Part shown: positions 1 to 64,000 of the stretch, piece after piece
Position numbering within the stretch: position 1 is the stretch's first letter
Layout: each line of letters opens with the position of its first letter
Source: a bacterium
GTDB taxonomy: Bacteria > Electryoneota > Electryoneia > Electryoneales > Electryoneaceae
Assembly (NCBI GenBank): GCA_963669175.1
Contig: OY769902.1
Span: forward strand, 4,832,001-4,896,000
Length of the DNA: 64,000 nucleotides
Direction: 5' to 3'
The notes under the pieces: model-generated
Databases searched by the model: none
The model's input: the letters and a program-made list of their open reading frames with translations, nothing else
Told to the model about the DNA's origin: nothing
Position numbers and translations under genes: made by a program

Positions 1-2215
1 CTCATCTTCCGGTGTCAGCAGGTCGAAGACCAGCGGTTCATCGTAGATATAGACATCGAAGCTCCAGGTTTCTGTAGACCAGGTGCCGTTCGTATTGCTG
101 TCCTGCGCCCAGACTTTCCAGTAGTATGTACTGTCATCATCCAGCTCATGCAGAACAAGTGTCGTATCCAGTGTGCTTACCGAATCGTAGCTTTCCGCTT
201 CGAAGGACGGGTTCTGGCTCCAGTATACCCAGTAGGTCAGGATCTCATCGGCCGGGTCGGGATCGGTTGTGCCGTTCCAGACCAGTTGGACCGTATCCGC
301 GTGGGTTGAATCCAGATCGGCAGGACTGACAAGGCTGAACTCTTCCGGCGATTCAAGGATGTTGACATGAAGCTGGAAGGTGCTGCTTGACCAGGTGCCC
401 TCGGTGTTCGTATCAAACGCCCAGACCTTCCAGTAATACGTGCTGTCATCCATCAGGTCGGTCAGGGTTGCCGATGTTTCTTCAGTATCGACTGAATCCA
501 CAGTATCCGTGCTGAACAGGGCGTCGTAGCTCCAATAGACACGGTAGATCACCGAGTCGCCCGGATCAGTTTCTACCGCGACTTCCCATTCAGCAGTTGC
601 CGATGTCGAATACGTAGTATCTTCATCTTCCGGTGTCAGCAGGTCGAAGGCCAGCGGTTCATCGTAGATGTATACGTCGAAGTACCAGGTCTCCGTGGAC
701 CAAGTGCCATCGGTATTGGCATCCTGCGCCAGGACTTTCCAGTAGTACCGGGTGTCGTCTACCAGATCACGGATGACACTTGAAGTGTCGTTGCCAACCG
801 AAGCCTCAAACACGCCTTCGTTGAAAGTCGGATCTTCGCTCCAGTAAACTGTGTAGTTCAGTTCAACGTCAACCGGGTCGGGGTCGTAAGTACGTTCCCA
901 GGTTACCAGAACCGTATCCACACGAACCGAATCCGTATCCAACGGACTCAACAGGCTGAACTCTTCCGGGGATTCGAGGATGTTGACATGAAGCTGGAAG
1001 ACGCTGCTTGACCAGGTGCCCTCGGTGTTCGTGTCAAACGCCCAGACCTTCCAGTAATACGTGCTGTCATCCATCAGGTCGGTCAGGGTTGCCGATGTTT
1101 CTTCGGTATCCACAGAATCCACGGTATCCGTGCTGAACAGGGCGTCGTAGCTCCAGTAAACCCGATAGATCACCGAGTCGCCCGGATCAGTTTCTACCGC
1201 GACTTCCCATTCGACATTTGCCGATGTCGAATACGTGGTATCCTCATCTTCAGGTGTCAGCAGATCGAAGGCCAGCGGTTCATCGTAGATGTATACGTCG
1301 AAGTACCAGGTCTCCGTGGACCAGGTGCCATCGGTATTGGCATCCTGCGCCAGGACTTTCCAGTAGTACCGGGTGTCGTCTACCAGATCACGGATGACAC
1401 TTGAAGTGTCGTTGCCAACCGAAGCCTCAAACACGCCTTCGTTGAAAGTCGGATCTTCGCTCCAGTAAACTGTGTAGTTCAGTTCAACGTCAACCGGGTC
1501 GGGGTCGTAAGTACGTTCCCAGGTTACCAGAACCGTATCCACACGAACCGAATCCGTATCCAACGGACTCAACAGGCTGAACTCTTCCGGGGATTCGAGG
1601 ATGTTGACATGAAGCTGGAAGACGCTGCTTGACCAGGTGCCCTCGGTGTTCGTGTCAAACGCCCAGACCTTCCAGTAATACGTGCTGTCATCCATCAGGT
1701 CGGTCAGGGTTGCCGATGTTTCTTCGGTATCCACAGAATCCACGGTATCCGTGCTGAACAGGGCGTCGTAGCTCCAGTAGACTCGATAGATCACCGAATC
1801 GCCCGGATCAGTTTCTACCGCGACTTCCCATTCGACATTTGCCGATGTCGAATACGTGGTATCCTCATCTTCAGGTGTCAGCAGATCGAAGGCCAGCGGT
1901 TCATCGTAGATATAGACATCGAAGCTCCAGGTTTCCGTAGACCAGGTGCCGTTCGTATTGCTGTCCTGCGCCCAGACTTTCCAGTAGTATGTACTGTCAT
2001 CATCCAGCTCATGCAGGACCAGCGTGGTATCCAGTGTGCTTACGGAATCGTAGCTTTCCGCTTCGAAGGACGGGTTCTGGCTCCAGTATACCCAGTAGGT
2101 CAGGATCTCATCGGCCGGGTCGGGATCGGTTGTGCCGTTCCAGACCAGTTGGACCGTATCCGCGTGGGTTGAATCCAGATCGGCAGGACTGACAAGGCTG
2201 AACTCTTCCGGCGCT
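1..2215 (-). repeat. Near-identical 621-bp intragenic tandem repeat (207 aa, two FN3-like domains) with a 1863-bp higher-order period
   Basis: gttgacatgaagctggaag at 361, 982 and 1603. Near-identical shadow ORFs at 126 and 1989 are 1863 bp (3x621) apart. Confidence 0.95.
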
Positions 2216-5200
2216 TCGTAGAACTCTGTATCGAAGTACCAGACTTCTTCGCTCTTCAACGTATCACCGTTCTCGTCATAGGCTACAGCATACCAGTAAT
2301 ACCGGGTATCATCCTGCAGCATACCGGCGGGAATTGTGTAATGCTGCCCGGCCGACATGACATAGTATGGATCGTTTTCGAAGGTGGGATCATCTGACCA
2401 GAAATAACCATAGTACACATAGTCGCCAGGATCGGGATCAGTGACTGATTCAGCGCTAAGCTGCAAGTCCTGATCTGCGAGCATGACGTAGCCGCTTTCC
2501 GGTTGCGCCAGGGTAAACGGCGCGACATTACGATACCACCGTATAGTACCGTTATTCACAGACGGCACCACAAGATCCGGCGCAAAGTCACCGTCAAGGT
2601 CGCCTACCAGTACGGCATGCCCATAACCGAAGTTGGAATCACCGCTCACATGCGGCCAGGGCGCTTCCCACGGGCCTCCCTGGTTCAACCAGCCCCAAAG
2701 CATGTTACCGTCAGCGATATTGGCAACCACATCCATTTCTCTATCAAGGTCAAAGTCACCGGAACCGATACCACGCGCTGGGCCTGTAGCATCATCCAGG
2801 GTATGAGCGGTCCAGACTTGACCGCTATTCTGATACCAGGTCAGATCGTAGTTCGCTGCATCCATGCTTACGACATCAAGAAGGCCATCCCAATTGATAT
2901 CAACAGCATGCGCCGCCTGAACACCGCTAAGACCAGTCACGATATCGGTTACTGCTGCTCCGCCCTGCGCCAAGTTGGCAATGTTGAAGAAGGAGATCGC
3001 ATCATTGAAGGGTACCAGCACATCCAGCGTACCATCGTTGTCAATATCGACAACATGGAAAGCGCCATTGTTCGATACTTCGTTCAACAACGGGTAGGCA
3101 TTAAATACACCACCAGTGTTCTCGAAGAAATAAATAGTACCGCCACTTTCGCCGGTGACGATGTCCAGGTAGCCGTTGTTGTCCAGGTCACCCAGTCCGA
3201 TATAGCCCTGTCCCGAAACATCCAGTACGATAGGATGCTGAGTGAAGTTCTGCGCACCATCGTTCTCCAACCAGACAACGCCATTTCCACCGGGTGTGGC
3301 AACCAGGTCGATATCGCCGTCACCATCCATGTCGCCAGCTTTTACATCATGAGCATTCGGCACCCCTGGCGAGATTGTATGATCGGTAAAGTTGCCGAAC
3401 CCGTCGTTTTCGTACCAGTGCAAATCTGAACCGATGCGCTGGTTGACCACGACATCCAGATCGCCATCCTGATCAAGGTCTACCAGTTGTCCCTGGTCTG
3501 GCTGGGAAAGCCCTGTACCCATATCCTCGACATAAACAAAATCGGTGGTCTCACCTCGTGGCGTGTTCTGGATGTAGGTATCCAACGTCCAGACTTCGTT
3601 GGACCATGTGCCAGTTGTGATGCCATCGTTGGCCTTGACTTTCCAGTACCATGTCCTGTCATCCATCAAGTCGGCTACAGTAACGGAAGTACCCAGCGTC
3701 GAGAACGTCCTGACATTCTGGGTGAAGCCGGTATTGGTTGCCAACCACAGGGTATAGACGATGACATCTTCCGGGTCGGGATCAGTTGTTTCCGCCCAGG
3801 TAAAGGTTGCGCTACCCGTGTGCGATGTGTCTTCATCTGTCGGACTGAGCAGGCTGAAGGCAAGTGGCGCTTCAGGCTGACCGACAAGGAAAGACCAGGT
3901 ATCTGTTGCGAATGTTGAATCCTGCGGGTCTCGCGCAATCACGTACCAGTAGATTGTCGCATCATCCGGCAAGTCACCGGCAAAGGTGTACTGTGTCGCG
4001 GAGATACCTGACGCCATCTGAGGATCGCCGAACCGGTCGTCGTTAATCGACCAGATCACGTCATAGCTGAGTTCTTCACCCGGATCGGGATCGGTTGCTT
4101 CTTCCCAGATCAAGGTCGGACGCAAGGTTACAACCGTATCCTCATCCGCAGGTTCGATCAGTGTAAAGGAATTCGGCGGCTGATAGATGTACACGCTGAA
4201 TTCGAAGGTTTCTGACGACCAGGTACCATCCGTGTTGCTGTCCTGCGCGTGAACCTTCCAATAGTAGGTATTGTCATCTGCCAGTTCCGGTATGGTAAAT
4301 GACGTATCGTTGCCGACATTCGTTTCAAACACACCTTCTATGAAGTTCGGGTCCATCGTCCAGTAGACGGTATACGCGAGTTCCGCGTCAACCGGATCAG
4401 GATCGACTGCACGATACCAGCTCACCACAGTCGTAACATCATGAATCTCTTCACCGTTGGCCGGGCTGTTCAGGCTGAAGGCAGACGGTGGTTCGAGAAT
4501 ACTGACGTGGAACTGGAAGTCTTCTGACGACCAGGTTCCTTCCGTGTTGGTGTCCTGTGCCCAGACCTTCCAGTAGTACGTGCTGTCATCCATCAGCTCA
4601 TGTAGCACCAGGGTGGTGTCTTCAGTGCTGAGTGAATCGTAGGAATCTGCTGCGAACAAGATATCCTGACCATAATAGACCCAGTAGATCACCGAATCGC
4701 CGGGATCGACTTCAAGCGCGGTATTCCATTCAACTGTCGCGCTGTCGGTATAAACCGTAACCTCGTTGTTCGGGGTCAGCAGGCTGAACTCACCCGGTGC
4801 ATCGAAGATATAAACATCGAAGCTCCAGGTCTCAGTTGACCAGACGCCATCCGTGTTGCTGTCCTGCGCATGCACCTTCCAGTAGTAGGTCATGTCATCT
4901 TCAAGACCGCGCAACACCAGCGTAGTATCGTTTCCGACCGTGGAGTCAAACACACCTTCCACAAACGCCGGATCGAATGACCAGTAGACAGTGTAGGCAA
5001 GTGTTGTATCGGCCGGGTCGGGATCAATGGCACGGTTCCAGCTCACGGCCATGGTATCTGCATGAGTTGTGTCGGTATCAACCGGCAGGTTCAAGCTGAA
5101 GGCGGACGGCGGCTCAAGGATATTGATATGGAACTGGAATGTGCTGTCAGACCAGACACCTTCGGTATTGGTGTCCTGTGCCAAGACCTTCCAGTAGTAG

Positions 5201-8200
5201 GTGCTGTCATCCATCAGCTCATACAGCGCCATGGTAGTGTCTTCGGTACTGAGTGAATCGTAGGTTTCCGCTGTGAACAACGCATCCAGACCGTAGTAGA
5301 CCCAGTAGATCACCGAGTCACCGGGATCTGCCTCAAAAGCCGTGTTCCAAACAACAGTCGCGCTATCGGCGTAAACGGTATCTTCATCCGTTGGTGTCAG
5401 CAGGTTGAACGCGAACGGTTCATCATAGATATAGACGTCGAAGCTCCGTGTTTCCGAAGACCAGGTGCCGTCTGTGTTGCTGTCCTGCGCATGGACCTTC
5501 CAGTAAATCGTTGTATCATCCTTGTAGTTGCGCAAGACCAGCGTGGTATCGTTGCCAACGGTTGAATCCTGAACTCCAATTCCGAACGCGGGATCTTCAC
5601 TCCAGTAAACGGTATAGCTTAGTGTAGTATCCGCCGGGTCGGGATCAACCGCACGGTTCCAGCTTACGGCTACAGTATCGGCTCGGACGGTATCTTCATC
5701 AACCGGCAGGTTCAGGCTGAATGCCGCCGGCGGTTCAAGAATGTTGATGAAGAACTGGAAGGTCTCTGTAGACCAGGTTCCTTCCGTATTGGTATCCTGA
5801 GCCCAGACTTTCCAGTAGTAAGTACTGTCATCCATCAGCTCATGCAGCACCAGGGTAGTGTCTTCTGTACTGACTGAATCGTAGGTCTCAGCAGTAAATG
5901 CGGCATCCAATCCGTAGTACACCCAGTAGATCACCGAGTCTCCCGGATCGATTTCCAGCGCTGTATTCCATTCCACAGTCGCGCTGTCGGCATAGACAGT
6001 ATCTGTATCCGTTGGCGTCAGCAGGCTGAATTCACCCGGCACATCGTAGATGTAAACGGCGAAGCTCCAGGTTTCCGTGGATTCAGTACCCTCCGTATTG
6101 CTGTCCTGGGCCAACACTTTCCAGTAGTAGATGGAATCATCACTCAGTTCACGTATGACCAATGTTGTATCGTCGCCAACTGTGGAATCGAAGACTACTT
6201 CCGAGAAGGTGGGATCTTGGCTCCAGAACACTGTATAGCTTAGAGTCGTATCTGCCGGGTCGGGATCAATCGCACGATTCCAGCTTACTGCGACGGTATC
6301 GGCTCGAACGGTATCTTCATCAACCGGCAGGTTCAGGCTGAATGCTGCAGGCGGCTCGGAATAATCGGTTTCGAACCAGAAGACATTTTCACTGGTCAAG
6401 CCGTCAGTATTGGTATCCAACGCCTGTACATACCAGTAATATGTCTGGTCGTCAGCGAATGATCCGGTTACGAAGGAGAAAGACGTATCCGCGATGGAAT
6501 CCAGTGTGTCAGCCGTTTCGAATGTTGGATCCGTGCTGTAGATAAGCGAATAGGTTACTTCGTCGCCGGGGTCAGGATCGGTTACCGATTGCCAGGTGAA
6601 GACCCGTTCCTCATCCACGAGCATGACAGTTGCTGTATCCGGGGATATTGGTGAGAACGGTGAGGTGTTGGACCACCACATCACCTCATCACCATAGTAG
6701 TCCATTCCAACCAGATCAGGTGCATGATCTCCAGTCAGATCCACAGCCCGTATGGCGGAAGCAAGATCGAGCCCGGTAACAAACTCATGTGCCGTCCAGG
6801 AAGTCCCGGTTCCGTCATCATTGGAATACCAGACCATGTCGCCATCCTGCGCGCCGGATACAATAATATCCAGGTCGCCATCGACATCCAGGTCGGCCAG
6901 TTCACCATCCCAGGCCAACCCTGTATTGAGAGCGACTTCGTGTTCAACATAACTCTCGGCATTCTGATTTTCGTACCAGACAATCTTGTTTTGCGGATCA
7001 TCGATTGGCACTACGAAGTCCCGCCATCCATCTCCGTTGATATCGCCAACCATAACATCAGCAGCTCCAACCACAGCCGTCGTTACGGTATTGGATGTCA
7101 GGGCGCTGAAATCTCCGTCGGGAACTTCATACCAGGTCACACTTCCCGGGTTTCCGCCATGCTGGTAAACGATATCACGTATACCATCATTGTTGACGTC
7201 AACCAGCTCAATAGCCCCAACCAACCCCGGGCCCTGGTCATATTCGGTAAATGTTCCATCTCCATTGTTTTCAAAGACCTTGCCCCAAGACGTGTAGGCT
7301 CCTGCAACAATATCAATATCGCCATCATTGTCCAGGTCGCCGACTTCGATGTGGCTGGGTGCCGTGAAATCCGTGGACAGATCATGCCTGGTGAACGTCT
7401 GTGATCCATCATTCTCAAACCAACTCACTTCGTTAGCATTGGTCACAGCAGCAACATCCAGGTCGCCATCATCATCCAAATCGGCAATGGAAACATCATT
7501 TACGCCGCCGTATTCTGAGGCAATTACCGTTTCAGTGAAATTGTTTGATCCATCATTGTCCAGCCAGGTCAACTCAGATGCTCCATCACCGCAAACCACA
7601 AGGTCGCTGTCGCCATCCTGGTCAAGATCCACAACTTTCACATCCCTGGCGTTGGTCAGACCACTAAGGATCACACCCTCCGGTAAAAGCTCAATTTCCG
7701 GTCCCTGCGGCAAGTCCGGGATATTGACGTCAATGGACCAGGTCTCTGTTGACCAGGTTTCAGCGCCCCACTCATCTACTGCCCGGACTTTCCAGTACCA
7801 TGTCGTGTTGTCAAGCAGTCCGGACACGCTAAATGACGTATTGTCCGTTGCATACGTGAACAGGTTATCGGTGAAGGAGGCGTCCGTCGCCAGCCACAGG
7901 GTGTAGACGACATGATCACCCGGCGGCATGTCATCAACCGCTTCTTCCCAGGAGAAGGTTGTATCGGGTGTGTCAAGTGTGATCCCGTTTTCCGGGGACA
8001 GCAGTGCGAAGGCGCCCGGTGCGCTGTTGTAGTTCACCAGGAAGTGCAGTGTATCCGACCAGACACCGCCCGAATTCACGTCATGCGCCATGACAGCCCA
8101 ATAGTAATTCTGGCTGTTGGTCAGGTCGGCAAGCTTGTGGAAGGGCGAGTAGGTCAGGAAACTGTCAACATTGACTGTCAGATACGGGTCTTCCGCCGAT

Positions 8201-11200
8201 CTGACTACATAGTAAAGGCGATCCGTTACATCCTGATCTTCCGGCACATCCCATGTCAGCACAACAGCCATTTCTTCGACTGTAGCATCTGCTTCCGGAT
8301 AGGTCAGCAGTGGCGCTGCCGGGTAATGAGGATTCACCGGGGTTTCAATCAGGTTATCGTACCAGCGAGCCAAACCACCCGATTGTTCCATGACCAGCAC
8401 ATCCGGCATGTGATCACCGTTGAAATCAGCCCAGTCAAGCGATGCCGGGAATGAATAGAATTCTGCTATGGGTTGACGGTCAAGAGTCAGCGGCACATTC
8501 TGCATCCACAGTGTCACTTCTTCATCAGCGTTATAATCACTGCTGGTAAGCAGATCAACATCACCGTCCCAGTCAATATCTACTGCGACAATATCAGTAA
8601 CACCAGTGTAGCTCTCATCAATCAGGTAAAGGGTATAACTGAATACGCCTGTATAGTCCAACCAGGCAAGTCCATCGTCACTACCGACAACAATATCCTC
8701 ATTACCATCGTCATCGAAATCGACTATTTCAAGCGACGTCGGGTTATTCATGCTGCCGAGAACAGTATTGGACGTATACCCGGAACCTTCAACATAGGTC
8801 CAGCCGATAACATTGTCGTTCGCATTCACCACCATGACAATATCATCGTACCCATCATTATTCAGATCGGTGACTTCAACTTCCGAACCGCCGATCACAT
8901 CGGAAATGATGGTTCCAGTAACAACACCTTCTCCATCACTGACACCCAACCGCACTGTTGAAGGCCCGACAGCGACAAAGTCCAGGTCGCCATCACCCTG
9001 GTAATCGAAGACCTCGAAATCAGTTACACCTGACACTGTCAACAGTGCTATCGGCGCCCCGAAGTTGCCATCTCCTTCGTTCTCGAAGATATCCACGAAG
9101 TTGGTGTTCAGATTGAGGATATCCATATCCTCATCGCCGTCAAAGTCAACCACGATGTATTTCTTCGGATCGGCGTAATAATTTGGAAACGCTACATCCT
9201 GCGTGAAGTTGCCCATGCCGTCGTTATATTGAATCAGGAGTTGATCAGCATCGGGATCGATATAGATCAGGTCCTCGGTGCCGTTCTGATCAACATCGCC
9301 TCTTCCGATTGCATTCACCGGGCCTTCGGCGAAGAATATCTGATGACTGGTAAACGCGGCATCCAGATTCACCACAAACATGCTGGTGTCGGAAGCGATT
9401 TCGTTGTCCTGGGTGTCAGTCGCATAAACAGCCCAGTAAACCTCATCTCCATTTGCCAGATCGCCATAAGGGAATGTGTATTCCGTATCCCAGATTGGTG
9501 AAACTGTAGTAGCTTCTTCCAAGTTGGGATCGCTATATGCATAGACCAGGCTGTAGAAAACGGAATCATCCGGGTCGGTTTCAAGGACTTCTTCCCATGT
9601 GATCGTGGGTTGCAGCGTTTGAACACTGTCCGCCCAGCCCGGGTACGTCGTGGCAAAGCGTGAACTGCGATTGTACTGGTACAAACCGTTATACTGGTCG
9701 GCAGCAACAATGTCAATCCAGCCATCACCGTTGAAGTCACCGCTGATAACCGCACGACCGTTGCCCTCTGCATACGTATCCAGGGTATCCGCAGTAAAGT
9801 TCTGGTAGCCATCGTTTTGGTAAACGCAGATAATCCCATCGTTATATCCCGGAACGAAGACATCCTTGTCACCGTCTTCGTCGTAGTCGGCTACCCAAAC
9901 CTGCGGAATACCATTATAGTTTCCGGGCAGTGTAGACTGACTACTGAATGTTCCGCCTCCAGCATTTTCATACCAGGTAATGAAACCGGTCGCATCATTG
10001 TTTGCTGTCAGAACATCCAGATCGCCGTCAGCATCCATATCTTCTACAACGATGTCCTGGGCGAAGTTGAACGGATTCTGCAGATCATGCTGCGTCCAGA
10101 TATCGCCAGCGTCAAAGCCAGTGTTTTCCATCCAGCCGACAGCGCCGTGAGCTCCGACTGCGATATCCAGATCGCCATCATCGTCGATGTCACCGGCGTC
10201 CAGCGACAGGGGATTACTGTAGGTCGGAATGATGACAAACGTGAAGCTCGGAGGATACTGACCGTCACCAAGGCAAATGACCAGGCTGTCCCCGGTATTG
10301 GAGCCGACCGCAATATCCAACGCGCCGTCCAGGTTGAAGTCGCCAGTAGCAATTCCAGTCGCGCCAACGATCTCTTCTGTAACAGTAAGAGGTGTGTGGT
10401 TACCGGTCCCATCACCAAGGTACAGTTTGACCGTGTGATCATTCCGGCTGATAATCACAATATCTTCGACCAGGTCGTTGTTGAAATCACCAATCGCAAA
10501 TTCCGGTGGCGATGAAAGGTCCGTGTTGCCGGGAATTCCCCCATCATCCCAGAAACCGTTATTGTTGGTGAACCTTAGCGCCTTGTTAAAATCATCCAAA
10601 CCGGCAGCGCCGATGATGTCGATGTCACTGTCCTCGTCAAAGTCCATCGGCAGCATGTCGTTGTATTCGTTGTTGTCATTATCGATAACGCTCTTCGTCC
10701 AGAACATTTCCGAACCGACCGGTGGCTCATCCAGCTCAATGTCGAAGGTCCAGGTCTCGCCGGACGGTGTGATGTTGCCCTGGGTATCCATGGCACGCAC
10801 CCGCCATGAATAAGTCAGTTCATCCATCAACCCGGTAATGCGCAGACTGTCGTTGTCTGTGGTGGCCCAGTGCAGATCTGTGTTAAAGGTCGGATCGCTG
10901 GACCACTGAACGATATACACTTCCACAGAGTCGCCGACATCCGGGTCCGTAGTCAGATCCCAACTGACCACAACACTGCGTGACGCAAATTCTGACTGGT
11001 TCGCCGGGGCCGCGAGACTGAAGGGGTTGGGCGAATCAACATTCTCATAAATAAAGGAGAGGGTATCCTGCGCCCAGAGCTGATGCTGGTAGGTATTATC
11101 ACGTGCAATAACAGACCAGTAGGTGGTCTCACCTTCTTCCCAGCTATTATAGGTGTAGAAGGTGTCGGAAATTACCGTTGTCCAGACATTCGCCTGCCAG

Positions 11201-14200
11201 GTCGGGTCAGTTGTGTACTGGAGAACGTATTCAATCGTCTGCCCCGGATCCGGATCGGTTACTGTCTGCCAGGTCAGTTCAGTTGAATTGATGATGCTTC
11301 CATCTTCCGGTCCCAGGAGGGCAAACGGATAGGATTGTTCATACCAATAGGCGCCAAAGGCGATTTCAGATACCACGATGTCGATGTCACCGTCACCGTC
11401 AAGATCGGACCAGCGATTCGACATGCTCTGATGCCCGGACTGAACATCAATCTCCGATTGGGTAAAGGTATTTGTACCGTCGTTTGTGTAGAGATAGTAC
11501 GTGTTATCGATATACGATCCCGTCAGCAGGTCAAGATCATCATCTGCATCATAGTCCGCAGCGTCAATCATGCTTGGAGTGTCTACAGTCCCTGGCAAGG
11601 CGTAAGCTGTAAACGCAAAGTTGTCGTTGTTCTGTGCCCAGAAAACGGTACTGTTGCCGTTGTTTGCAACAAGAATATCCAGTTTACCATCATCGTTCAC
11701 ATCGGCAAGGTTCAGGCCACTGGGTGAGTTCACCGAAAGCGCTGTATGCTCTGTGAAACCAAATCCATCATACAGGTTATTCTCGGCGATGATGACATAC
11801 CCGGAACCGCCACTGCTTGTCTTCTGGATAACCAGGTCCAAGTCGCCATCCCGGTCCATGTCACCGGCAACAACCTTGTTGAAGTAGTAGTTATCCTCAC
11901 CATCCAGTATCAACTGGGAGCTGAAGGAAGGCGGATCTGTTCCATCATTTATCAACAGGACAGCGTCATTGGTACCTTCGTTTGTAACCGCGAGGTCCAT
12001 ATCGCCATCAAGGTCGAAGTCGCCTGCGATTGCACTGTTCGGCTGTGACAATCCAGCTAACAAAGGCTGACTCGTGCTGAAGTATCCTGAAGCGTCACCC
12101 CAGTAGATGTAAAGCCTGTTGTTGGATTTGTCTACAACTACAAAGTCGATATAGTCATCGGGATCGAGGTATACTGGCACTGCACCGTAGGTGGTACTAA
12201 GCGCCGTTCCATTGGGCACATCGTATTCGTTGAATACTCCACTGGCATTCTGGCGCAGCAGGTGGAAACGGTTTGCTTCATCGGTATCATGCGTTGTAGC
12301 GATATCAATATCGCCATCACCATCAACATCAACCGGTAAAGCATCCCTCAGCGATATCAACTCATCATTGAGCGTACTGCGACTCCAAACCATTTCCGGA
12401 CCACGCGGCGCATCCGGCACAGAGATATCGAAAGACCAGGTCTGGTCGGACCAGGTTTCATTCCCTTCATCATCAAACGCCAGCACCTTCCAGTACAGAG
12501 TCTGATCATCCTGCTGCCAGGGCAGAGTAAATGAGGTACCCGCCAGGATTACCGAATCCACATCAGCATCAAAGCTTGCGCTGAAGGACCAGAACAGGGC
12601 ATACAGGAAGGTCGGCGAATCGGGATCTTCCGTTTCGTTCCAACTCAGCTCAGGTGTATGAGTCGTAACCGTTGCTTCATTCGCCGGTGAAACCAGGCTG
12701 AAAGCATTGGGCGGATCGAATTCTGTCGTCGGGAAGTTTTCCCACAACTTCACAACATTGCCTGCGAATCCAAGACCGACAATATCGGCATCCATATCCA
12801 GGTCAAAGTCACCGGATATGATATCCGCAGCCCCGGTCAAACTTCCGATAGTCCTCATAGTAAAGCTGGGCGCCGGGTTTCCGTCATTTTCCCACCAGCG
12901 AATTTCACCGCTGCCCTGTGCCGCACCAAGAATGTCCACATCACCGTCGGCATCGAAGTCAAACGCTTTAACATCAGTCGCTTCCAGGAAACCGTTGGTA
13001 ATTGTTACACCGTTGGAGAAGTTTGGAGGTGTTGCGCCATCACTGGCCCACCACTTGATGTTGCCATCGCCATCGGAAGTAGTCAGGAGGTCGTTATAAC
13101 CATCTCCATCCACATCCGCGATGAAAACATGCTGAGTGTAGTTATTACTCGTGGTAACTGAGTGAGCACTGAAGTTGCCGCTACCATCGTTTTCGTACCA
13201 GGCAACATTGCCCCCTTCAGACTGCGCGCCTGCCAGGATATCTTTGTCACCATCACCGTCAATATCATCAATCGCCAGACTGAACGCGTTTGCCTGTGAA
13301 GCGACTAAATGGAATGTCCACGAAGGCGGACTTGCCTGGCTATGTTCATACCAGCCAACCTGGCCAGTGGTATAGGATGCAGCGACAATATCCGGATAAC
13401 TGTCCCCGTTCATGTCGACAGCACGTACTGAAAAGACATTGGGGAAGCCATCGTCAATAAAGTATTCGGTCCAGACGATTGGTGCGCCGGATCCATTCCT
13501 GAACCAGACCAGGTGATCCTGGCCAAGAGTCGAGTTGGAACAGCCTGCAACCAGGTCCGGACGACCATCTTGATCCACGTCCACGACAGACAGAGTCTGT
13601 ACCAGGTCCAGGCTGGTGGTTACATCCTGCGTTGTGAAAGAACCTGTACCATCATTGAAGTAGACACGAATCGTATTCGAACCATTCCAGGCTACCGCGA
13701 AATCAAGGTAACCATCACGGTTGAAGTCTCCCTTGACACCGTCTGATGCCATGACCAGTGAATTGTCAACGGTTGTTTCACCATTCGGGAATGTGGGACG
13801 GCCTGAATATTCAAGGTCACGAACGAAGACATACCTCAAAGATGCCGGTTCCAGCCTGCCACCATTCTGATCAACTGCCGTAACCGACCAGAACCAGGTG
13901 TTCATGTTGCTGAGGTTTTCCAGCGTAGCCGTTGTATCGTACACCAGCATGGAGTCCACGTTCAAGTCAAACGCGGCATTGGTGGCCCACTTGAGCCAGT
14001 AACCTATGTTGTCCAGTGGGTCAGGATCTGTAACCTCTTCCCATTCCAGCGTAACGGATTCGCCGTCGGACCATGATCCGACTGGCGGAGAAGTCAGCTT
14101 GAAGGTAGATGTGTTGCTGTTTACTACGAGTTCGTTCAAGCCTGCGTTAAACGTAATTACATCCTTGTAGCCGGTATCAAACAGGTCAGCAGTCGCAAAG

Positions 14201-17200
14201 ACACCATTGGTCTGTGTAACAGAAATACCGTAAACCTGGAAACCTGTCAACATGCCATCAAGGTTATACAAACAGTAGAGCACGTCACTTCGGTTAAAGA
14301 GCAGATCTTCGTGACCATCGCGATCAATATCAGCCGTCTCGATATCAGTATACCCTGTTCCTCCTCCAAACAAATGATGGTACGTGAAGTTCATACTACC
14401 ATCATTTTCCCACCATACCGAACCGCTGGTCGCTGGATTCACTCCGGCAATATGCCAGTTATCAGATCCATCAAGCTTGAGCATGCTGATGTCGGGAATA
14501 CTGGTTTGCGAATATTCGATCCCGTGCTCGATCATTTCATCACCAGTGCCCTCCATCCACCAGACACTCGGTTCGCCAGCGTCTGCCGTACCGTTACAGA
14601 CAATATCCAGGTAACCGTCCTGATCAAAGTCCAACACCTCGATATTGTCCACCGGCCAATCGGCGTGTATAAACTGGACGTTATCGCCGATGAAGAACAG
14701 GGAATCGTCGGTGCAACCCAGTACTAACTGAATACTACTGTTTCCCAGGAAATAGCCGACTTCAAAATCCGTAATCGGTCCGGGAACTTCTCCAACCGGA
14801 ACGCCGGTAAATGAACCTGCTCCATCGTTAACATAGGCGATGAGGTAGGGGAATGTATCCCTGCCAATCAAAATGTCGTCGATTCCATCTCCACTGATAT
14901 CACCAAGTTTTACAACGGTTGCGCTGGCCTCGGTGTCATCAATGAGATGATACGTCCATGTCTCTGAATCACTGTCATATTCGTACCAGCCAATCGTACT
15001 GTTTGTATACGAAACGGCAATCATATCCACATCGCCGTCAAAGTCTACATCCTCTGGCAACAGGTCTGAGGCAGCATTGAAGGCGCCCATGATACTGGAT
15101 GCAAATTCGGTTGTCCGTCCTCGCGGATCATTCGGCATGTTGATGGAGAAGCTCTCTTCGCTGTTAGCTTCCATTTCCAGGCCGCTTTCCGCGATAGCGG
15201 TAACATTCCAGTAGTAAAGGCTGTCGTCTTCCAGCCCCGCAAGGTAGAATGAGTCTGCCGGAGTATAGGCAACCTGCCAGGGATCGTACTCGTCACCCGT
15301 AGTCCACTGCACCTTGTAAGTGATGCCGCCAAAGCCCTGTGGGTCCATAGAACTCTGCCAGCGCAGCCAGGTTGAGGATTCCTGAATAACTGAGCCCGCC
15401 AATGGGTAGGTCAGGTCAAACCCGGTGGGCAGGAAATCGCTGGCATCGTTCTCCCACATACTCAGCTTGTTTTCAGACTTCGCTACCGCAAGAAAATCAA
15501 GATCAAGGTCGTTGTCGATATCGGCAAGGAGAACATCTTCCGGCCCACTATCAAATGCAGTATAGACAATACGTGTGAATTCCATATTGCCGTTGTTCCG
15601 GAATTCCATCACGAGATTATCCAGATTAGCACCGGCAAACAGGTCGATGTCACCGTCAAGGTCCGTATCGCCACCATAGACAACGCTGGCGCCGTTCAAT
15701 TGATCTTCGACCAGGTGGTATGTGAAGCTCTCTGATCCATCATTCTCGAACCAGGCGAGAACATCACTCACGAACGCAACAACGGCAAAGTCGACATCAC
15801 CGTCACCATCCATATCACCAGGCCAGATGCGAGACGGCCTGTTCAGAGAATGAGTAATGGCATGCGTGGTAAAGCTGCCTGAACCGTCGTTTTCATACCA
15901 GTTCAGATCATTGTTTGTTTCTCCTGTCGCCAGGATGTCCACATCGCCATCGTCATCCATGTCGACCGGTTCCAGAGAAGTCGCCCCTTCAAGTCCGGCA
16001 TCAATTGTCAATGTTGTCCAGGATGAGCCATTGCCATCATTACGGAACCAGATCAATTCTCCATCCGTGGCCTGGTTGGGAGATCCATTGATCGTCGCCG
16101 CCACGTCAATATCACCATCACCGTCAAAGTCAGCGCCTCGCGCATCTGTTGGCGAATTCAGAGTGCTGTTGATGGAATGGAAGGAGAAGGTTCCACCCTG
16201 GTTTTCCAGCCAGGCGACGGAACCGGCCGCGTTGGGCGCTCTGCCAACGAACAGGATATCATCGTAGGTATCGCCGTTGAGATCACTGACACAAACGTCA
16301 TTTTCAGAGCTTGTCAGGTTGTACAGAAGCTCCTGGCTGCCGAAATAGCCACCGTCGTTTTCGTACCAGACAACGCCATTGCTGGCGCCAGTCGCAACAA
16401 TATCAATGTCGCCGTCATGATCGACATCGCCTGTGCTGACTGCCGTGCCATAGTGCAAGTCCGCATCCACAACTGTCAGCGGATCATTCACGACACCATT
16501 AAGATTGAGGTATAAGCTGTGGGAAGTTTCCGATTCAATACCAAGTCCACTCGGATCATATGCTCTTACTTTCCAGTACCAGAAATTCCGGTCAGCGAGA
16601 TCGATCAGGACGCTCGAGGTATTGGTCAATCCTTCAGTAGAATCCACATTGGAGCTGAACGTGGGCGAGGTGGACCAGATCAGGGTATAGGTTACATCAT
16701 CACCATCCGGATCAATAGAAGCATCCCATGAGCAGGCGATACTGGTCATATCAGTGAGATACTCATCAGCAGGTGAAATTAGCGCAAAGGTAGCAGGCGC
16801 TGTATTGCTGATACCGCCCTGCAAGAACCAGTAGACACCGGCAGTTGTGGTTACCAGCATGTCATCATCACCATCGGCGTCTGCGTCAATTATCTGGATT
16901 TCCGTACAGTTTTCCCCACTCAGCAGGGGATGCCAGGTCATAACGCTGCCATCAATGTTTTCATACCACCCGGCCACCGCTTCATTCCAACTTCCGGCCG
17001 CGATATCAGTATCGCCATCTCCGTCAAAATCGCCGACATTTACACAAGAATAGGAACCACTGCTGAGTTGATGAGAATTGTAGAATGACAACCCGCCATC
17101 ATTTTCGAACCAGATCACCTGGCTACCATTGTAATCCGGGAAACTGCCTTCGCATGCAACCACGATATCTTTATAGGTATCCAAGTTGAAGTCTGCAACT

Positions 17201-20200
17201 GCAACGCTGTGTGGCGCTATCAACGTGGCAATATCCGTATAACCAAAGGTTTCGGCATCGTCATTCTGGAACCAGCCGAGGGTATTTCCAACATAATCCG
17301 GCACGATGATATCTACACCACCCGCGCCATCAAAATCGATCGCTTCGCAATCCCAGGGACCGCTCACATCCCCCGCGTTGCCAACCATGTATTCGGTGAA
17401 GTTTGGCGGTGTTGAGCCATCGTTTTCATACCAGTACACACCACTGGCAGTCTCAAAGGCCGCAATAATATCCAGGTCGCTGTCTTCATCCACATCCCTG
17501 ACTTCGACCCACTGACCGCTCGCGTGCGCACCTAACTCATGGAAAGTGAATGTGCCTGGTGCAGTCTGTTCATACCAACCAACATTTTCGGCAGAGAAGG
17601 AGATAACAGCTACATCGCCATCGCCATCGCCGTCAATGTCATCCACCCAGACGTTTTCGCCAAAGTAAGCATCGATGGTGTGTTCAGTGAAGTTGAAAGC
17701 GCCGTCATTCTCGTACCATGACAGGGAATGTGAGCTTTCCGAGATAACAACAGCATCCATATCGCCATCGCCATCCATATCGAATGGACTGGCGCCGGAA
17801 TGAGTCCCCGGGGTTTCCATAACCAAATACTCATCCAGCAGGACACCCTGGCCAAATTCAGTAGTGAAGGAACGTGCTTCAGATTCCGTCCAGTAGCCCT
17901 GCTCATCGACCGCACGTACTTTCCAGTAGTATGTGGTGAAGTCTTCCAGCGCATAGAGTGGATACTGAAGCTGATCAAGTTGATCAGCATACCCCACGCC
18001 AGTCGTGAATCCTGCATCTAACGCCCAGATCACGGTATAATCAACAGCCTGTCCCTGCGGGTCGATTGATTCTCCCCACTGAAGCGTGACAACGTCATAC
18101 CCGAATGTTTCACCGTTGGTGGGATAGACAAGTGCAGGTACACCAGGCGCCTGTTCCGGAGGTTCGGGGAAGTCATTCAGATAAAGCCTGATGGAATCCG
18201 TTTCCGTACCCACAAGGATATCCAGTGACCCATCATCATCCCAGTCAACCAGGTCCAGCGCAACCGGCGATCCAATCGAACCAAGAGACTCCCTGGTCCA
18301 ACTTAATCCGGTACCATCATTTAAATAGACCGCGACTTCATCAATATCATAGCCTGTGGCAACGATATCGAGATAGGCATCATCGTTAATCAAACCGGTA
18401 CGTACACGCTTGCCGCGCATTCCGGTATCGACCAAAACCGGAATCCAGGATTCATTTCTGTGCATGTAAACAACAAGGCCGGTTCCCGGGGTTGTGGAAA
18501 TCGCAGCCGCATCTGTCACGCCATCCTGGTCGAAATCGCCACCGGCAATATCGTATCCATTGACAAAAGTATCGCAAATGGTTTCAACGGTGAATCCGCC
18601 GGGCTCGTATTGTTCGTAGTATTTCAGGACATTTGATTCATCATAGCCGGACGTTACGACTTCCAGAAGACCGCTCAGGTTCCAGTCGCCGATATCCATC
18701 CCGTAAGCATCGCTTTCACCGATATCTGTCTGGGTCAATCCACCTTCGCCATCAGGTGAAAGTTGTGTAAGTGCACCCTCCAGTGTGGCAACGATATCCA
18801 TCGTGTTGTCAGCGTCAATGTCGACAAACTGGCATTCGAAGGTTCGGCTGCTGCTGATGCTTGTTGACTGATAGGAACCATCACCATTATTGGAATAGTA
18901 AGTATAGAAGCCAACAGCTTGAGTCTTGCCGGCGATTATATCTGTATCACCATCACCGTCGAAGTCTGCTGCATCAACTGAAGTTGCATGTGAAAGGTTA
19001 CCGACACTCTGGAAGGTGAGGAGGCCCTCGTTGTTGATATACCACTGAACCGAGTTGCCCGTGTAATCCGCGGTCAATACATCCAGATCGCCATCAGAAT
19101 CCTCGTCATACCCGACGAGATTGATTATATCACCACCATCATCTACCAGGTCCTGCTGGGTGAAGTGGGATACATCCATATTGAAGAAGTAGATCTGGCT
19201 CGATTGCTGTACATCGCCGCTTGGGTCTTCTGCCACAACCGTCCAGTAATAGGTTCCGTTTGCAAGACCGGTCAATGTGGCGGATGTATCAGAACCGACA
19301 CCTGTCCAGCCAACAGCCTGGGCAAAGGTTGCCAGCGGCGAATAGAACACAGTGTAGCTGGCAGTTTCGCCGTCAGGATCGGATGAACGATCCCAGGTAA
19401 GTGTCACTTCTGAAGTTGTGATGGTTTGATCCGGATACGGTGTTGCCAATTCCGGAATGGATGGCGGGGCGCCATTAACTTCGTCGGTCAGGTTTTCCCA
19501 CCAGTAAACTGCATTGTCCCCAAAGGAAGAAGCCGCAATATCGGCGTCACCATCGGAATCGAAGTCATCAATAACAATATCCATCGGGGAAGCAATTCCG
19601 CCGATGTTATGGGCAGTATACTGGTAGTCCGGCGATCCGAGATTCTCATACCAGTAGACTGAGTTCTGGCTTGGCCACAGAGCGACAATGTCAACGTCGC
19701 CATCTTCGTCAACATCATAAGCTGCCGCCCTGCTGATCCCTGTAGTAATATCATAACAGAGAATCTGATCAACACCAAAGTCGGCATTCCCGGATTCATA
19801 ATACTGGATTGTCATCTTCCCTTCTTCAGGATTAATCAGAAGGGCGTCCAGGAAACCATCCTGGTTCATATCAACCAGGTCACACCAGGTCACACTGGAT
19901 TGCAAGCCATTCGTTGACTGCAGTTCACTAAATGTGCCATCGCCATAATTTTCAATCCAGGCAACAGCAGGGTAATCATTACCACCAAGAAGAATATCCT
20001 CATCACCATCGTTGTCGATATCACCGGCAGCCCCGTACTGGCATCGATAATCTTCCACCAGGTAGTGCTCTATATACTGGGGAACACCATCGATAGACCC
20101 GATGTTCTCCTGCCAGTACACATCGGTAATTTCCATCGAGCTGTTATGAATGATATCCCAGTCGCCATCGAGGTCAAGGTCTGCAACGGCGACAAAAGTA

Positions 20201-23200
20201 GGAGCAAATGCGAAAGCAACATCAAAATCATAGAAACTCATCTGACCACTGCTTATGAACTGGTGAACCAGCCCTACTTCGCCCCCCAGCTCATCGGCAA
20301 TAACAATATCTGGCTGGTTGTTGAAATCCAGGTCAATGATTGCAGGATCCCAGGGCATTGCCATAGAACCTGAAATGGCATCCAATGTCATGGCCATATT
20401 GTCATTGGTATAGGCATGCAGATAGCCTTCATCCTGGCTGGTAACCAGGAGGTCTCTGTCGCCATCGAGATCGATATCACCTGCCGTCAGATAGCCTGGC
20501 GCAGTTGCCGTAAACATGGTCTGCATGGCGAACAACCCGGTCCAGGTAGTGAAGGAAAGCGTATCGCTGGCCCAAGTCATCCCTGTCGACAGGCCATCAG
20601 TGGCCAATACCGTCCAGTGATAGGTCTGGCCGTTTGCAAATTCAGACAGATCTATGGGATACGAATAGCTGTAGACATGAATACTATCCCGATCCGCGGT
20701 CATATCCGGTGAGGTTGACAGGTAGAGCCACCAGGAGAGTGGATCTCCATCCGGATCACCCAGGTTTTCCCAGTTGAATGTTACCGGATCATCTGTGACA
20801 ACAGCCTCATCAAATGGTGAAATCAGGGCGAAATTCCGTGGAGCGTTGTTCGGCGGATCCAAGTCATTCTCGAGGACATAAATGGTGTAGATATCCCCAT
20901 ATCCCCCGGCATAATCACCGAAGAACAGGTCGATATCGCCATCCGAATCGGCATCGCCATGAACAGCCATTTGCGCTGTTCCACCCATTACCATGCCTGC
21001 CATATGCGGTACCCAGGCAGAACCGGAGAGGCTCTGATACCAGACAACAAAAGGCGCCGCAGGTGAAGCAGAATAAGCATCCAGGTAACCATCACCATCA
21101 AGATCAGCTACGCCTATGCTGTTCATGTACGGCATTTCAGCGAAGAAATTCTGGGTGAAACTTTCATTTCCATCGTTTTCCAGCCAGTACATGTATCCTT
21201 CAGAGTCATACTCGGCGACAACGATATCCATGTCGCCATCATCATCCATATCCCCGACAGCCAGTCCCTGAGGCATCGAAAGCGAAGAAGATGGGAGTAC
21301 CTGGTAATAGGAGAATGAACTGCCATTGCTGTTCTGCAGCCAGGCCACGGTTTCGTAACCGTAATCCGTCAGAACGATATCGTTCCAGCCATCTCCGTCC
21401 AGATCTTCGATAACAACAGTGTTGGGAATGCTGATGTTGTAGTCAAGCGATGTGCCCGAGAAGTTGCCGGAGCCATCATTCATCCATCTCGTGAAGGAAC
21501 CACCCATCGCGGTTGTAACCAGGTCGGGATACCCGTCGTTGTCCAGGTCGCCCGTATCAATAGATCGAACTGTGTACTCTCCTTCAATCTGCGACGGGGT
21601 AAATGTCATGTCCTGATCGTTGGTGTACAGGAACATTCCTGAAGCGTCATCTGAAGTCGCAACAATATCCGGGTAGCCATCCTGGTTGACATCCACCGCT
21701 TTAACAAAACGGCCGCTTGGCAGGGAAGGTGTTACCTGAACGTCTGCGTAGCCACCCTGACCATCATTCACATAGACCAGGACATAACCGACCAGGCCCG
21801 CCGGGTTTGTTGCAACAACATCCAGCCAACCGTCCTGGTTAAAGTCGGCGACATCAATAAACGCGGTCGAATCCTGTTCGGCTTGCACAATAGATTGCGC
21901 AAAACTGATGGATGGATCTTCGATTGTGAAAGGATCGCTACTGACAAAATCACCAGACGGAGAAGCCGTGACAGTAATGACATAATCGGATGCTGCGACA
22001 ATTGTATAGTCGTTCATCAATTCCGAGACGTTCCAGGGATACACACCATCTTCAACAGCGATGTCTGAAACCATCGGTGCATCGCTGACTTCTCCCCCAC
22101 TCAGGGTAAAGGTCAGCAGGTCACCCGTAGCCCCGCCGGTCCAGGTAATGGGAACAGTCTGGTCAAAGACGAAGGTTTCACCGCCAGTGGGGTAGGTAAG
22201 CGTAAGAGGATCGTAATCCCCGTTCCAACCGCCTTCCGTATAAATGGCTTCCACCTCGGCAGCGGTCAGCACATCATTGTAGAACCGAACCCCATCAATG
22301 GCGCCGTTGAAGAATTGCATGGCGCCATTACCGTCATCCGAAGTCGCGCCAACGACAAAGTCCGAAGATCCGGTACCCGGTGCGAAGCCGAAGGTATCGG
22401 AAGCATCCAGAACGCCATCAACATACAACAATACCGCACCTGTGCTACCATCAACTGTAGCGGTAACCAGATGCCAACGGTCGAAGCTGACAGGATTAGA
22501 CCCGCCAACAGTACCGGATGCGGCGTTGTTCTGGCTTTCGATATGCACACTCGGGAAACCTTCACCGTCGATGCAGAGACGGAAGGGATCATAAGGCGGG
22601 TTGGTTCCGGAACCACACGTGGACATGATGTAGTTGAAACTGGCATCCGGCAGGGATTCGACTTTCACCCAAGCCGAAGCAGACAGGCTGGTGGGATAAA
22701 ATGCCGCATCGTATGACGTGCGGATCTGGTCATCCGTACCATCGAAATAATAGGCGGCGTCAGTATTGCCGAAACGGTCTTCAACCAGAACCGGGCCACC
22801 GTATTCAGTGGCGTGGCGTTCGTGCCCGCTTGCGTCGTCTGCATCTCCGCTGTAGGGGTAGAAAGCGACCAGATTGATATAAGGGTTGTCTTCAATCGTG
22901 AATGACAACGTATCACTGGCCCAGGTATCGCCACCTATATAACCATCACTCGCCAACACAGTCCAGTAATAAGTCTGGTCAAGAATCATGGTGTCGATGG
23001 CGATTGAGATGTATTCAACATCCGTTGAAATACTGTCACGATCTGTCAACAGATCAGATGTGGTTGAGAAATACACCCACCAGGTGAGGGCATGCCCGTC
23101 CGGGTCACTGTTGTCTTCCCATGTGAAGGAATGTGGGCTATCGGAAATAGTAGCGCCATCAGCCGGACTGATCATGGAAAAAGCTGTCGGCGCGTTATTC

Positions 23201-26200
23201 ACCGGATCCAGATCATTTTCATAGCTGTAGATGGTGTACCCCTGCCCCCCACCCATGCTATAATCACCCAGGAACAGATCGAGGTCGATATCATTGTCCA
23301 TGTCACCGGCAGCCATCCAGACCGGCATGCCCATAATGGCGGCTTCGCCTGCCGCATGAGCTACCCATGTAGTATCGCCAAGCCCTTGGAACCACAAGGG
23401 TATGGGCGCGGACGTGGAGGTTCCGTAAAAATCCGGAATCCCGTCCGCATTCAGGTCGGCAATCCGGAAACAGAACATGTTCGGTACAGCCATGATCATA
23501 TGTGGTGTAAAATTCTCTGAACCATCGTTTTCCATCCAGAAGGGGCCGCCTGTTTCGGCCATAAGCACCAGGCTTATGTCCAGGTCGCCGTCCTGATCCA
23601 AGTCCGCCACATCGGGTGATACCAGGTAGGGGATTTCCAGGCCCGCAAGGAGATCATGCTGCGTGAAGACCTGCCCGCCGCTATGGGAATACCAGTACAT
23701 CGTAAGATTGGAAATGTCAGTCACCAGGATATCCTGGTAGCCGTTTTCATCCAGGTCGGCTACGGCCACGCTGTAAGGCATACCGAGACCACTGGCAACC
23801 TCTGTATAAGAGAACGTCTCGCCATCATCATTCAACCAGAGATCCAGTGTTCCCTGATCAGGATTAGCAGCCACGATATCCGGATAGCTGTTCCCGTCAA
23901 AATCGCCAGTGGCAATACTTTCAGAGGCATACTCCGCTGCAATTTCCAATGACGTGAAAGTGGTATCATGGTTGTTGTAATAGGCGTGTAAACCGAAACT
24001 AAACTCTGTTGATGCAACGATATCCGGGTAGCCATCCTGGTTCAAGTCTACGGTATGGATGAACCGTCCGTTCAGTAACGAGTTTGTAACTTCGTTTTCC
24101 GAATAGCTTCCATCACCATTATTTAAATAGAGGTAGATATAGCCGTCGTTGCCTGCAGGATTTGTGGCAACCACGTCCAACCAGCCATCCTGGTTAAAAT
24201 CACCCACGTCAATAAATGCGGTGGAGTCATGCTCCATCTGGACAATACCGCCAGCAAAGGAGATGGGGATATCGGTAATGGAAAATGTACCGCTGTTGGC
24301 TGAAATACGGGAACCATTCTCAACGATAGTAATCACGTAATCCGATGCCGCAATCGTCTCGGTTTCGTTGAGTGCGTCGGGAATTGACCAGTTGTACGGC
24401 GCTGAATTGACCGACACTCCTGACTCGATTACTTCACCACTGAAGTTCCCCCCGCTGACCATGATGGTCAGGGTTTCACCAGGCGTCGCATTGGACCAGG
24501 TTATCGGGATGAGCTGATTAATGACGAAGCTTTCGCCGCCGATGGGATAATTAACGGTGATGTTTTCGTTAAGTTCGCCGCCTGTTGTATTTTCCCACAT
24601 GGCGATGGCGTTGTCCAACCGCGCCGCGCCCAGCACATCATTGTCACCATCGTTATCGATATCGTCAGCAAAAACACAACGTGCTCCGTTGAAAGTATTG
24701 CTCAGTACATGCTCTGTCCAGTTTTCTACATTATTGGTACCGTCATTCTCCCACCAGGCAACAGTGTTATCCGTAATAGCCGCACCTAGAATATCAACAT
24801 CACCGTCACCATCCATATCCTTCGCATGAATGCCACGTGCATCAGTGAAAGTGCTGGTAACCGTATGCTCGGTCCAGTTGGAAACGACATTGGTACCATC
24901 ATTCTCCCACCATGTTATGGAGTTTGCGTATCGTGCCGCTCCCATTACGTCTACATCACTGTCGCCGTCCATATCTGTCGCGTATACGTGGCGGACTCCA
25001 TCAAAGGCGGCATCAACCGAATGGCCGATCCAGGCAGTACCGTTACCGCCATCGTTTTCCCACCATTTGATTTCATCGCCATACCAGGCGCCGCCCAGAA
25101 CATCCACATCGCCATCGCCATCGATGTCCGTTGCATACACGGTACCGGCTTCTCCGAATGAAGTACCGATGGTATGCTCAGTCCAGTTGGCGACAACATT
25201 CGTGCCGTCATTTTCCCACCAGGTAACACTGCCCACGCCGTCCGGACCACCTCCTGCACCCACGATATCCATATAGGTATCGCCATTGACATCAGCGGCA
25301 TAAACAGCACGTGCCTCATCATATGCACCATCTACATTGTGCGTGATCCATGTCGTACCTGCCCCACCATCGTTTTCCCACCAGGTAATCTGGTCGCCAA
25401 GGGTAGCTGCGCCAAGGATATCAATATCTCCGTCGTTGTCCATATCGGCTGCATGGACACTACGGGTTTCATCGAAGACATTATCTACGGTGTGTTTGGT
25501 CCAGTTAGCGACATCCAGTGTGCCATCATTCTCCCACCAGGCAATCTCATCTCCCAGCAACGCAGCGCCGATGACATCTTTGTCGCCGTCACCGTTGACA
25601 TCGGCTGTGTACACACTTACTGGTTCACTAAAGCTGTTGTCAATTACATGTTCCAGGAAATCAGCATCTGATACGATAAATGACCAGGTTTCTGTTGAAT
25701 AGGTAAGTCCGCCATTCTCATCTTCGGCAAGAATGCGCCAGTAGCGAGTGCCATTTTCCCACCCGGGCAGAGTCCAGCTTGTGCCTTCACCGGCATTTGC
25801 GGAATCCCTCGTGGTAAAGCCCGGATCAGTCGCCCAGACTACCCAGTAGGAAACGGTCGTCTGATCGGGATCGGAGGTTGCTTCCCAGGTTAATGTCGCA
25901 TCATCTGCAACAGTTTGCCCATCTGAAGGTGACAGCAGGCTGAATGCAAACGGATCCGCGCCCTGAACTTCGCCGCCGCCAGTCTGGTTCTCATACCAGT
26001 AGATTGTTTCTTCAAATTGGCCACCACCGTAGTCACCAAGGAATAAATCCATGTTGGAATCGCCATCGGCATCGCCGTGCACCATCCAGACTGCAGTACC
26101 ACTTGGACTGTTAATGGCGTGGGGTGCAAAGCTCATTGAGCCAGTATTCTCAATCCAGTACACATCGTTATAGTCTGAAACAGCGTAGAGATCCTTGTCG

Positions 26201-29200
26201 CCATCGCCGTCCAGGTCCGCTGCGTCTACCATATAAATAAAGCCCGGGCCGGGGAGTGTATGATTGGTGAAGTTTTCTGAACCGTCATTTTCCAGCCAAC
26301 TGACTCCGGTTGAACTCGAGACCTGGCTATAGAGGACATCGAGGTCTCCATCTTGGTCCAAGTCTACTGCCCGGACAGAATAAGCGCCTGACACACCGGA
26401 TTGTAGAACGGTTCCTGAATACGTCCATGGGTCGGAGCCCTGGTACCAAATAATAGCGTGGTCGCCAAGCGAGGTGGCCAGTACGTCCATGATGCCGTCT
26501 TCATCCAAGTCGCAATAGTCAACCGAAGACGGAATATTGATGGTATTCGACACTGTAACCTGAATGAAGCTACCTTCACCATCATACGAGTGGATCAAGA
26601 CTTCATTGTTGTCCGGGTCGACGCTGACGATTCGTTGACGACTATAGTGATCTTCCCCACTGTTGTCGATATAGGTCGCATTGTGGGAGCCGGAAATGGT
26701 CTGTAAGGTGAATGTATCGTCACCGTTATTGATATAGGCCCAGATCCCATCCGTTGTCGAGCAGTATACGATGTCCATCCAACCATCGAAGTCCATATCG
26801 ACCGCGAGCACCTGACGTTCATTCCCCGCAGTTGTAGCTATCGGGTGATATGTCCAGCTCCCCTGGCCATCCCCTTCGTACCATGCCAGATATCCCATCC
26901 CTTCACCGGACGGTGACGTTGCTACGATGTCCAGGTCACCATCGTTATTGAAGTCGGCCACATCAATGAAGCCGGTTGAATCGTTAGTTTGGTCTGCAAT
27001 GTGTTGCGTAAAATCCAGGGGAAGGATAATACCAAAAACACCACTGTTGAATGTTCCACCACCACTCGATGTCAAAGTCAGAACATAATCGAAAGCTTCA
27101 GCCAGGCTGGTGCCGTTTAAGGATTCAGCAATCTGCCAGTTATACACTCCACTTTCGGCATCCACACCGGATGCAATCTGCTCATTGGTGTAATTACCGC
27201 CGGTCAGACTGATGTCAACTGTCTCACCATACTCGCCGCCAGTCCATTCGATGGACACAGTTTGGTCCTGGACAAACATGGCTTCTGCAACAGGAGAAGT
27301 AAAAACCAGAGGTTCATCCAGCTCGAAGCCCCAATTCTCAGTTGAATATGTTGCCGCGCCGAAGCTGTCGACTGCTTTCACATACCATGTGTAGTAGGAA
27401 TACAGGAGACCCGTCAACGTATACGTGGTGTCGGTCCCGACGTAAACAGAATCTGCCTCGCCGTAGAAAAACTCATCCAAACCGCCGCCACCGCCTGCAT
27501 TTTCCTCGTATATGACCCAATACTCCACATTGTCGCCTTCAGGGTCAGTGGAGGAGTACCAAGCCAGATCGGCGCTGTAAACGGTGGATCCATCACTTGG
27601 CGATGCCAGGCTGAACGCGCCGGGGGACAGGTTTGAATCAATCTCCCAGAAATCGACACTGCCACCAAATGTACAGGTTAACAGATCCTGGGTACCATTC
27701 CCATCCACGTCGCAGATTGTCAATCCAGTTGGACCGGAATAAGCATTGTCCAGGGTATGTTCCACGAATGACGCATAACCATCATTTTCCCACCAGGATA
27801 GCGATGCGCCTGTACGTGCAATCGCCGCGATATCAACATCACCGTCATTATCAAAGTCAGCCGGCAGCGCAATTTCAGCCCAGGAGAAGCTGGATGTCAG
27901 AGTGTATTCATTGAATACGTAATCGCCCTGGTTCAGCCAGTAGAAGACCGAATTCAGTGAACGGGAAGTTGCAATAATATCCAGGTTGCCATCTGAATCG
28001 AGATGAGCAGCAGAAACACTATTCAGGCCGGAAAGAACTGAACTGACTACAGTTTCTGTGAAGTCCTGGGCTCCGCCATTGACCCACAAACTGACCTTGC
28101 TACCGGTCATGGACGCGGCAAGCACATCCATATCGTCGTCATCATCAATGTCAACGATATAAACATAATTATACGGTACTGAGCCATCGTCGAATTCATG
28201 CTCAGTGAAAACCTGGTCCCCATCATTTTCCCACCATGACAGCCCACTGGTTGTAGCTTTCGCGCTGACAATGTCCATGTCTCCATCATTGTCCATATCC
28301 GCGGCAACTGCGTGGTACGCGCTGGCATAGGAGTTGGAAATGGTATTCTCTGTGAATTGTCCGGCGCCGTCATTCGCCCACCAGGCAAGCTCACCGCCCA
28401 GGTAGGCTGCGCTGATAATGTCCAGGTCACCATCAAGGTCCACATCAGCCAATGACGTGGAGATAACACCGCTGAAAGTGGAGGTCACAATATTCGCTGT
28501 GAACCCCTGTCCGTTTCCGGGATTCTCCCACCATTGGATCGTATTGCCGGAGTAGCCGGCGGTGACAAAATCGAGATCTCCATCCCCATCAATATCGCCA
28601 GCCACTACATCTTCAGCACCGTCAACACCGAATGCAATTTGTGAAGAGGTCCAGTTGGATGCATCTACCGTTTCGGCCGTAGTAAAGGACCAGATTGGTC
28701 CTTCAACTGTCATGCCGTCAAAGGATGAGACGATCTGCCAGTAATAGGTCGTGTTGGCATCCAACGCTGCATAGGTAATTCCGAATACGTCCTGACTGTT
28801 GGAGGTTCTTTCCCAAATCTGGGTAGAGGGTGGGTAAGAGGTTCCAAAGCAGATATTATAATAGACAGTTGAACCTTCCAGGCGTCCGCCCAGCCAGCTT
28901 AGATCGAAGAATCGGGGTACACCGGTCGCGCCATCTGCCGGGTACGGAGTATTCGGAATATTGATGTCGGTAATAAAGAAGGAACCACTTTCAGCATAAC
29001 CTCCATAATAATCAGAGATCCACAGGGCATAAGAACCGTATTCAGTTAAATCTTCAACACTTATGGTCCATGTAAAAGAAGTTTCCGTTAATCCTGTTGC
29101 AATCATCGTTTCGTTGCTGAGCATAATATCGTAGGGACTTGATCCTCCCGTCCATTCAATTGTTACTTCATCACCGACAGCGTAGGTTTCTTCACCTACT

Positions 29201-29589
29201 GGCGAGATGATATTGATATCACCTCCAGTAATGGAAAACCAGAAAGTGGACATGGACTGCGTTTCATTCCATTCCTCATCACGTGCCCGGACATACCAGC
29301 TATGCTCACCGGCTGAGACGGTCAATTCGGCATATGGATCCGAGAGACCACTTTCCCAAAGTGCGTCGTCAATGTACAGGTCGTAAACGATTGATCCTTC
29401 TTCAGGGTCAGTCGAAATACCCCATTCAAAATAGACAGCGTTGCTCTCCAGGTTCGCACCATTGGCAGGCGACAGCAAATCAAATTCTGTCGGGAACTGG
29501 GCAAATGCACCTCCGGCCCACCCCAACACCATCGCCATCACCGTGAACCCGGTGACCAACATTCTCTTTTGCGTGCTGTACTTCTTCAT
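1..29589 (-). CDS. Giant secreted surface protein/adhesin (at least 9,863 aa, 3' end outside window): FG-GAP/VCBS beta-propellers, FN3/Ig-like domains, one LamG-like domain
   Basis: ATG at 29589 gives MKKYSTQKRMLVTGFTVMAMVLGVAGGAFA|QFPTEFDLLSPANG (signal peptide). The same frame reads FDVYIYDEPLVFDLLTPEDE at bases 60..1 and gave sensible protein wherever I spot-translated it. The minus-strand ORF-track entries I checked in 1-29589 are all in another frame, as expected if this frame has no stop. DxDxDGxxD FG-GAP motifs and F-x-L-L-S-P...W...YYW-x-V-x-A-x-D domains recur throughout. Confidence 0.93.
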   Translation of the reverse strand, partial: MKKYSTQKRMLVTGFTVMAMVLGWAGGAFAQFPTEFDLLSPANGANLESNAVYFEWGISTDPEEGSIVYDLYIDDALWESGLSDPYAELTVSAGEHSWYVRARDEEWNETQSMSTFWFSITGGDINIISPVGEETYAVGDEVTIEWTGGSSPYDIMLSNETMIATGLTETSFTWTISVEDLTEYGSYALWISDYYGGYAESGSFFITDINIPNTPYPADGATGVPRFFDLSWLGGRLEGSTVYYNICFGTSYPPSTQIWERTSNSQDVFGITYAALDANTTYYWQIVSSFDGMTVEGPIWSFTTAETVDASNWTSSQIAFGVDGAEDVVAGDIDGDGDLDFVTAGYSGNTIQWWENPGNGQGFTANIVTSTFSGVISTSLADVDLDGDLDIISAAYLGGELAWWANDGAGQFTENTISNSYASAYHAVAADMDNDGDMDIVSAKATTSGLSWWENDGDQVFTEHEFDDGSVPYNYVYIVDIDDDDDMDVLAASMTGSKVSLWVNGGAQDFTETVVSSVLSGLNSVSAAHLDSDGNLDIIATSRSLNSVFYWLNQGDYVFNEYTLTSSFSWAEIALPADFDNDGDVDIAAIARTGASLSWWENDGYASFVEHTLDNAYSGPTGLTICDVDGNGTQDLLTCTFGGSVDFWEIDSNLSPGAFSLASPSDGSTVYSADLAWYSSTDPEGDNVEYWVIYEENAGGGGGLDEFFYGEADSVYVGTDTTYTLTGLLYSYYTWYVKAVDSFGAATYSTENWGFELDEPLVFTSPVAEAMFVQDQTVSIEWTGGEYGETVDISLTGGNYTNEQIASGVDAESGVYNWQIAESLNGTSLAEAFDYVLTLTSSGGGTFNSGVFGIILPLDFTQHIADQTNDSTGFIDVADFNNDGDLDIVATSPSGEGMGYLAWYEGDGQGSWTYHPIATTAGNERQVLAVDMDFDGWMDIVYCSTTDGIWAYINNGDDTFTLQTISGSHNATYIDNSGEDHYSRQRIVSVDPDNNEVLIHSYDGEGSFIQVTVSNTINIPSSVDYCDLDEDGIMDVLATSLGDHAIIWYQGSDPWTYSGTVLQSGVSGAYSVRAVDLDQDGDLDVLYSQVSSSTGVSWLENDGSENFTNHTLPGPGFIYMVDAADLDGDGDKDLYAVSDYNDVYWIENTGSMSFAPHAINSPSGTAVWMVHGDADGDSNMDLFLGDYGGGQFEETIYWYENQTGGGEVQGADPFAFSLLSPSDGQTVADDATLTWEATSDPDQTTVSYWVVWATDPGFTTRDSANAGEGTSWTLPGWENGTRYWRILAEDENGGLTYSTETWSFIVSDADFLEHVIDNSFSEPVSVYTADVNGDGDKDVIGAALLGDEIAWWENDGTLDVANWTKHTVDNVFDETRSVHAADMDNDGDIDILGAATLGDQITWWENDGGAGTTWITHNVDGAYDEARAVYAADVNGDTYMDIVGAGGGPDGVGSVTWWENDGTNVVANWTEHTIGTSFGEAGTVYATDIDGDGDVDVLGGAWYGDEIKWWENDGGNGTAWIGHSVDAAFDGVRHVYATDMDGDSDVDVMGAARYANSITWWENDGTNVVSNWTEHTVTSTFTDARGIHAKDMDGDGDVDILGAAITDNTVAWWENDGTNNVENWTEHVLSNTFNGARCVFADDIDNDGDNDVLGAARLDNAIAMWENTTGGELNENITVNYPIGGESFVINQLIPITWSNATPGETLTIMVSGGNFSGEVIESGVSVNSAPYNWSIPDALNETETIAASDYVITIVENGSRISANSGTFSITDIPISFAGGIVQMEHDSTAFIDVGDFNQDGWLDVVATNPAGNDGYIYLYLNNGDGSYSENEVTNSLLNGRFIHTVDLNQDGYPDIVASTEFSFGLHAYYNNHDTTFTSLEIAAEYASESIATGDFDGNSYPDIVAANPDQGTLDLWLNDDGETFSYTEVASGLGMPYSVAVADLDENGYQDILVTDISNLTMYWYSHSGGQVFTQHDLLAGLEIPYLVSPDVADLDQDGDLDISLVLMAETGGPFWMENDGSENFTPHMIMAVPNMFCFRIADLNADGIPDFYGTSTSAPIPLWFQGLGDTTWVAHAAGEAAIMGMPVWMAAGDMDNDIDLDLFLGDYSMGGGQGYTIYSYENDLDPVNNAPTAFSMISPADGATISDSPHSFTWEDNSDPDGHALTWWVYFSTTSDLLTDRDSISTDVEYISIAIDTMILDQTYYWTVLASDGYIGGDTWASDTLSFTIEDNPYINLVAFYPYSGDADDASGHERHATEYGGPVLVEDRFGNTDAAYYFDGTDDQIRTSYDAAFYPTSLSASAWVKVESLPDASFNYIMSTCGSGTNPPYDPFRLCIDGEGFPSVHIESQNNAASGTVGGSNPVSFDRWHLVTATVDGSTGAVLLYVDGVLDASDTFGFAPGTGSSDFVVGATSDDGNGAMQFFNGAIDGVRFYNDVLTAAEVEAIYTEGGWNGDYDPLTLTYPTGGETFVFDQTVPITWTGGATGDLLTFTLSGGEVSDAPMVSDIAVEDGVYPWNVSELMNDYTIVAASDYVITVTASPSGDFVSSDPFTIEDPSISFAQSIVQAEQDSTAFIDVADFNQDGWLDVVATNPAGLVGYVLVYVNDGQGGYADVQVTPSLPSGRFVKAVDVNQDGYPDIVATSDDASGMFLYTNDQDMTFTPSQIEGEYTVRSIDTGDLDNDGYPDLVTTAMGGSFTRWMNDGSGNFSGTSLDYNISIPNTVVIEDLDGDGWNDIVLTDYGYETVAWLQNSNGSSFSYYQVLPSSSLSMPQGLAVGDMDDDGDMDIVVAEYDSEGYMYWLENDGNESFTQNFFAEMPYMNSIGVADLDGDGYLDAYSASPAAPFVVWYQSLSGSAWVPHMAGMVMGGTAQMAVHGDADSDGDIDLFFGDYAGGYGDIYTIYVLENDLDPPNNAPRNFALISPFDEAVVTDDPVTFNWENLGDPDGDPLSWWLYLSTSPDMTADRDSIHVYSYSYPIDLSEFANGQTYHWTVLATDGLSTGMTWASDTLSFTTWTGLFAMQTMFTATAPGYLTAGDIDLDGDRDLLVTSQDEGYLHAYTNDNMAMTLDAISGSMAMPWDPAIIDLDFNNQPDIVIADELGGEVGLVHQFISSGQMSFYDFDVAFAFAPTFVAVADLDLDGDWDIIHNSSMEITDVYWQENIGSIDGVPQYIEHYLVEDYRCQYGAAGDIDNDGDEDILLGGNDYPAVAWIENYGDGTFSELQSTNGLQSSVTWCDLVDMNQDGFLDALLINPEEGKMTIQYYESGNADFGVDQILCYDITTGISRAAAYDVDEDGDVDIVALWPSQNSVYWYENLGSPDYQYTAHNIGGIASPMDIVIDDFDSDGDADIAASSFGDNAVYWWENLTDEVNGAPPSIPELATPYPDQTITTSEVTLTWDRSSDPDGETASYTVFYSPLATFAQAVGWTGVGSDTSATLTGLANGTYYWTVVAEDPSGDVQQSSQIYFFNMDVSHFTQQDLVDDGGDIINLVGYDEDSDGDLDVLTADYTGNSVQWYINNEGLLTFQSVGNLSHATSVDAADFDGDGDTDIIAGKTQAVGFYTYYSNNGDGSYQSTSISSSRTFECQFVDIDADNTMDIVATLEGALTQLSPDGEGGLTQTDIGESDAYGMDIGDWNLSGLLEVVTSGYDESNVLKYYEQYEPGGFTVETICDTFVNGYDIAGGDFDQDGVTDAAAISTTPGTGLVVYMHRNESWIPVLVDTGMRGKRVRTGLINDDAYLDIVATGYDIDEVAVYLNDGTGLSWTRESLGSIGSPVALDLVDWDDDGSLDILVGTETDSIRLYLNDFPEPPEQAPGVPALVYPTNGETFGYDVVTLQWGESIDPQGQAVDYTVIWALDAGFTTGVGYADQLDQLQYPLYALEDFTTYYWKVRAVDEQGYWTESEARSFTTEFGQGVLLDEYLVMETPGTHSGASPFDMDGDGDMDAVVISESSHSLSWYENDGAFNFTEHTIDAYFGENVWVDDIDGDGDGDVAVISFSAENVGWYEQTAPGTFTFHELGAHASGQWVEVRDVDEDSDLDIIAAFETASGVYWYENDGSTPPNFTEYMVGNAGDVSGPWDCEAIDFDGAGGVDIIVPDYVGNTLGWFQNDDAETFGYTDIATLIAPHSVAVADFNLDTYKDIVVACEGSFPDYNGSQVIWFENDGGLSFYNSHQLSSGSYSCVNVGDFDGDGDTDIAAGSWNEAVAGWYENIDGSVMTWHPLLSGENCTEIQIIDADADGDDDMLVTTTAGVYWFLQGGISNTAPATFALISPADEYLTDMTSIACSWDASIDPDGDDVTYTLIWSTSPTFSSNVDSTEGLTNTSSVLIDLADRNFWYWKVRAYDPSGLGIESETSHSLYLNLNGVVNDPLTVVDADLHYGTAVSTGDVDHDGDIDIVATGASNGVVWYENDGGYFGSQELLYNLTSSENDVCVSDLNGDTYDDILFVGRAPNAAGSVAWLENQGGTFSFHSINSTLNSPTDARGADFDGDGDIDVAATINGSPNQATDGELIWFRNDGNGSSWTTLTIDAGLEGATSLEPVDMDDDGDVDILATGETNNDLNWYENDGSGSFTTHAITHSLNRPSRIWPGDMDGDGDVDFAVVAFVSDVLAWFENDGSESFTYHLVEDQLNGASVVYGGDTDLDGDIDLFAGANLDNLVMEFRNNGNMEFTRIVYTAFDSGPEDVLLADIDNDLDLDFLAVAKSENKLSMWENDASDFLPTGFDLTYPLAGSVIQESSTWLRWQSSMDPQGFGGITYKVQWTTGDEYDPWQVAYTPADSFYLAGLEDDSLYYWNVTAIAESGLEMEANSEESFSINMPNDPRGRTTEFASSIMGAFNAASDLLPEDVDFDGDVDMIAVSYTNSTIGWYEYDSDSETWTYHLIDDTEASATVVKLGDISGDGIDDILIGRDTFPYLIAYVNDGAGSFTGVPVGEVPGPITDFEVGYFLGNSSIQLVLGCTDDSLFFIGDNVQFIHADWPVDNIEVLDFDQDGYLDIVCNGTADAGEPSVWWMEGTGDEMIEHGIEYSQTSIPDISMLKLDGSDNWHIAGVNPATSGSVWWENDGSMNFTYHHLFGGGTGYTDIETADIDRDGHEDLLFNRSDVLYCLYNLDGMLTGFQVYGISVTQTNGVFATADLFDTGYKDVITFNAGLNELVVNSNTSTFKLTSPPVGSWSDGESVTLEWEEVTDPDPLDNIGYWLKWATNAAFDLNVDSMLVYDTTATLENLSNMNTWFWSVTAVDQNGGRLEPASLRYVFVRDLEYSGRPTFPNGETTVDNSLVMASDGVKGDFNRDGYLDFAVAWNGSNTIRVYFNDGTGSFTTQDVTTSLDLVQTLSVVDVDQDGRPDLVAGCSNSTLGQDHLVWFRNGSGAPIVWTEYFIDDGFPNVFSVRAVDMNGDSYPDIVAASYTTGQVGWYEHSQASPPSWTFHLVASQANAFSLAIDDIDGDGDKDILAGAQSEGGNVAWYENDGSGNFSAHSVTTSNNYTQHVFIADVDGDGYNDLLTTSDGDGNIKWWASDGATPPNFSNGVTITNGFLEATDVKAFDFDADGDVDILGAAQGSGEIRWWENDGNPAPSFTMRTIGSLTGAADIISGDFDLDMDADIVGLGFAGNVVKLWENFPTTEFDPPNAFSLVSPANEATVTTHTPELSWNETEDPDSPTFLYALFWSFSASFDADVDSVILAGTSFTLPWQQDDQTLYWKVLAFDDEGNETWSDQTWSFDISVPDAPRGPEMVWSRSTLNDELISLRDALPVDVDGDGDIDIATTHDTDEANRFHLLRQNASGVFNEYDVPNGTALSTTYGAVPVYLDPDDYIDFVVVDKSNNRLYIYWGDASGYFSTSQPLLAGLSQPNSAIAGDFDLDGDMDLAVTNEGTNDAVLLINDGTDPPSFSSQLILDGEDNYYFNKVVAGDMDRDGDLDLVIQKTSSGGSGYVIIAENNLYDGFGFTEHTALSVNSPSGLNLADVNDDGKLDILVANNGNSTVFWAQNNDNFAFTAYALPGTVDTPSMIDAADYDADDDLDLLTGSYIDNTYYLYTNDGTNTFTQSEIDVQSGHQSMSNRWSDLDGDGDIDIVVSEIAFGAYWYEQSYPFALLGPEDGSIINSTELTWQTVTDPDPGQTIEYVLQYTTDPTWQANVWTTVISDTFYTYNSWEEGETTYWSVIARDNTYQHQLWAQDTLSFIYENVDSPNPFSLAAPANQSEFASRSVVVSWDLTTDPDVGDSVEVYIVQWSSDPTFNTDLHWATTDNDSLRITGLMDELTYSWRVRAMDTQGNITPSGETWTFDIELDEPPVGSEMFWTKSVIDNDNNEYNDMLPMDFDEDSDIDIIGAAGLDDFNKALRFTNNNGFWDDGGIPGNTDLSSPPEFAIGDFNNDLVEDIVIISRNDHTVKLYLGDGTGNHTPLTVTEEIVGATGIATGDFNLDGALDIAVGSNTGDSLVICLGDGQYPPSFTFVIIPTYSNPLSLDAGDIDDDGDLDIAVGAHGAVGWMENTGFDAGDIWTQHDLQNPFNFAQDIVVEDMDADGDLDVLTANNDATGFITWYENAGGGTFSSQSTLPGNYNGIPQVWVADYDEDGDKDVFVPGYNDGIICVYQNDGYQNFTADTLDTYAEGNGRAVISGDFNGDGWIDIVAADQYNGLYQYNRSSRFATTYPGWADSVQTLQPTITWEEVLETDPDDSVFYSLVYAYSDPNLEEATTVSPIWDTEYTFPYGDLANGDEVYWAVYATDTQDNEIASDTSMFVVNLDAAFTSHQIFFAEGPVNAIGRGDVDQNGTEDLIYIDPDADQLLIQYNDGMGNFTQDVAFPNYYADPKKYIVVDFDGDEDMDILNLNTNFVDIFENEGDGNFGAPIALLTVSGVTDFEVFDYQGDGDLDFVAVGPSTVRLGVSDGEGVVTGTIISDVIGGSEVEVTDLNNDGYDDIVMVVNANDNVIGWTYVEGSGYTSNTVLGSMNNPTSLEIVDFDDDGNEDIVVGSDDGLAWLDYTGVFSYTLYLIDESYTGVTDIVAVDIDWDGDVDLLTSSDYNADEEVTLWMQNVPLTLDRQPIAEFYSFPASLDWADFNGDHMPDVLVMEQSGGLARWYDNLIETPVNPHYPAAPLLTYPEADATVEEMAVVLTWDVPEDQDVTDRLYYVVRSAEDPYLTVNVDSFLTYSPFHKLADLTNSQNYYWAVMAHDVNSGGVWSDTLHFLVNYNSAPGAFALLSPENGITLDTPDTTFSWEEAVDDMPPGDHVVYTLWLATDASFTDNLFTYATDNTSFSVSGLLDNTTWYWKVRAVDEWGAETWSTETWSIDVNIPDLPQGPEIELLPEGVILSGLTNARDVKVVDLDQDGDSDLVVCGDGASELTWLDNDGSNNFTETVIASEYGGVNDVSIADLDDDGDLDVAAVTNANEVSWFENDGSQTFTRHDLSTDFTAPSHIEVGDLDNDGDIDIVAGAYTSWGKVFENNGDGTFTEYDQGPGLVGAIELVDVNNDGIRDIVYQHGGNPGSVTWYEVPDGDFSALTSNTVTTAVVGAADVMVGDINGDGWRDFVVPIDDPQNKIVWYENQNAESYVEHEVALNTGLAWDGELADLDVDGDLDIIVSGAQDGDMVWYSNDDGTGTSWTAHEFVTGLDLASAIRAVDLTGDHAPDLVGMDYYGDEVMWWSNTSPFSPISPDTATVMLVDEERVFTWQSVTDPDPGDEVTYSLIYSTDPTFETADTLDSIADTSFSFVTGSFADDQTYYWYVQALDTNTDGLTSENVFWFETDYSEPPAAFSLNLPVDEDTVRADTVAVSWNRAIDPDPADTTLSYTVFWSQDPTFSEVVFDSTVGDDTTLVIRELSDDSIYYWKVLAQDSNTEGTESTETWSFAVYIYDVPGEFSLLTPTDTDTVYADSATVEWNTALEIDPGDSVIYWVYYGLDAAFTAETYDSVSTEDTTLVLHELMDDSTYYWKVWAQDTNTEGTWSTETFQFFINILEPPAAFSLNLPVDEDTVRADTVAVSWNRAVDPDPADTTLSYTVYWSEDPAFGIGVQDSTVGNDTTLVLRNYKDDTTIYWKVHAQDSNTDGTWSSETRSFDVYIYDEPFAFNLLTPTDEDTVYADSATVVWNTAFEADPGDSVIYWVYYGLDALFTAETYDSLSTEDTTMALYELMDDSTYYWKVLAQDTNTEGVWSDSTFQFHINILEPPSAFSLNLPVDTDTTHADTMAVSWNRAIDPDPADTTLAYTVYWSFDPAFVEGVFDSTVGNDTTLVLRGLEDDMTYYWKVHAQDSNTDGVWSTETWSFDVYIFDAPGEFSLLTPNNEVTVYTDSATVEWNTALEVDPGDSVIYWVYYGQDILFAADSYDSLSTEDTTLVLHELMDDSTYYWKVWAQDTNTEGTWSSEDFQFHVSILEPPSAFSLNSPANGEEIHDVTTVVSWYRAVDPDPVDAELAYTVYWTMDPNFIEGVFETNVGNDTSFTIPELADDNTYYWKVHAQDSNTDGTWSSETFEFSVYIYQPPNSFTLIEPADEDTVVTLRPTLIWEEATDPDPGEELSYDVIWSINDDRFGDPQMASGISATQYTFAGDLPDDATIYWYVIARDPQDSTFATDTWSFLVGQPEAPLAFSLLSPTDEDTSHTGSATFTWAETTDPDPEDVIVYTLWLATNTGFTQNVRTFSTLGTSVTVADLMDDRTWYWKVKANDGITTGTWSNEVWTLDTYIQNTPRGETTDFVYVEDMGTGLSQPDQGQLVDLDQDGDLDVVVNQRIGSDLHWYENDGFGNFTDHTISPGVPNAHDVKAGDMDGDGDIDLVATPGGNGVVWLENDGAQNFTQHPIVLDVSGQGYIGLGDLDNNGYLDIVTGESGGTIYFFENTGGVFNAYPLLNEVSNNGAFHVVDIDNDGTLDVLVPFNDAISFFNIANLAQGGAAVTDIVTGLSGVQAAHAVDINWDGLLDVVSMDAANYDLTWYQNSGQVWTAHTLDDATGPARGIGSGDFDLDREMDVVANIADGNMLWGWLNQGGPWEAPWPHVSGDSNFGYGHAVLVGDLDGDFAPDLVVPSVNNGTIRWYRNVAPFTLAQPESGYVMLADQDLQLSAESVTDPDPGDYVYYGYFWSDDPTFENDPYYVMSAGQHYTIPAGMLQDDTRYYWYAVAYDENGDTLKSEEVWYFDTEFYEAPEEFSLVSPADLDSTHADTVQLVWNGTTDPDPADEILTYWVYWSQNPSFEAESYDSVSTLDTTLVLHELDDDSTYYWKVWAQDSNTNGTWSTETWSFDVYIYDEPLAFDLLTPEDEDTTYSTSANVEWEVAVETDPGDSVIYRVYWSYDALFSTDTVDSVDTEETSATLTDLMDDSTYYWKVWAFDTNTEGTWSSSVFQLHVNILESPEEFSLLSPLDTDSVRVDTVLVTWERTYDPDPVDVELNYTVYWSEDPTFNEGVFEASVGNDTSSVIRDLVDDTRYYWKVLAQDANTDGTWSTETWYFDVYIYDEPLAFDLLTPEDEDTTYSTSANVEWEVAVETDPGDSVIYRVYWSYDALFSTDTVDSVDTEETSATLTDLMDDSTYYWKVWAFDTNTEGTWSSSVFQLHVNILESPEEFSLLSPLDTDSVRVDTVLVTWERTYDPDPVDVELNYTVYWSEDPTFNEGVFEASVGNDTSSVIRDLVDDTRYYWKVLAQDANTDGTWSTETWYFDVYIYDEPLAFDLLTPEDEDTTYSTSATAEWEVAVETDPGDSVIYRVYWSYDALFSTDTVDSVDTEETSATLTDLMDDSTYYWKVWAFDTNTEGTWSSSTFQLHVNILESPEEFSLVSPADLDSTHADTVQLVWNGTTDPDPADEILTYWVYWSQNPSFEAESYDSVSTLDTTLVLHELDDDSTYYWKVWAQDSNTNGTWSTETWSFDVYIYDEPLVFDLLTPEDE
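3580..6665 (-). repeat. Second, more diverged array of about 10 FN3-like domains with 621-bp periodicity in its core
   Basis: aaccggcaggttca at 5080, 5701 and 6322. The same YYWKV-x-AQD-x-NT-x-GTWS motif recurs about every 310 bp. Confidence 0.85.
22240..22890 (-). other. LamG-like/concanavalin-A-type jellyroll domain within the giant protein
   Basis: Translation LVAFYPYSGDADDASGHERH...DRFGNTDAAYYFDGTDD...SASAWVK...WHLVTATVDGSTGAVLLYVDG...FFNGAIDGVRFYNDVLTAAEVEAIY matches the Laminin_G_3 pattern. Confidence 0.85.
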
Positions 29590-29627
29590 AAGTCGACTCA
29601 CTGTTTAGGGCCGTCCGGGGTCACTCT

Positions 29628-29652
29628 TCCCGGCCAGGCATGGCCGGTCTAC
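29628..29652 (-). repeat. GTAG-type REP-like palindrome, copy 1
   Basis: Minus strand GTAGACCGGCCATGCCTGGCCGGGA: a GTAG tetramer followed by a CCGGCCA/TGGCCGG stem. Confidence 0.75.
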
Positions 29653-29831
29653 CCGGGAACGCTCCAACAACGTTGCGGTCCAACCTTCGCCGCCCGGCTG
29701 GTTTCGCTTCAAAACGAAACCTGACGTGCGGCGCCACGATATCGTGGACTATATCAAGCGGCGAACTTCTCACCGAACACTTTTTCAACTTCTTCCCGGG
29801 TGCAAGCGCCCGGGCCACACGGTTTTCCTCA

Positions 29832-29856
29832 TCCCGGCCAAGCATGGCCGGGCTAC
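29832..29856 (-). repeat. GTAG-type REP-like palindrome, copy 2
   Basis: Minus strand GTAGCCCGGCCATGCTTGGCCGGGA, 18 bp after the stop of the barrel gene. Confidence 0.75.
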
Positions 29857-29874
29857 GAAGAACCGAGCGACTAC

Positions 29875-32754
29875 CTAAAACTTGTACGTGTACCTGAGCA
29901 TCATGGTCAGGTCATCACGTTTGAACGACGGTATCGGTTGCGCGAAAGTGACCGTGGTCGTTCCATCCGTATTGGTAACCGTTTCCGATTGCGAACTGAA
30001 TTCCGCGCCATTCCAATACCTTACCCGGTTGGCTTCCGTATAGGCTGACATGCTGACATCCGCCCGTACCAAGTGGTTGGGCATAAATTCCCATTCCACA
30101 CCGCCGATCCAGTCAATTCTCTGGAAATCGAGCAGCAGGTCTTTCGGAGTGGTCAGGTTCAGCGAGTCAATCTGGGCAGCCAGGGTCGGGTCGGTGATGT
30201 CATAACCTTCACGTTCCAGCAATTCCTGCGGACTGTACGGACTGTAGTTCCTTGTACCGACGCCATGAGTCAAACGTGGTCCGACAAACGGGCGCAGGGT
30301 ATTGTTCATGAAGTTGAATTGCAGTCGCAGGTTGAAGGCGTCATACCCGATATCGGTCAAGCCGTCCTGCCCCTGCTGGTTCACTCGGGAATAATAAACC
30401 GTGCTGATGATCGGCAGATCATAGAACGAACTCCTGAATGACAGGTTGTAGTTCTGCTGATCGCTTTGGTTCAGATCGTTGAATTTATCTTCTTTCATGG
30501 ATTGCACGACTTGCAGGGTGAATTCATTGTTGGCGCCAAACATGGCCCGGTTATAGGTCAGGTTTCCCGAATAACGATTCTCGGTATAGTCCTTCCTGTC
30601 ATCGATTTCCAGTGAATCTTCCGGGGCATCCGGATCGCCCTGGGCGATCCAGCGCTGTTCAGCATCGTTGGAGATATGGTCGTTTTGCCAATTGAACGAC
30701 AAATTGGGCAATGACGGATCAGAATAAATGTCAAACCCAAGGTTAAACCTCATTGAGGTCTTGGTGTTCTCATTGCCGCCAATCACGTTATCCCGGAAGA
30801 CATCAATGCCGCCTTTCAGGTGCAGCGCGCTGTCAAACAGCCGCCAGCGATCCCGCAAGCGGACACCTTCACGGTCCTGCGCGAGCGACGGCATGGCAAT
30901 TGATTTAAAGCTCTTGTTGATGCGATATACTTCCGCCTGGATATTGTGGTTGAAGTAACGCAGTCCCAACCGGGTTCTGAAAGACAATGAACGATCCAGA
31001 ACTGTACTCAACGCCTCGCCGAAATCACCAGCCTCATCGGTCAGTACCGGATCAAAATGCTGATTGATATAAATCAGATCCTGATATTGCCTGTAGGAAT
31101 CCATCACCGGATCAGAGATATCATCATTGTACAATGACATGGCAACTGCCGCGGACAGGGTCACTCGTCTGCGATCCGCGAAGGCTTTGAAATCCATACC
31201 TGCAACAAGATTGTCCTTGGGTTTGGTGCCGTAATCGATGGATGATTCATCATCCTTGGCTTTCATCACAGTCAAGCCAAGTGTAAAATATTTTGGGTGC
31301 TGCACATAGGTACGAAAAGCGCCCATCCAGCGACGGTATGTTCCTGAAGTCCAGGATGTATCAGCCATCAGCAGTGGGTTATTCGGGTCGCTCTCGTCGA
31401 TGTAATACGCGAGATACTGCCTTGGATCAACAGCCCTGCGTTGCTCACCATAGATAGCCTTCGCTCCGAAATACTGACCGTTGTAGGCCATTTCCATACC
31501 ACGCGTTCTGCGTCCCCACAGAACCAACTCATTATACATGGGATTGACATCACCCAATTGCAGGGTAACATCTTTGTACTGTACGCTCCCGTGGAAACGA
31601 TGCTGCGGTTGCAGTCGTTTATTCTCTTCGCTGGATATTGTGGTTCTCGCGGAAAACTTCCAATCCCCTCTACGCGCCCCGATTGCAGCCGTTTCCCTGG
31701 CAATGCGAAGCAGATCGTCGTTGACATTCTGGTAAATCAGTTCAACACCGGCGCGCCCGCTTACCTCAGTCCATTCAGTTTTTACGGACGTTTTGCTTTT
31801 TGTCGTATAACTCCAGTTCAGAACGCTTCTTGCCGGTGAATCTGATGTAGCTTTCCGTTGAAGGACGATGTTATGGTTTCCTGATGTAGTCGTCTTCACC
31901 GGAAGAACAACCACTTCATTGGTGATCGTGGCTTCTGAAGTCCTGTCAACCCCATCGACCATTACCATCAGGTTGGCAGGGTTAATCTTGGTCTGACTTG
32001 GATTCATCGAAATCGCAACCAGGTACTCATCCGCGACCAGCTCCTGATCCGGTCGCGGTGAAAGCACCATGAATCCCTTTGCCTGCGTACCTGTCGCCAC
32101 AAGCTGGTTGGGTTTCATGAACTGCGATTCTATCTGCTTCTCACTCAAGTCAACATCCAAAGGCTGGATTTGTGACACAGAAGCGATCAGCGAATCGATG
32201 TATGCTTGCGAGATTCCCGGTGCGACCATGGCAATCTCGGGTTCCGGCTCGGGTTCCGGTTCTTTCCTGGTGACCGGTTGGGGTCTTGGTTTGGGGCGTA
32301 CGGGCTGCTCAGCGACTCGTTTCGGCTTTGCTTCAACCGGCTTTTCCTGTATGGTCACTTTTGCCGGTGACAACGACGGGTTTTCAGCAGGCACTGAAAT
32401 GGTTTTCCCACTTGCCAGCTTCCCGACGATATAGTACTCCAGCGCCCCTGCCTGCGACGAATCCGTTGGGATCGAGGCTTCATAGACTCCATCCTTCTCG
32501 CTGAAGGACATGGAAGCATAGTCAGCCTCGCCCGCTTTCCGATAGAACAACTCCAGCGAAACTACCTTATCATCAGCCTTTTCGCTAAGTTGGTCTACGG
32601 ACACACGGATAGTGACCGGCAGTCCCGCTGTGGTAGTCGAAACAGGTTCGATATCCAGCTTCGCCGATGGTCCCGCCTGTTTCTTCGAACAGGACAGACA
32701 GGCAACCAGCATCAGTGCTGCTGCCAGAAGCAGCATGTAGCGTAACGACTTCAC
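29875..32754 (-). CDS. Putative lipoprotein with Ig-like N-domain, Pro/Glu/Lys-rich linker and large C-terminal outer-membrane beta-barrel
   Basis: Likely GTG start at 32754 after GGGGAG (the track starts at 32790). MKSLRYMLLLAAALMLVAC lipobox, KPKRVAEQPVRPKPRPQPVTRKEPEPEPEPE linker, many amphipathic strands, C-terminal YTYKF. Confidence 0.75.
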   Translation of the reverse strand: MKSLRYMLLLAAALMLVACLSCSKKQAGPSAKLDIEPVSTTTAGLPVTIRVSVDQLSEKADDKVVSLELFYRKAGEADYASMSFSEKDGVYEASIPTDSSQAGALEYYIVGKLASGKTISVPAENPSLSPAKVTIQEKPVEAKPKRVAEQPVRPKPRPQPVTRKEPEPEPEPEIAMVAPGISQAYIDSLIASVSQIQPLDVDLSEKQIESQFMKPNQLVATGTQAKGFMVLSPRPDQELVADEYLVAISMNPSQTKINPANLMVMVDGVDRTSEATITNEVVVLPVKTTTSGNHNIVLQRKATSDSPARSVLNWSYTTKSKTSVKTEWTEVSGRAGVELIYQNVNDDLLRIARETAAIGARRGDWKFSARTTISSEENKRLQPQHRFHGSVQYKDVTLQLGDVNPMYNELVLWGRRTRGMEMAYNGQYFGAKAIYGEQRRAVDPRQYLAYYIDESDPNNPLLMADTSWTSGTYRRWMGAFRTYVQHPKYFTLGLTVMKAKDDESSIDYGTKPKDNLVAGMDFKAFADRRRVTLSAAVAMSLYNDDISDPVMDSYRQYQDLIYINQHFDPVLTDEAGDFGEALSTVLDRSLSFRTRLGLRYFNHNIQAEVYRINKSFKSIAMPSLAQDREGVRLRDRWRLFDSALHLKGGIDVFRDNVIGGNENTKTSMRFNLGFDIYSDPSLPNLSFNWQNDHISNDAEQRWIAQGDPDAPEDSLEIDDRKDYTENRYSGNLTYNRAMFGANNEFTLQVVQSMKEDKFNDLNQSDQQNYNLSFRSSFYDLPIISTVYYSRVNQQGQDGLTDIGYDAFNLRLQFNFMNNTLRPFVGPRLTHGVGTRNYSPYSPQELLEREGYDITDPTLAAQIDSLNLTTPKDLLLDFQRIDWIGGVEWEFMPNHLVRADVSMSAYTEANRVRYWNGAEFSSQSETVTNTDGTTTVTFAQPIPSFKRDDLTMMLRYTYKF

Positions 32755-32869
32755 GATACGCTCCCCATTGGTTTTACCCCTCCCCAACAAGCCGGTCCCT
32801 CAACCAGCCTGGAACAACAAAGTTCCTATACAACTCGTGCTGCGTTTTTTAATCGGATAGCGTCATCCA

Positions 32870-33574
32870 CTATTCTTCTCCGCCTGCATCCTGGTAATTG
32901 ATGATCAGTGTCCGCACGTTTCCTTCTTCATCTGTATACTCGATTTCTATGGTCTTCGGCATCGCTTCATTGATGAATTGCGGCAGGTTCTCCGCAGTAT
33001 ACCCACCCACTCCAACATCACCATCAGCGCCCGATGTGCCACGCTGTCCCTGGCCGACATCCATATTCAGGCCGCTCAACAGGTTCATCAGGTCAACGAT
33101 ACCTTCCAGAGTCAGAACATCCGTAGTGCCATCCGCATTCACCATCACCCAGAACTGTGTGCCTTTCACAGCAGCGACAGAGGTTGGCGTTGCCACTTCC
33201 ATGCTTCCCTTCTGTTGGGAAACATTGGTAAACAGCTCACCCACTTCCATGGAAACACGTTTGTTCAGGGAATAGTCATCGTTTCTTTGGGCAGTAACAA
33301 CAATGTCACTGTTCGGACGGATTTTCAGTTCGGTACGATCATCGGTAAACACAAGTGCAATAAAGCCTTCCGTACCTGTTCTCAGCTTGTCGCCATCGTC
33401 GAGCACCAACCCGAAAGAGAGTGGTTTCCAGTTCTGGCCAGCTTTCTGATACTCGGCTTCACCCTGGACCATAGTCACCACTGCGATGGTCTTTGCGTTT
33501 TCTGCAAACGCGAATGAGCCGAACAGAATCAGCCCACACAAAGTCCAAAGGAATACACTTTTTGCAATGTTCAT
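32870..33574 (-). CDS. Secreted FecR-domain protein
   Basis: Signal peptide ending AFA|E. FecR-family motifs GDKLRTG and VATPTSVAAVKGTQFWV...TLEGIV. Confidence 0.85.
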   Translation of the reverse strand: MNIAKSVFLWTLCGLILFGSFAFAENAKTIAVVTMVQGEAEYQKAGQNWKPLSFGLVLDDGDKLRTGTEGFIALVFTDDRTELKIRPNSDIVVTAQRNDDYSLNKRVSMEVGELFTNVSQQKGSMEVATPTSVAAVKGTQFWVMVNADGTTDVLTLEGIVDLMNLLSGLNMDVGQGQRGTSGADGDVGVGGYTAENLPQFINEAMPKTIEIEYTDEEGNVRTLIINYQDAGGEE

Positions 33575-33654
33575 GACTCTACCTCTTCCGTGAACCGATT
33601 CTACGGTTCATCTCCCGTGGACAAGCCCCCTCAATACCTTGCCCCGACATCCTT

Positions 33655-35208
33655 CTATTCATCACCAGCGACAAGCACTGTGATCACTTCAAATCCCTCC
33701 TGGCGCACCAGGTTTGAAAGGTCGGATATGGAATAACCAGCCTGGTCATCAATCCTGATTGTCCCCGGACTGAAGCCTGACAACTGCTCCATAACAGATT
33801 CATATTGACCGGATGTCAGGATGGATTGCAGCAAAGCGGCAACCTGCTGAGCGTTCTGATCCCCTCCGCCTCCGGGTTCATTGTCCGGTGACGGTTCATT
33901 TCCGGGACCATTATCCTCCTGACGGTTGAAATAGAAGCTTGCAGCATCAGAAACGTATTCTGTCTGCGTTTCCGGATCCATCATACCGACCTGCCAATAA
34001 TACCAGATGCCACTGCGAAGTGCGGTATTACCGGTTTCGTTATACATGTAACTGCCCACAACAACCGGACTGGTATTGACCAGGGTATTGCCGGGGCCGG
34101 CGCCCTCGATAGCCGCGAGCGCATCATCCGATTCTTCACTTCCCTCTACCAGTTTGATCCACCAGTTTTCGGCGCTGATATCATCCCCGTTCCAATTCCA
34201 ACTGAAACCAACAGGCGCATCTTCAACAGTGCTGCCATCCATCGGGCTTGAAAGCGTAATCGCCCAGTCCTCAGCTTGCCCACCTTCCATCTGGAATGCG
34301 AAGATTTCACTCGCGTATTCTTCTTCACCCCCAGGCACAATGGAAGGCACGTCCGCAAACACCTGCCAGTAATACCATTGTCCTTCTGTAAGCGGCTCTT
34401 CCTCTCCCGCCATACCGGTGTACAGGTGCATGGTAGTGGTGGTGGGTTGTCCTTCATAGCGCGTGTTCAACGAGGTGCGTGTCTCCATCACCGTTTCACC
34501 GTCAGAACCGGCCGGTCCCTCCGCAACAACAAGCGTCCAGTCGCTGGGCAGTGTGGCGCCGCCGCTCCAGTCCCAGGAGAATTCTACCGGAAGCTCAAGT
34601 CCCTGCTCAAAATGAGCTGGATTCTGAAGTTCCGGTGGCGTGGGGTTGTACACCTGGACAGTGTTGTTGAAGGTGGATAGAAGCGTGTTGGTTCGACTTT
34701 CATAGACCTGGAAACTGATTGTGAATGTGCTGGTGACAAGAAAGCCACCTTCAATCAGATCAAGCAGCTCATCTGTGGTAGAGTAGTAGGTCTGGTGCAG
34801 ATTGGTGTAAAACCAGTCAGACCCTTCTGAAAGCTCTGCGATTTCAAGGTTGGAGTATTGTCCGTTTCCATGAACACTGAACCAGTCGGAAAGTGTGAAC
34901 GGATACGAGACAAAATTGATCATTCGTTCTCCGCCAAGTTCGCCGGTAATGTGGATATAAACGCGTTTTGGACGGTCAACTGGGTCGGCAATGATCTGGA
35001 TATAGAAAAACTCTTCGATGGCGTCCAGCGATAATTCGCCTCCAGTTTCGAGGCTTTCCAGATCAATGAGCTGGCCTGCCGGAACCACGAGGAAGCGGTT
35101 CTGATAAAAACCGACTTCTGCAGTTACCGTACCAAAACTCCTGGCCGGCAAAATAATGACTGCCAGCAGCAACATTATGGATAGCTTGCACGTTCGATAC
35201 CTGCTCAT
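33655..35208 (-). CDS. Secreted hypothetical protein with two FN3/Ig-like domains
   Basis: 517 aa with a signal peptide. Two repeats of L-x-x-P...V-x-FSW-x-W...WYYWQV...S-x-x-x-x-F, and a Gly/Pro linker before the C-terminal domain. Confidence 0.8.
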   Translation of the reverse strand: MSRYRTCKLSIMLLLAVIILPARSFGTVTAEVGFYQNRFLVVPAGQLIDLESLETGGELSLDAIEEFFYIQIIADPVDRPKRVYIHITGELGGERMINFVSYPFTLSDWFSVHGNGQYSNLEIAELSEGSDWFYTNLHQTYYSTTDELLDLIEGGFLVTSTFTISFQVYESRTNTLLSTFNNTVQVYNPTPPELQNPAHFEQGLELPVEFSWDWSGGATLPSDWTLVVAEGPAGSDGETVMETRTSLNTRYEGQPTTTTMHLYTGMAGEEEPLTEGQWYYWQVFADVPSIVPGGEEEYASEIFAFQMEGGQAEDWAITLSSPMDGSTVEDAPVGFSWNWNGDDISAENWWIKLVEGSEESDDALAAIEGAGPGNTLVNTSPVVVGSYMYNETGNTALRSGIWYYWQVGMMDPETQTEYVSDAASFYFNRQEDNGPGNEPSPDNEPGGGGDQNAQQVAALLQSILTSGQYESVMEQLSGFSPGTIRIDDQAGYSISDLSNLVRQEGFEVITVLVAGDE

Positions 35209-36343
35209 ATCGAAACCTCGCTCTGGTTTAGCGTAAACATTGGAAGAGCTGCATGGTCAGCCATAGCTGTCTTCCGAGACGTAACGATCCCACCAGGGAT
35301 CTCATCCCCGAAAATCCGCACCAATGGCACAGCTTTCGAGAGGAAGTTTTGCGGTGGGAAACACAATTCTGGCAACCCGGACATCCCCAACCTCCCGCTG
35401 GGGTCCACCATCCCTCGCCGATACCTGAATTCTCCTGCCAATCGGGAGAATAAAACACCTGCCGCATTAATATAGTATAGAGCATACCCGTAGTTCCACG
35501 AGTGCGACCTCGCCGAAACACTTTTTTTCAGAAAAACATGAAAAATCGATAAGCCAAAGGCTAATCCGAGATAATGACTCCAGTTACTATTCATGACCTC
35601 CCCTCAGGCCGTAGTTGGAGTTTGACAATGGAACATAAGAACAAGAAAAACACAAAACTGTGAGCCCCGTCATTGAGGTACCTCACACATTTCGAATTAT
35701 GACACTACTCAACCATGCAACAATCCGTTAAATCTGCGAAAAATCACGGCTATATCAACTGATGACACAGGCTAATCAAGGCATCTTTTTCCCCATACAT
35801 CCACACCTTGCCGCCCAGAATCTTCACAATTCCTGCAAACCTTGTTCGATAGCTTTTTCTTTGAAACCACACACTGCTACATCACATAATTACAATATTT
35901 TACTCTCGTTTCGGCTTTTCAGAACCAGAAAATGCCAAACTTCTTTGTTATGATTCCTTTACATTTTCACAGAAATCCCTTTCGCCCCCCCCCAGAGAAT
36001 GGACTACCCGATAGCCCTTTATAAAAACAAAATCGGTATAGTTGAAACAGAATTTATCTACCTGTTATTTCAGGGTTTCACTCAACACACCCCACCACAC
36101 TATGATCGACAATTACTGACAGAAATATTCAGCAACTTTCATTTCCCAAACAAATCACATACTGATCCTCCCCTTCGAAACCCATAATCATGGCAATATT
36201 CACACCCGGCCTTTGAATATGCTCCTGGAGGAAACATGACTGTTGCTTCCGAGGTCAGACCTTCCGTACTCTTGCGGAAACGATTGCATCTATTTCGTTT
36301 ATTCGTTTTAGCGTTTTATCGTTTCACACGAAAGCCATGACTG

Positions 36344-37032
36344 ATGCGTGATCCACATGATTTTGTCGAGTATTCCGGTTTAACTCTCGCCCAATGGGAG
36401 AAGGCGCTTCCTTTTTTAACGGAAGCAGAAACGCTTTTTGTTCGGTACGGTTTCAAGAAGACGACCATCGAAGATATTTGTCGTGCAGTTGGCGCTTCGA
36501 AACGAACCTTCTATGAGCTGTTCGATAACAAGATTGATATTGCGATGAAGTTGGCGCTTCATGTGATCAGTCACATGACAAATTCTCGTGACGATGAAAT
36601 AGCCAGAACAGAATCAGCGGCAGAAGCGTTCTGTCTTAGGTTGATGCTTATTTCGAAGTCAGTCGTGAACATCCGTATTTCAAGGTTCTACTTACGGATC
36701 CCGATTTACTGACAGCCATGTCCTCTTTTTCAATCGAGTTTATGGATGTCCCGTATATCAAGCTGCTTCAGGAGATCCTTGTGCGTGGTGTAGACAACGG
36801 TGAGTTCAGGAAACTTGACCCGAATCATGTCAGCCTGATGATTGCCGGTATGTTGGACAGCCTGGTATTCGTTTTGCCCGAGTTCATGCACTTGCCGGGA
36901 CCGTTGGAAAATCAGGCTATGGAACGAGAGCTGCGTGAATTTTTACTTGCTGCGATTCTGAAACGCAGCGAAAGCGTTGAACAGAGAATCAACAGTCTTT
37001 GCAGGATTGGCGGACCTGAATTGAAGTCCTGA
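36344..37032 (+). pseudogene. TetR/AcrR-family regulator split by a single-base frameshift near 36640
   Basis: ORF1 has the TetR HTH (AETLFVRYGFKKTTIEDICRAVGASKRTFYELFDNK). Adding one base at cttagg|ttgat joins it to an open frame VDAYFEVSREHPYFKVLLTDPDLLTAMSSF...GVDNGEFRKLDP, a typical TetR C-domain. Confidence 0.8.
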
Positions 37033-37070
37033 CGGATGTAGTTTTTTGTTTTGATACCCTGGAGGAAAAC

Positions 37071-37829
37071 GTGAAAAGATACATGTTTTTAATACTGGCA
37101 TTGGCATTGACAATCAGCGCCTGCCCTTTGTTCGCCCAGCCTGATGCAAAAGAGATCATTCGCAGGGCGGATCAGCACATGCGTGGCGAAACCAATATCA
37201 CTGAAATGCACATGCAGGTTGTGCGCCCTGATTATACCCGTGAAATAGGCATGAAGAGCTGGCAGAAAGGCGCCAGCTATGCGTTGATCTACATAACCGA
37301 ACCGGCACGCGACAAAGGCACCACTTTTCTCAAACGTGGCAACGAGGTCTGGAACTATATCCCGTCCGTGGAAAAAGTGATCAAACTGCCCCCCTCCATG
37401 ATGATGCAGTCCTGGATGGGATCTGATTTTACCAACGATGACCTGGTTAAGGAATCCTCCATCGTCAACGATTACTCACACGAGCTTGTCGGTGAGGAAA
37501 CGATCGACGGCCGTGACTGCTGGGTTGTGTCCATGATTCCCAATCCTGATGCGGCGGTTGTATGGGGCAAGGTGAAAATGTGGGTGACCAAAGAACATGA
37601 CATGCAGCTCAAAATCGAGTTTTACGATGAAGACATGGAACTTGTAAATGTGATGAATGCGACTGACGTGAAGACCCTGGGGGGACGTATGCTGCCGACT
37701 CATTGGGAGATGGTGCCCCAGGATAAAGACGGCCACAAAACGATTATGATCTATAACAACGCTGAATTCAACACAAACTTGAATGATAATATTTTCACCG
37801 AACAGTACATGAAACGAGTAAGACCGTGA
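37071..37829 (+). CDS. Outer-membrane lipoprotein-sorting (LolA-like) periplasmic protein
   Basis: Signal peptide, motifs PARDKGTTFLK and WMGSDFTNDDLV, GGAGG RBS. Confidence 0.88.
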   Translation: MKRYMFLILALALTISACPLFAQPDAKEIIRRADQHMRGETNITEMHMQVVRPDYTREIGMKSWQKGASYALIYITEPARDKGTTFLKRGNEVWNYIPSVEKVIKLPPSMMMQSWMGSDFTNDDLVKESSIVNDYSHELVGEETIDGRDCWVVSMIPNPDAAVVWGKVKMWVTKEHDMQLKIEFYDEDMELVNVMNATDVKTLGGRMLPTHWEMVPQDKDGHKTIMIYNNAEFNTNLNDNIFTEQYMKRVRP

Positions 37830-37834
37830 TACTC

Positions 37835-37866
37835 AATTAGGAATTAGGAATTAGGAATTAGGAATT
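37835..37866 (+). repeat. (AATTAGG)4 heptamer tandem repeat
   Basis: Read directly, just after the stop of the LolA-like gene. Confidence 0.95.
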
Positions 37867-38037
37867 GCTTTAATATTGTATATACACTATAGTACGTAAT
37901 ATGCTGTGAAAAATAACTATTTTACTTTAATATGACTTTAGTACTTTTCAACTTTGTAACTTTCAGACTTTGTAACTTTCAGACTTTTTTTCACTGATAT
38001 CATTTTTCATTTTTTCACTTATACAGAAGAGCCCAAC

Positions 38038-39255
38038 ATGTACTTCAGTCTTGCATGGCGAAACATCTGGCGGAACAAGAAGCGGAGCTTCATCACGATA
38101 GCGTCTGTATTCTGCGCTGTGTTCTTTGCCTTGTTCATGCGATCGCTGCAAGTGGGTGTTTTTAAGAACACGGTGGAAAACATGACGTCCTTCTCTTGCG
38201 GCTACATCCAGGTTCATGCCGAAGGTTATCAGAAGCTGATGTCAATCAACAACACATTTGCCAACACACAGCAGGTGATCGAACAAGTTGAAACGCTGCC
38301 CTATGTAACTCATGCGGTCCCTCGTCTGGAATCGGCAGTCATTGCGGCGTCTGACGACAAATCGGAAGTCGCCCTGATTGTAGGAGTAGATCCGGAGCGT
38401 GAAAACCGGATGAACGGGCTTTCCGGTCGAGTTCGGTCCGGTAATTATTTCTCCCCGGAAAAGCAGGGCGTTTTAATTGGCGAAGGTTTGGCCGAGAATC
38501 TTGGCATCGGGATTGGCGATGAGGTTGTTCTGCTCGGGCAGGGCTACCACGGTGTAACTGCTGCCGGATCGTATACAATCATCGGTATCTTGAAATACCC
38601 GGTCCCTGAGATGAACAATCGTGCCATTGCGATGACAATTTCGGATGCTCAGGTCTTATTTGACGCTCCCGATCGTGCGACGAGCCTGTCGGTCATGCTT
38701 ACGGATGACAAATATACCGATAGAGGACGTTCGGAAATTGAGGTTATGCTTGGGGATACGTTTGAAGTTTTCACTTGGCGGACCACGCTGAAAGAGCTGG
38801 CGCAGATGGTGACTACCAAGTATGTGAGCTCGTGGATTATTCTGATGATCCTGTATATGGTTGTGGGTTTCGGGATCTTCGGTACTGTGCTTATGATGAC
38901 GCTGGAGCGTTTGCGTGAATATGGTATCCTGATCGCGATAGGGATGAAGAAACGCTTGCTGATGATCATTTCGGTCTGTGAAAGCATATTCCTGTCTTTG
39001 AGTGGCGTTGTCCTGGGAATCGCAGTCGCATTGCCGGCACTGGCCTGGTTGCATGTACACCCATTCCGGCTCAGCGGAGAATTGGCCGCAATGTATGAGG
39101 ATTTCGGCTTTGAACCGATTATCCCCTTCGATATTTCACCTTTACTATTCCTTGCGCACCCTATGATTGTTCTGGGGATATCGCTTGTAGTATCCATTTA
39201 CCCTGTAATTCGACTGGCATCTTTTAATCCTGTGGATGCCTTGAGGTCACATTGA
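38038..39255 (+). CDS. ABC transporter permease, LolC/E-MacB/FtsX family
   Basis: LAWRNIWRNKKRS N-terminus, large periplasmic domain, ERLREYGILIAIGM motif, four TM segments. Confidence 0.92.
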   Translation: MYFSLAWRNIWRNKKRSFITIASVFCAVFFALFMRSLQVGVFKNTVENMTSFSCGYIQVHAEGYQKLMSINNTFANTQQVIEQVETLPYVTHAVPRLESAVIAASDDKSEVALIVGVDPERENRMNGLSGRVRSGNYFSPEKQGVLIGEGLAENLGIGIGDEVVLLGQGYHGVTAAGSYTIIGILKYPVPEMNNRAIAMTISDAQVLFDAPDRATSLSVMLTDDKYTDRGRSEIEVMLGDTFEVFTWRTTLKELAQMVTTKYVSSWIILMILYMVVGFGIFGTVLMMTLERLREYGILIAIGMKKRLLMIISVCESIFLSLSGVVLGIAVALPALAWLHVHPFRLSGELAAMYEDFGFEPIIPFDISPLLFLAHPMIVLGISLVVSIYPVIRLASFNPVDALRSH

Positions 39256-39274
39256 TCAGGTAGTGAGAATTTCC

Positions 39275-40495
39275 ATGTACTTTACACTGGCATGGCGGAA
39301 CATCTGGCGGAACAAAAGACGAAGCTTCATCACGCTGGCATCGATATGTCTGGCAGTACTGTTATCCTTGTATATGCGTTCGATGCAACTGGGATTCTAC
39401 GCCAAATCTATTGATAACGCCGTCTCGTTTTTCACCGGATATATACAGGTCCACAAAGATGGGTACTGGGACAAGCAGACCATTGACCGTTCCTTTGGTG
39501 ATGTTTCTCAACTGACAGAGAAGGTTAGCCAGGTTGAACACGTGACCAATGTGGCCCCACGTATCGAATCCTTCACCCTGCTATCCGCCGGGGATAAAAC
39601 CGAGGGTGGCATGGTAATCGGGGTTCATCCTGACGCTGAAATAGCCATGTCCAGGATTGGTGAAAAGATATCCGTGGGCAGGTTTCTCAAAAATGATGAT
39701 ACCGGCATTGTCATCGGCGCGGGCCTCGCGAAGAACCTGCAAGTTTCAGTCGGCGATACTCTGGTTGTCCTGGGGCAGGGTTATCATGGTATAATGGCTG
39801 CCGACCGATTCCCCGTGCTGGGACTCATCGATTACCCGATGCCGGAATTGAACAACCGCATGGCCTATCTCACATTGCCCGTTGCTCAGAATCTGTATGG
39901 GGCGCCGGATCGTGCCACCTCGCTGGCGATCATGATCGAAAATGAGGATGTGCTTCATTCGATACATGCGGATTTGCGTGGTATGCTGGGCGATGCGTAT
40001 GAGGTCATGGACTGGCGTGAACTGATGCCGGAACTGGTGCAGGGAATTGAGACGGATAATGCCAGCGGGTTGATCATGCTGGGAATCGTTTACATGGTCA
40101 TCACGTTCGGCATCTTCGGGACTATCCTGATGATGACACTGGAACGCACACGTGAGTTCGGTATGCTCATGGCTGTTGGTATGCAACGGAGTAAGATGAT
40201 CCTGATGACTGTCATTGAAAGCCTGCTGTTATGCCTGATTGGGGTTGCTTCCGGCCTGCTGGGCGGTTGGCCGATAGTGTTCTATTTCCATCTGCACCCG
40301 ATCCCCCTGACCGGCGATACGGCACAGGCTGTGATTGAGTATGGTTTCGAACCAGTCATGCCCTTCTCACTGGACCCGATGCTGTTCGTCAACCAGGGAT
40401 TGGTAGTGATGACAATCGCACTGGTAGTATCCATGTATCCGGCGCTGAAACTTTCTCGATTGAATACAATTGAAGCAATGCGCGGAACGAATTAG
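39275..40495 (+). CDS. ABC transporter permease, LolC/E-MacB/FtsX family (paralog of the upstream gene)
   Basis: MYFTLAWRNIWRNKRRS and ERTREFGMLMAVGM. Start chosen by match to the paralog (the track starts at 39263). Confidence 0.92.
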   Translation: MYFTLAWRNIWRNKRRSFITLASICLAVLLSLYMRSMQLGFYAKSIDNAVSFFTGYIQVHKDGYWDKQTIDRSFGDVSQLTEKVSQVEHVTNVAPRIESFTLLSAGDKTEGGMVIGVHPDAEIAMSRIGEKISVGRFLKNDDTGIVIGAGLAKNLQVSVGDTLVVLGQGYHGIMAADRFPVLGLIDYPMPELNNRMAYLTLPVAQNLYGAPDRATSLAIMIENEDVLHSIHADLRGMLGDAYEVMDWRELMPELVQGIETDNASGLIMLGIVYMVITFGIFGTILMMTLERTREFGMLMAVGMQRSKMILMTVIESLLLCLIGVASGLLGGWPIVFYFHLHPIPLTGDTAQAVIEYGFEPVMPFSLDPMLFVNQGLVVMTIALVVSMYPALKLSRLNTIEAMRGTN

Positions 40496-40542
40496 GAATT
40501 AGGAATTAGGAATTAGTAATTAGAAATTAGTAATTAGTAATT
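40490..40542 (+). repeat. (AATTAGN)7 heptamer repeat; the first unit supplies the permease stop codon
   Basis: aattagg x3, then aattagt, aattaga and aattagt x2. Confidence 0.95.
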
Positions 40543-40602
40543 TTAGTCGCATTGGGAAGGTTATACTGCGCAATAGAAGTCTGATCGCATTGACAAATCA
40601 GC

Positions 40603-40716
40603 AACTTTACAACTTTGGAACTTTGTAACTATGACACTATGCAACAATGTCACTATGATACTTTACAGCTAAGGAACTTTATGGATCTTTTTCACTTTTT
40701 TCACTTTTTTCACTTT
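40603..40716 (+). repeat. Degenerate 8-bp (AACTTTNN) array followed by a 9-bp (TTTTTTCAC) array
   Basis: aactttac aactttgg aactttgt aactatga cactatgc... A similar array sits at 37951-37990 and a reverse-complement version at about 42024-42056. Confidence 0.8.
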
Positions 40717-40735
40717 CTACTTCAAAGAGGCAACG

Positions 40736-41953
40736 ATGATTGCAGCAATAGCCTGGCGCAATGTCTGGCGCAACAAGAAACGAAGCGCGGTGATCCTGAC
40801 AGCGATTATTCTCGGGTTATGGGCCGGTTTATTCGCCAATGGGCTGATGTATGGCATGATACAGCAGATCATACAGAATGCTATTGGTGATCGTCTGGGA
40901 CATGTTCAGATTCATGCTCCCGGCTATCGTGATCACCCGGAAGTGACCAACGTGATCCCCAATTCTGCTGAAGCGCTGACCAGAACACGCCAGGAAGCAT
41001 CAGTTAAGGCCGCGTCCGGACGCATTATTCTCAATGGCATGGCCAGTTCTGCCAGCAATTCGCTTGGGGCACAACTGTTCGGTGTTGATCCATCAACGGA
41101 CACATCGGTTGTTGATCTGGAAGAACGTCTTGTCGAAGGCACATGGCTGAATGATTCCAAGCGGAATCCTATCGTCATCGGTCAGGCCATGGCAGAAAAA
41201 CTCGGGCTACGTGTCGGGAACAAAGTGATCTTTCAGGCCCAGGCGCTCAATGGTGATATCGCAGGGGGAGCGTTCCGTATTGTCGGCCTGTACAATACGG
41301 TCAATTCTGTCTTTGACAAGACCGCGATGTTCGCTCGCCAGTCCGATGTGGACCGTGTTTTCAGTATGGATGGCAACGTTCACCAGATCATCATTCTCGC
41401 TGACAATTTTGAGACCATTGATGCGACTGCGACAAGCTTGAAACAGGCATTCCCTGATCTGGATGTGGCAGGCTGGAAAGAAATCAGCCCGGAACTGGGG
41501 ATGTACAGCGACATGTCTGCCTATTACCTGATGATTTTCATTGTCATCATCCTGGTAGCGCTTGCCTTCAGCATCACCAACACCATGCTGATGGCTGTAG
41601 TTGAACGTATTCGTGAGTTTGGCGTGATCAAGGCGCTTGGTATGGGGCATGGAAAGATTTTCACCATGATTCTACTGGAAACGATCATGCTGACTCTACT
41701 GGGCTGCCTGGGCGGGATGGTTACCGGATGGGCTACAGTCGCTATCGTGAACAAGACCGGATTAAACCTGGCAGCTGTTTCCGATGGCCTCGAAGCGTTC
41801 GGTATGAGTACGGTCATTCGCCCGGAATTGCCCTTTAATACCTATCCACAGTTGATCGTCCTCACGTTTCTCACCGCCATTATCGCAGCGATCTATCCGG
41901 CGATCAAGGCGATCCGGCTGAACCCGGTGGAAGCGATTCGGACATATGGTTAA
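40736..41953 (+). CDS. ABC transporter permease, LolC/E-MacB/FtsX family
   Basis: IAWRNVWRNKKRS and ERIREFGVIKALGM. Confidence 0.92.
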   Translation: MIAAIAWRNVWRNKKRSAVILTAIILGLWAGLFANGLMYGMIQQIIQNAIGDRLGHVQIHAPGYRDHPEVTNVIPNSAEALTRTRQEASVKAASGRIILNGMASSASNSLGAQLFGVDPSTDTSVVDLEERLVEGTWLNDSKRNPIVIGQAMAEKLGLRVGNKVIFQAQALNGDIAGGAFRIVGLYNTVNSVFDKTAMFARQSDVDRVFSMDGNVHQIIILADNFETIDATATSLKQAFPDLDVAGWKEISPELGMYSDMSAYYLMIFIVIILVALAFSITNTMLMAVVERIREFGVIKALGMGHGKIFTMILLETIMLTLLGCLGGMVTGWATVAIVNKTGLNLAAVSDGLEAFGMSTVIRPELPFNTYPQLIVLTFLTAIIAAIYPAIKAIRLNPVEAIRTYG

Positions 41954-41974
41954 GAAGTGAAAAAAGTAAAGAAA

Positions 41975-41999
41975 TTAGCCCGGCCATGCCTGGCCGGGT
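41975..41999 (+). repeat. GTAG-type REP-like palindrome, copy 3 (TTAG variant)
   Basis: ttagcccggccatgcctggccgggt matches the copies at 29628 and 29832. Confidence 0.75.
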
Positions 42000-42089
42000 A
42001 TGCTGGAATGAAGCTCATAGTTTTAAAGTTGAAAAGTTTAGAAAGTTCTAAAGTTATTGAATAATCATGTAGAAGGTGATAGTGGATAG

Positions 42090-42181
42090 AGTGAAAAATG
42101 GGACTGTTACCTTTTCATAGCAATAGAGGTCAAATATGGTAACAAGAGTTATTGAAAAGGTAACTGTACCAATTTTTCACT
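42090..42181. repeat. Dispersed inverted-repeat element (GGGACTGT..CCTTTTC / GAAAAGGT.ACTGT.CC), copy A
   Basis: Arms gtgaaaaatgggactgttaccttttca and tgaaaaggtaactgtaccaatttttcac. Confidence 0.8.
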
Positions 42182-42293
42182 TATAGTTGACCATATCAAA
42201 TTTTTGATAGATGAAGACAAAACTTTGTTTAACAGAAACATTCATTCTCAACTCTTAATCTTTGAATTCTTAATTCCCTGAAAGGGTAGACGG

Positions 42294-42992
42294 ATGGCAA
42301 GTGTAATTCAGACAAACAAGCTCGAGAAGACATACGACGACAAGGGCGTTCCTGTTCATGCGCTTCGTGGTGTTGATTTGAGCATTGAAGACGGTGATTT
42401 TGCGGCGTTAGTAGGACCATCCGGCAGCGGCAAGACCACGCTTCTCAACTTGATCGGCGGCTTGGATTCACCGTCAACAGGCACGGTTATAGTGGGTGAC
42501 CAGGACATTACCCATATGAAAGCCAACGACCTGATCGAATTTCGGTTGCGTCATATTGGCTTCGTATTCCAGGCATACAACCTGATCCCGGTTCTCACAG
42601 CCATCGAGAATGTCGAATTCATCATGCTGCTTCAGAACCAGCCCAAGCAGGAACGTCGCGCTCGTGCAGAAGAGCTTCTCACGGCTGTTGGTCTTGGCGA
42701 CATGATGAAACGCAGACCGCATGAGCTTTCCGGCGGTCAGCAACAGCGGGTAGCAGTGGCGCGCGCGCTGGCATCCAAACCACGATTTGTGTTGGCCGAT
42801 GAACCCACGGCGAACCTCGACTCAAAATCGGCTGGCGATCTGCTTGACATGATGCAAGAGCTGAACGAGACACAAGGCGCGACCTTCGTCTTCTCAACTC
42901 ATGACCAGCGTGTCGTCAAGCGCGCACGGCGAGTGATCACCTTGCAGGACGGTCACATCACCTCGGATGAAACCAAAGCCTCGGAATCATGA
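42294..42992 (+). CDS. ABC transporter ATP-binding protein (LolD/MacB-like)
   Basis: Walker A GPSGSGKT, LSGGQQQRVAVARAL signature, ADEPTANLD, STHD. Confidence 0.95.
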   Translation: MASVIQTNKLEKTYDDKGVPVHALRGVDLSIEDGDFAALVGPSGSGKTTLLNLIGGLDSPSTGTVIVGDQDITHMKANDLIEFRLRHIGFVFQAYNLIPVLTAIENVEFIMLLQNQPKQERRARAEELLTAVGLGDMMKRRPHELSGGQQQRVAVARALASKPRFVLADEPTANLDSKSAGDLLDMMQELNETQGATFVFSTHDQRVVKRARRVITLQDGHITSDETKASES

Positions 42993-44176
42993 TACGTCGC
43001 CTTGTCACATTGTCATTGCTTTGTATGGTCATGGCAACGACTGCTGTCCAGGCCGGGTTTCGTGATGATCTCATGGCGCGTGGGTATGTACGCTACACCC
43101 CACTGATCTGGAAACTGCCGAGTTATGGTATGCCCATCCAGCAGGATGACAAGTACATCTTCACCAACCTGCTGAATGTGCGTCAGAATTTCCGTTATTA
43201 TGCTTCTTCCTCCCTGACAGTCGGTTTGGAACTGAAGGAACGCGCCTTTCTCGGGGAATCAGCTAACGATTTGAAACAGAGCGCTGATTTTTACACCGCA
43301 GATGAAACTCTGTTTGATTGGGATACGGACCTGGTTGAAGAGGACAAGGCGTATGTCAGCATGGTTCCGGATCGTGCCTGGCTGGATTACATGGTTGGCG
43401 ATGTGCAGGTTACGGTTGGCCGTCAACGTGTGGCCTGGGGAGTGAATACGGTCTGGAATCCGACAGACCTGTTCAATCCCTCTTCCCCATTGGATTTTGA
43501 CAATGAAGAGATGCCCGGTACCGATGCGTTTCGTGTGCAATATTATCTCGGTCCCATGTCCAAGCTGGAAGCGGCGGTTTCGCCCAAACGTGATGAGGAT
43601 AAGACCATCGCTGCGGCCAAATTGCAGTTGAACCGTTGGGATTACGACTGGATCTGGATCTTGGGCCGCCGTTATGCACAAACGGTAGCGGGCTTCTCAT
43701 GGGCAGGTGATGTTCACGATGCCGGGTTCAAGGGTGAAGTGCTGTATGCGTTCCCCCGGGATAGCGTGTACAATGCAGACAATGATCCTTACGTCAGCTT
43801 CAGTATAAGCGTGGACTACGGTGTCCCCAATACCAGCCTGTACCTGCATTCAGAAGTGCTCTATAACGAACTGGGTACAACCGACAAAGCAGGTGGGTTG
43901 TTGCTGTATGATGCTTTTAATAAGAAGCAGTTATCCCCATCCCGGTTGGATGTCTTCGGAGAAGTAAGCTACACCTTCTCACCGATAGTCACCGGTAACC
44001 TGAACGGGATTTACAATCCGTATGATCAGTCATTTTACGTGGGGCCAAACCTGACGGTATCAGTCCATACCAACGTGGATTTGACGCTTATGGGCATGGT
44101 GTACCAGGGCGAGGACGTGACAGAATTCGGTGATAATCCTCAGATGGTGATGGGACGCTTGAAGTGGAACTGGTGA
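42989..44176 (+). CDS. Putative outer-membrane beta-barrel protein of the ABC operon
   Basis: Signal peptide, VGRQRVAWG...WNPTDLFNP motif, aromatic C-terminus KWNW, ATGA overlap with the ATPase gene. Confidence 0.75.
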   Translation: MIRRLVTLSLLCMVMATTAVQAGFRDDLMARGYVRYTPLIWKLPSYGMPIQQDDKYIFTNLLNVRQNFRYYASSSLTVGLELKERAFLGESANDLKQSADFYTADETLFDWDTDLVEEDKAYVSMVPDRAWLDYMVGDVQVTVGRQRVAWGVNTVWNPTDLFNPSSPLDFDNEEMPGTDAFRVQYYLGPMSKLEAAVSPKRDEDKTIAAAKLQLNRWDYDWIWILGRRYAQTVAGFSWAGDVHDAGFKGEVLYAFPRDSVYNADNDPYVSFSISVDYGVPNTSLYLHSEVLYNELGTTDKAGGLLLYDAFNKKQLSPSRLDVFGEVSYTFSPIVTGNLNGIYNPYDQSFYVGPNLTVSVHTNVDLTLMGMVYQGEDVTEFGDNPQMVMGRLKWNW

Positions 44177-44189
44177 TGTTGGTTGTTTA

Positions 44190-44313
44190 GCCCCGACGGC
44201 TTGAAGCACCTTGCCCTTGGCCCCGACGGCTTGAATCACGCGGAAGTGGAATTTGGCCCCGTCGGCTTGAAGCCGCCGTAGCTTGCGAAGGCGGCTGCCC
44301 GGCGGGGTTTATT
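44190..44313 (+). repeat. GCCCCG(A/T)CGGCTTGAA x3 plus GC-rich hairpin element
   Basis: Three copies at about 44190, 44220 and 44256. The last continues to cggcggggtttatt and has an inverted homolog at 50753-50817. Confidence 0.75.
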
Positions 44314-44355
44314 CTACATAGAGAAATAGTGGTTCCTCGCTATTTTGAATGGGTA

Positions 44356-44826
44356 AGCAGGCGAAAAATGGGACTGTTACCTTTTCATGCTTTTGAATGC
44401 AGAACAATCACATCAGTATTGATGAAAAGGTAACTGTACCAGATTTTTTACCTGTTCTGTAAGATGACTCCGGACTGGAAAATGCCGGGACAGCCACCTT
44501 TTCGCAATATATCTTCCCAGCGATCAATGATTTTGCGTATAAATGAAACATGGTCAACAATATCTGGCATATTCGCAGGCGAAAAGTGTGGCAGTCCCCA
44601 TTTTCCGTCGGCAATTCCCCTTTTCAATCGAATTAGACCCTTATATCCAGGTTAATGGTATAGCAGAATCTTACCCACACGAAACAGCGAGGCACCGAAA
44701 TAGTCCTAAAGTAGTAAGGTGTATACTCGATAAATCTGCAGCAAAAGGGGACTGTTTCCTTTTCGTCGCGCGTCATTGAGATATTTCGTGATAAAGGTAA
44801 TCGAAAAGGTGACTGTCCCCTTTTGC
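44356..44826. repeat. Cluster of three inverted-repeat elements (copies B about 44356-44456, C 44477-44606, D 44741-44826)
   Basis: For example gcaaaaggggactgtttccttttcg / cgaaaaggtgactgtccccttttgc. The arms of B are nearly identical to those of copy A. Confidence 0.8.
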
Positions 44827-44900
44827 CAGTGATTCAGCCAGACGCTCGATTCTGTTTTCTGTGATCAGGTTTTCTCACACCGAAAAGGGTCAATAGTTTT

Positions 44901-45386
44901 CTACCCCTTCGACACACCCATCAGCGATACGACCAGCTCACGGTGCCTTGGTTTGTTATCCCAATCGACGAACACGATCTGCTGCCAGGTTCCCAGCATC
45001 ATGGTGCCCTTGGCGATGGGAACGGTGAGAGACGGCCCAACCAGTGACGCCCGTACATGGCTGTGACCATTGCCGTCATGCCAGGTAGCGTCATGTTTAT
45101 ACGTATGCCCTTCGGACGGCGCGATATTCTCCATTGCTTCCGGGAAATCTTCTTCCAGGCCGGGCTCATATTCGATGGTCGTAACCGAACCGGTCGATCC
45201 TTTGCAAAAGACAGTGACCGTGCCGAATTCAAGACTGTGTTTTTTGATGATGCGCCCCACTTCAGCCGTCAAATCAATCATCTGCCCGTTGCCGTCTGTC
45301 GTCAACGGCAACAGTTCTGTCATCATCTTGAGTTGTTGCTGCGGTCCCTGGGGTGGTGGCGGTTGCATCCCGCGTTGCATCATCAT
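44901..45386 (-). CDS. yjbQ: YjbQ/UPF0047 family (secondary thiamine-phosphate synthase-like)
   Basis: GSTGSVTTIEYEPGL...DGNGHSHVRASLVGPS...LGTWQQIVFVDWDNKPRHR. Confidence 0.88.
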   Translation of the reverse strand: MMMQRGMQPPPPQGPQQQLKMMTELLPLTTDGNGQMIDLTAEVGRIIKKHSLEFGTVTVFCKGSTGSVTTIEYEPGLEEDFPEAMENIAPSEGHTYKHDATWHDGNGHSHVRASLVGPSLTVPIAKGTMMLGTWQQIVFVDWDNKPRHRELVVSLMGVSKG

Positions 45387-45787
45387 TCAAATTCACCATT
45401 GGTAAGGTCAGTTCCCCATGCCCGCGCGTAGTTGACGATCAACCCATGTTCAACCTCGGTCACAGCCTTGTCAGCCTTGGCAATACTGATCAGATCAAGC
45501 AGGAAGCGTTGTTTGAACACGGGACCGTACGACTCACCAATCAGGCGGAAAATGTCGTGCAGGGTTTCGATACGGTCATCCAGACCCAACGCCAGCCAGT
45601 ATTCCAACATGGTGTTGAACTTGGTTTCCAGGTCAACCAGGTTGGTGTCAAAGGGAAGATCATCCAGGATTTCCAGGATCTTCTGCTTCTCTTCCTCAAC
45701 TATCTCACCATTGGACAGGCTGGAATAAGCGATAAAAGCCAAAGCGACTGCCTTGGTCTCATCAAAAGGACGTTCTCCGTTGGCCAT
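45383..45787 (-). CDS. TerB-like helical domain protein
   Basis: SNGEIVEEE and LISIAKADKAVTEVE...ARAWG resemble the twin ADG-x4-E motifs of the TerB fold. Confidence 0.6.
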   Translation of the reverse strand: MANGERPFDETKAVALAFIAYSSLSNGEIVEEEKQKILEILDDLPFDTNLVDLETKFNTMLEYWLALGLDDRIETLHDIFRLIGESYGPVFKQRFLLDLISIAKADKAVTEVEHGLIVNYARAWGTDLTNGEFE

Positions 45788-46041
45788 GGTTCACTCCCTT
45801 CACTGGTTTAGACGATTCTTTGGTATTCCTAATGTAATACCGGGACGACGGAATCCCGCATGGGTGTATGCGAAAATTCACTCCAGTGGGCGCACTCAGT
45901 TTGCTGTAATATCCATTTACAAAACTGCATGTCTCACGCAAAGACGCAAAGGCACTAAAACGCAAAGGAAAAAGAAAGGGCAAAGGCGCACGAAAGTTAT
46001 CGCTAGAAATTTCAGCAAGAAGCTTCCCCCCAATAAAGACA

Positions 46042-46068
46042 GGCCCCGTTTACACAGCAAACGGGGCC
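46042..46068. terminator. GC-rich hairpin downstream of the HmuY gene, possible terminator
   Basis: ggccccgttt-acacagc-aaacggggcc, with only a weak U-tract. Confidence 0.45.
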
Positions 46069-46202
46069 ACAATGTTCAACAAGAACTCTTCATGAATAAC
46101 AGGTTGTCATAAAGTAATATCTTAAATTAATAATCTTTTCATCCTGTTTATCCCTCATATCCTGTCCATCCTGTGAATCTTTCTGCGGAACTGCGTGTGT
46201 AT

Positions 46203-47267
46203 CTACAGTTCTTTGTACCTGAAAGCAATCCAGGCGGATACAGGTGAACCGTCAACAACCTTGTAGTAGTTGGTAATCTGGAACTTGTAATACACTGCAT
46301 CGCCGGTCAGGATCAGGTAGACATGTTCGGTGCTGAGCAGCTCATGGGTAGAGCTGTTGTATTCGTACCAGTCATCAAACACGGAGGATACCGAATCCTG
46401 TTCGTAGCTGCCGCCCATATCCGGAGGCGCCGAGGTCATGGTATCGAAATCGTTGTAGTTATCATCATCATAGGCCGGATAGACCCCTGACGCACCCAGT
46501 CCGCTGATGCCACCGTTGATCTTTACGGTGAATCCATCGAACCAGATGTCCCAGTCTGTCGATGCGGCCGGGTCATCAATCTCAACCCCTGCACCCGTGG
46601 CGAAAGAAAAGAAGATGCTGTTGTCTGAATTTGTATCTTCTACTGTCACAACTACCGGATCGCCGGACAAGTCACCGCCTTCAGCATCGTAAACATAGGT
46701 CAGTTCAACCGCACCGATCTGCATCATCCCGGCCGGGGTTATTCCAGTGACTATCAGCTTGGCATAGCTTTCACCATCAGCGCCACGCAAGGCAAAAACA
46801 CGATTGGAAGGATCAACTGTGTGGTTAGTCGGATCGTACGTATACCAGCCATCGAAGACATACGAGGTCGCGTCTTCCACCCACTCGTCATCCGCTACTT
46901 GTGGGATCTCTACCAAGCCCTCAAAATCAGTGCCGTATTCGTTGCCAAGGCTTTCCAGGTCTACCGCTTTCATCCCGGACGTGCCGGATGATCCGCCATT
47001 CAGCTTGAGCTGATAACGCTTGAAGCCTACGCTCCAGTCGGTGCTGCTTTCAGGATCAGAAACAGTCACTTCCTGATCTGTTGCGAGGCTGTAATAAACG
47101 AAGGCCTCTGCGTCAGTCGCGTCTATCTGGTATTCCGAATACGATACAGTATCCTCGTCTGACGGTCCGGCCGGGTTGGTGTTGTCATCATCATCTGAAC
47201 AGCCGATGAAGCCCAAACCAAGAACAAATGCGATGGGCAAAATGAATAAAACAAACTTCGGCTTCAT
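46203..47267 (-). CDS. hmuY: HmuY-family heme-binding lipoprotein with two HmuY-like repeats
   Basis: Lipobox FIGC followed by SDDDD. Motifs DWSVGFKRYQLKLNGGSSG and DWDIWFDGFTVKINGGISG, WY-x-Y...H, and YAKLIVT / YYKFQITNYY. Confidence 0.8.
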   Translation of the reverse strand: MKPKFVLFILPIAFVLGLGFIGCSDDDDNTNPAGPSDEDTVSYSEYQIDATDAEAFVYYSLATDQEVTVSDPESSTDWSVGFKRYQLKLNGGSSGTSGMKAVDLESLGNEYGTDFEGLVEIPQVADDEWVEDATSYVFDGWYTYDPTNHTVDPSNRVFALRGADGESYAKLIVTGITPAGMMQIGAVELTYVYDAEGGDLSGDPVVVTVEDTNSDNSIFFSFATGAGVEIDDPAASTDWDIWFDGFTVKINGGISGLGASGVYPAYDDDNYNDFDTMTSAPPDMGGSYEQDSVSSVFDDWYEYNSSTHELLSTEHVYLILTGDAVYYKFQITNYYKVVDGSPVSAWIAFRYKEL

Positions 47268-47296
47268 GGGTTTACTCTCCTTGGTATGTTGTGTTA

Positions 47297-49540
47297 CTAC
47301 TGTTGTGTACTGTAGTTGTAGGAAAGAATGAACAGCGCAGTACGTCCGCGATAGGGGCCGTACCGGGCATCTGTCTCATCAAACAGGTTTTCCAGCTTGC
47401 AGGCGGCACGGAAGCCATGCGGAAGCTCCCGGGAGACGGCAAGATTCCAGAGTGTATACGGGTTGGTCTGCTCATTACTCACCTGGTCGTCAGTACCGAA
47501 ACGATCCTGGAACCACATGGCACCGGTATAACGTGCCCAGAGGCGGAAGTTCCACGGTTCAGGATGCCAGTTGACCAGGAAACGCGCTGAGTGTTTTGGC
47601 CTGCGCATTAATTCCTGATCCGTTTCACGGTTCCTTGTTTCCAGGTAACTGTATGCGATCCCGTAACGCCAGTTATTGCCAACGAGGAAGGTGCGTTCTA
47701 TTTCAACGCCACGTGTCCACGCCGATACAATATTCTCATACTGGTAAATACCGGTATAGAACTCTTCCGTAACCCCCAGAGAATCAAAATCAATCAGGTT
47801 TTCCATATCGTTGTAGAACATGGAAATACGTGAGGTGGAACGATCCTTGTAGGTATGCTCCACGCTGAAGGTGTAGCTGATCGAGGTCTCCGGTTCGAGA
47901 TCCGGGTTCCCTCGCACGATATAACCCGCCGAAGCATGGTTGAAGGTGTAATACAGTTCCTTGGAAGATGGCGCACGATAACCACGACCTACGGAGGAGC
48001 GTACCCGGATGCTGTCCCACGGTTTCCACATGGCGCTGATCTTGGGGCTGATGTGAACTCCGTACACTTCATGTTGCTCATACCGCACTCCCGGCACCAG
48101 GGTAAAGCGGGGATTAAGGATAAATTCATCCTGAACAAATGCGTCCCAGGCATTGATTTTAGCGTTAAAATCACTTCGCAGCGCGCTGCTCATCAGGTTG
48201 TGGGCTTCAATGTCCCACCAGTATACATCCGCACCGAAAATCACTCGATGTGCAGCCCCGAAATTACGAGTTGCCTGCCCCCCGATTTCCAGGTACTCCT
48301 CATCACTCTCGCTGAAATCCCTGCGGATACGATTGTCAGTCTGGGTGTATTTCGCCCAATCGTGGGTGTTCTGGGAACGGTAGATTTTCAGAGAATAGAC
48401 TTCCGCCCAGCCCGGACGGCAATCAAGTTCAGCAGAAAGATCCACACGCCGGTTGAATTCCTCATCATCATAGGCCACCTGAACCGATTGCAGCCCGGCA
48501 TCTTCGATCCAGAGTTTCTCTTCCTGGTTGGTCCGGAAACCGAGGGTCAGTGTTGCGGGCGGGGTGATGTCATGACTCAGGCGAGCAAATCCGGTAACCT
48601 TATCGGCCCCCTCCACGCCTTCAGTATGGGCCGTGGAAGGGTCGGAATCCATGATATCGTTTGTGTCAAAGCGAAGACCGGAACGGAAGCGTGTCTTCTC
48701 ACTCCCCAGCGACAGATCAAGCGCCGATCCTGCGATAGGGGCGTGAATGCGTGTACGGTTCAGCTCATCATTCCCTTGCGATGGAATGTACCCACCGCCG
48801 GAAACCTGGGCGCCAAGGCTGAAAGGCGCGGTATTTCGGCTGGTGATTACATTGATCACACCGCCAATCGCTTCGCTGCCATACAGGGTAGATACTGCCC
48901 CTTTAACGATTTCGATCTGTTGCACGTCCTGTGTGGAAAGCTGGTTCAGGTCTATCGAACCATCCACTCGTCCGATCACACGGCTTCCATCGACAAGCAC
49001 CAGCACACGTTCCGGGTCCATGCCCTGTATGGTTACTCCCTGTCCCGCGAAATCCTCACGGATGTCAATCCCAATCTCGTTTTGCAGCGCTTCAGACACA
49101 GTCGTGGCTTCCGACTGTTCAATATCCTTGCTGGTAATCAATTCTGTTGCTACGGGGACATTCTTCAGGAGTTGGATGGTGCGAGTGGCTGTATAGACAA
49201 CCTGGTCCAGCTCAACCGGATCAGAAATTAAAAAGACAGTGAGGTCTTTTATTCCTTCAACGGTTACTACCAGCTCTTCCGTATGGGTCGCATAGCCCAG
49301 GTTTGATATCTCCAGGCTGACTTTTCCAAGAGGCGAGGGTTGCAGCAGAAAACGACCATCGAGATCGGTTGCCACGCCACGTTGAGTGCCCACCACACGG
49401 ATATTGGCGTTGGCTAACGGTTGCCCGTTTTCCGAATCGAGAACGACGCCGGATATAAAAGCGGCTTCAGCGGTGTATGGATATAGTACTGCCATTCCCA
49501 CAAGGGTCAGCAGTGTAATCGTGACCAGGTTACGTACCAC
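47297..49540 (-). CDS. TonB-dependent receptor (HmuR-like, probably heme uptake)
   Basis: N-terminal carboxypeptidase-regulatory-like domain (GVVLDSENGQPLANANI), VVYTATRT, plug IEIVKGAVSTLYGSEAIGGVINVIT, YRAP and NPDLEPE. A GTG start at 49540 is more likely than 49591. Confidence 0.9.
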   Translation of the reverse strand: MVRNLVTITLLTLVGMAVLYPYTAEAAFISGVVLDSENGQPLANANIRVVGTQRGVATDLDGRFLLQPSPLGKVSLEISNLGYATHTEELVVTVEGIKDLTVFLISDPVELDQVVYTATRTIQLLKNVPVATELITSKDIEQSEATTVSEALQNEIGIDIREDFAGQGVTIQGMDPERVLVLVDGSRVIGRVDGSIDLNQLSTQDVQQIEIVKGAVSTLYGSEAIGGVINVITSRNTAPFSLGAQVSGGGYIPSQGNDELNRTRIHAPIAGSALDLSLGSEKTRFRSGLRFDTNDIMDSDPSTAHTEGVEGADKVTGFARLSHDITPPATLTLGFRTNQEEKLWIEDAGLQSVQVAYDDEEFNRRVDLSAELDCRPGWAEVYSLKIYRSQNTHDWAKYTQTDNRIRRDFSESDEEYLEIGGQATRNFGAAHRVIFGADVYWWDIEAHNLMSSALRSDFNAKINAWDAFVQDEFILNPRFTLVPGVRYEQHEVYGVHISPKISAMWKPWDSIRVRSSVGRGYRAPSSKELYYTFNHASAGYIVRGNPDLEPETSISYTFSVEHTYKDRSTSRISMFYNDMENLIDFDSLGVTEEFYTGIYQYENIVSAWTRGVEIERTFLVGNNWRYGIAYSYLETRNRETDQELMRRPKHSARFLVNWHPEPWNFRLWARYTGAMWFQDRFGTDDQVSNEQTNPYTLWNLAVSRELPHGFRAACKLENLFDETDARYGPYRGRTALFILSYNYSTQQ

Positions 49541-49898
49541 GTGATCTAAACCTTCTTCAACTGTTCTAGATACTGCCCCCATGGAATGCATCGGTAGTGG
49601 ACCGAATCAGATAAATCGGTCAACTAGCATTGGAAAGTGTAGGTTTGGAGCGGTGGAGAAATGTCACAGAAATTTCATGCAAGCTACAGCAGGAGCCAAA
49701 CTGAGGCGTATGGCGGTTCAAGCGAAGAAAGCAACTCATGTATAAGGATGGGTGGCCCGATTTGCCGTACTGCGATGCTGCATTCCTTGATTGAGTATAC
49801 AAACGGCAAGAATGGCTGGGACTCATGAGGGTAAGGAGGCAAGTCGTGATTGCGCAGAGGTGCAATATCCATCCCTGCGTCTCGTTATGAATAGTTGT

Positions 49899-50391
49899 CA
49901 CAATCCCGACAGCAAGCAGTCGGGCCAAGCGACCATCTCACACACATGTCATCCCCCTCATGTCATCCCCGAAGCAGCGTCTGTTTGCTGCTAGTGGGGA
50001 TCTCGAGCGACACAATCCCGACAGCAAGCAGTCGGGCCAAACGACCATCTCACACACATGTCATCCCCCTCATGTCATCCCCGAAGCAGCGTCTGTTTGC
50101 TGCTAGCGGGGATCTCGAGCAACCCAATCCCGACAGCAAGCAGTCGGGCCAAACGACCATCTCACACACATGTCATCCCCCTCATGTCATCCCCGAAGCA
50201 GCGTCTGTTTGCTGCTAGCGGGGATCTCGAGCGACACAATCCCGACAGCAAGCAGTCGGGCCAAACGACCATCTCACACACATGTCATCCACGTATACGT
50301 GTCATTCCCCGCATGTCATCACCCGCATGTCATCCCTGAAGCAGCGTATGTTTGCTGCTATCGGGGATCTCGAGCGACATAATCCCGACAG
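49899..50391. repeat. 112-bp tandem palindromic (BIME-like) array, 4 units plus a partial fifth
   Basis: caatcccgac at 49901, 50013, 50125 and 50237. Each unit has CCCGAC..GTCGGG and TGTCATCCCCGAAGCAGC..GCTGCTAGCGGGGATCTC hairpins. Confidence 0.92.
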
Positions 50392-50448
50392 TTGCACTCC
50401 GCCACCCATTCAAGCCCTTTTTCTTTCTCACATCTTCGTGTGTCTGAC

Positions 50449-50689
50449 TATTCCGCAGGAATTAGATAAGCGAGCCCCGGGTACGTGCCGTCAGTTTGGC
50501 ACGCACCCGGGGTAAGGATTCCCAAAATGATCTACTCCAAAGGAGTTGGATAAAGGTGCTCGTCATCAGCGCATTTCCAGTCTTCTATCCAACTCCTTCA
50601 GAGTTGAATGCCCTGTGGACAAGAACCCCGGGTAGGCGTCAAACTGACGACACCTACCCGGGGCTCACCTATCTAACTCCTTCGGAGTA
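50449..50689. repeat. About 240-bp imperfect palindrome of nested hairpins (ACTCCNNAGGAGTT and CCCCGGGT..ACCCGGGG)
   Basis: 50449-50512 is the near reverse complement of 50626-50689. An inner pair lies at about 50533-50555 and 50583-50605. Confidence 0.8.
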
Positions 50690-50752
50690 AAACTACTAAA
50701 ACCCTTTTCGTGTGGATAGCAACTGAAGGACTAACTCCTTGAAATAATTTAC

Positions 50753-50817
50753 AATAAACCCCGCCGGACAACAGCCTTCGCTTCGCTGCGGTCTGTTTCA
50801 AGCCGGTCGGGGCCAAA
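50753..50817 (-). repeat. Inverted homolog of the 44252-44313 element
   Basis: Reverse complement is tttggccccgaccggcttgaaacagaccgcagcgaagcgaaggctgttgtccggcggggtttatt. Confidence 0.75.
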
Positions 50818-50829
50818 AAGAATTCAGGA

Positions 50830-50918
50830 GCAAAAAAAGGGGGCTATTACCCTTTCGTCTCGTGTAAATAATACACTTCATGATATAGCTGTTCGAAAAG
50901 GTGACTGTCCCCTTTTGC
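50830..50918. repeat. Inverted-repeat element, copy E
   Basis: Right arm cgaaaaggtgactgtccccttttgcc is identical to that of copy D. Confidence 0.8.
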
Positions 50919-50932
50919 CTCACACCCTCTTT

Positions 50933-52132
50933 TCAAACCGGCAAAATCGTCTGAGGTTTCTGGCCATCGAGCAACCCTTGGTACAACAATTCGAGGCGGT
51001 TGATCATGACATCGATGGAGAAACAATCTTCAGCGCGTTTACGTCCGGCTTTTCCCAGACGTTTGCGCAGGTCCGCATCCTCCAGCAGCGTGGAAAGCGC
51101 ATTCGTCATCGCGTCTACATTCCCGGCTTCCACTAATGTCCCGGTTGCACCATCTTCGACCACCTCGGACACTCCGCCGGTACTCATGGCAACTGTGGGG
51201 GTCTCGGCAGCCATTGCCTCCACCAGCACACGCCCCTGGCCCTCGTTACGGCTGGTCAGGCCAAGGATATCCATGGCCGAATACAGGTGTGGGATATCTT
51301 TTCGCCACCCGGTCCACAGGATACGATCCTTCAGATTCAGTTCTTCCGCACGTTTCTGCAGGTCGAACCGCATGTCGCCATCACCGACCACCAGGAACTT
51401 GACCTTCTCATTCTTCTCAGCCAGCTTTCCAGCCGTTTCGATGAAGAAGTCCGGGCCTTTCACTTCGGTCAGGCGTCCGACAAATCCGACCACAAGATCA
51501 TCCGTGCCGAAACCAAGCTCATTGCGAACCTTAACCCGGCGCCCACGTTTTGGATAATACGGCGTCAGCTCTACGCCACTGGGCACAATACAGAACTGCT
51601 CACGTTTTCCGGCCGAAACCTTCTCAAACGCACGCAACTCATCCATGGTCAAGCCGACAATCGCATCAGCCCAACCGGCTAAACCCTTCTCAATTTTCGT
51701 AAAGACGCCACTTGCGGTCGAACTGCCGTACCCGGAGAAAACATGGCCGTGCGGTGTATAGATGACCTTTGTATTCACACGCGCCCATTTTGCGGCTACA
51801 CGTCCGATGGCTCCCGCTTTCGCCGAGTGCAGGTGAATGATGTTGGGACGCAGGGAACGAATAATACCAGTCAGCGCGGGCAGGGCACGGATATCCGACT
51901 GAGGTTGAATGGGACGCACAAGGGTGGGTTCGAGCAGCAGACGATCCCCCAGGCGACGGCGATATTCCTCCGATGGGCCGCTGCCATCGAGACCGGGCCC
52001 GGTCAGGACGATGGATTGAAACCGTTCCGGATCAACACGCTCCGCTGATAACACCGTGTTCTCCGCCGAGCCACCCGGATCAAGCCGTGTGATGATGTGC
52101 AATACACGGATCTTCTTTCTCTTCTCGACCAT
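50933..52132 (-). CDS. Glycosyltransferase family 4 (GT-B)
   Basis: Probable start MVEKRKKIRVLHIITRLDPGGS after GAGG. Motifs HLHSAKAG, YTPHGH, VGRLTEVKG, EGQGRVLVEAMA. The track's extension to 52444 would overlap moxR. Confidence 0.92.
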   Translation of the reverse strand: MVEKRKKIRVLHIITRLDPGGSAENTVLSAERVDPERFQSIVLTGPGLDGSGPSEEYRRRLGDRLLLEPTLVRPIQPQSDIRALPALTGIIRSLRPNIIHLHSAKAGAIGRVAAKWARVNTKVIYTPHGHVFSGYGSSTASGVFTKIEKGLAGWADAIVGLTMDELRAFEKVSAGKREQFCIVPSGVELTPYYPKRGRRVKVRNELGFGTDDLVVGFVGRLTEVKGPDFFIETAGKLAEKNEKVKFLVVGDGDMRFDLQKRAEELNLKDRILWTGWRKDIPHLYSAMDILGLTSRNEGQGRVLVEAMAAETPTVAMSTGGVSEVVEDGATGTLVEAGNVDAMTNALSTLLEDADLRKRLGKAGRKRAEDCFSIDVMINRLELLYQGLLDGQKPQTILPV

Positions 52133-52297
52133 GATGAATCCTCTTCTCCCTGTCCTGAGGGAACCTACGGCCTGAATCCACTGTAACACAAGCAACCGTG
52201 AAGCTTCACCGGGGATTCCAGCCCCGGAGGCGGCGTTGATAAGGAGTCGGGTTTCTCGTACTTTACAGCGACAACAACCAGATAATCGGGAACAACG

Positions 52298-53296
52298 ATG
52301 GCAGCAACGGATCATCCGGACGTACAGCAACTGAAAAAGCTGGCAGACGCGCACCAGACCTTGCGTGATGAAATCAGCAAAGTGATTGTCGGGCAGCATG
52401 AAGTGGTGGATCAACTGCTGATCTCGCTGTTTTCGCGCGGCCATGCCCTGTTGGTGGGTGTTCCCGGCCTGGCGAAAACCCTTCTCATTCGTAGCCTCGC
52501 GCAGGCCTTCAAGCTTGATTTCAACCGCATCCAGTTCACCCCGGACCTGATGCCGACCGACATCACCGGTACGGAAATCATTGAAGAGGACCGCGCTACA
52601 GGAAAACGGCAGTTCCGTTTCATTCGCGGCCCGTTGTTCTCACAGGTCGTGCTGGCGGACGAGATCAACCGTACACCACCGAAAACCCAGGCCGCCTTGT
52701 TGCAGGCCATGCAGGAGCATGAGATCAGCGCCTCAGGCACAACCTATACACTGGAAGAACCCTTTTTCGTGCTGGCTACTCAGAACCCGATTGAGCAGGA
52801 AGGCACCTATCCCCTGCCCGAAGCCCAGTTGGACCGATTTATGTTCATGCTGCTGGTGGAGTATCCTTCACAGAAAGAAGAAATCGACATCGTCGGCTCG
52901 ACCACATCCGGTGACGCCAGCGCTATTGCTCCGGTTCTGGACGCCAAAGATGTGATCGCTTTGCAGGAACTGGTGAGACGAGTTCCGGTCGCGCCGAATG
53001 TGTTGGAATACGCAGTGAATCTGGTCAGGAAAACACGTCCTGCGGAAGATGAAGCGCCAGACTATGTGAAAGAGTGGATCCGTTGGGGCGCCGGTCCACG
53101 TGCCGGACAATATATGATTCTCGGCGCGAAAGCACGTGCCGCTCTGGATGGACGTCCTACGCCGGAAGTGCGTGACGTGCAGACCCTGGCGAAACCCGTC
53201 CTGCGGCATCGCCTGGTACGGACATTCCGTGCCGAAGCGGATGGAATCGATACTGATCAGGTAATCGAACGACTGCTGAATGAAAAGGTGGTGTAG
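52298..53296 (+). CDS. moxR: MoxR-family AAA+ ATPase
   Basis: GVPGLAKT, RIQFTPDLMPTDITG, LADEINRTPPKTQAALL, ATQNPIEQEGTYPLPEAQLDRF. Confidence 0.95.
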   Translation: MAATDHPDVQQLKKLADAHQTLRDEISKVIVGQHEVVDQLLISLFSRGHALLVGVPGLAKTLLIRSLAQAFKLDFNRIQFTPDLMPTDITGTEIIEEDRATGKRQFRFIRGPLFSQVVLADEINRTPPKTQAALLQAMQEHEISASGTTYTLEEPFFVLATQNPIEQEGTYPLPEAQLDRFMFMLLVEYPSQKEEIDIVGSTTSGDASAIAPVLDAKDVIALQELVRRVPVAPNVLEYAVNLVRKTRPAEDEAPDYVKEWIRWGAGPRAGQYMILGAKARAALDGRPTPEVRDVQTLAKPVLRHRLVRTFRAEADGIDTDQVIERLLNEKVV

Positions 53297-53350
53297 AATC
53301 CCGATTGCCGATTGATTGTCCTGACAAACAGTTTTGCAGTATCCGCATAG

Positions 53351-53380
53351 ACCTGCTCAGTTGAGCAGGTTTTTCTTTTT
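53351..53380 (+). terminator. Rho-independent terminator after moxR
   Basis: acctgctc-agtt-gagcaggt followed by ttttcttttt. Confidence 0.75.
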
Positions 53381-53492
53381 CATTGCACTTTCTCCCTCGG
53401 AGCACTCTTGAATTTTCATTAGTATTGATTCGTCTTTAATGTTAGACTACCCTTACAACCCAACATCATTTAACGGAGAACCTGAAAAAGCC

Positions 53493-54122
53493 ATGACAGT
53501 ACAGGAAGCGATTGAAAGAAGACGGTCGGTGCATTCGTATGATCCGTCGGTTACGATACAGGATAATGAATTGCGCGATTTGCTCCAGTTGGCCACGCTG
53601 GCCCCCTCCTCGTTTAACCTGAACCACTGGCGTTTTATTTCGGTAACATCCCGGGAAGGCAAGCAAAAGTTATTCGATCTCTCATTGAATCAACACCATA
53701 TTCGTGACGCTTCGGCAGTACTGATCATCCTGGGCAAGATCAACGCCCACGAGGATGTAGGCCTGTTCATCGAAGACTGGATCGAAAAGGGGTATTATCC
53801 GGACGATTCTCACTTGCGTCGTGTTTCTGAAGGGTTCTATGGTACGCGCCCGGAGATGCAGCGTGACGAAGCCATTCGCAGCACCTCTATCATGGCGGGA
53901 ATGTTGATGCTGGCCGCGTTTGAACGTGGTTGGTCAACAGCGCCGATTATCGGTTTTAACGGAAAGCGACTGATGGAAGAACTCGCCATTCCGGACAACT
54001 ATCTGCCCGTGATGCTGATGACAATCGGTAAGGAACTTGTACCACCACCGCCTCGAGTAAAGCGGCTTGGGCTGGATTCTGTCATGATGCAGGAGCGTTT
54101 CAGGCTTTCAGATACTCTTTAA
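53493..54122 (+). CDS. Nitroreductase-family flavoprotein
   Basis: RRSVHSY, APSSFNLNHWRF, LMLAAFERGWSTAPIIGF. Start MTVQEAI preferred over 53439. Confidence 0.9.
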   Translation: MTVQEAIERRRSVHSYDPSVTIQDNELRDLLQLATLAPSSFNLNHWRFISVTSREGKQKLFDLSLNQHHIRDASAVLIILGKINAHEDVGLFIEDWIEKGYYPDDSHLRRVSEGFYGTRPEMQRDEAIRSTSIMAGMLMLAAFERGWSTAPIIGFNGKRLMEELAIPDNYLPVMLMTIGKELVPPPPRVKRLGLDSVMMQERFRLSDTL

Positions 54123-57100
54123 GGATACGATCCAGCACATTCAGTTTCATCGGCTTTTGTATGTACCCGGCCACCATTTTCCCCGCGAAACGCTCACGTG
54201 CATCAGTCTCGGCAGCGCCGCTGATGATCACGATGGGCGTATCGGGCTGAAGAGTTCTCATTTCATCAAAAATCTCTTCGATTGGTTTGCCAGGCATGCT
54301 CATATCCAACAGAACCAGATCAATGTTCAGATCCTTATCCTCGGCCAGTTGCAGCGCTTCCTCGCCTGAAGCGGAAGATGTGACACGATAGTTCAGCCGT
54401 TCGAGCATCTTCCTGGTTACGGTGCGGACTGTGGTGTCATCATCAACCAGCAGAATTCGCGGTCTGCCGCTTAATACAGGTCTAATCGCAGGATGGTCCG
54501 ATTCTGCCAGTTGCTGTTCGGGAGCCACCGGAAAATAGACTCTGAATGTGCTGCCTTTGCCTACGGTTGATTCGACCTGAACTGTACCATTGTGTCCCCT
54601 GATTATTCCGAGAGAAGCTGCCAGTCCCAGGCCGCGCCCGGTGAATTTGGTAGTAAAGAACGGATCGAAGAGCTTTTCCAATGTTTCCTGGTGCATACCT
54701 TCGCCGTTATCCCGCACCTCCAGGACGATATACTCACCGGGCAGCAAAGGCTCCTGGACATAACGGCTGGCCAGGGCTTCTTCGTCAAACTTGCCGTTGG
54801 ACACATCCAGGATAATGGATCCCGATTCAGATGGAATAGCTTCCGAGGCGTTGGTGACCAATTGGATCAATAACTGGCGAATCTGGGTTTCATCAGCATG
54901 AAACAGCGGCACATTCGGGGTGGATTTTACTTCGATATGATGTTGACGTGTAACTGTGTTCTCGATCAAGCCAAGGGTATTATCAATTACTTCCCTGATG
55001 TTCATTCTTCTCTTTATAAAGTGTCCTTTCCCGGAATAGTCGAGCATTTGCCGACTCAGGCTGGCAGCCTTTGTCGCAGAATGGTCGATTTCTTCAAGCA
55101 GATCCAGTAATTCCGGTTGATCTTTCAGCTCAAGTTCCAGGAGCTGAGCATTGCCCAGAACACCAGTAAGCAGGTTATTGAAATCGTGGGCGATACCACC
55201 GGCCAGAATACCCAGGCTCTCCATTTTCTGAACGATGCGGACCTGCTCCTCAAGCTTGCGCCTTTCCTTCTCAGCGTTGCGAATATCAGTAATATCACGG
55301 TTTAGCGAAAGGATTGCACGCTTTCCTTTGTACTCAACCAGCGAGGCATTGATGGTTACGTTCAGGAGTAAACCGTCTTTTCTTTTCTGAATCGTCTCAA
55401 AGCTGAGTCTGCCTTCCTGGTCAATTAGCCGTTGAATTTTACGTTTACCATTCTCAATATTGGTCGAAATTATATCGAGCGTCAGGGTTAGAAACTCTTC
55501 ACGACTGTACCCATACTGTTCACAGGCTTTTTGATTGACTTCCAACACCTGTTCGCACTCAGGTTCAAATATGATTATGGCATCGTGCGCATTCTCGAAG
55601 AGGCCACGGTAATCACGTTCGGAACGCCTGAGTGCGATTTCAGCCAGCTTGGCGTCCGTAATCTCACGGCTTAACCCAACAAGGCCGGTCACATCACCGT
55701 CTTCGTTTTTCAAGGGTACTTTACGTGAGGAAAATGTTCTTATCCCTGCTTCACCCAAATCCATGGTTTCTTCAGCTTCGATAGATTTTCCATGTTCCAA
55801 AACCTGCCGGTCCGATTCCATACAAGATGCGGCAAGATCAGGCGGCATATAATCCGTGTCTCTTGTTCCGAGAATTTTGTCTTTGGGCAGCCCAATGAAA
55901 TCAACAAATGCCTGGTTGACAAGTTCCAGATTCCCTTCCTTGTTCTTCTGGTATAGCAGGTCAGGGATCGCTTCCATGATAGCGTTTAGTCGCGAATTTG
56001 TTTTTCGAAGGGCACGTTCGCTTTCGATACGTTCCGTAATATCCAGCAGTGTCGCTCCAGCCCATTTTTCGTTGTTCGGACCGGTCAGGGGAAATTTCAG
56101 CGCAAGAGTATAACCGATTCGTCCATCCGGTTTCTGATGACGTTCAATGGCCTCGATCACCTGACCTGAATCAAAAACCTTCTGATAATGGAGCGTATAC
56201 TCTTCAGCAAATTCAGGATCGAAAATCTCTTTGATTGTTTTTCCTTCTACGTCCTGTCCCAAGTCCATTTTAACCCGGGCATTGGCAAAGGTGATACGCA
56301 GGTTTTCATCCACAACGACGGCGGACATCGGGGAATTGTCCATAAACTCCTGAAAGAGGATTTCCCGTTGCTTCAGCGCAGAAGAAGTCGCTTCCGCTTC
56401 CGTCACGTCGGTCACAAAATTCAGCGCTGCCGGCCTGCCCTGCCATTCAATCAGGACAACCTTCATTTTCGCCAGGCGAGTTTTTCCACCATGACCGATG
56501 GCTCGAAAAAGGTAGTCGGCGGTAACACCCGGAACACCTGCAAGACGTTGTTTGTGACGCTCCATGGTAGCGCGGCGATCATCCGGGTGGACCAGAGGAA
56601 GGAAATTGGGGAGTTCTTCCAGCTCTTCTCGTGTATACCCAATCATTTGGAGTAAGGTATCATTGAACATCTTGATTTTACCATCCTGGGTAATAAAAAT
56701 CGCTTCATTTGCATTTTCTACGACGGCACGATATATCGCCTCCTGGTCTTTCAGTTGCTTTCTGATTGCTTCCTGTTCGCTTATATCATGGATTATAACC
56801 AATATCGATTCTTTGCCGAAATGGTTCTCAAAAGACTGAATATGAATTTCAACTGCTTTCTCTTCTCCATTACGGAGTCTGTGTCTGGTGACAACTTTTG
56901 CCAGCCTTTCCGAACCACATTGTGCGAGGCTGTCTTTTATTATAGCCGGTGACTCTGTCGCTATTTCAGCTATGGACAGACCAATCATATGGCCGTGCGC
57001 ATAGCCGTAAAATGCTTCGGCAGCTTGATTTGCATTGGTAATAATCAGCGACTCCACATCCACCAGGCACATCACAGCCGGATGAGAATGGAAAAGGGTA

Positions 57101-57150
57101 TAGAAAAGAGGCGCTTGCTCAGCAAAGCCAGATTCTGATAGTTCAGCCAC
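54100..57150 (-). CDS. Cytoplasmic multi-PAS hybrid sensor histidine kinase/response regulator
   Basis: About five PAS/PAC units (DISE, DVTE, DITE, EITD, DITD ends), H-box LAGGIAHDFNNLL, DNGEGM, PFFTTKFTGRGLGL and a C-terminal receiver (LLVDDD...LLDMSMP...KP). Confidence 0.95.
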   Translation of the reverse strand: MAELSESGFAEQAPLFYTLFHSHPAVMCLVDVESLIITNANQAAEAFYGYAHGHMIGLSIAEIATESPAIIKDSLAQCGSERLAKVVTRHRLRNGEEKAVEIHIQSFENHFGKESILVIIHDISEQEAIRKQLKDQEAIYRAVVENANEAIFITQDGKIKMFNDTLLQMIGYTREELEELPNFLPLVHPDDRRATMERHKQRLAGVPGVTADYLFRAIGHGGKTRLAKMKVVLIEWQGRPAALNFVTDVTEAEATSSALKQREILFQEFMDNSPMSAVVVDENLRITFANARVKMDLGQDVEGKTIKEIFDPEFAEEYTLHYQKVFDSGQVIEAIERHQKPDGRIGYTLALKFPLTGPNNEKWAGATLLDITERIESERALRKTNSRLNAIMEAIPDLLYQKNKEGNLELVNQAFVDFIGLPKDKILGTRDTDYMPPDLAASCMESDRQVLEHGKSIEAEETMDLGEAGIRTFSSRKVPLKNEDGDVTGLVGLSREITDAKLAEIALRRSERDYRGLFENAHDAIIIFEPECEQVLEVNQKACEQYGYSREEFLTLTLDIISTNIENGKRKIQRLIDQEGRLSFETIQKRKDGLLLNVTINASLVEYKGKRAILSLNRDITDIRNAEKERRKLEEQVRIVQKMESLGILAGGIAHDFNNLLTGVLGNAQLLELELKDQPELLDLLEEIDHSATKAASLSRQMLDYSGKGHFIKRRMNIREVIDNTLGLIENTVTRQHHIEVKSTPNVPLFHADETQIRQLLIQLVTNASEAIPSESGSIILDVSNGKFDEEALASRYVQEPLLPGEYIVLEVRDNGEGMHQETLEKLFDPFFTTKFTGRGLGLAASLGIIRGHNGTVQVESTVGKGSTFRVYFPVAPEQQLAESDHPAIRPVLSGRPRILLVDDDTTVRTVTRKMLERLNYRVTSSASGEEALQLAEDKDLNIDLVLLDMSMPGKPIEEIFDEMRTLQPDTPIVIISGAAETDARERFAGKMVAGYIQKPMKLNVLDRILKEYLKA

Positions 57151-57356
57151 TATCGTTTCTCTCCCGTATTACAATTCTCCCTGCACACAGGTGTTCAGAC
57201 AGCCAGTTCCGGACTTTGATTCAAACAATTTCTTTCCACGAAAGGATCGTTTAAAAGACCAGATTATCGTCCCATGGTAAGCAAAATATAGTCAAAGAAA
57301 ACACGAATTACGCAAAATAACAACGCACCAGGAGTTATTACTATAGCAATATTTAC

Positions 57357-57387
57357 GAAAAACCCGGTATTAGAACAAATACCGGGT
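57357..57387 (-). terminator. Rho-independent terminator after metE
   Basis: Minus strand acccggtatt-tgttct-aataccgggt followed by tttt. Confidence 0.7.
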
Positions 57388-57422
57388 AAAATGTTTGCTT
57401 CTACTAAAACCAAACGAAAATA

Positions 57423-59720
57423 TTACACTTCATTACGAACCTGTTTGGCAGCGGCGACCATGTTTTCAAGCGATGGGCGTGTTTCTTCCCAGCCACGAGT
57501 TTTCAGGCCGCAATCCGGATTCACCCACAGCCGTTCCACGGGAACATGCTTCAGAGCCACCTTGAGCAATCCCGCTATCTCATCCTGTGAAGGGACACGC
57601 GGCGAATGAATATCGTATACACCCGGACCGATATCGTTGGGATAAACGAAGTCTGACTGGTCGAAAACATCCAGCAGTTCCATCCGACTCCGGCTGGCTT
57701 CGATGCTGATCACATCCGCATCCATTGCCGCAATCGCTTCCATCATGTCATTAAACTCACTGTAGCACATGTGGGTGTGAATCTGGGTTTCGTCCTGCAC
57801 ACCACTGGCCGCAATGCGGAAACAGCGAATCGCCCACTCGAAATAGGCATTCCAATCCTGCTTCCGAAGAGGCAGTCCTTCACGAATTGCCGGCTCATCA
57901 ATCTGGATAACATCAATACCGGCCCTCTCCAGGTCAACAACCTCGTCACGGATTACCAGCGCCAGTTGTTCGGCCGTGATATGACGCGGTTGGTCATCAC
58001 GTACAAAGCTCCATTGCAGCATGGTTACCGGACCGGTAAGCATCCCCTTCATCGGCTTGTCTGTCTGATCCTTGGCGAATTTGGACCAGCGCACACTCAT
58101 CGGTCCCTTCCGCGCGACATCACCGAAGATGATCGGCGGTTTTACACCACGCGACCCATATGACTGCACCCAGCCATTCTGCGTAAAGATATAGCCGTCA
58201 AGTTGCTGACCGAAGTATTCTACCATATCATTACGTTCAAATTCGCCGTGAACCAGGACATCCAACCCGATCTCTTCCTGGTAGCGAATCGTCTCGATAA
58301 TGGCTTCTTCCAGCTTCTTCTCGTATTCTTCCGTACTGATATTGCCTTTTCGCAAGTCAGAACGCAGACGCCGTATCTCGCGTGTCTGCGGGAAACTACC
58401 AATGGTCGTTGTCGGCAACATCGGAAGACTGAGTTTGGCCTGCTGTTTTTTATGACGATCCGTAAACGGAGTAGAACGTCGCGCCATATCCTCTGTCAAT
58501 GCTTTCAGGCGATTCTGCACGTCCGGTTTGTGTACCAGCGGTGATGCTTCACGCATGGCCAGCGCAGTACGCATTTCGACCAGATCCTGCTGAACATGCA
58601 GGACTTGACCGTTCAGCGTTTCCTTGAGAACATGAACTTCACGCAACTTCTGCTTGCCGAATGCCATCCACTGCTTGACCATGGGGTGTAGCTTTTTCTC
58701 TTCCTTCAGGTCAATCGGACTATGCAGCAGAGAGCAGGAAGGCGCGACCTGCACACGTTCAGCGCCAACAACCTCCGCCGCATGCTTCAGGTGAACCAGG
58801 CTGTTGTCCATGTTGTTGCGCCAGACATTGCGTCCATCTACCAGGCCCAGGCTGAGCACCTGTTCATCCGCCAGATGGTCCAGTACGGTATCCAACTGTT
58901 CTGGCGCACGTACCAGGTCAACATGCAAACCCTCACCAAGCGAAACTGCCAGTTCCACATTATGCGCAATGCTGCCGAAATAGGTGGCAATCATCATCCT
59001 GGGACGGTTGGCGCCATTTTTCAGCTTTGCATAGGCTTTTTCGAAGAGTTGTTTTTCTTCATCATCCAGGTCGTAGACAAGGACGGGCTCATCCATCTGG
59101 ACCCAGTCAACGCCCATCTCTCCAAACTTGTTCAGCACTTCAGCATAAACATCAATCAGGGAATCCAACAATGCAGAGAAATCCACATTCTCCTCGACAG
59201 CTTTCCCAAGCAGAAGGAAAGTCGCAGGGCCGATAAGTACCGGACGTGGGTTCTTCACACCAGCTTCACGTGCTCGAATAACCGCATTGAAAGGATGATT
59301 CGAAGCCAGGCGGAATTGCATATCCCGGGTAAACTCGGGCACGATGTAGTGATAATTGGTGTCAAACCATTTGGTCATCTCCATGGCGATCACATCTGTC
59401 GTCTCATCCTGACGTCCACGCGCCATGGCGAAATAGGTATCAATATCAATTTCGCCGGTTGAAAAATCACCGTAGCGTTCCGGCACAGCGCCAACCAACA
59501 CAGCAGTATCCAACATCAGATCGTAAAAAGCGAAATCGTTGCAGGGGATATAATCGATCCCGGCATCCATCTGGAGTTGCCAATGGCGCATCGTCAATTC
59601 GTTGGCCATCTGAACCAACTCATCCAGTGAAATCTTTTTCTTCCAATAATCCTCACTGGCCTTTTTCCACTCACGCTTTAAGCCAAGCCGTGGGAAGCCA
59701 AGGTTTGCCGACTGTGCCAT
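57423..59720 (-). CDS. metE: Cobalamin-independent methionine synthase
   Basis: [66 protein letters not shown] 59720 follows GAGGAG. Confidence 0.97.
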
Positions 59721-59894
59721 GATACACTCCTCTTGCAATCACAAAACGAATTGTTAACGGATGGACCAAACGTAGAACGGAAGATAGAATGTTCTTGCAA
59801 TACACTGCAATTCAAATGTACCTGTCCCCGGCCACATACGAGACGGTACAGGCGTTTTTTCCGTAAAATAGATTTGTTTCACGTGAGCTTTATA

Positions 59895-61511
59895 CTACTT
59901 CTTCTTCCAGAAAAGAAAACCACCTTTCTTGTCAATGGCCTGTGTTTTTGTTTTTATACTGCCTTTGGGATTAGCCGCTTCCTTTGCTTTGTCTTCTTTA
60001 TACACTTTCTTCTGTGCTTCCCACCAACTTCCGACAATGGCCTTGTCATCATCATGTTCAGCAACCGTATCCGACGCCAGGAAGTCAGGTAAAACAGGCT
60101 CTCTTTTCATTGGTTCTTCAGCTTTTGCTTCAGCAGTAACATCTGAATTCAGATCGATTACTGTTACTGTCTCTTCAGGCTCGGTTTCAGCTTCTGGTTC
60201 TTCAATCTCTATTTCTCCATTGGGAGTAACTTCTTCAACGACAGCTTCCGATTCTGGTTCTTCTTCAGACTGTTCTTCTTCCTGCACCACGATTGCTTCT
60301 TCTTCAATTTCTTCGTTCACCGTTTCATCTTCGTCGCCATCTTCCTGCCCGAAAGAAGCTGCATCCTCTACTTCAACACTTCCTTCCACGCTCTCGTCTT
60401 CGGTCTCTTCATCAATTTCCAGCTCTGTTTCTTCGTCTTCTTCTGCCATTCCAATTGCTATTTCTTCATCTTCCTCTATCTCATCCTCTTCAACCTGTTC
60501 AGCGGAATCTGCCGGTTCTTTCACCTCTTCGTCAGCTTCCGGTTCAGTATCAGCAATAGCCGGTTCTTCTTCTGCTTCTTCACTTTCCATTTGCGGTTCA
60601 TCTTCGACAAGTATTCTCTCCGCTTCCTGGATTATATCCGAAGTTTCCTTCTCAGGTTCGTCAACAGCTTCCTGCCATTTCAGATCGTCAGTGTCCTTAG
60701 GATCATCCGCTGCTGTAATTATAACGGCCTCGTCATCGTCCATATCTTCATCCGGCAATTCCAGGACATCATATTCCAGGTGCATTGCCATTTCGCCACG
60801 CTTGCTCATCAGATCAAAGAAGCGTTCCAGGAAACGAATCAGTTCCTTTGGATTTGCGGAATCAACCCCAAGGTCCATTCCCAGTTCTATCGCATGAGCG
60901 CTGTTGATCGCATTCCTTCTTATGAAGATATCGTGAACATCCTGCATGGCAACATGATTATCGTTCTTCTCCAGCAAGTGAATCAGTTCATCAATGGCTG
61001 CTTCAGGAGTATGCAATACCCAGTCATCGTAGGCTTTCTGGAGAAGTTGGAGGGCGTCTTCCCGCGCAAGGTTGCGTTTCGGGTTCAGTTGTATATACTC
61101 AACGATTGTGTGAATCAATTTCAGGAAATCTTCCTGGTCAACCAGATTCTTCAGTTCCTGCCAGTTCAGCGAATCTCTTCTTCGGTACAGGCGCACAACG
61201 GTACGATCAAGTTCTTCGCCTGGAGGCGGCGGCAAGGCATCGGTAAATGTTTCGACAATTCTACGAATGGCATCGGCATCGAGCATCCAGACCCGCGCCA
61301 TATCACTAACAAGCCTGCCAACCGCATCTGCATCACTGCTGTAAATCTCACCTGATTTTGCAAGTGTCAGCGCACGATTGACGGCTTCGTCCTGTGCGTA
61401 ATTTTCAAGCTGAAGCTGGAGTTCGTCAGGAAGATCTGCCCATTCCTGCGGGGCGATGTAACTCTTTGATCCATATTGCAGTAACCAGTCTTCCATCGGT
61501 TTGTAGTGCAT
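59895..61511 (-). CDS. Hypothetical protein with helical N-domain, long acidic low-complexity region and basic/aromatic tail
   Basis: 538-aa ORF with GGAGGGG RBS, a Glu/Asp-rich central-to-C-terminal region and C-terminus KKGGFLFWKKK. Confidence 0.8.
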   Translation of the reverse strand: MHYKPMEDWLLQYGSKSYIAPQEWADLPDELQLQLENYAQDEAVNRALTLAKSGEIYSSDADAVGRLVSDMARVWMLDADAIRRIVETFTDALPPPPGEELDRTVVRLYRRRDSLNWQELKNLVDQEDFLKLIHTIVEYIQLNPKRNLAREDALQLLQKAYDDWVLHTPEAAIDELIHLLEKNDNHVAMQDVHDIFIRRNAINSAHAIELGMDLGVDSANPKELIRFLERFFDLMSKRGEMAMHLEYDVLELPDEDMDDDEAVIITAADDPKDTDDLKWQEAVDEPEKETSDIIQEAERILVEDEPQMESEEAEEEPAIADTEPEADEEVKEPADSAEQVEEDEIEEDEEIAIGMAEEDEETELEIDEETEDESVEGSVEVEDAASFGQEDGDEDETVNEEIEEEAIVVQEEEQSEEEPESEAVVEEVTPNGEIEIEEPEAETEPEETVTVIDLNSDVTAEAKAEEPMKREPVLPDFLASDTVAEHDDDKAIVGSWWEAQKKVYKEDKAKEAANPKGSIKTKTQAIDKKGGFLFWKKK

Positions 61512-61782
61512 GTCCCCTCCAATAACGGTTGGTTGCCCGACATCAGCCTGATGGCGCCAGCGCCGGACAATTCCCCGGTTACCTGGTTTACTTGCGTTAA
61601 GCTATATAGTGAAAGCAGTGTTCGCAAATCAAAACAAGAATAACACGAAATTCACGAAAATAAAAATAACATATCCTCGTGCCGGTTCCAAGGAGTTGAA
61701 TTCACGAGAGAAGACAGATTGCACAAGTGGAGAGAATCAGATATTTTCCTTTATTCATGCTATTGTGCTAACGGAGGCCCAT

Positions 61783-63360
61783 GTGGCATCACATCCAGAA
61801 CTACCTGAGGAATACAAATCATTTCTCAAACCTTCACCAGAAAGCAACACTTTCGATATTATTGATTGGACGCAATGGTTAGATCGAGAAAAGGCAAAGA
61901 TTGGCAAGGTAATGGTCTTTTCCTCGCACGATACCAAGTTTGAATCCCGTATCCTCGGCATCAAGCGCGGTCGCATGGGTGATGACTGGCTGTTTCTCGC
62001 GCCTTTTGAACCGGATCCTCCACGAGATTTCTTTGAAAAAAAACCTGCGATTGTTGTGAAGAATGCTTTTGTTGAGCACGGTTTTGTTGTTGGAACAAGC
62101 TTCCCGGCCAAGCCCAAAGGCAGTGTCACGATTGACAAAGTGGGCGGAGTCCTGGTAGATGACATTTTCAAACCACGCGTTACTCTTAAACCACACCTGA
62201 TGCCGCTACCCTCTGACAATACTTCCATGATCTTTATTGCACTCAATGGCAAACGTGAGTCACTCCGAATTACTGCGCTTGGTATGCGGCATGCCCATGT
62301 TACCGGTTCATTAAAGCAAGCGCTCCCTGCCGAAGGTGTGAAGTTCGAACAGGCAGCCATAAACCTGAAGTATACAACGACAAAGAATTTTAAAGTCAAG
62401 GGTCGGATCAAACAAACAGGCGATGATTCATTTGAAGTGATTTTCACCAAAATCAGCGACAGTGACAGTGATTTTCTGGCCAATTGGGTCGATGAGTTAT
62501 GGATAGAAAAAGTATCACGCATGGAAAACAGGAAAGCAATCGCGAAAAAGCGTGAACGTGATGCGGCAACCGGAGACTATCTGAAGCATCTGCATAAAAC
62601 CCATTTTTTCCTGCTTTCTGACGACACAAAGTGGGCCGAAATGCTGGGAGAAATCGGAATCGTTCGCCACATTGATGAAAAGGACCAGGCGTACATCGTT
62701 GATGAATTAGGCCAGGAACGCTGCGATATGCTTATCGCAGATTTCGACTATTGGGGAGCGCGAACACAAGAGCTGATAGAAAAATTGCAGGCCAATAAAG
62801 AATTCGCCAAGATCCCTACTTTCTGGATTACAGGCAAGAAAAAGACCATGACCGATGAGAAGAACCGTACTTTGTTGGAAAATGGCGTTTATGACATCCT
62901 CGACCGCAGACTTGATCAGCAGAAGTTTCTCCCCTTCCTGAACTGGGCCTTGAAGGAGACAACTTTCGGCGCTACGGGCGATTCCATGGTGATAATAAGC
63001 CCATCGGCACGTCAGCAATATCGCCTGGGGATGAGATTGCGCATGCGTGGTTTCAAGATTATTAAATCAACAACCCGGGAAAACCCTCTCTCCACATTGA
63101 ATACCCATTTGCCAAGATGGATCCTTGTCGATGCGACCAGCATTGGCGATGGTTACGATATGATACTGGAACCCTGCCTGAACTGGGTTCAGAAAGGCAC
63201 GAAGAAGCGTGATGTCTTCCTTCTCACAGCCGGGATCGATCCTGAATCGGCGGTAAGATGGATGTCGCAAGGGTTGTCCGATATTATTGTCTACGATCCG
63301 GTAACATCGCACCCCCTGGACAGGTTGCAGGCCCATATACAAAAAGCGCTCCAGCGTTGA
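61783..63360 (+). CDS. Hypothetical signalling protein: possible YcgR/PilZ-like N-half and two degenerate receiver-like domains
   Basis: GTG 61783 after GGAGG (the track starts at 61609). CDMLIADFD...IPTFWITG and PRWILVDA...VFLLTA...GLSDII resemble REC folds. The domain call is by eye. Confidence 0.55.
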   Translation: MASHPELPEEYKSFLKPSPESNTFDIIDWTQWLDREKAKIGKVMVFSSHDTKFESRILGIKRGRMGDDWLFLAPFEPDPPRDFFEKKPAIVVKNAFVEHGFVVGTSFPAKPKGSVTIDKVGGVLVDDIFKPRVTLKPHLMPLPSDNTSMIFIALNGKRESLRITALGMRHAHVTGSLKQALPAEGVKFEQAAINLKYTTTKNFKVKGRIKQTGDDSFEVIFTKISDSDSDFLANWVDELWIEKVSRMENRKAIAKKRERDAATGDYLKHLHKTHFFLLSDDTKWAEMLGEIGIVRHIDEKDQAYIVDELGQERCDMLIADFDYWGARTQELIEKLQANKEFAKIPTFWITGKKKTMTDEKNRTLLENGVYDILDRRLDQQKFLPFLNWALKETTFGATGDSMVIISPSARQQYRLGMRLRMRGFKIIKSTTRENPLSTLNTHLPRWILVDATSIGDGYDMILEPCLNWVQKGTKKRDVFLLTAGIDPESAVRWMSQGLSDIIVYDPVTSHPLDRLQAHIQKALQR

Positions 63361-63395
63361 TGCTGAAGCGCTCCATAATGACTACTTGGGAAAAA

Positions 63396-63737
63396 CTATA
63401 CTGAAACAACCTGTCCGGTAGCCCAGTTGAGGAAAACTTCCACACCATCTTCCACATTGATGGCGATAATCTCCGGCACATCATAGGGATGCAGTTCAAC
63501 GATACGGTCCCGTAATGCAGGAAAACCGTCTTTCGTTGTCTTGATGATCAGCAACTCTTCACCGTCATCACAGATCTTTCCATCCCATTCATAAACAGAA
63601 CGAACCGGTCCGAATCGATTTACACAGGCTGCCAGTTTCTCTTCAACCAGTGTTCTGGCCAAACGGGCGGAAAACGAATTGTTTCCGTCATCACCATGCG
63701 GTGCTGTAACCATCACAAGCCGAAGGTCTGTTGCCAT
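63396..63737 (-). CDS. cutA: Divalent-cation tolerance protein CutA
   Basis: LVEEKLAACVN, SVYEWDGKI, EELLIIKT, LHPYDVPEII. Confidence 0.93.
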   Translation of the reverse strand: MATDLRLVMVTAPHGDDGNNSFSARLARTLVEEKLAACVNRFGPVRSVYEWDGKICDDGEELLIIKTTKDGFPALRDRIVELHPYDVPEIIAINVEDGVEVFLNWATGQVVSV

Positions 63738-63738
63738 A

Positions 63739-64000
63739 TCAGCGGTCCAGTCTTTTGCGCTGGATTTCGAGTTCCTGCCAACCGTCCTTGGTCATCACCA
63801 TCAAGTGCGTCTTCATGGTGCCGGTCTGAGGAAGCGGTTCCTGGTTGCGTTTCCGGTTCATTGAAGGCAACGACATACTCACCTTGGGAACGACCGGGTT
63901 ACGCTTCGGACGAATCTCTTCCGGCGGCATCATCGGTGGCGCGGTGCGGCGCGGGATCTGCAGATGCGGGCGACGCTTTTCGCGAATCTTACCGTACTTG
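63739..64000 (-). CDS. C-terminal fragment of a basic, Pro-rich hypothetical protein (5' end outside window)
   Basis: The frame is open to the edge (KYGKIREKRRPHLQIPRRTAPPMMPPEEIR...), and the stop lies 1 bp before the cutA start. Confidence 0.55.
   Translation of the reverse strand, partial: KYGKIREKRRPHLQIPRRTAPPMMPPEEIRPKRNPVVPKVSMSLPSMNRKRNQEPLPQTGTMKTHLMVMTKDGWQELEIQRKRLDR

Follow-up and report, generated by a model that had tools for sequence, protein, structure and literature searches.

The window analyzed here, a stretch of 64,000 nt of bacterial DNA, raises the question of whether its first 29.6 kb are occupied by a single giant gene and, if so, what kind of protein this gene encodes and how the protein leaves the cell. 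A reading based on the sequence alone had proposed a hidden minus-strand gene of at least 29.6 kb, encoding at least 9,863 aa, that the ORF track had missed. Listing of ORFs with open ends revealed a single minus-strand frame of 9,867 codons at 1..29601 with an open 3' end. The frame starts with GTG at 29601, right after the in-frame TAA at 29607-29605. From the ATG at 29589 to base 1, 9,863 codons were read without a stop, and the 5' part of the giant CDS was placed at 1..29589 (minus strand; alternative start GTG 29601). No in-frame stop was found on translation of all 9,867 codons, whereas the remaining five frames across this 29.6-kb region contained 158, 416, 437, 323 and 720 stops. At the lowest observed stop rate (about 1.6% per codon), the chance of 9,867 stop-free codons is about e^-159. 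Thus, the existence of the hidden gene was confirmed, as was its omission from the ORF track. The omission is explained by the default listing, which skips frames running off the window: without open ends, eight ORFs of at least 150 aa were listed in 1..29600, none of them in the giant frame. Since the window edge severs the frame 19 residues into a new fibronectin type III (FN3)-like unit of about 97 aa, the gene must continue past base 1.

The visible protein has a mass of 1.08 MDa and a pI of 4.05 (D 12.5%, D+E 17.8%, K+R 2.1%), and the description of the product as very acidic and modular held up, with FG-GAP and FN3 modules along its whole length. Its first 31 residues (MKKYSTQKRM...GGAFA↓Q; 29497..29589, minus strand) form a signal peptide that was classified by manual criteria as the Sec/signal peptidase I type, in agreement with the sequence-only reading. 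The n-region carries a net charge of +4, no other 19-mer among all 9,863 residues is as hydrophobic as the h-region (residues 11-29), the cleavage motif AFA↓Q is of the AxA type, and a lipobox Cys is absent. No second TM-like segment was found in the visible protein. A Sec leader on a giant adhesin had been presented as a puzzle. This was overstated, because a Sec signal peptide plus a C-terminal sorting domain (CTD) defines type IX secretion system (T9SS) cargo, as described in PMC7463736, and the T9SS-secreted motility adhesin SprB of Flavobacterium johnsoniae, with 669 kDa, is a precedent (PMC9127263, PMC7463736).

Custom profiles assigned almost every residue of the visible protein to a domain. 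Besides the signal peptide, 35 FN3-like domains, four Kre9/KNH Ig-like domains, one Laminin_G_3 domain and 16 FG-GAP propellers were counted. The N-terminal head (28678..29493, minus strand) consists of an FN3-like domain (aa 33-118), a Kre9/KNH Ig-like domain (aa 128-205) and a second FN3-like domain (aa 212-304). It is followed by a propeller-rich body (aa 305-7642; 6664..28677, minus strand) with 15 FG-GAP propellers, each trailed by one or two FN3-like domains. Three further Kre9/KNH Ig-like domains (aa 764-853, 1680-1770 and 2465-2554) lie within the body, as does the Laminin_G_3 domain of the concanavalin-A-like lectin/glucanase fold (aa 2283-2446; 22252..22743, minus strand; 85 bits, cut-off 27.6). 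A first tandem array of ten FN3-like units (aa 7643-8669; 3583..6663, minus strand), arranged as A/B pairs of 207 aa (621 nt), leads to the 16th propeller (custom profile; seven blades, aa 8670-9022; 2524..3582, minus strand). The visible part closes with a second tandem FN3-like array (aa 9023-9863; 1..2523, minus strand) of eight full units and 19 residues of a ninth. In total, 109 FG-GAP blades were detected in the 16 arrays: 14 arrays of seven, one of six and one of five. Pfam profiles gave the same picture, and the FG-GAP, FN3 and Laminin_G_3 domains anticipated by the sequence-only reading were all present. FG-GAP_3 (PF13517) scored 515.1, 547.7 and 342.5 bits in the three pieces of the protein (cut-off 26.9; 29+28+20 = 77 stretches), and FG-GAP (PF01839), fn3, Laminin_G_3 and Kre9_KNH all exceeded their cut-offs. 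Neither a SprB repeat nor a T9SS CTD was found by Pfam in the visible 9,863 aa; the true C-terminus lies beyond base 1. The CTDs of T9SS cargo are of type A (TIGR04183/PF18962) or type B (TIGR04131/PF13585).

The module spanning aa 3014-3469 was modelled with AF2 (pLDDT 84.7, pTM 0.73) as a seven-bladed integrin/CRTAC1-type propeller with a β-sandwich. The best solved structural matches to the model were CRTAC1, the aldos-2-ulose dehydratase propeller, integrin alpha headpieces and the PVL lectin (E 3e-13 to 1e-8). The visible protein contains 87 D-x-[DN]-x-[DN]-G motifs, and the Asp columns are invariant across an alignment of 15 modules; by these sequence features, the FG-GAP blades are predicted to bind Ca2+. 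The giant protein is therefore unusual in size and ordinary in kind, being made of familiar calcium-binding propeller and fibronectin-like modules.

An assembly artefact (a chimera, or repeats that were wrongly collapsed) could in principle mimic a gene of this length, as could a dead relic that is not translated. The end of the visible gene gives some reason for caution, as the last 2.2 kb (nt 1-2217) consist of near-identical 621-nt tandem units with a longest exact repeat of 455 nt; between nt 1-354 and nt 1864-2217, the identity is 97%. These units were mapped by self-BLAST and an offset scan, their period exceeding the Tandem Repeats Finder limit of 500, and their copy number could have been mis-assembled from short reads. 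Moreover, a frameshift in the neighbouring TetR gene indicates that indels exist in the assembly or the genome, and the giant protein is missing from both protein collections searched. However, outside the last 2.2 kb, the modules are too diverged to be mis-assembled: their pairwise identity in the propeller-rich body is 22-29%, so that the duplications must be old. The stop-free frame speaks against an artefact or relic, as does the pattern of substitutions: dN/dS was 0.06-0.36 in all 21 pairs of FN3 double units, and the most similar pair differs mainly by synonymous changes (dS 0.133, dN 0.008). In addition, the protein neighbouring the giant gene is recorded on a single contig of 5,447,365 bp, and the 29.6 kb contain only three homopolymer runs of at least six. 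An artefact or relic is thus very improbable. Purifying selection was shown to act on the gene, which is genuine, intact and coding along its whole visible length.

In a search of protein representatives with the N-terminal 1,200 aa, 60,053 relatives were obtained at E <= 0.001, the best with 40% identity, and the giant protein itself was absent. The protein is an exceptionally long representative of a very common kind, built wholly from common modules. Residues 1-2600 matched 18 proteins in the length band of 5,426-17,268 aa, with 23-41% identity, and 29 proteins of 4,551-5,000 aa; the giant protein itself was absent from both bands. As the collection lacking it in the longer band does contain the neighbouring protein of the window, the giant protein could be longer than 17,268 aa or could simply not have been deposited there. 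T9SS CTDs were present in the precomputed Pfam lists of 5 of the 18 and 8 of the 29 matches. Among the best 14 relatives, seven ended in a CTD above the cut-off (six Por_Secre_tail, one CHU_C) and one more carried a CTD below it. All seven have a signal-peptide-like N-terminus, as does P0002. The remaining six are without a CTD; at least one of them is visibly truncated, while the others may genuinely differ.

A search of genomic contigs returned a single relative, L001, which shares the array of A/B FN3 pairs and is 56% identical to the terminal FN3 array of the giant protein over 282 aa. In its C-terminal part, the FN3 units are followed by a CarboxypepD_reg domain, about 300 aa of unassigned sequence and a Por_Secre_tail. 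The latter is a type A CTD (PF18962, 36.1 bits, cut-off 27; TIGR04183, 42.2 bits, cut-off 23). Orthology between L001 and the giant gene is not established because the 5' end of L001 is cut by the contig edge. The genes downstream of L001 encode a beta-propeller/FN3 protein, ZnuA, a two-component pair and MotA/ExbB, with no T9SS component among them.

Since L001 and half of the 14 best relatives end in a CTD, the giant protein may by analogy carry a T9SS sorting domain at its C-terminus beyond base 1. The host is probably an FCB-group bacterium, as the window encodes a CarboxypepD_reg-TonB receptor and HmuY, and atlas look-alikes of two family-less genes upstream of the giant gene are commonest in Fidelibacterota, Cloacimonadota and Bacteroidota. 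That the locus encodes a real giant Sec-exported FG-GAP/FN3 surface protein is highly likely, leaving the T9SS route aside. The full reading is favoured as reasonably probable; in it, an FCB-group bacterium exports a giant adhesin or surface fibre by Sec, and T9SS delivers it. The product would start out with a cleavable Sec signal peptide and be threaded over the inner membrane. Outside the cytoplasm, it would fold into a string of beads of at least 16 seven-bladed, Ca2+-binding FG-GAP propellers (integrin/CRTAC1 type), spaced by at least 35 FN3-like and four Ig-like beta-sandwiches and one ConA-like lectin domain. The type IX secretion system would then pass it through the outer membrane, with the C-terminal sorting domain as the signal, and the protein would remain attached to the surface of the cell, where it would serve as a very long, multivalent adhesin or fibre stiffened by cations. 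Surface retention and an adhesive role are suggested, the latter by the motifs and the fold.

Export by Sec without T9SS, by another outer-membrane route or tether, is a less likely alternative. A dedicated system formed by the three genes upstream, another type of C-terminal sorting signal or vesicle release would be the options. The upstream genes encode an exported, very acidic 517-aa protein (33655..35208), a 234-aa exported protein with a FecR domain (32870..33574) and a protein of 971 aa as ORF (959 aa in the protein collection; 29875..32790). All are on the minus strand, and together with the giant gene they form four head-to-tail genes from 35208 to 1, with a spacer of 285 nt separating the giant gene from the 971-aa gene. 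The 971-aa protein combines a lipoprotein-type leader (..LVAC) with an outer-membrane-barrel-like C-terminus (...RYTYKF), and clusters of look-alikes at 0.98 occur in FCB phyla; the 517-aa protein weakly matches the FN3 profile of the giant protein itself (E 5e-4). This arrangement, the six best relatives without a CTD and the lack of T9SS genes in the window would fit such a route: no T9SS component, the core proteins SprA/Sov, PorK-N/GldK-N, PorU and PorV included, was found in the 34 kb flank (24 neighbouring ORFs scanned with Pfam, 12 with NCBIfam), and no CTD on the neighbouring ORFs scanned. However, T9SS genes are normally scattered in genomes, so that their absence from 34 kb says little. 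Nothing ties the upstream genes to export. The 971-aa protein matched no Pfam/NCBIfam family even at E 0.05 and no sequence relative in the PDB, its two partial homologues each span just 9% of the query, and its single-sequence AF2 model was unusable as a fold (pLDDT 34.1). With a T9SS CTD on the sole close relative of the terminal array, in addition to half of the best relatives, the T9SS route is preferred.

Two further readings rank low. In one, a polymorphic toxin or Rhs-type protein would have its delivery stalk in the visible part and its RHS repeats and toxin tip beyond base 1. RHS repeats (PF05593) do occur in the distant FG-GAP giants P0010, P0044 and P0045, but these are just one of the 18 and two of the 29 matches and have 22-32% identity. 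As the 9,863 visible residues contain no RHS or toxin domain and L001, to which the terminal array is most closely related, has a T9SS CTD at its end, this reading is improbable. In the other, the protein is an RTX-type giant adhesin exported by a type I system (T1SS) in the manner of LapA, SiiE or the ice-binding adhesin. The size and the repetitive Ig-like architecture resemble those of T1SS adhesins, and an ABC transporter cluster is located 8 kb from the giant gene. This cluster is, however, of the MacB/FtsX and LolA-like type on the opposite strand and not a HlyB/HlyD/TolC set. In the 9,863 visible aa, only one RTX-like nonapeptide was found; a weak retention_LapA match (24 bits, cut-off 50) belongs to the FecR protein and not to the giant protein. 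Since T1SS adhesins of this kind lack a Sec leader and a Sec-type signal peptide is present here, T1SS export is extremely improbable.

The giant protein comes closest to multi-kilo-residue FG-GAP/VCBS and FN3 proteins with a T9SS CTD from uncultured FCB-group bacteria. P0022 (4,818 aa), P0053 (4,504 aa), P0002 (7,015 aa; named 'FG-GAP-like repeat-containing protein' by NCBI) and the L001 protein are of this type. They share with it the FN3/Ig_Rha78A_N-like sandwich combined with a seven-bladed FG-GAP_3 propeller, the signal-peptide-like N-terminus and the acidic composition, and some also carry Laminin_G_3. With at least 9,863 aa, the giant protein exceeds the longest FG-GAP relative returned by the searches (7,967 aa). 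It is 26-41% identical to its best relatives, and their CTD is seen, whereas its own C-terminus lies beyond the window. SprB resembles it in being very large, repetitive and located at the cell surface. SprB takes the route proposed here, with a Sec signal peptide followed by T9SS, and shows that this route copes with cargo of several hundred kDa. It differs in consisting of SprB repeats instead of FG-GAP propellers and in having a CTD of type B and a PorP/SprF-like partner whose gene is close by; none of the 24 scanned ORFs of the window matched the PorP/SprF family, and the visible giant protein already has a mass 1.6 times that of SprB. Chouhan et al. (2011; PMC3192720) described bacterial integrin-type seven-bladed propellers as single or 'sometimes two tandem' per protein. 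These propellers and CRTAC1 (PDB 9etn) have, as here, seven FG-GAP blades and in every blade a D-x-D-x-D-G-type Ca2+ loop; the giant chain contains 16 propellers compared to the one or two given in that paper.

Surveys of giant bacterial genes offer a second frame of comparison. West-Roberts et al. (bioRxiv 10.1101/2023.11.21.568195) classified genes for proteins of more than 10,000 aa as large and of at least 30,000 aa as giant, and the Chlorochromatium giants Cag_663 and Cag_665 have 36,806 and 20,647 aa (bioRxiv 10.64898/2026.03.19.712371). As in these cases, an uninterrupted ORF of tens of kb encodes an extracellular repetitive protein that is easily hidden by fragmentation or window edges. 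The emphasis of the survey is on phyla of the PVC group, above all Omnitrophota, with neighbours for type II secretion or pili, and that paper contains no occurrence of 'FG-GAP', 'VCBS', 'T9SS' or 'type IX'; the giants of the green sulfur epibiont are assigned to T1SS in the report on them. The visible 9,863 aa are just under the 10,000-aa line of the survey, and the tail beyond base 1 would, judged by L001, add well over 137 aa.

Should the T9SS reading be correct, the protein would lend itself naturally to testing how large a cargo Sec and T9SS can export (more than 1.08 MDa versus 669 kDa for SprB). As an FCB-group surface fibre built from strung integrin-type propellers, it would be extreme as well, with 16 instead of one or two. 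A bolder version is rather unlikely: the gene would be far longer than the window shows (more than 17,268 aa) and encode a protein of at least 2 MDa with a T9SS sorting domain. Dozens of integrin-like propellers loaded with Ca2+ would make up a coat, or a fibre measuring a few hundred nm or more, by which particles or other cells are captured. Among all cargo proposed for any type IX system, such a protein would be the largest by far, several times the size of SprB. It would raise the question of how the SprA translocon, which has 36 strands, and the periplasm cope with so large a string of folded beads.

As a practical lesson, frames that leave a window or contig edge escape ordinary ORF lists, and near-identical 621-nt units at such edges call for long-read confirmation. 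A promoter/terminator scan of 29400-36400 showed no excess over shuffled sequences (7 versus 7.3 and 4 versus 7.0), and the window gave no Rfam match at gathering thresholds and no tRNA match. Two copies of a GC-rich palindrome of 19-20 nt (29629..29852) lie in the 285-nt spacer that separates the giant gene from the 971-aa gene.

An ORF listing with open ends revealed a minus-strand frame, 1..29601, of 9,867 codons without a single stop up to the window end. It opens with GTG 29601, directly preceded by an in-frame TAA (29607-29605); with ATG 29589 as start, 9,863 residues are encoded (MKKYSTQKRM...), i.e., the 5' part of a giant gene cut by the window edge. The remaining five frames contained 158-720 stops over the same stretch, which excludes chance as the origin of the frame (about e^-159 by our own arithmetic at the lowest stop rate observed). 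Thus, the giant frame proposed by the sequence-only reading was real, and full translation, which that reading had asked for, showed no in-frame stop. It was also confirmed to be missing from the ORF track: none of the eight ORFs of at least 150 aa listed in 1..29600 without open ends belonged to its frame, since the default listing omits frames running off the source. The visible chain amounts to 1.08 MDa with a pI of 4.05, 12.5% Asp, 0.69% Lys and 27 Cys, and domains were assigned over nearly every residue, as anticipated for a very acidic modular product. On the opposite (+) strand, where frame 0 had only 158 stops, ORFs of up to 308 aa were present (e.g., 2503-3429, others inside 1-29600); they look like by-products of Asp/Thr/Gly-rich codon usage rather than genes.

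The three domain types listed earlier for checking, FG-GAP, FN3 and Laminin_G_3, were each found by Pfam above the curated cut-offs, as were Kre9_KNH Ig-like domains. Scanned in three pieces, the protein scored 515, 548 and 343 bits for FG-GAP_3 (77 stretches in total), and one Laminin_G_3 was located at aa 2283-2446; NCBIfam named no family in the first 2,996 aa. Profiles built on the giant protein itself assigned nearly every residue. Following the signal peptide (aa 1-31, own profiles and manual criteria), they placed a small FN3-Ig-FN3 head and then, as far as aa 7642, fifteen propeller-plus-FN3 modules. An array of 10 FN3 units comes next, then propeller sixteen, and finally another FN3 array, of which 8 units and 19 residues of a ninth lie before the window end. 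These profiles counted 35 FN3-like units, four Kre9/KNH Ig-like units and 109 FG-GAP blades; the blades form 16 arrays, of which 14 have seven blades, one has six and one five. When the fifteen propeller-FN3 modules were aligned, identity to the first was only 22-29%, and the Asp columns were invariant or nearly so; 87 D-x-[DN]-x-[DN]-G motifs occur in the visible protein. The module at aa 3014-3469 was modelled as seven four-stranded blades and a β-sandwich (pLDDT 84.7, pTM 0.73). Its best solved match was CRTAC1 (E 2.8e-13), and other leading matches were the propeller of aldos-2-ulose dehydratase, headpieces of integrin α and PVL, a lectin from Psathyrella.

With regard to assembly, nt 1-2217 consist of tandem 621-nt units with exact repeats of up to 455 nt. 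Identity between nt 1-354 and nt 1864-2217 is 97%; the number of units in this stretch is uncertain without long reads. The remaining 27 kb of the giant gene are too diverged to be mis-assembled. A neighbouring protein of the window, P0196 (100% identity), is recorded on one contig of 5,447,365 bp, which points to a chromosome-scale assembly. Indels do occur in this sequence. In a TetR-family gene at 36344-37032 (+), the TetR_N part (ORF 36344-36712) and the TetR_C part (ORF 36718-37032) stand in different frames; as the TetR_C frame is open already from about 36640, the split is a frameshift, due either to a pseudogene or to an indel error. The broken TetR gene makes the intact frame of 29.6 kb more telling. 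In addition, dN/dS was 0.06-0.36 in all 21 pairs of 207-aa FN3 double units (differences in the most similar pair being mainly synonymous; dS 0.133, dN 0.008), which shows purifying selection on this reading frame. The giant gene encodes a chain that is under selection, bears a secretion signal and consists of Ca2+-loop propellers spaced by β-sandwiches.

The Sec leader noted earlier displayed every manual hallmark of the Sec/signal peptidase I type: a net charge of +4 over residues 1-12, an h-region (11-29) ranking as the most hydrophobic 19-mer among the 9,863 residues, the cleavage motif AFA|Q and no lipobox cysteine. No further TM-like segment and one RTX-like nonapeptide were detected in the 9,863 residues. 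Gln after the cleavage site would agree with the 'Q-rule' described for Bacteroidetes (available text of PMC5837995); it was given little weight because the rule is said not to hold across the whole FCB group. A Sec leader on a giant adhesin, which the sequence-only reading had set against the Sec-independent T1SS export of many such adhesins, is no paradox, as a Sec signal peptide combined with a C-terminal sorting domain (CTD) is the layout by which type IX secretion system (T9SS) cargo is defined in the accessible part of PMC7463736.

That such a CTD lies beyond the window, as the sequence-only reading had suggested, is plausible but unproven, and relatives were inspected for their C-termini. 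The genome-contig search yielded one related locus, L001, whose gene lacks its 5' end at a contig edge and reaches its stop codon. It shares the array of A/B FN3 pairs with the giant protein (56% identity over 282 aa), followed by further FN3 units (some with inserts), CarboxypepD_reg, about 300 residues without assignment and, last, a type A sorting domain for the T9SS (PF18962, 36.1 bits, cut-off 27; TIGR04183, 42.2 bits, cut-off 23). The gene directly downstream, L001 5598-6881 (+), encodes 427 aa, FN3-like at the N-terminus and with a beta-propeller of the YNCE/lactonase type. Beyond it lie ZnuA, a histidine kinase/response regulator pair and MotA/ExbB; no T9SS gene was among these downstream genes. 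The best 14 representatives scanned ended in Por_Secre_tail (six) or CHU_C (one), or had a match below cut-off (one) or no CTD (six, at least one of them visibly truncated), and those with a CTD had signal-peptide-like leaders. Precomputed domain lists gave a T9SS CTD for 5 of 18 matches in the 5,426-17,268-aa band of a large protein collection and for 8 of 29 in a longer-protein search with a 2,600-aa query covering up to 5,000 aa (RHS repeats: 1 of 18 and 2 of 29). The giant protein itself was not found in the former band, and nothing in the representative library exceeded 40% identity to its N-terminal query.

The giant protein belongs to a well-known kind, since its N-terminal 1,200 aa matched 60,053 library proteins (E <= 0.001), there are relatives of 4,500-8,000 aa that combine these modules with a T9SS CTD, and genes for more than 10,000 aa have been recorded from many phyla (bioRxiv 10.1101/2023.11.21.568195, available portion). 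Its scale stands out: the longest FG-GAP relative among the matches returned has 7,967 aa, bacterial integrin-type propellers had been noted once, sometimes twice, per protein (PMC3192720, in the excerpt available) as compared to 16 here, and the visible mass is 1.6-fold that of SprB (669 kDa; PMC9127263, accessible text). No T9SS cargo above 1 MDa was found in the literature searched, mainly titles and abstracts, which is no proof of absence. The giant protein is an exceptionally long new protein of a known kind. The chain would cross the inner membrane by Sec, may fold with divalent cations, would pass through the T9SS by means of a C-terminal CTD and might be retained at the surface, where it would be a multivalent adhesin or fibre. 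Strung out, 35 FN3 units, 4 Ig units and 16 propellers would span in the order of 0.2 µm, as estimated from typical domain sizes.

Upstream on the same strand, three genes for exported proteins lie head to tail (29875-35208 (-)), encoding a very acidic 517-aa protein with weak FN3-like matches (profile and composition), a 234-aa FecR-domain protein (domain scan) and a 971-aa protein that starts with a lipoprotein-type leader and ends in ...YTYKF, on sequence features a lipoprotein or putative outer-membrane barrel. For the latter, no Pfam or NCBIfam family and no solved relative was found, and a word search of 5.8 billion proteins returned two homologues only, both partial. It had look-alike clusters at 0.98 in Fidelibacterota and Cloacimonadota; atlas look-alikes of the 517-aa and 971-aa proteins were commonest in these phyla and Bacteroidota. 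A GC-rich palindrome, CCGGCCATGC-N-TGGCCGGG, is intergenic at 29629-29648, 29833-29852 and 41979-41998, two of the three copies lying within the spacer that immediately precedes the giant gene. No copy was expected (100 shuffles); the palindrome may represent a REP-like element, or else a hairpin for transcript stabilisation or termination.

Pfam scans of 24 neighbouring ORFs and NCBIfam scans of 12 revealed no T9SS component in the window. The cluster at 37071-44176 (+) probably specifies an exporter of the MacB type that has no relation to the giant gene; it comprises a LolA_like protein, three MacB_PCD/FtsX permeases, an ABC ATPase and an exported protein of 395 aa without a family, whose ...RLKWNW end resembles an outer-membrane barrel. 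For a 538-aa protein (59895-61511 (-); Asp+Glu 29%, pI 4.06), inspection by eye showed no signal peptide, and neither Pfam nor NCBIfam gave a family. The pI of the window's exported proteins was 4.05-4.6 as compared to 5.2-5.9 for most cytoplasmic ones, which hints at a saline habitat. At 46203-49591 (-), an HmuY-like lipoprotein (two HmuY stretches, pI 4.05) adjoins a CarboxypepD_reg-Plug-TonB receptor, by its domains a pair for the uptake of haem or nutrients, as is typical in Bacteroidota-like bacteria; together with the look-alike taxa, this pair fits an FCB-group host.

Follow-up and report, generated by a model that had tools for sequence, protein, structure and literature searches.

A conserved FecR/β-barrel gene module next to a giant type IX cargo protein in an Electryoneaceae bacterium is probably a signalling device

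Introduction

In Sinorhizobium meliloti, as described in PMC13001267, CHASE2 cyclases sense a plant protein via the outer-membrane barrel protein NsrA. Those of the Campylobacterota are reported in PMC9239204 to cluster with a FecR-domain outer-membrane protein, and PMC5192318 places LysM-FecR genes of Burkholderia next to CHASE2 kinases. On pSymB of S. meliloti, the gene directly upstream of cyaK encodes a protein of 1,190 aa that combines FecR and TPR with a C-terminal barrel.

Here we describe a locus within a 64,000-nucleotide stretch of DNA (the window) from an Electryoneaceae bacterium. Whereas the FecR and barrel portions are fused in NsrA of the Sinorhizobium CHASE2-cyclase pathway, they are split into separate genes in the window. 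The likeness is one of architecture, and no sequence homology was detectable between the window barrel and the S. meliloti FecR-barrel protein (hhalign probability 0.2). A further fusion of this kind, a protein of 751 aa in which a FecR domain is joined to an OMP-like C-terminus, is encoded in the same genome as the window. For the three genes that precede a giant gene at this locus, signalling is the probable role, rather than export of the giant protein.

Results and Discussion

Listed in Table 1 are the features of the locus. According to the open reading frames and their translations, four co-directional genes run from 35208 to 1, and an N-terminal hydrophobic signal sequence is present in all four proteins. 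An earlier note on this DNA had described just such an arrangement, and its spacings likewise hold, namely 80 nt between the p517 and FecR genes, ∼115 nt between the FecR and barrel genes, and 285 nt between the barrel gene and the ATG of the giant at 29589. The second of these values arises because the database copy of the barrel protein, P0001 (959 aa), starts 12 codons downstream of the first TTG, from which 971 residues are read. A 129-aa open reading frame at 35594..35205 has neither a family match nor a paralog and is probably not a gene.

Table 1 Features of the module and its surroundings.
Feature	Coordinates	Strand	Description
p517	33655..35208	-	Secreted protein, 517 aa; first gene of the module
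FecR234	32870..33574	-	Soluble periplasmic FecR-domain protein, 234 aa; Pfam FecR, E 1.3e-13
barrel971	29875..32790	-	Lipoprotein with outer-membrane β-barrel, 971 aa
Spacer	29590..29874	-	285 nt between barrel and giant; strongly structured
Giant protein	1..29589	-	5' 9,863 codons of an 11,589-aa protein; continues beyond the window

Searches of Pfam and NCBIfam with the three upstream proteins revealed no enzyme domain, as the earlier note had stated, and the sole significant family match was that of FecR234 to PF04773. In the family alignment, p517 has an N-terminal domain of ∼170 residues and a conserved C-terminal one of ∼70, and between these lie two fn3/Ig-like repeats (versus one in most relatives) followed by a Gly/Pro-rich linker. 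Its only Pfam match is a weak one to Ig_Rha78A_N, its neighbors in the protein atlas are fn3 proteins, and paralogs are present in its own genome. FecR234 contains a signal peptide, with neither a transmembrane segment nor an anti-sigma part, and ends in a conserved two-strand motif, IEIxFxDExGNxKTLII. Below-cutoff matches were to DUF7354 in Pfam and to LipL45/Lsa33/Lsa19 and retention_LapA in NCBIfam, and a PDB profile match was obtained with 5ix9_A (E 1.9e-4).

The barrel protein, for which no Pfam family was found, carries the lipobox L-V-A-C followed by two Ig-like domains (residues ∼44-148 and 240-330) with a disordered Pro-rich linker between them (151-236), and then by the barrel (342-971), which terminates in YTYKF. 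The structure model is confident (pLDDT 85) and shows ∼28 barrel strands; in a structure comparison its closest fold is the large barrel of MtrB. The most conserved motifs correspond to predicted extracellular or lumen-folding loops. A complex prediction for FecR234 and the barrel scored 0.41, versus 0.00 for the best of three controls, with at least 51% of the contacts common to the runs and a partner pLDDT of at least 63. Calibration on 80 solved complexes and 110 mismatched pairs had 58 of the former and 2 of the latter passing the mark, with 7 of the 80 complexes and both passing mismatches doing so at a score of 0.60 or below, counts that apply only roughly here given the custom alignments employed. 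The prediction lends weak support to binding of FecR to the barrel.

Three paralogous copies of the module (A, B, and C) occur in this genome, the window copy being A, and relatives are found in KSB1, Calditrichota, Electryoneota, Gemmatimonadota, Ignavibacteriota, and Bacteroidota. The barrel family was present in all 15 of the same-family genomes searched. Of 55 related loci, 48 have a FecR gene immediately before the barrel gene and on the same strand, and four of the remaining seven lack upstream DNA. HMM matches placed a p517 homolog upstream of FecR at 21 loci, and at another 20 an open reading frame of 361-405 residues occupies that position. Sixteen of these, distant homologs from Ignavibacteriota/Bacteroidota operons, were aligned and match the p517 profile (hhalign probability 100, E 3.6e-40). 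Because the same three-gene order occurs three times in this genome and in dozens of others, the grouping is not due to chance, and the proposal of a conserved, uncharacterized module is supported.

Directly downstream of the barrel gene at 44 of the 55 loci (44 of the 51 with downstream DNA) is a CHASE2 adenylate/guanylate cyclase. Pfam recognized CHASE2 and Guanylate_cyc in 6 of 7 proteins in a first scan and in 38 of 41 in a second, and a local HMM gave the same 44. The usual arrangement is thus a four-gene operon in which the module is followed by an inner-membrane CHASE2 cyclase. Since most relatives' copies adjoin a cyclic-nucleotide cyclase, the module probably functions in signaling rather than in export. 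No cyclase adjoins any of the three copies in this genus, that in the window included. The genome does encode two unlinked CHASE2 cyclases, and one of them, an ortholog of 760 residues, aligns along its whole length with the operon-linked enzymes at 55-60% identity.

The earlier note had proposed translocation, chaperoning, or tethering of the giant as the role of the module. This role is not supported, as the gene that follows the barrel encodes a large secreted protein at only 2 of the 55 loci (L009 and L022); the homologs mostly lack very large secreted neighbors. Only here and in one same-genus genome (G001) is the module followed by a giant, the ortholog in G001 lying downstream of the module at L009. 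No giant lies near the other two copies in the genome studied here, and among its 13 type IX cargo proteins of more than 2,000 residues, the giant of the window alone adjoins a module. The giant contains a signal peptide and FG-GAP/VCBS, fn3, and laminin-G repeats, and its last 77 residues form a type IX C-terminal sorting domain, Por_Secre_tail (36.1 bits, cutoff 27). Because of this domain, and because the genome encodes SprA (together with 324 open reading frames of the cargo type), the dedicated exporter envisaged earlier is not needed. We regard the giant as a neighbor of the module rather than as a demonstrated part of it.

On the basis of these data, the barrel would receive a cue at the surface or outer membrane, the barrel-bound FecR-domain protein would relay it through the periplasm to the CHASE2 sensor domain, and the cyclase would then alter cyclic-nucleotide synthesis. 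The cyclase gene would have been relocated in this genus and the module triplicated, the window copy coming to lie upstream of a giant cargo gene by happenstance. For that copy we infer a signaling output, most likely in trans, to the 760-residue cyclase ortholog encoded elsewhere in the genome. We hold this explanation in its entirety, including export of the giant by the type IX system and not by the module genes, with somewhat better than even confidence.

A change of function in copies A and B would also fit. In a FastTree tree, each of the three copies pairs with one locus of a single metagenome-assembled genome (L009, L010, and L025). Copy C falls inside the CHASE2-linked clade, in keeping with the signaling reading, and A and B lie on long branches outside of it, beside the cyclase-less loci L011 and L022. 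Type IX cargo adjoins cyclase-less copies above the 6% background, although in very few and related cases: copy A, its ortholog L009, L022, and copy B, in which two cargo genes are positioned between FecR and the barrel.

The spacer that precedes the giant gene has a predicted RNA fold of -131.3 kcal/mol (z -3.81). A GC-rich palindrome, of which the genome has 21 occurrences, appears in it twice. A terminator search yielded a single weak terminator-like site, and the spacer may be REP-like or mark a boundary between transcription units.

The Gene Cluster in the Window

Listed in the table below are the four genes of the cluster, which belong to a genome composed of a single contig of 5.45 Mb. 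The ORF listing, the translations, and the signal sequences read at the N-termini of all four proteins agree, and the arrangement described in the earlier note, namely four co-directional genes for exported proteins ending in the giant, is thus upheld. The first three genes, encoding p517, FecR234, and barrel971, constitute the module. The database copy of barrel971 contains 959 residues and begins 12 codons later, which reproduces the ~115-nt gap to FecR234 given in the earlier note. Depending upon the start codon taken, this distance varies from 79 to 133 nt.

Features of the module locus in the window, and domains of the barrel971 model
Feature	Position	Strand	Description
p517	35208..33655	-	517 aa; ORF listing and translation
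FecR234	33574..32870	-	234 aa; 80 nt after p517
barrel971	32790..29875	-	971 aa; L-V-A-C lipobox read from translation
Spacer, barrel to giant	29590-29874	-	285 nt, strongly structured
Giant	start 29589, continues past window edge	-	11,589 aa in complete genome
Candidate ORF	35205-35594	-	129 aa; 4-nt overlap with p517 start
barrel971, Ig-like domain	residues 44-148		AF2 model
barrel971, disordered Pro-rich linker	residues 151-236		AF2 model
barrel971, second Ig-like domain	residues 240-330		AF2 model
barrel971, ~28 long strands	residues 342-971		AF2 model

Neither a family nor a paralog was found for the candidate ORF that overlaps p517, and it is probably not a real gene. The 1.1-kb region between p517 and a divergent TetR gene (35209-36343) is AT-richer (GC content of the 36-38 kb bin, 0.44) and is the probable site of the module promoter. 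A scan for sigma-70 promoters and terminators returned counts at shuffle level and is uninformative for this phylum. The spacer between the barrel and giant genes is characterized by an RNA structure z value of -3.81. It contains two copies of the GC-rich palindrome CCGGCCATGCYTGGCCGG, which is found 21 times in the genome (54 times in a looser form) and looks like a REP-type intergenic repeat.

Protein Families and Paralogous Copies

Searches with tblastn and HMMs revealed that the same trio occurs three times in the genome: in the window at 4.86 Mb (copy A), at 2.12-2.14 Mb (copy B), and at 1.744-1.749 Mb (copy C). The only domain of the trio recognized by Pfam is FecR (PF04773) in FecR234, with an E value of 1.3e-13 and a score of 51.6 bits (cutoff, 24). 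Neither Pfam nor NCBIfam contains a family for barrel971 or p517, and a Pfam search with 38 members of the barrel family likewise provided no family at a meaningful level. A PDB profile search with p517 returned nothing, and the protein atlas neighbors were limited to hypothetical and fn3 clusters. Together with the loci of relatives described below, these results bear out the claim of the earlier note that the genes form an uncharacterized module, and show that the module is conserved. By exhaustive HMMER scan the barrel family comprises 657 cluster representatives at E<=1e-3 and 116 at E<=1e-30, whereas a word-based homolog search with barrel971 yielded, apart from the query, just two FecR/Ig proteins that match its N-terminal Ig domain.

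Copy B has a DDE-type IS transposase gene (DUF772/DDE_Tnp_1; C1:2125655-2127034 of the own genome, 5655-7034 of region L066) immediately after its FecR gene, followed by two genes for type IX secretion system (T9SS) cargo proteins of 1,130 and 1,069 residues that precede the barrel gene. The operon of copy B is thus interrupted.

The FecR family displays a conserved C-terminal two-strand motif, IEIxFxDExGNxKTLII, which might allow FecR234 to pair with a partner by strand addition. FecR234 further matches PDB entry 5ix9_A by profile (E value 1.9e-4), and the N-terminal half of its FecR domain shows a sub-threshold likeness to NCBIfam retention_LapA (E value 3.2e-5, 24.2 bits versus a cutoff of 50). 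A retention module of the LapA/MpIBP type, in which the adhesin itself has an N-terminal plug domain and is served by a T1SS, was rejected given that the likeness is only sub-threshold, that FecR234 is a separate protein, and that the giant is a T9SS rather than a T1SS cargo.

Structure of the Barrel and Its Predicted Contact with FecR234

The AF2 model of barrel971 calculated from a single sequence was unusable (pLDDT of 35), and that calculated from a 90-row alignment, with a pLDDT of 85.3 and a pTM of 0.73, was employed instead. As can be seen in the table, the predicted protein contains two Ig-like domains separated by a disordered linker and followed by a large barrel, the strands of which are connected by short turns on one side and by long loops on the other. 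Nearly invariant residues, including Glu 389, Gln 394, Arg 398, Asp 414, Arg 428, Arg 430, Asp 513, and Asn 527, would be positioned in this model in loops that are extracellular or fold into the lumen. The nearest folds are those of MtrB, ushers, TonB-dependent transporters, and porins. Barrel971 and MtrB of the Shewanella MtrCAB complex (6r2q, chain B) are 10-11% identical and show no relation at the level of sequence, and their resemblance in fold does not establish common descent or function. The translations of FecR234 and p517 have one cysteine each and lack a CXXCH motif. The module thus includes no multihaem cytochrome and is not an electron conduit of the Mtr porin-cytochrome type; the match to MtrB is one of fold alone.

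The complex of FecR234 (residues 25-234) and the barrel (residues 235-971) was predicted using our own alignments and three controls. The pair scored 0.41 and the best control 0.00; the FecR-barrel runs have at least 51% of their contacts in common, with a partner pLDDT of at least 63. In the calibration of the score, 58 of 80 solved complexes and 2 of 110 mismatched pairs attained the mark, counts that apply only roughly to our own alignments. Among those that attained it with scores of 0.60 or under were just 7 of the 80 solved complexes, along with both of the passing mismatches. The prediction thus lends weak in silico support to a binding of FecR234 to barrel971. Such binding was likely beforehand given the fusion of FecR and barrel in other proteins and the conserved adjacency of their genes.

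Gene Neighborhoods of the Module in Relatives

The earlier note took the three genes for a dedicated export or display module of the giant and proposed a neighborhood survey of their homologs. The survey covered 55 loci, with one genome per species, from KSB1, Calditrichota, Electryoneota, Gemmatimonadota, Ignavibacteriota, Bacteroidota, Zixibacteria, and records labeled Deferribacteres. A FecR gene lies directly upstream of the barrel gene on the same strand in 48 of the 55; four of the seven exceptions have no upstream DNA, and the others are L015, L059, and L060. The FecR gene is preceded by a p517 homolog recognized by HMM in 21 loci and by an ORF of 361-405 residues in 20 further loci. 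An alignment of 16 of these 20 ORFs matched the p517 profile with an hhalign probability of 100 and an E value of 3.6e-40.

Next to the barrel gene on its 3' side, usually 2-30 nt away, is a gene for a protein of ~700-760 residues. A protein with CHASE2 and adenylate/guanylate cyclase domains is encoded downstream of the barrel in 44 of the 55 loci. Pfam confirmed the CHASE2-cyclase assignment for 6 of 7 proteins in one scan and 38 of 41 in another, and a local HMM also gives 44. Four of the 11 remaining loci (L020, L048, L054, and L063) have no downstream DNA. In the others the barrel is followed by an ortholog of the giant (L009), by a 1,782-residue C25-peptidase T9SS cargo (L022), by an Omp85-like gene (L059), or by unrelated genes (L010, L011, L025, and L060). 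Large secreted proteins accordingly follow the barrel in just 2 of the 55 loci. The outcome that the earlier note named as refuting its reading, homologs that lack large secreted neighbors, is thus what was observed; the regular neighbor is the cyclase. In L015, a locus from Electryonea and one of those with no FecR gene upstream of the barrel, the cyclase (12327-15983) is 1,218 residues in length with two CHASE2 stretches.

The Module in the Genus and the Location of the Cyclase

The barrel family is present in 15 of 15 genomes of the same family that were searched, with four match places in this genus alone and one or two in the other genera. A single MAG contributed loci L009, L010, and L025, the first of which is on contig C22 of the same-genus genome G001. 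Each of these loci is paired with a different own copy in a FastTree tree, and the triplication thus predates the split of the two same-genus genomes. Copy C falls inside the CHASE2-linked clade. Copies A and B lie on long branches with other cyclase-less loci, a tentative placement given that the tree was midpoint-rooted and that the long branches were flagged.

No CHASE2 cyclase adjoins the module in the window or at either of the other own copies. The genome does encode two unlinked CHASE2 cyclases, one of which, with 760 residues, shows 55-60% identity along its entire length to the cyclases encoded in the operons of relatives. The output component still exists in the genome, albeit in trans.

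Comparison with Known Systems

A FecR domain, an outer-membrane β-barrel, and a CHASE2 cyclase are encoded together in the NsrA/CyaK, CyaD1, and CyaD2 systems of Sinorhizobium meliloti, as in the operons of the relatives. The module in the window contains the FecR domain and encodes the barrel along with it. It differs in the division of FecR and barrel between two genes, in the lack of TPR repeats, in the additional conserved p517 gene, and in that the cyclase is not adjacent. Its barrel also differs from the NsrA type in having two Ig-like domains and ~28 strands. The gene that immediately precedes cyaK on pSymB carries the annotation "FecR domain-containing protein"; in its product of 1,190 residues Pfam recognizes FecR, TPR repeats, and, weakly, a C-terminal OMP barrel. 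This protein is presumably NsrA, the gene of which is reported to be situated just before cyaK. The hhalign probability between the module barrel and the pSymB protein is 0.2, in a one-sided comparison of a profile with a single sequence. No sequence homology of the barrels was detected. The module, which has the same architecture, is considered to work like the rhizobial system, but its barrel is not placed in the rhizobial family.

On the basis of these comparisons the trio in the window is best explained as a split envelope-signaling module of the CHASE2-cyclase kind, consisting of FecR and a large barrel together with p517, and as a paralog with no cyclase gene linked to it. In the published passages on the rhizobial case, the outer-membrane barrel protein NsrA is needed for the CHASE2 cyclases to perceive an external plant-protein signal (PMC13001267). 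The split four-gene version, found in six or more FCB-group phyla, comprises a confidently modeled, unannotated family of 28-strand barrels and a small soluble FecR protein, and it offers separable parts for testing how an event at the outer membrane reaches a cyclase at the inner membrane. Annotations of the three gene families should accordingly name a signaling module and not secretion helpers.

Related clusters have been described, at least in the passages available, in Campylobacterota, where CHASE2 cyclases are linked to a FecR-domain envelope protein (PMC9239204), and in Burkholderia, where LysM-FecR genes adjoin CHASE2 kinases (PMC5192318). As described there, both have other partner genes (phosphodiesterase, TPR protein, response regulator, DUF4136) and neither a separate large barrel nor the p517 family, and the output in Burkholderia is a kinase. 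Among the titles, abstract beginnings, and passages searched, no paper on this operon in FCB phyla was found.

The FecIRA system shares with the module a periplasmic FecR domain (PF04773) that contacts an outer-membrane barrel protein, but FecR234, which contains the FecR domain alone, begins with a cleavable signal peptide where FecR of that system has an anti-sigma domain in the cytoplasm and a transmembrane helix. Signaling of this type was rejected: none of the 17 window neighbors scanned is a sigma factor, and the nearest TonB-dependent receptor is 14 kb distant, beside HmuY. This HmuY-like protein and the adjoining receptor, which has an N-terminal CarboxypepD_reg domain, are encoded at 46203-49591 on the minus strand and probably function in haem uptake unrelated to the module.

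The helpers of SprB in Bacteroidota (sprCDBF, of the PorP/SprF type) are likewise encoded beside a giant T9SS surface protein, and one of them is an outer-membrane barrel. The module differs from PorP/SprF anchors in that the C-terminal domain of the giant is Por_Secre_tail and that its usual neighbor is a cyclase rather than a cargo. A search with PF11751 (PorP_SprF) gave no match in the own genome, where barrel971 has no Pfam match, and none in the control genomes either.

The Giant Protein and Alternative Functions

The giant is composed of FG-GAP/VCBS repeats, fn3 domains, and laminin-G-like domains, and its last 77 residues match Por_Secre_tail (PF18962) with 36.1 bits against a cutoff of 27. 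The genome also encodes SprA (a 2,272-residue frame; SprA_N, 149 bits), and thus the giant already has a known export route. Using an HMM built from the C-terminal domains of the genome itself and 3,637 greedily called genes of at least 100 residues, the T9SS sorting domain was found in 324 ORFs, or 8.9% of the genes. Thirteen of these exceed 2,000 residues, and four exceed 5,000 (5,177, 5,237, 10,354, and 11,593, counted from the first start codon). A co-directional cargo gene lies directly downstream of 6.1% of all genes and within two genes of 28%. Proximity to cargo is common in this genome, and given the abundance of cargo the adjacency of the module to the giant is weak evidence for a functional link. 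The frequency of T9SS cargo beside cyclase-less modules is somewhat above the 6% background, but the cases amount to two or three related events.

Copy A might have been neofunctionalized, following duplication and the loss of its link to the cyclase, to serve the giant, either anchoring it at the outer membrane or sensing its presence, folding, or engagement. The synteny is kept in the same-genus genome, where the giant behind the L009 barrel is collinear and 49% identical at its N-terminus even though the barrels are only 66-67% identical. The cyclase-less loci with which copy A is placed on a long branch also include L022 with its peptidase cargo, the FecR domain is weakly similar in its N-terminal half to the retention module of giant T1SS adhesins, and p517 and the giant have the same type of fn3-like domain. 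That domain is frequent, however, among secreted proteins of these phyla, and the synteny is confined to two genomes of one genus. Moreover, 12 of the 13 cargo proteins larger than 2,000 residues, including that of 10,354, have no module close by, and a structured 285-nt spacer separates the barrel from the giant. With cargo as abundant as it is, a role of this type appears rather unlikely.

A bolder proposal, which we regard as speculative and unlikely, is that the p517-FecR-barrel-CHASE2 operon forms a trans-envelope conduit resembling MtrCAB, in which FecR (or p517) within the 28-strand barrel would link the surface mechanically to CHASE2. In this genus a duplicate would be wired to the 11,589-residue FG-GAP adhesin and would report attachment or tension to the unlinked cyclase. 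If correct, the conduit would supply the long-missing input of CHASE2 sensors. [quoted passage not shown]

Alternatively, the barrel could be a substrate channel with FecR and p517 as periplasmic binding partners, and the cyclase adjacent in relatives would then merely report flux. The nearest folds are large channel-forming barrels, and charged residues of the predicted loops are conserved. In the surveyed loci, however, the operon has no conserved plug, TonB box, ABC, or other energy-coupling gene, the sole conserved fourth gene being the sensor cyclase, and the missing CXXCH motifs argue against electron transfer; a transport function is quite improbable. Secretion or translocation machinery dedicated to the giant, as favored in the earlier note from the co-directional order of exported genes with the giant last, is very improbable indeed in light of the T9SS route, the neighborhoods in relatives, and the lack of an ATPase or other energy source in the module.

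Other FecR-Domain Proteins

The own genome encodes a 751-residue protein (C1:193445-195700; 3445-5700 of region L068, minus strand) that contains a FecR domain similar to that of FecR234 and an OMP-like C-terminal half ending in ...QIRF, with an acidic/Pro-rich linker between the halves. Its gene is divergent from one for a 908-residue T9SS cargo, and it looks like a second, fused type of FecR-barrel protein. Two LysM-FecR proteins with multiple Ig domains, of 776 and 797 residues, are encoded at C1:314620-316950 and C1:252873-255266. They have the LysM-FecR architecture that is linked to CHASE2 kinases in Burkholderia in the literature, but neither of the CHASE2 genes of the genome, which lie at 1.09 and 1.12 Mb, is near them. 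In Ignavibacteriota/Bacteroidota loci L034, L037, L038, L040, L045, L049, L052, L055, L057, L058, and L061 the FecR protein is longer (337-376 residues) and carries an Ig-like domain of the type found at the N-terminus of the barrel. Database proteins P0002 and P0003 (564-567 residues) consist of FecR and three such Ig domains.
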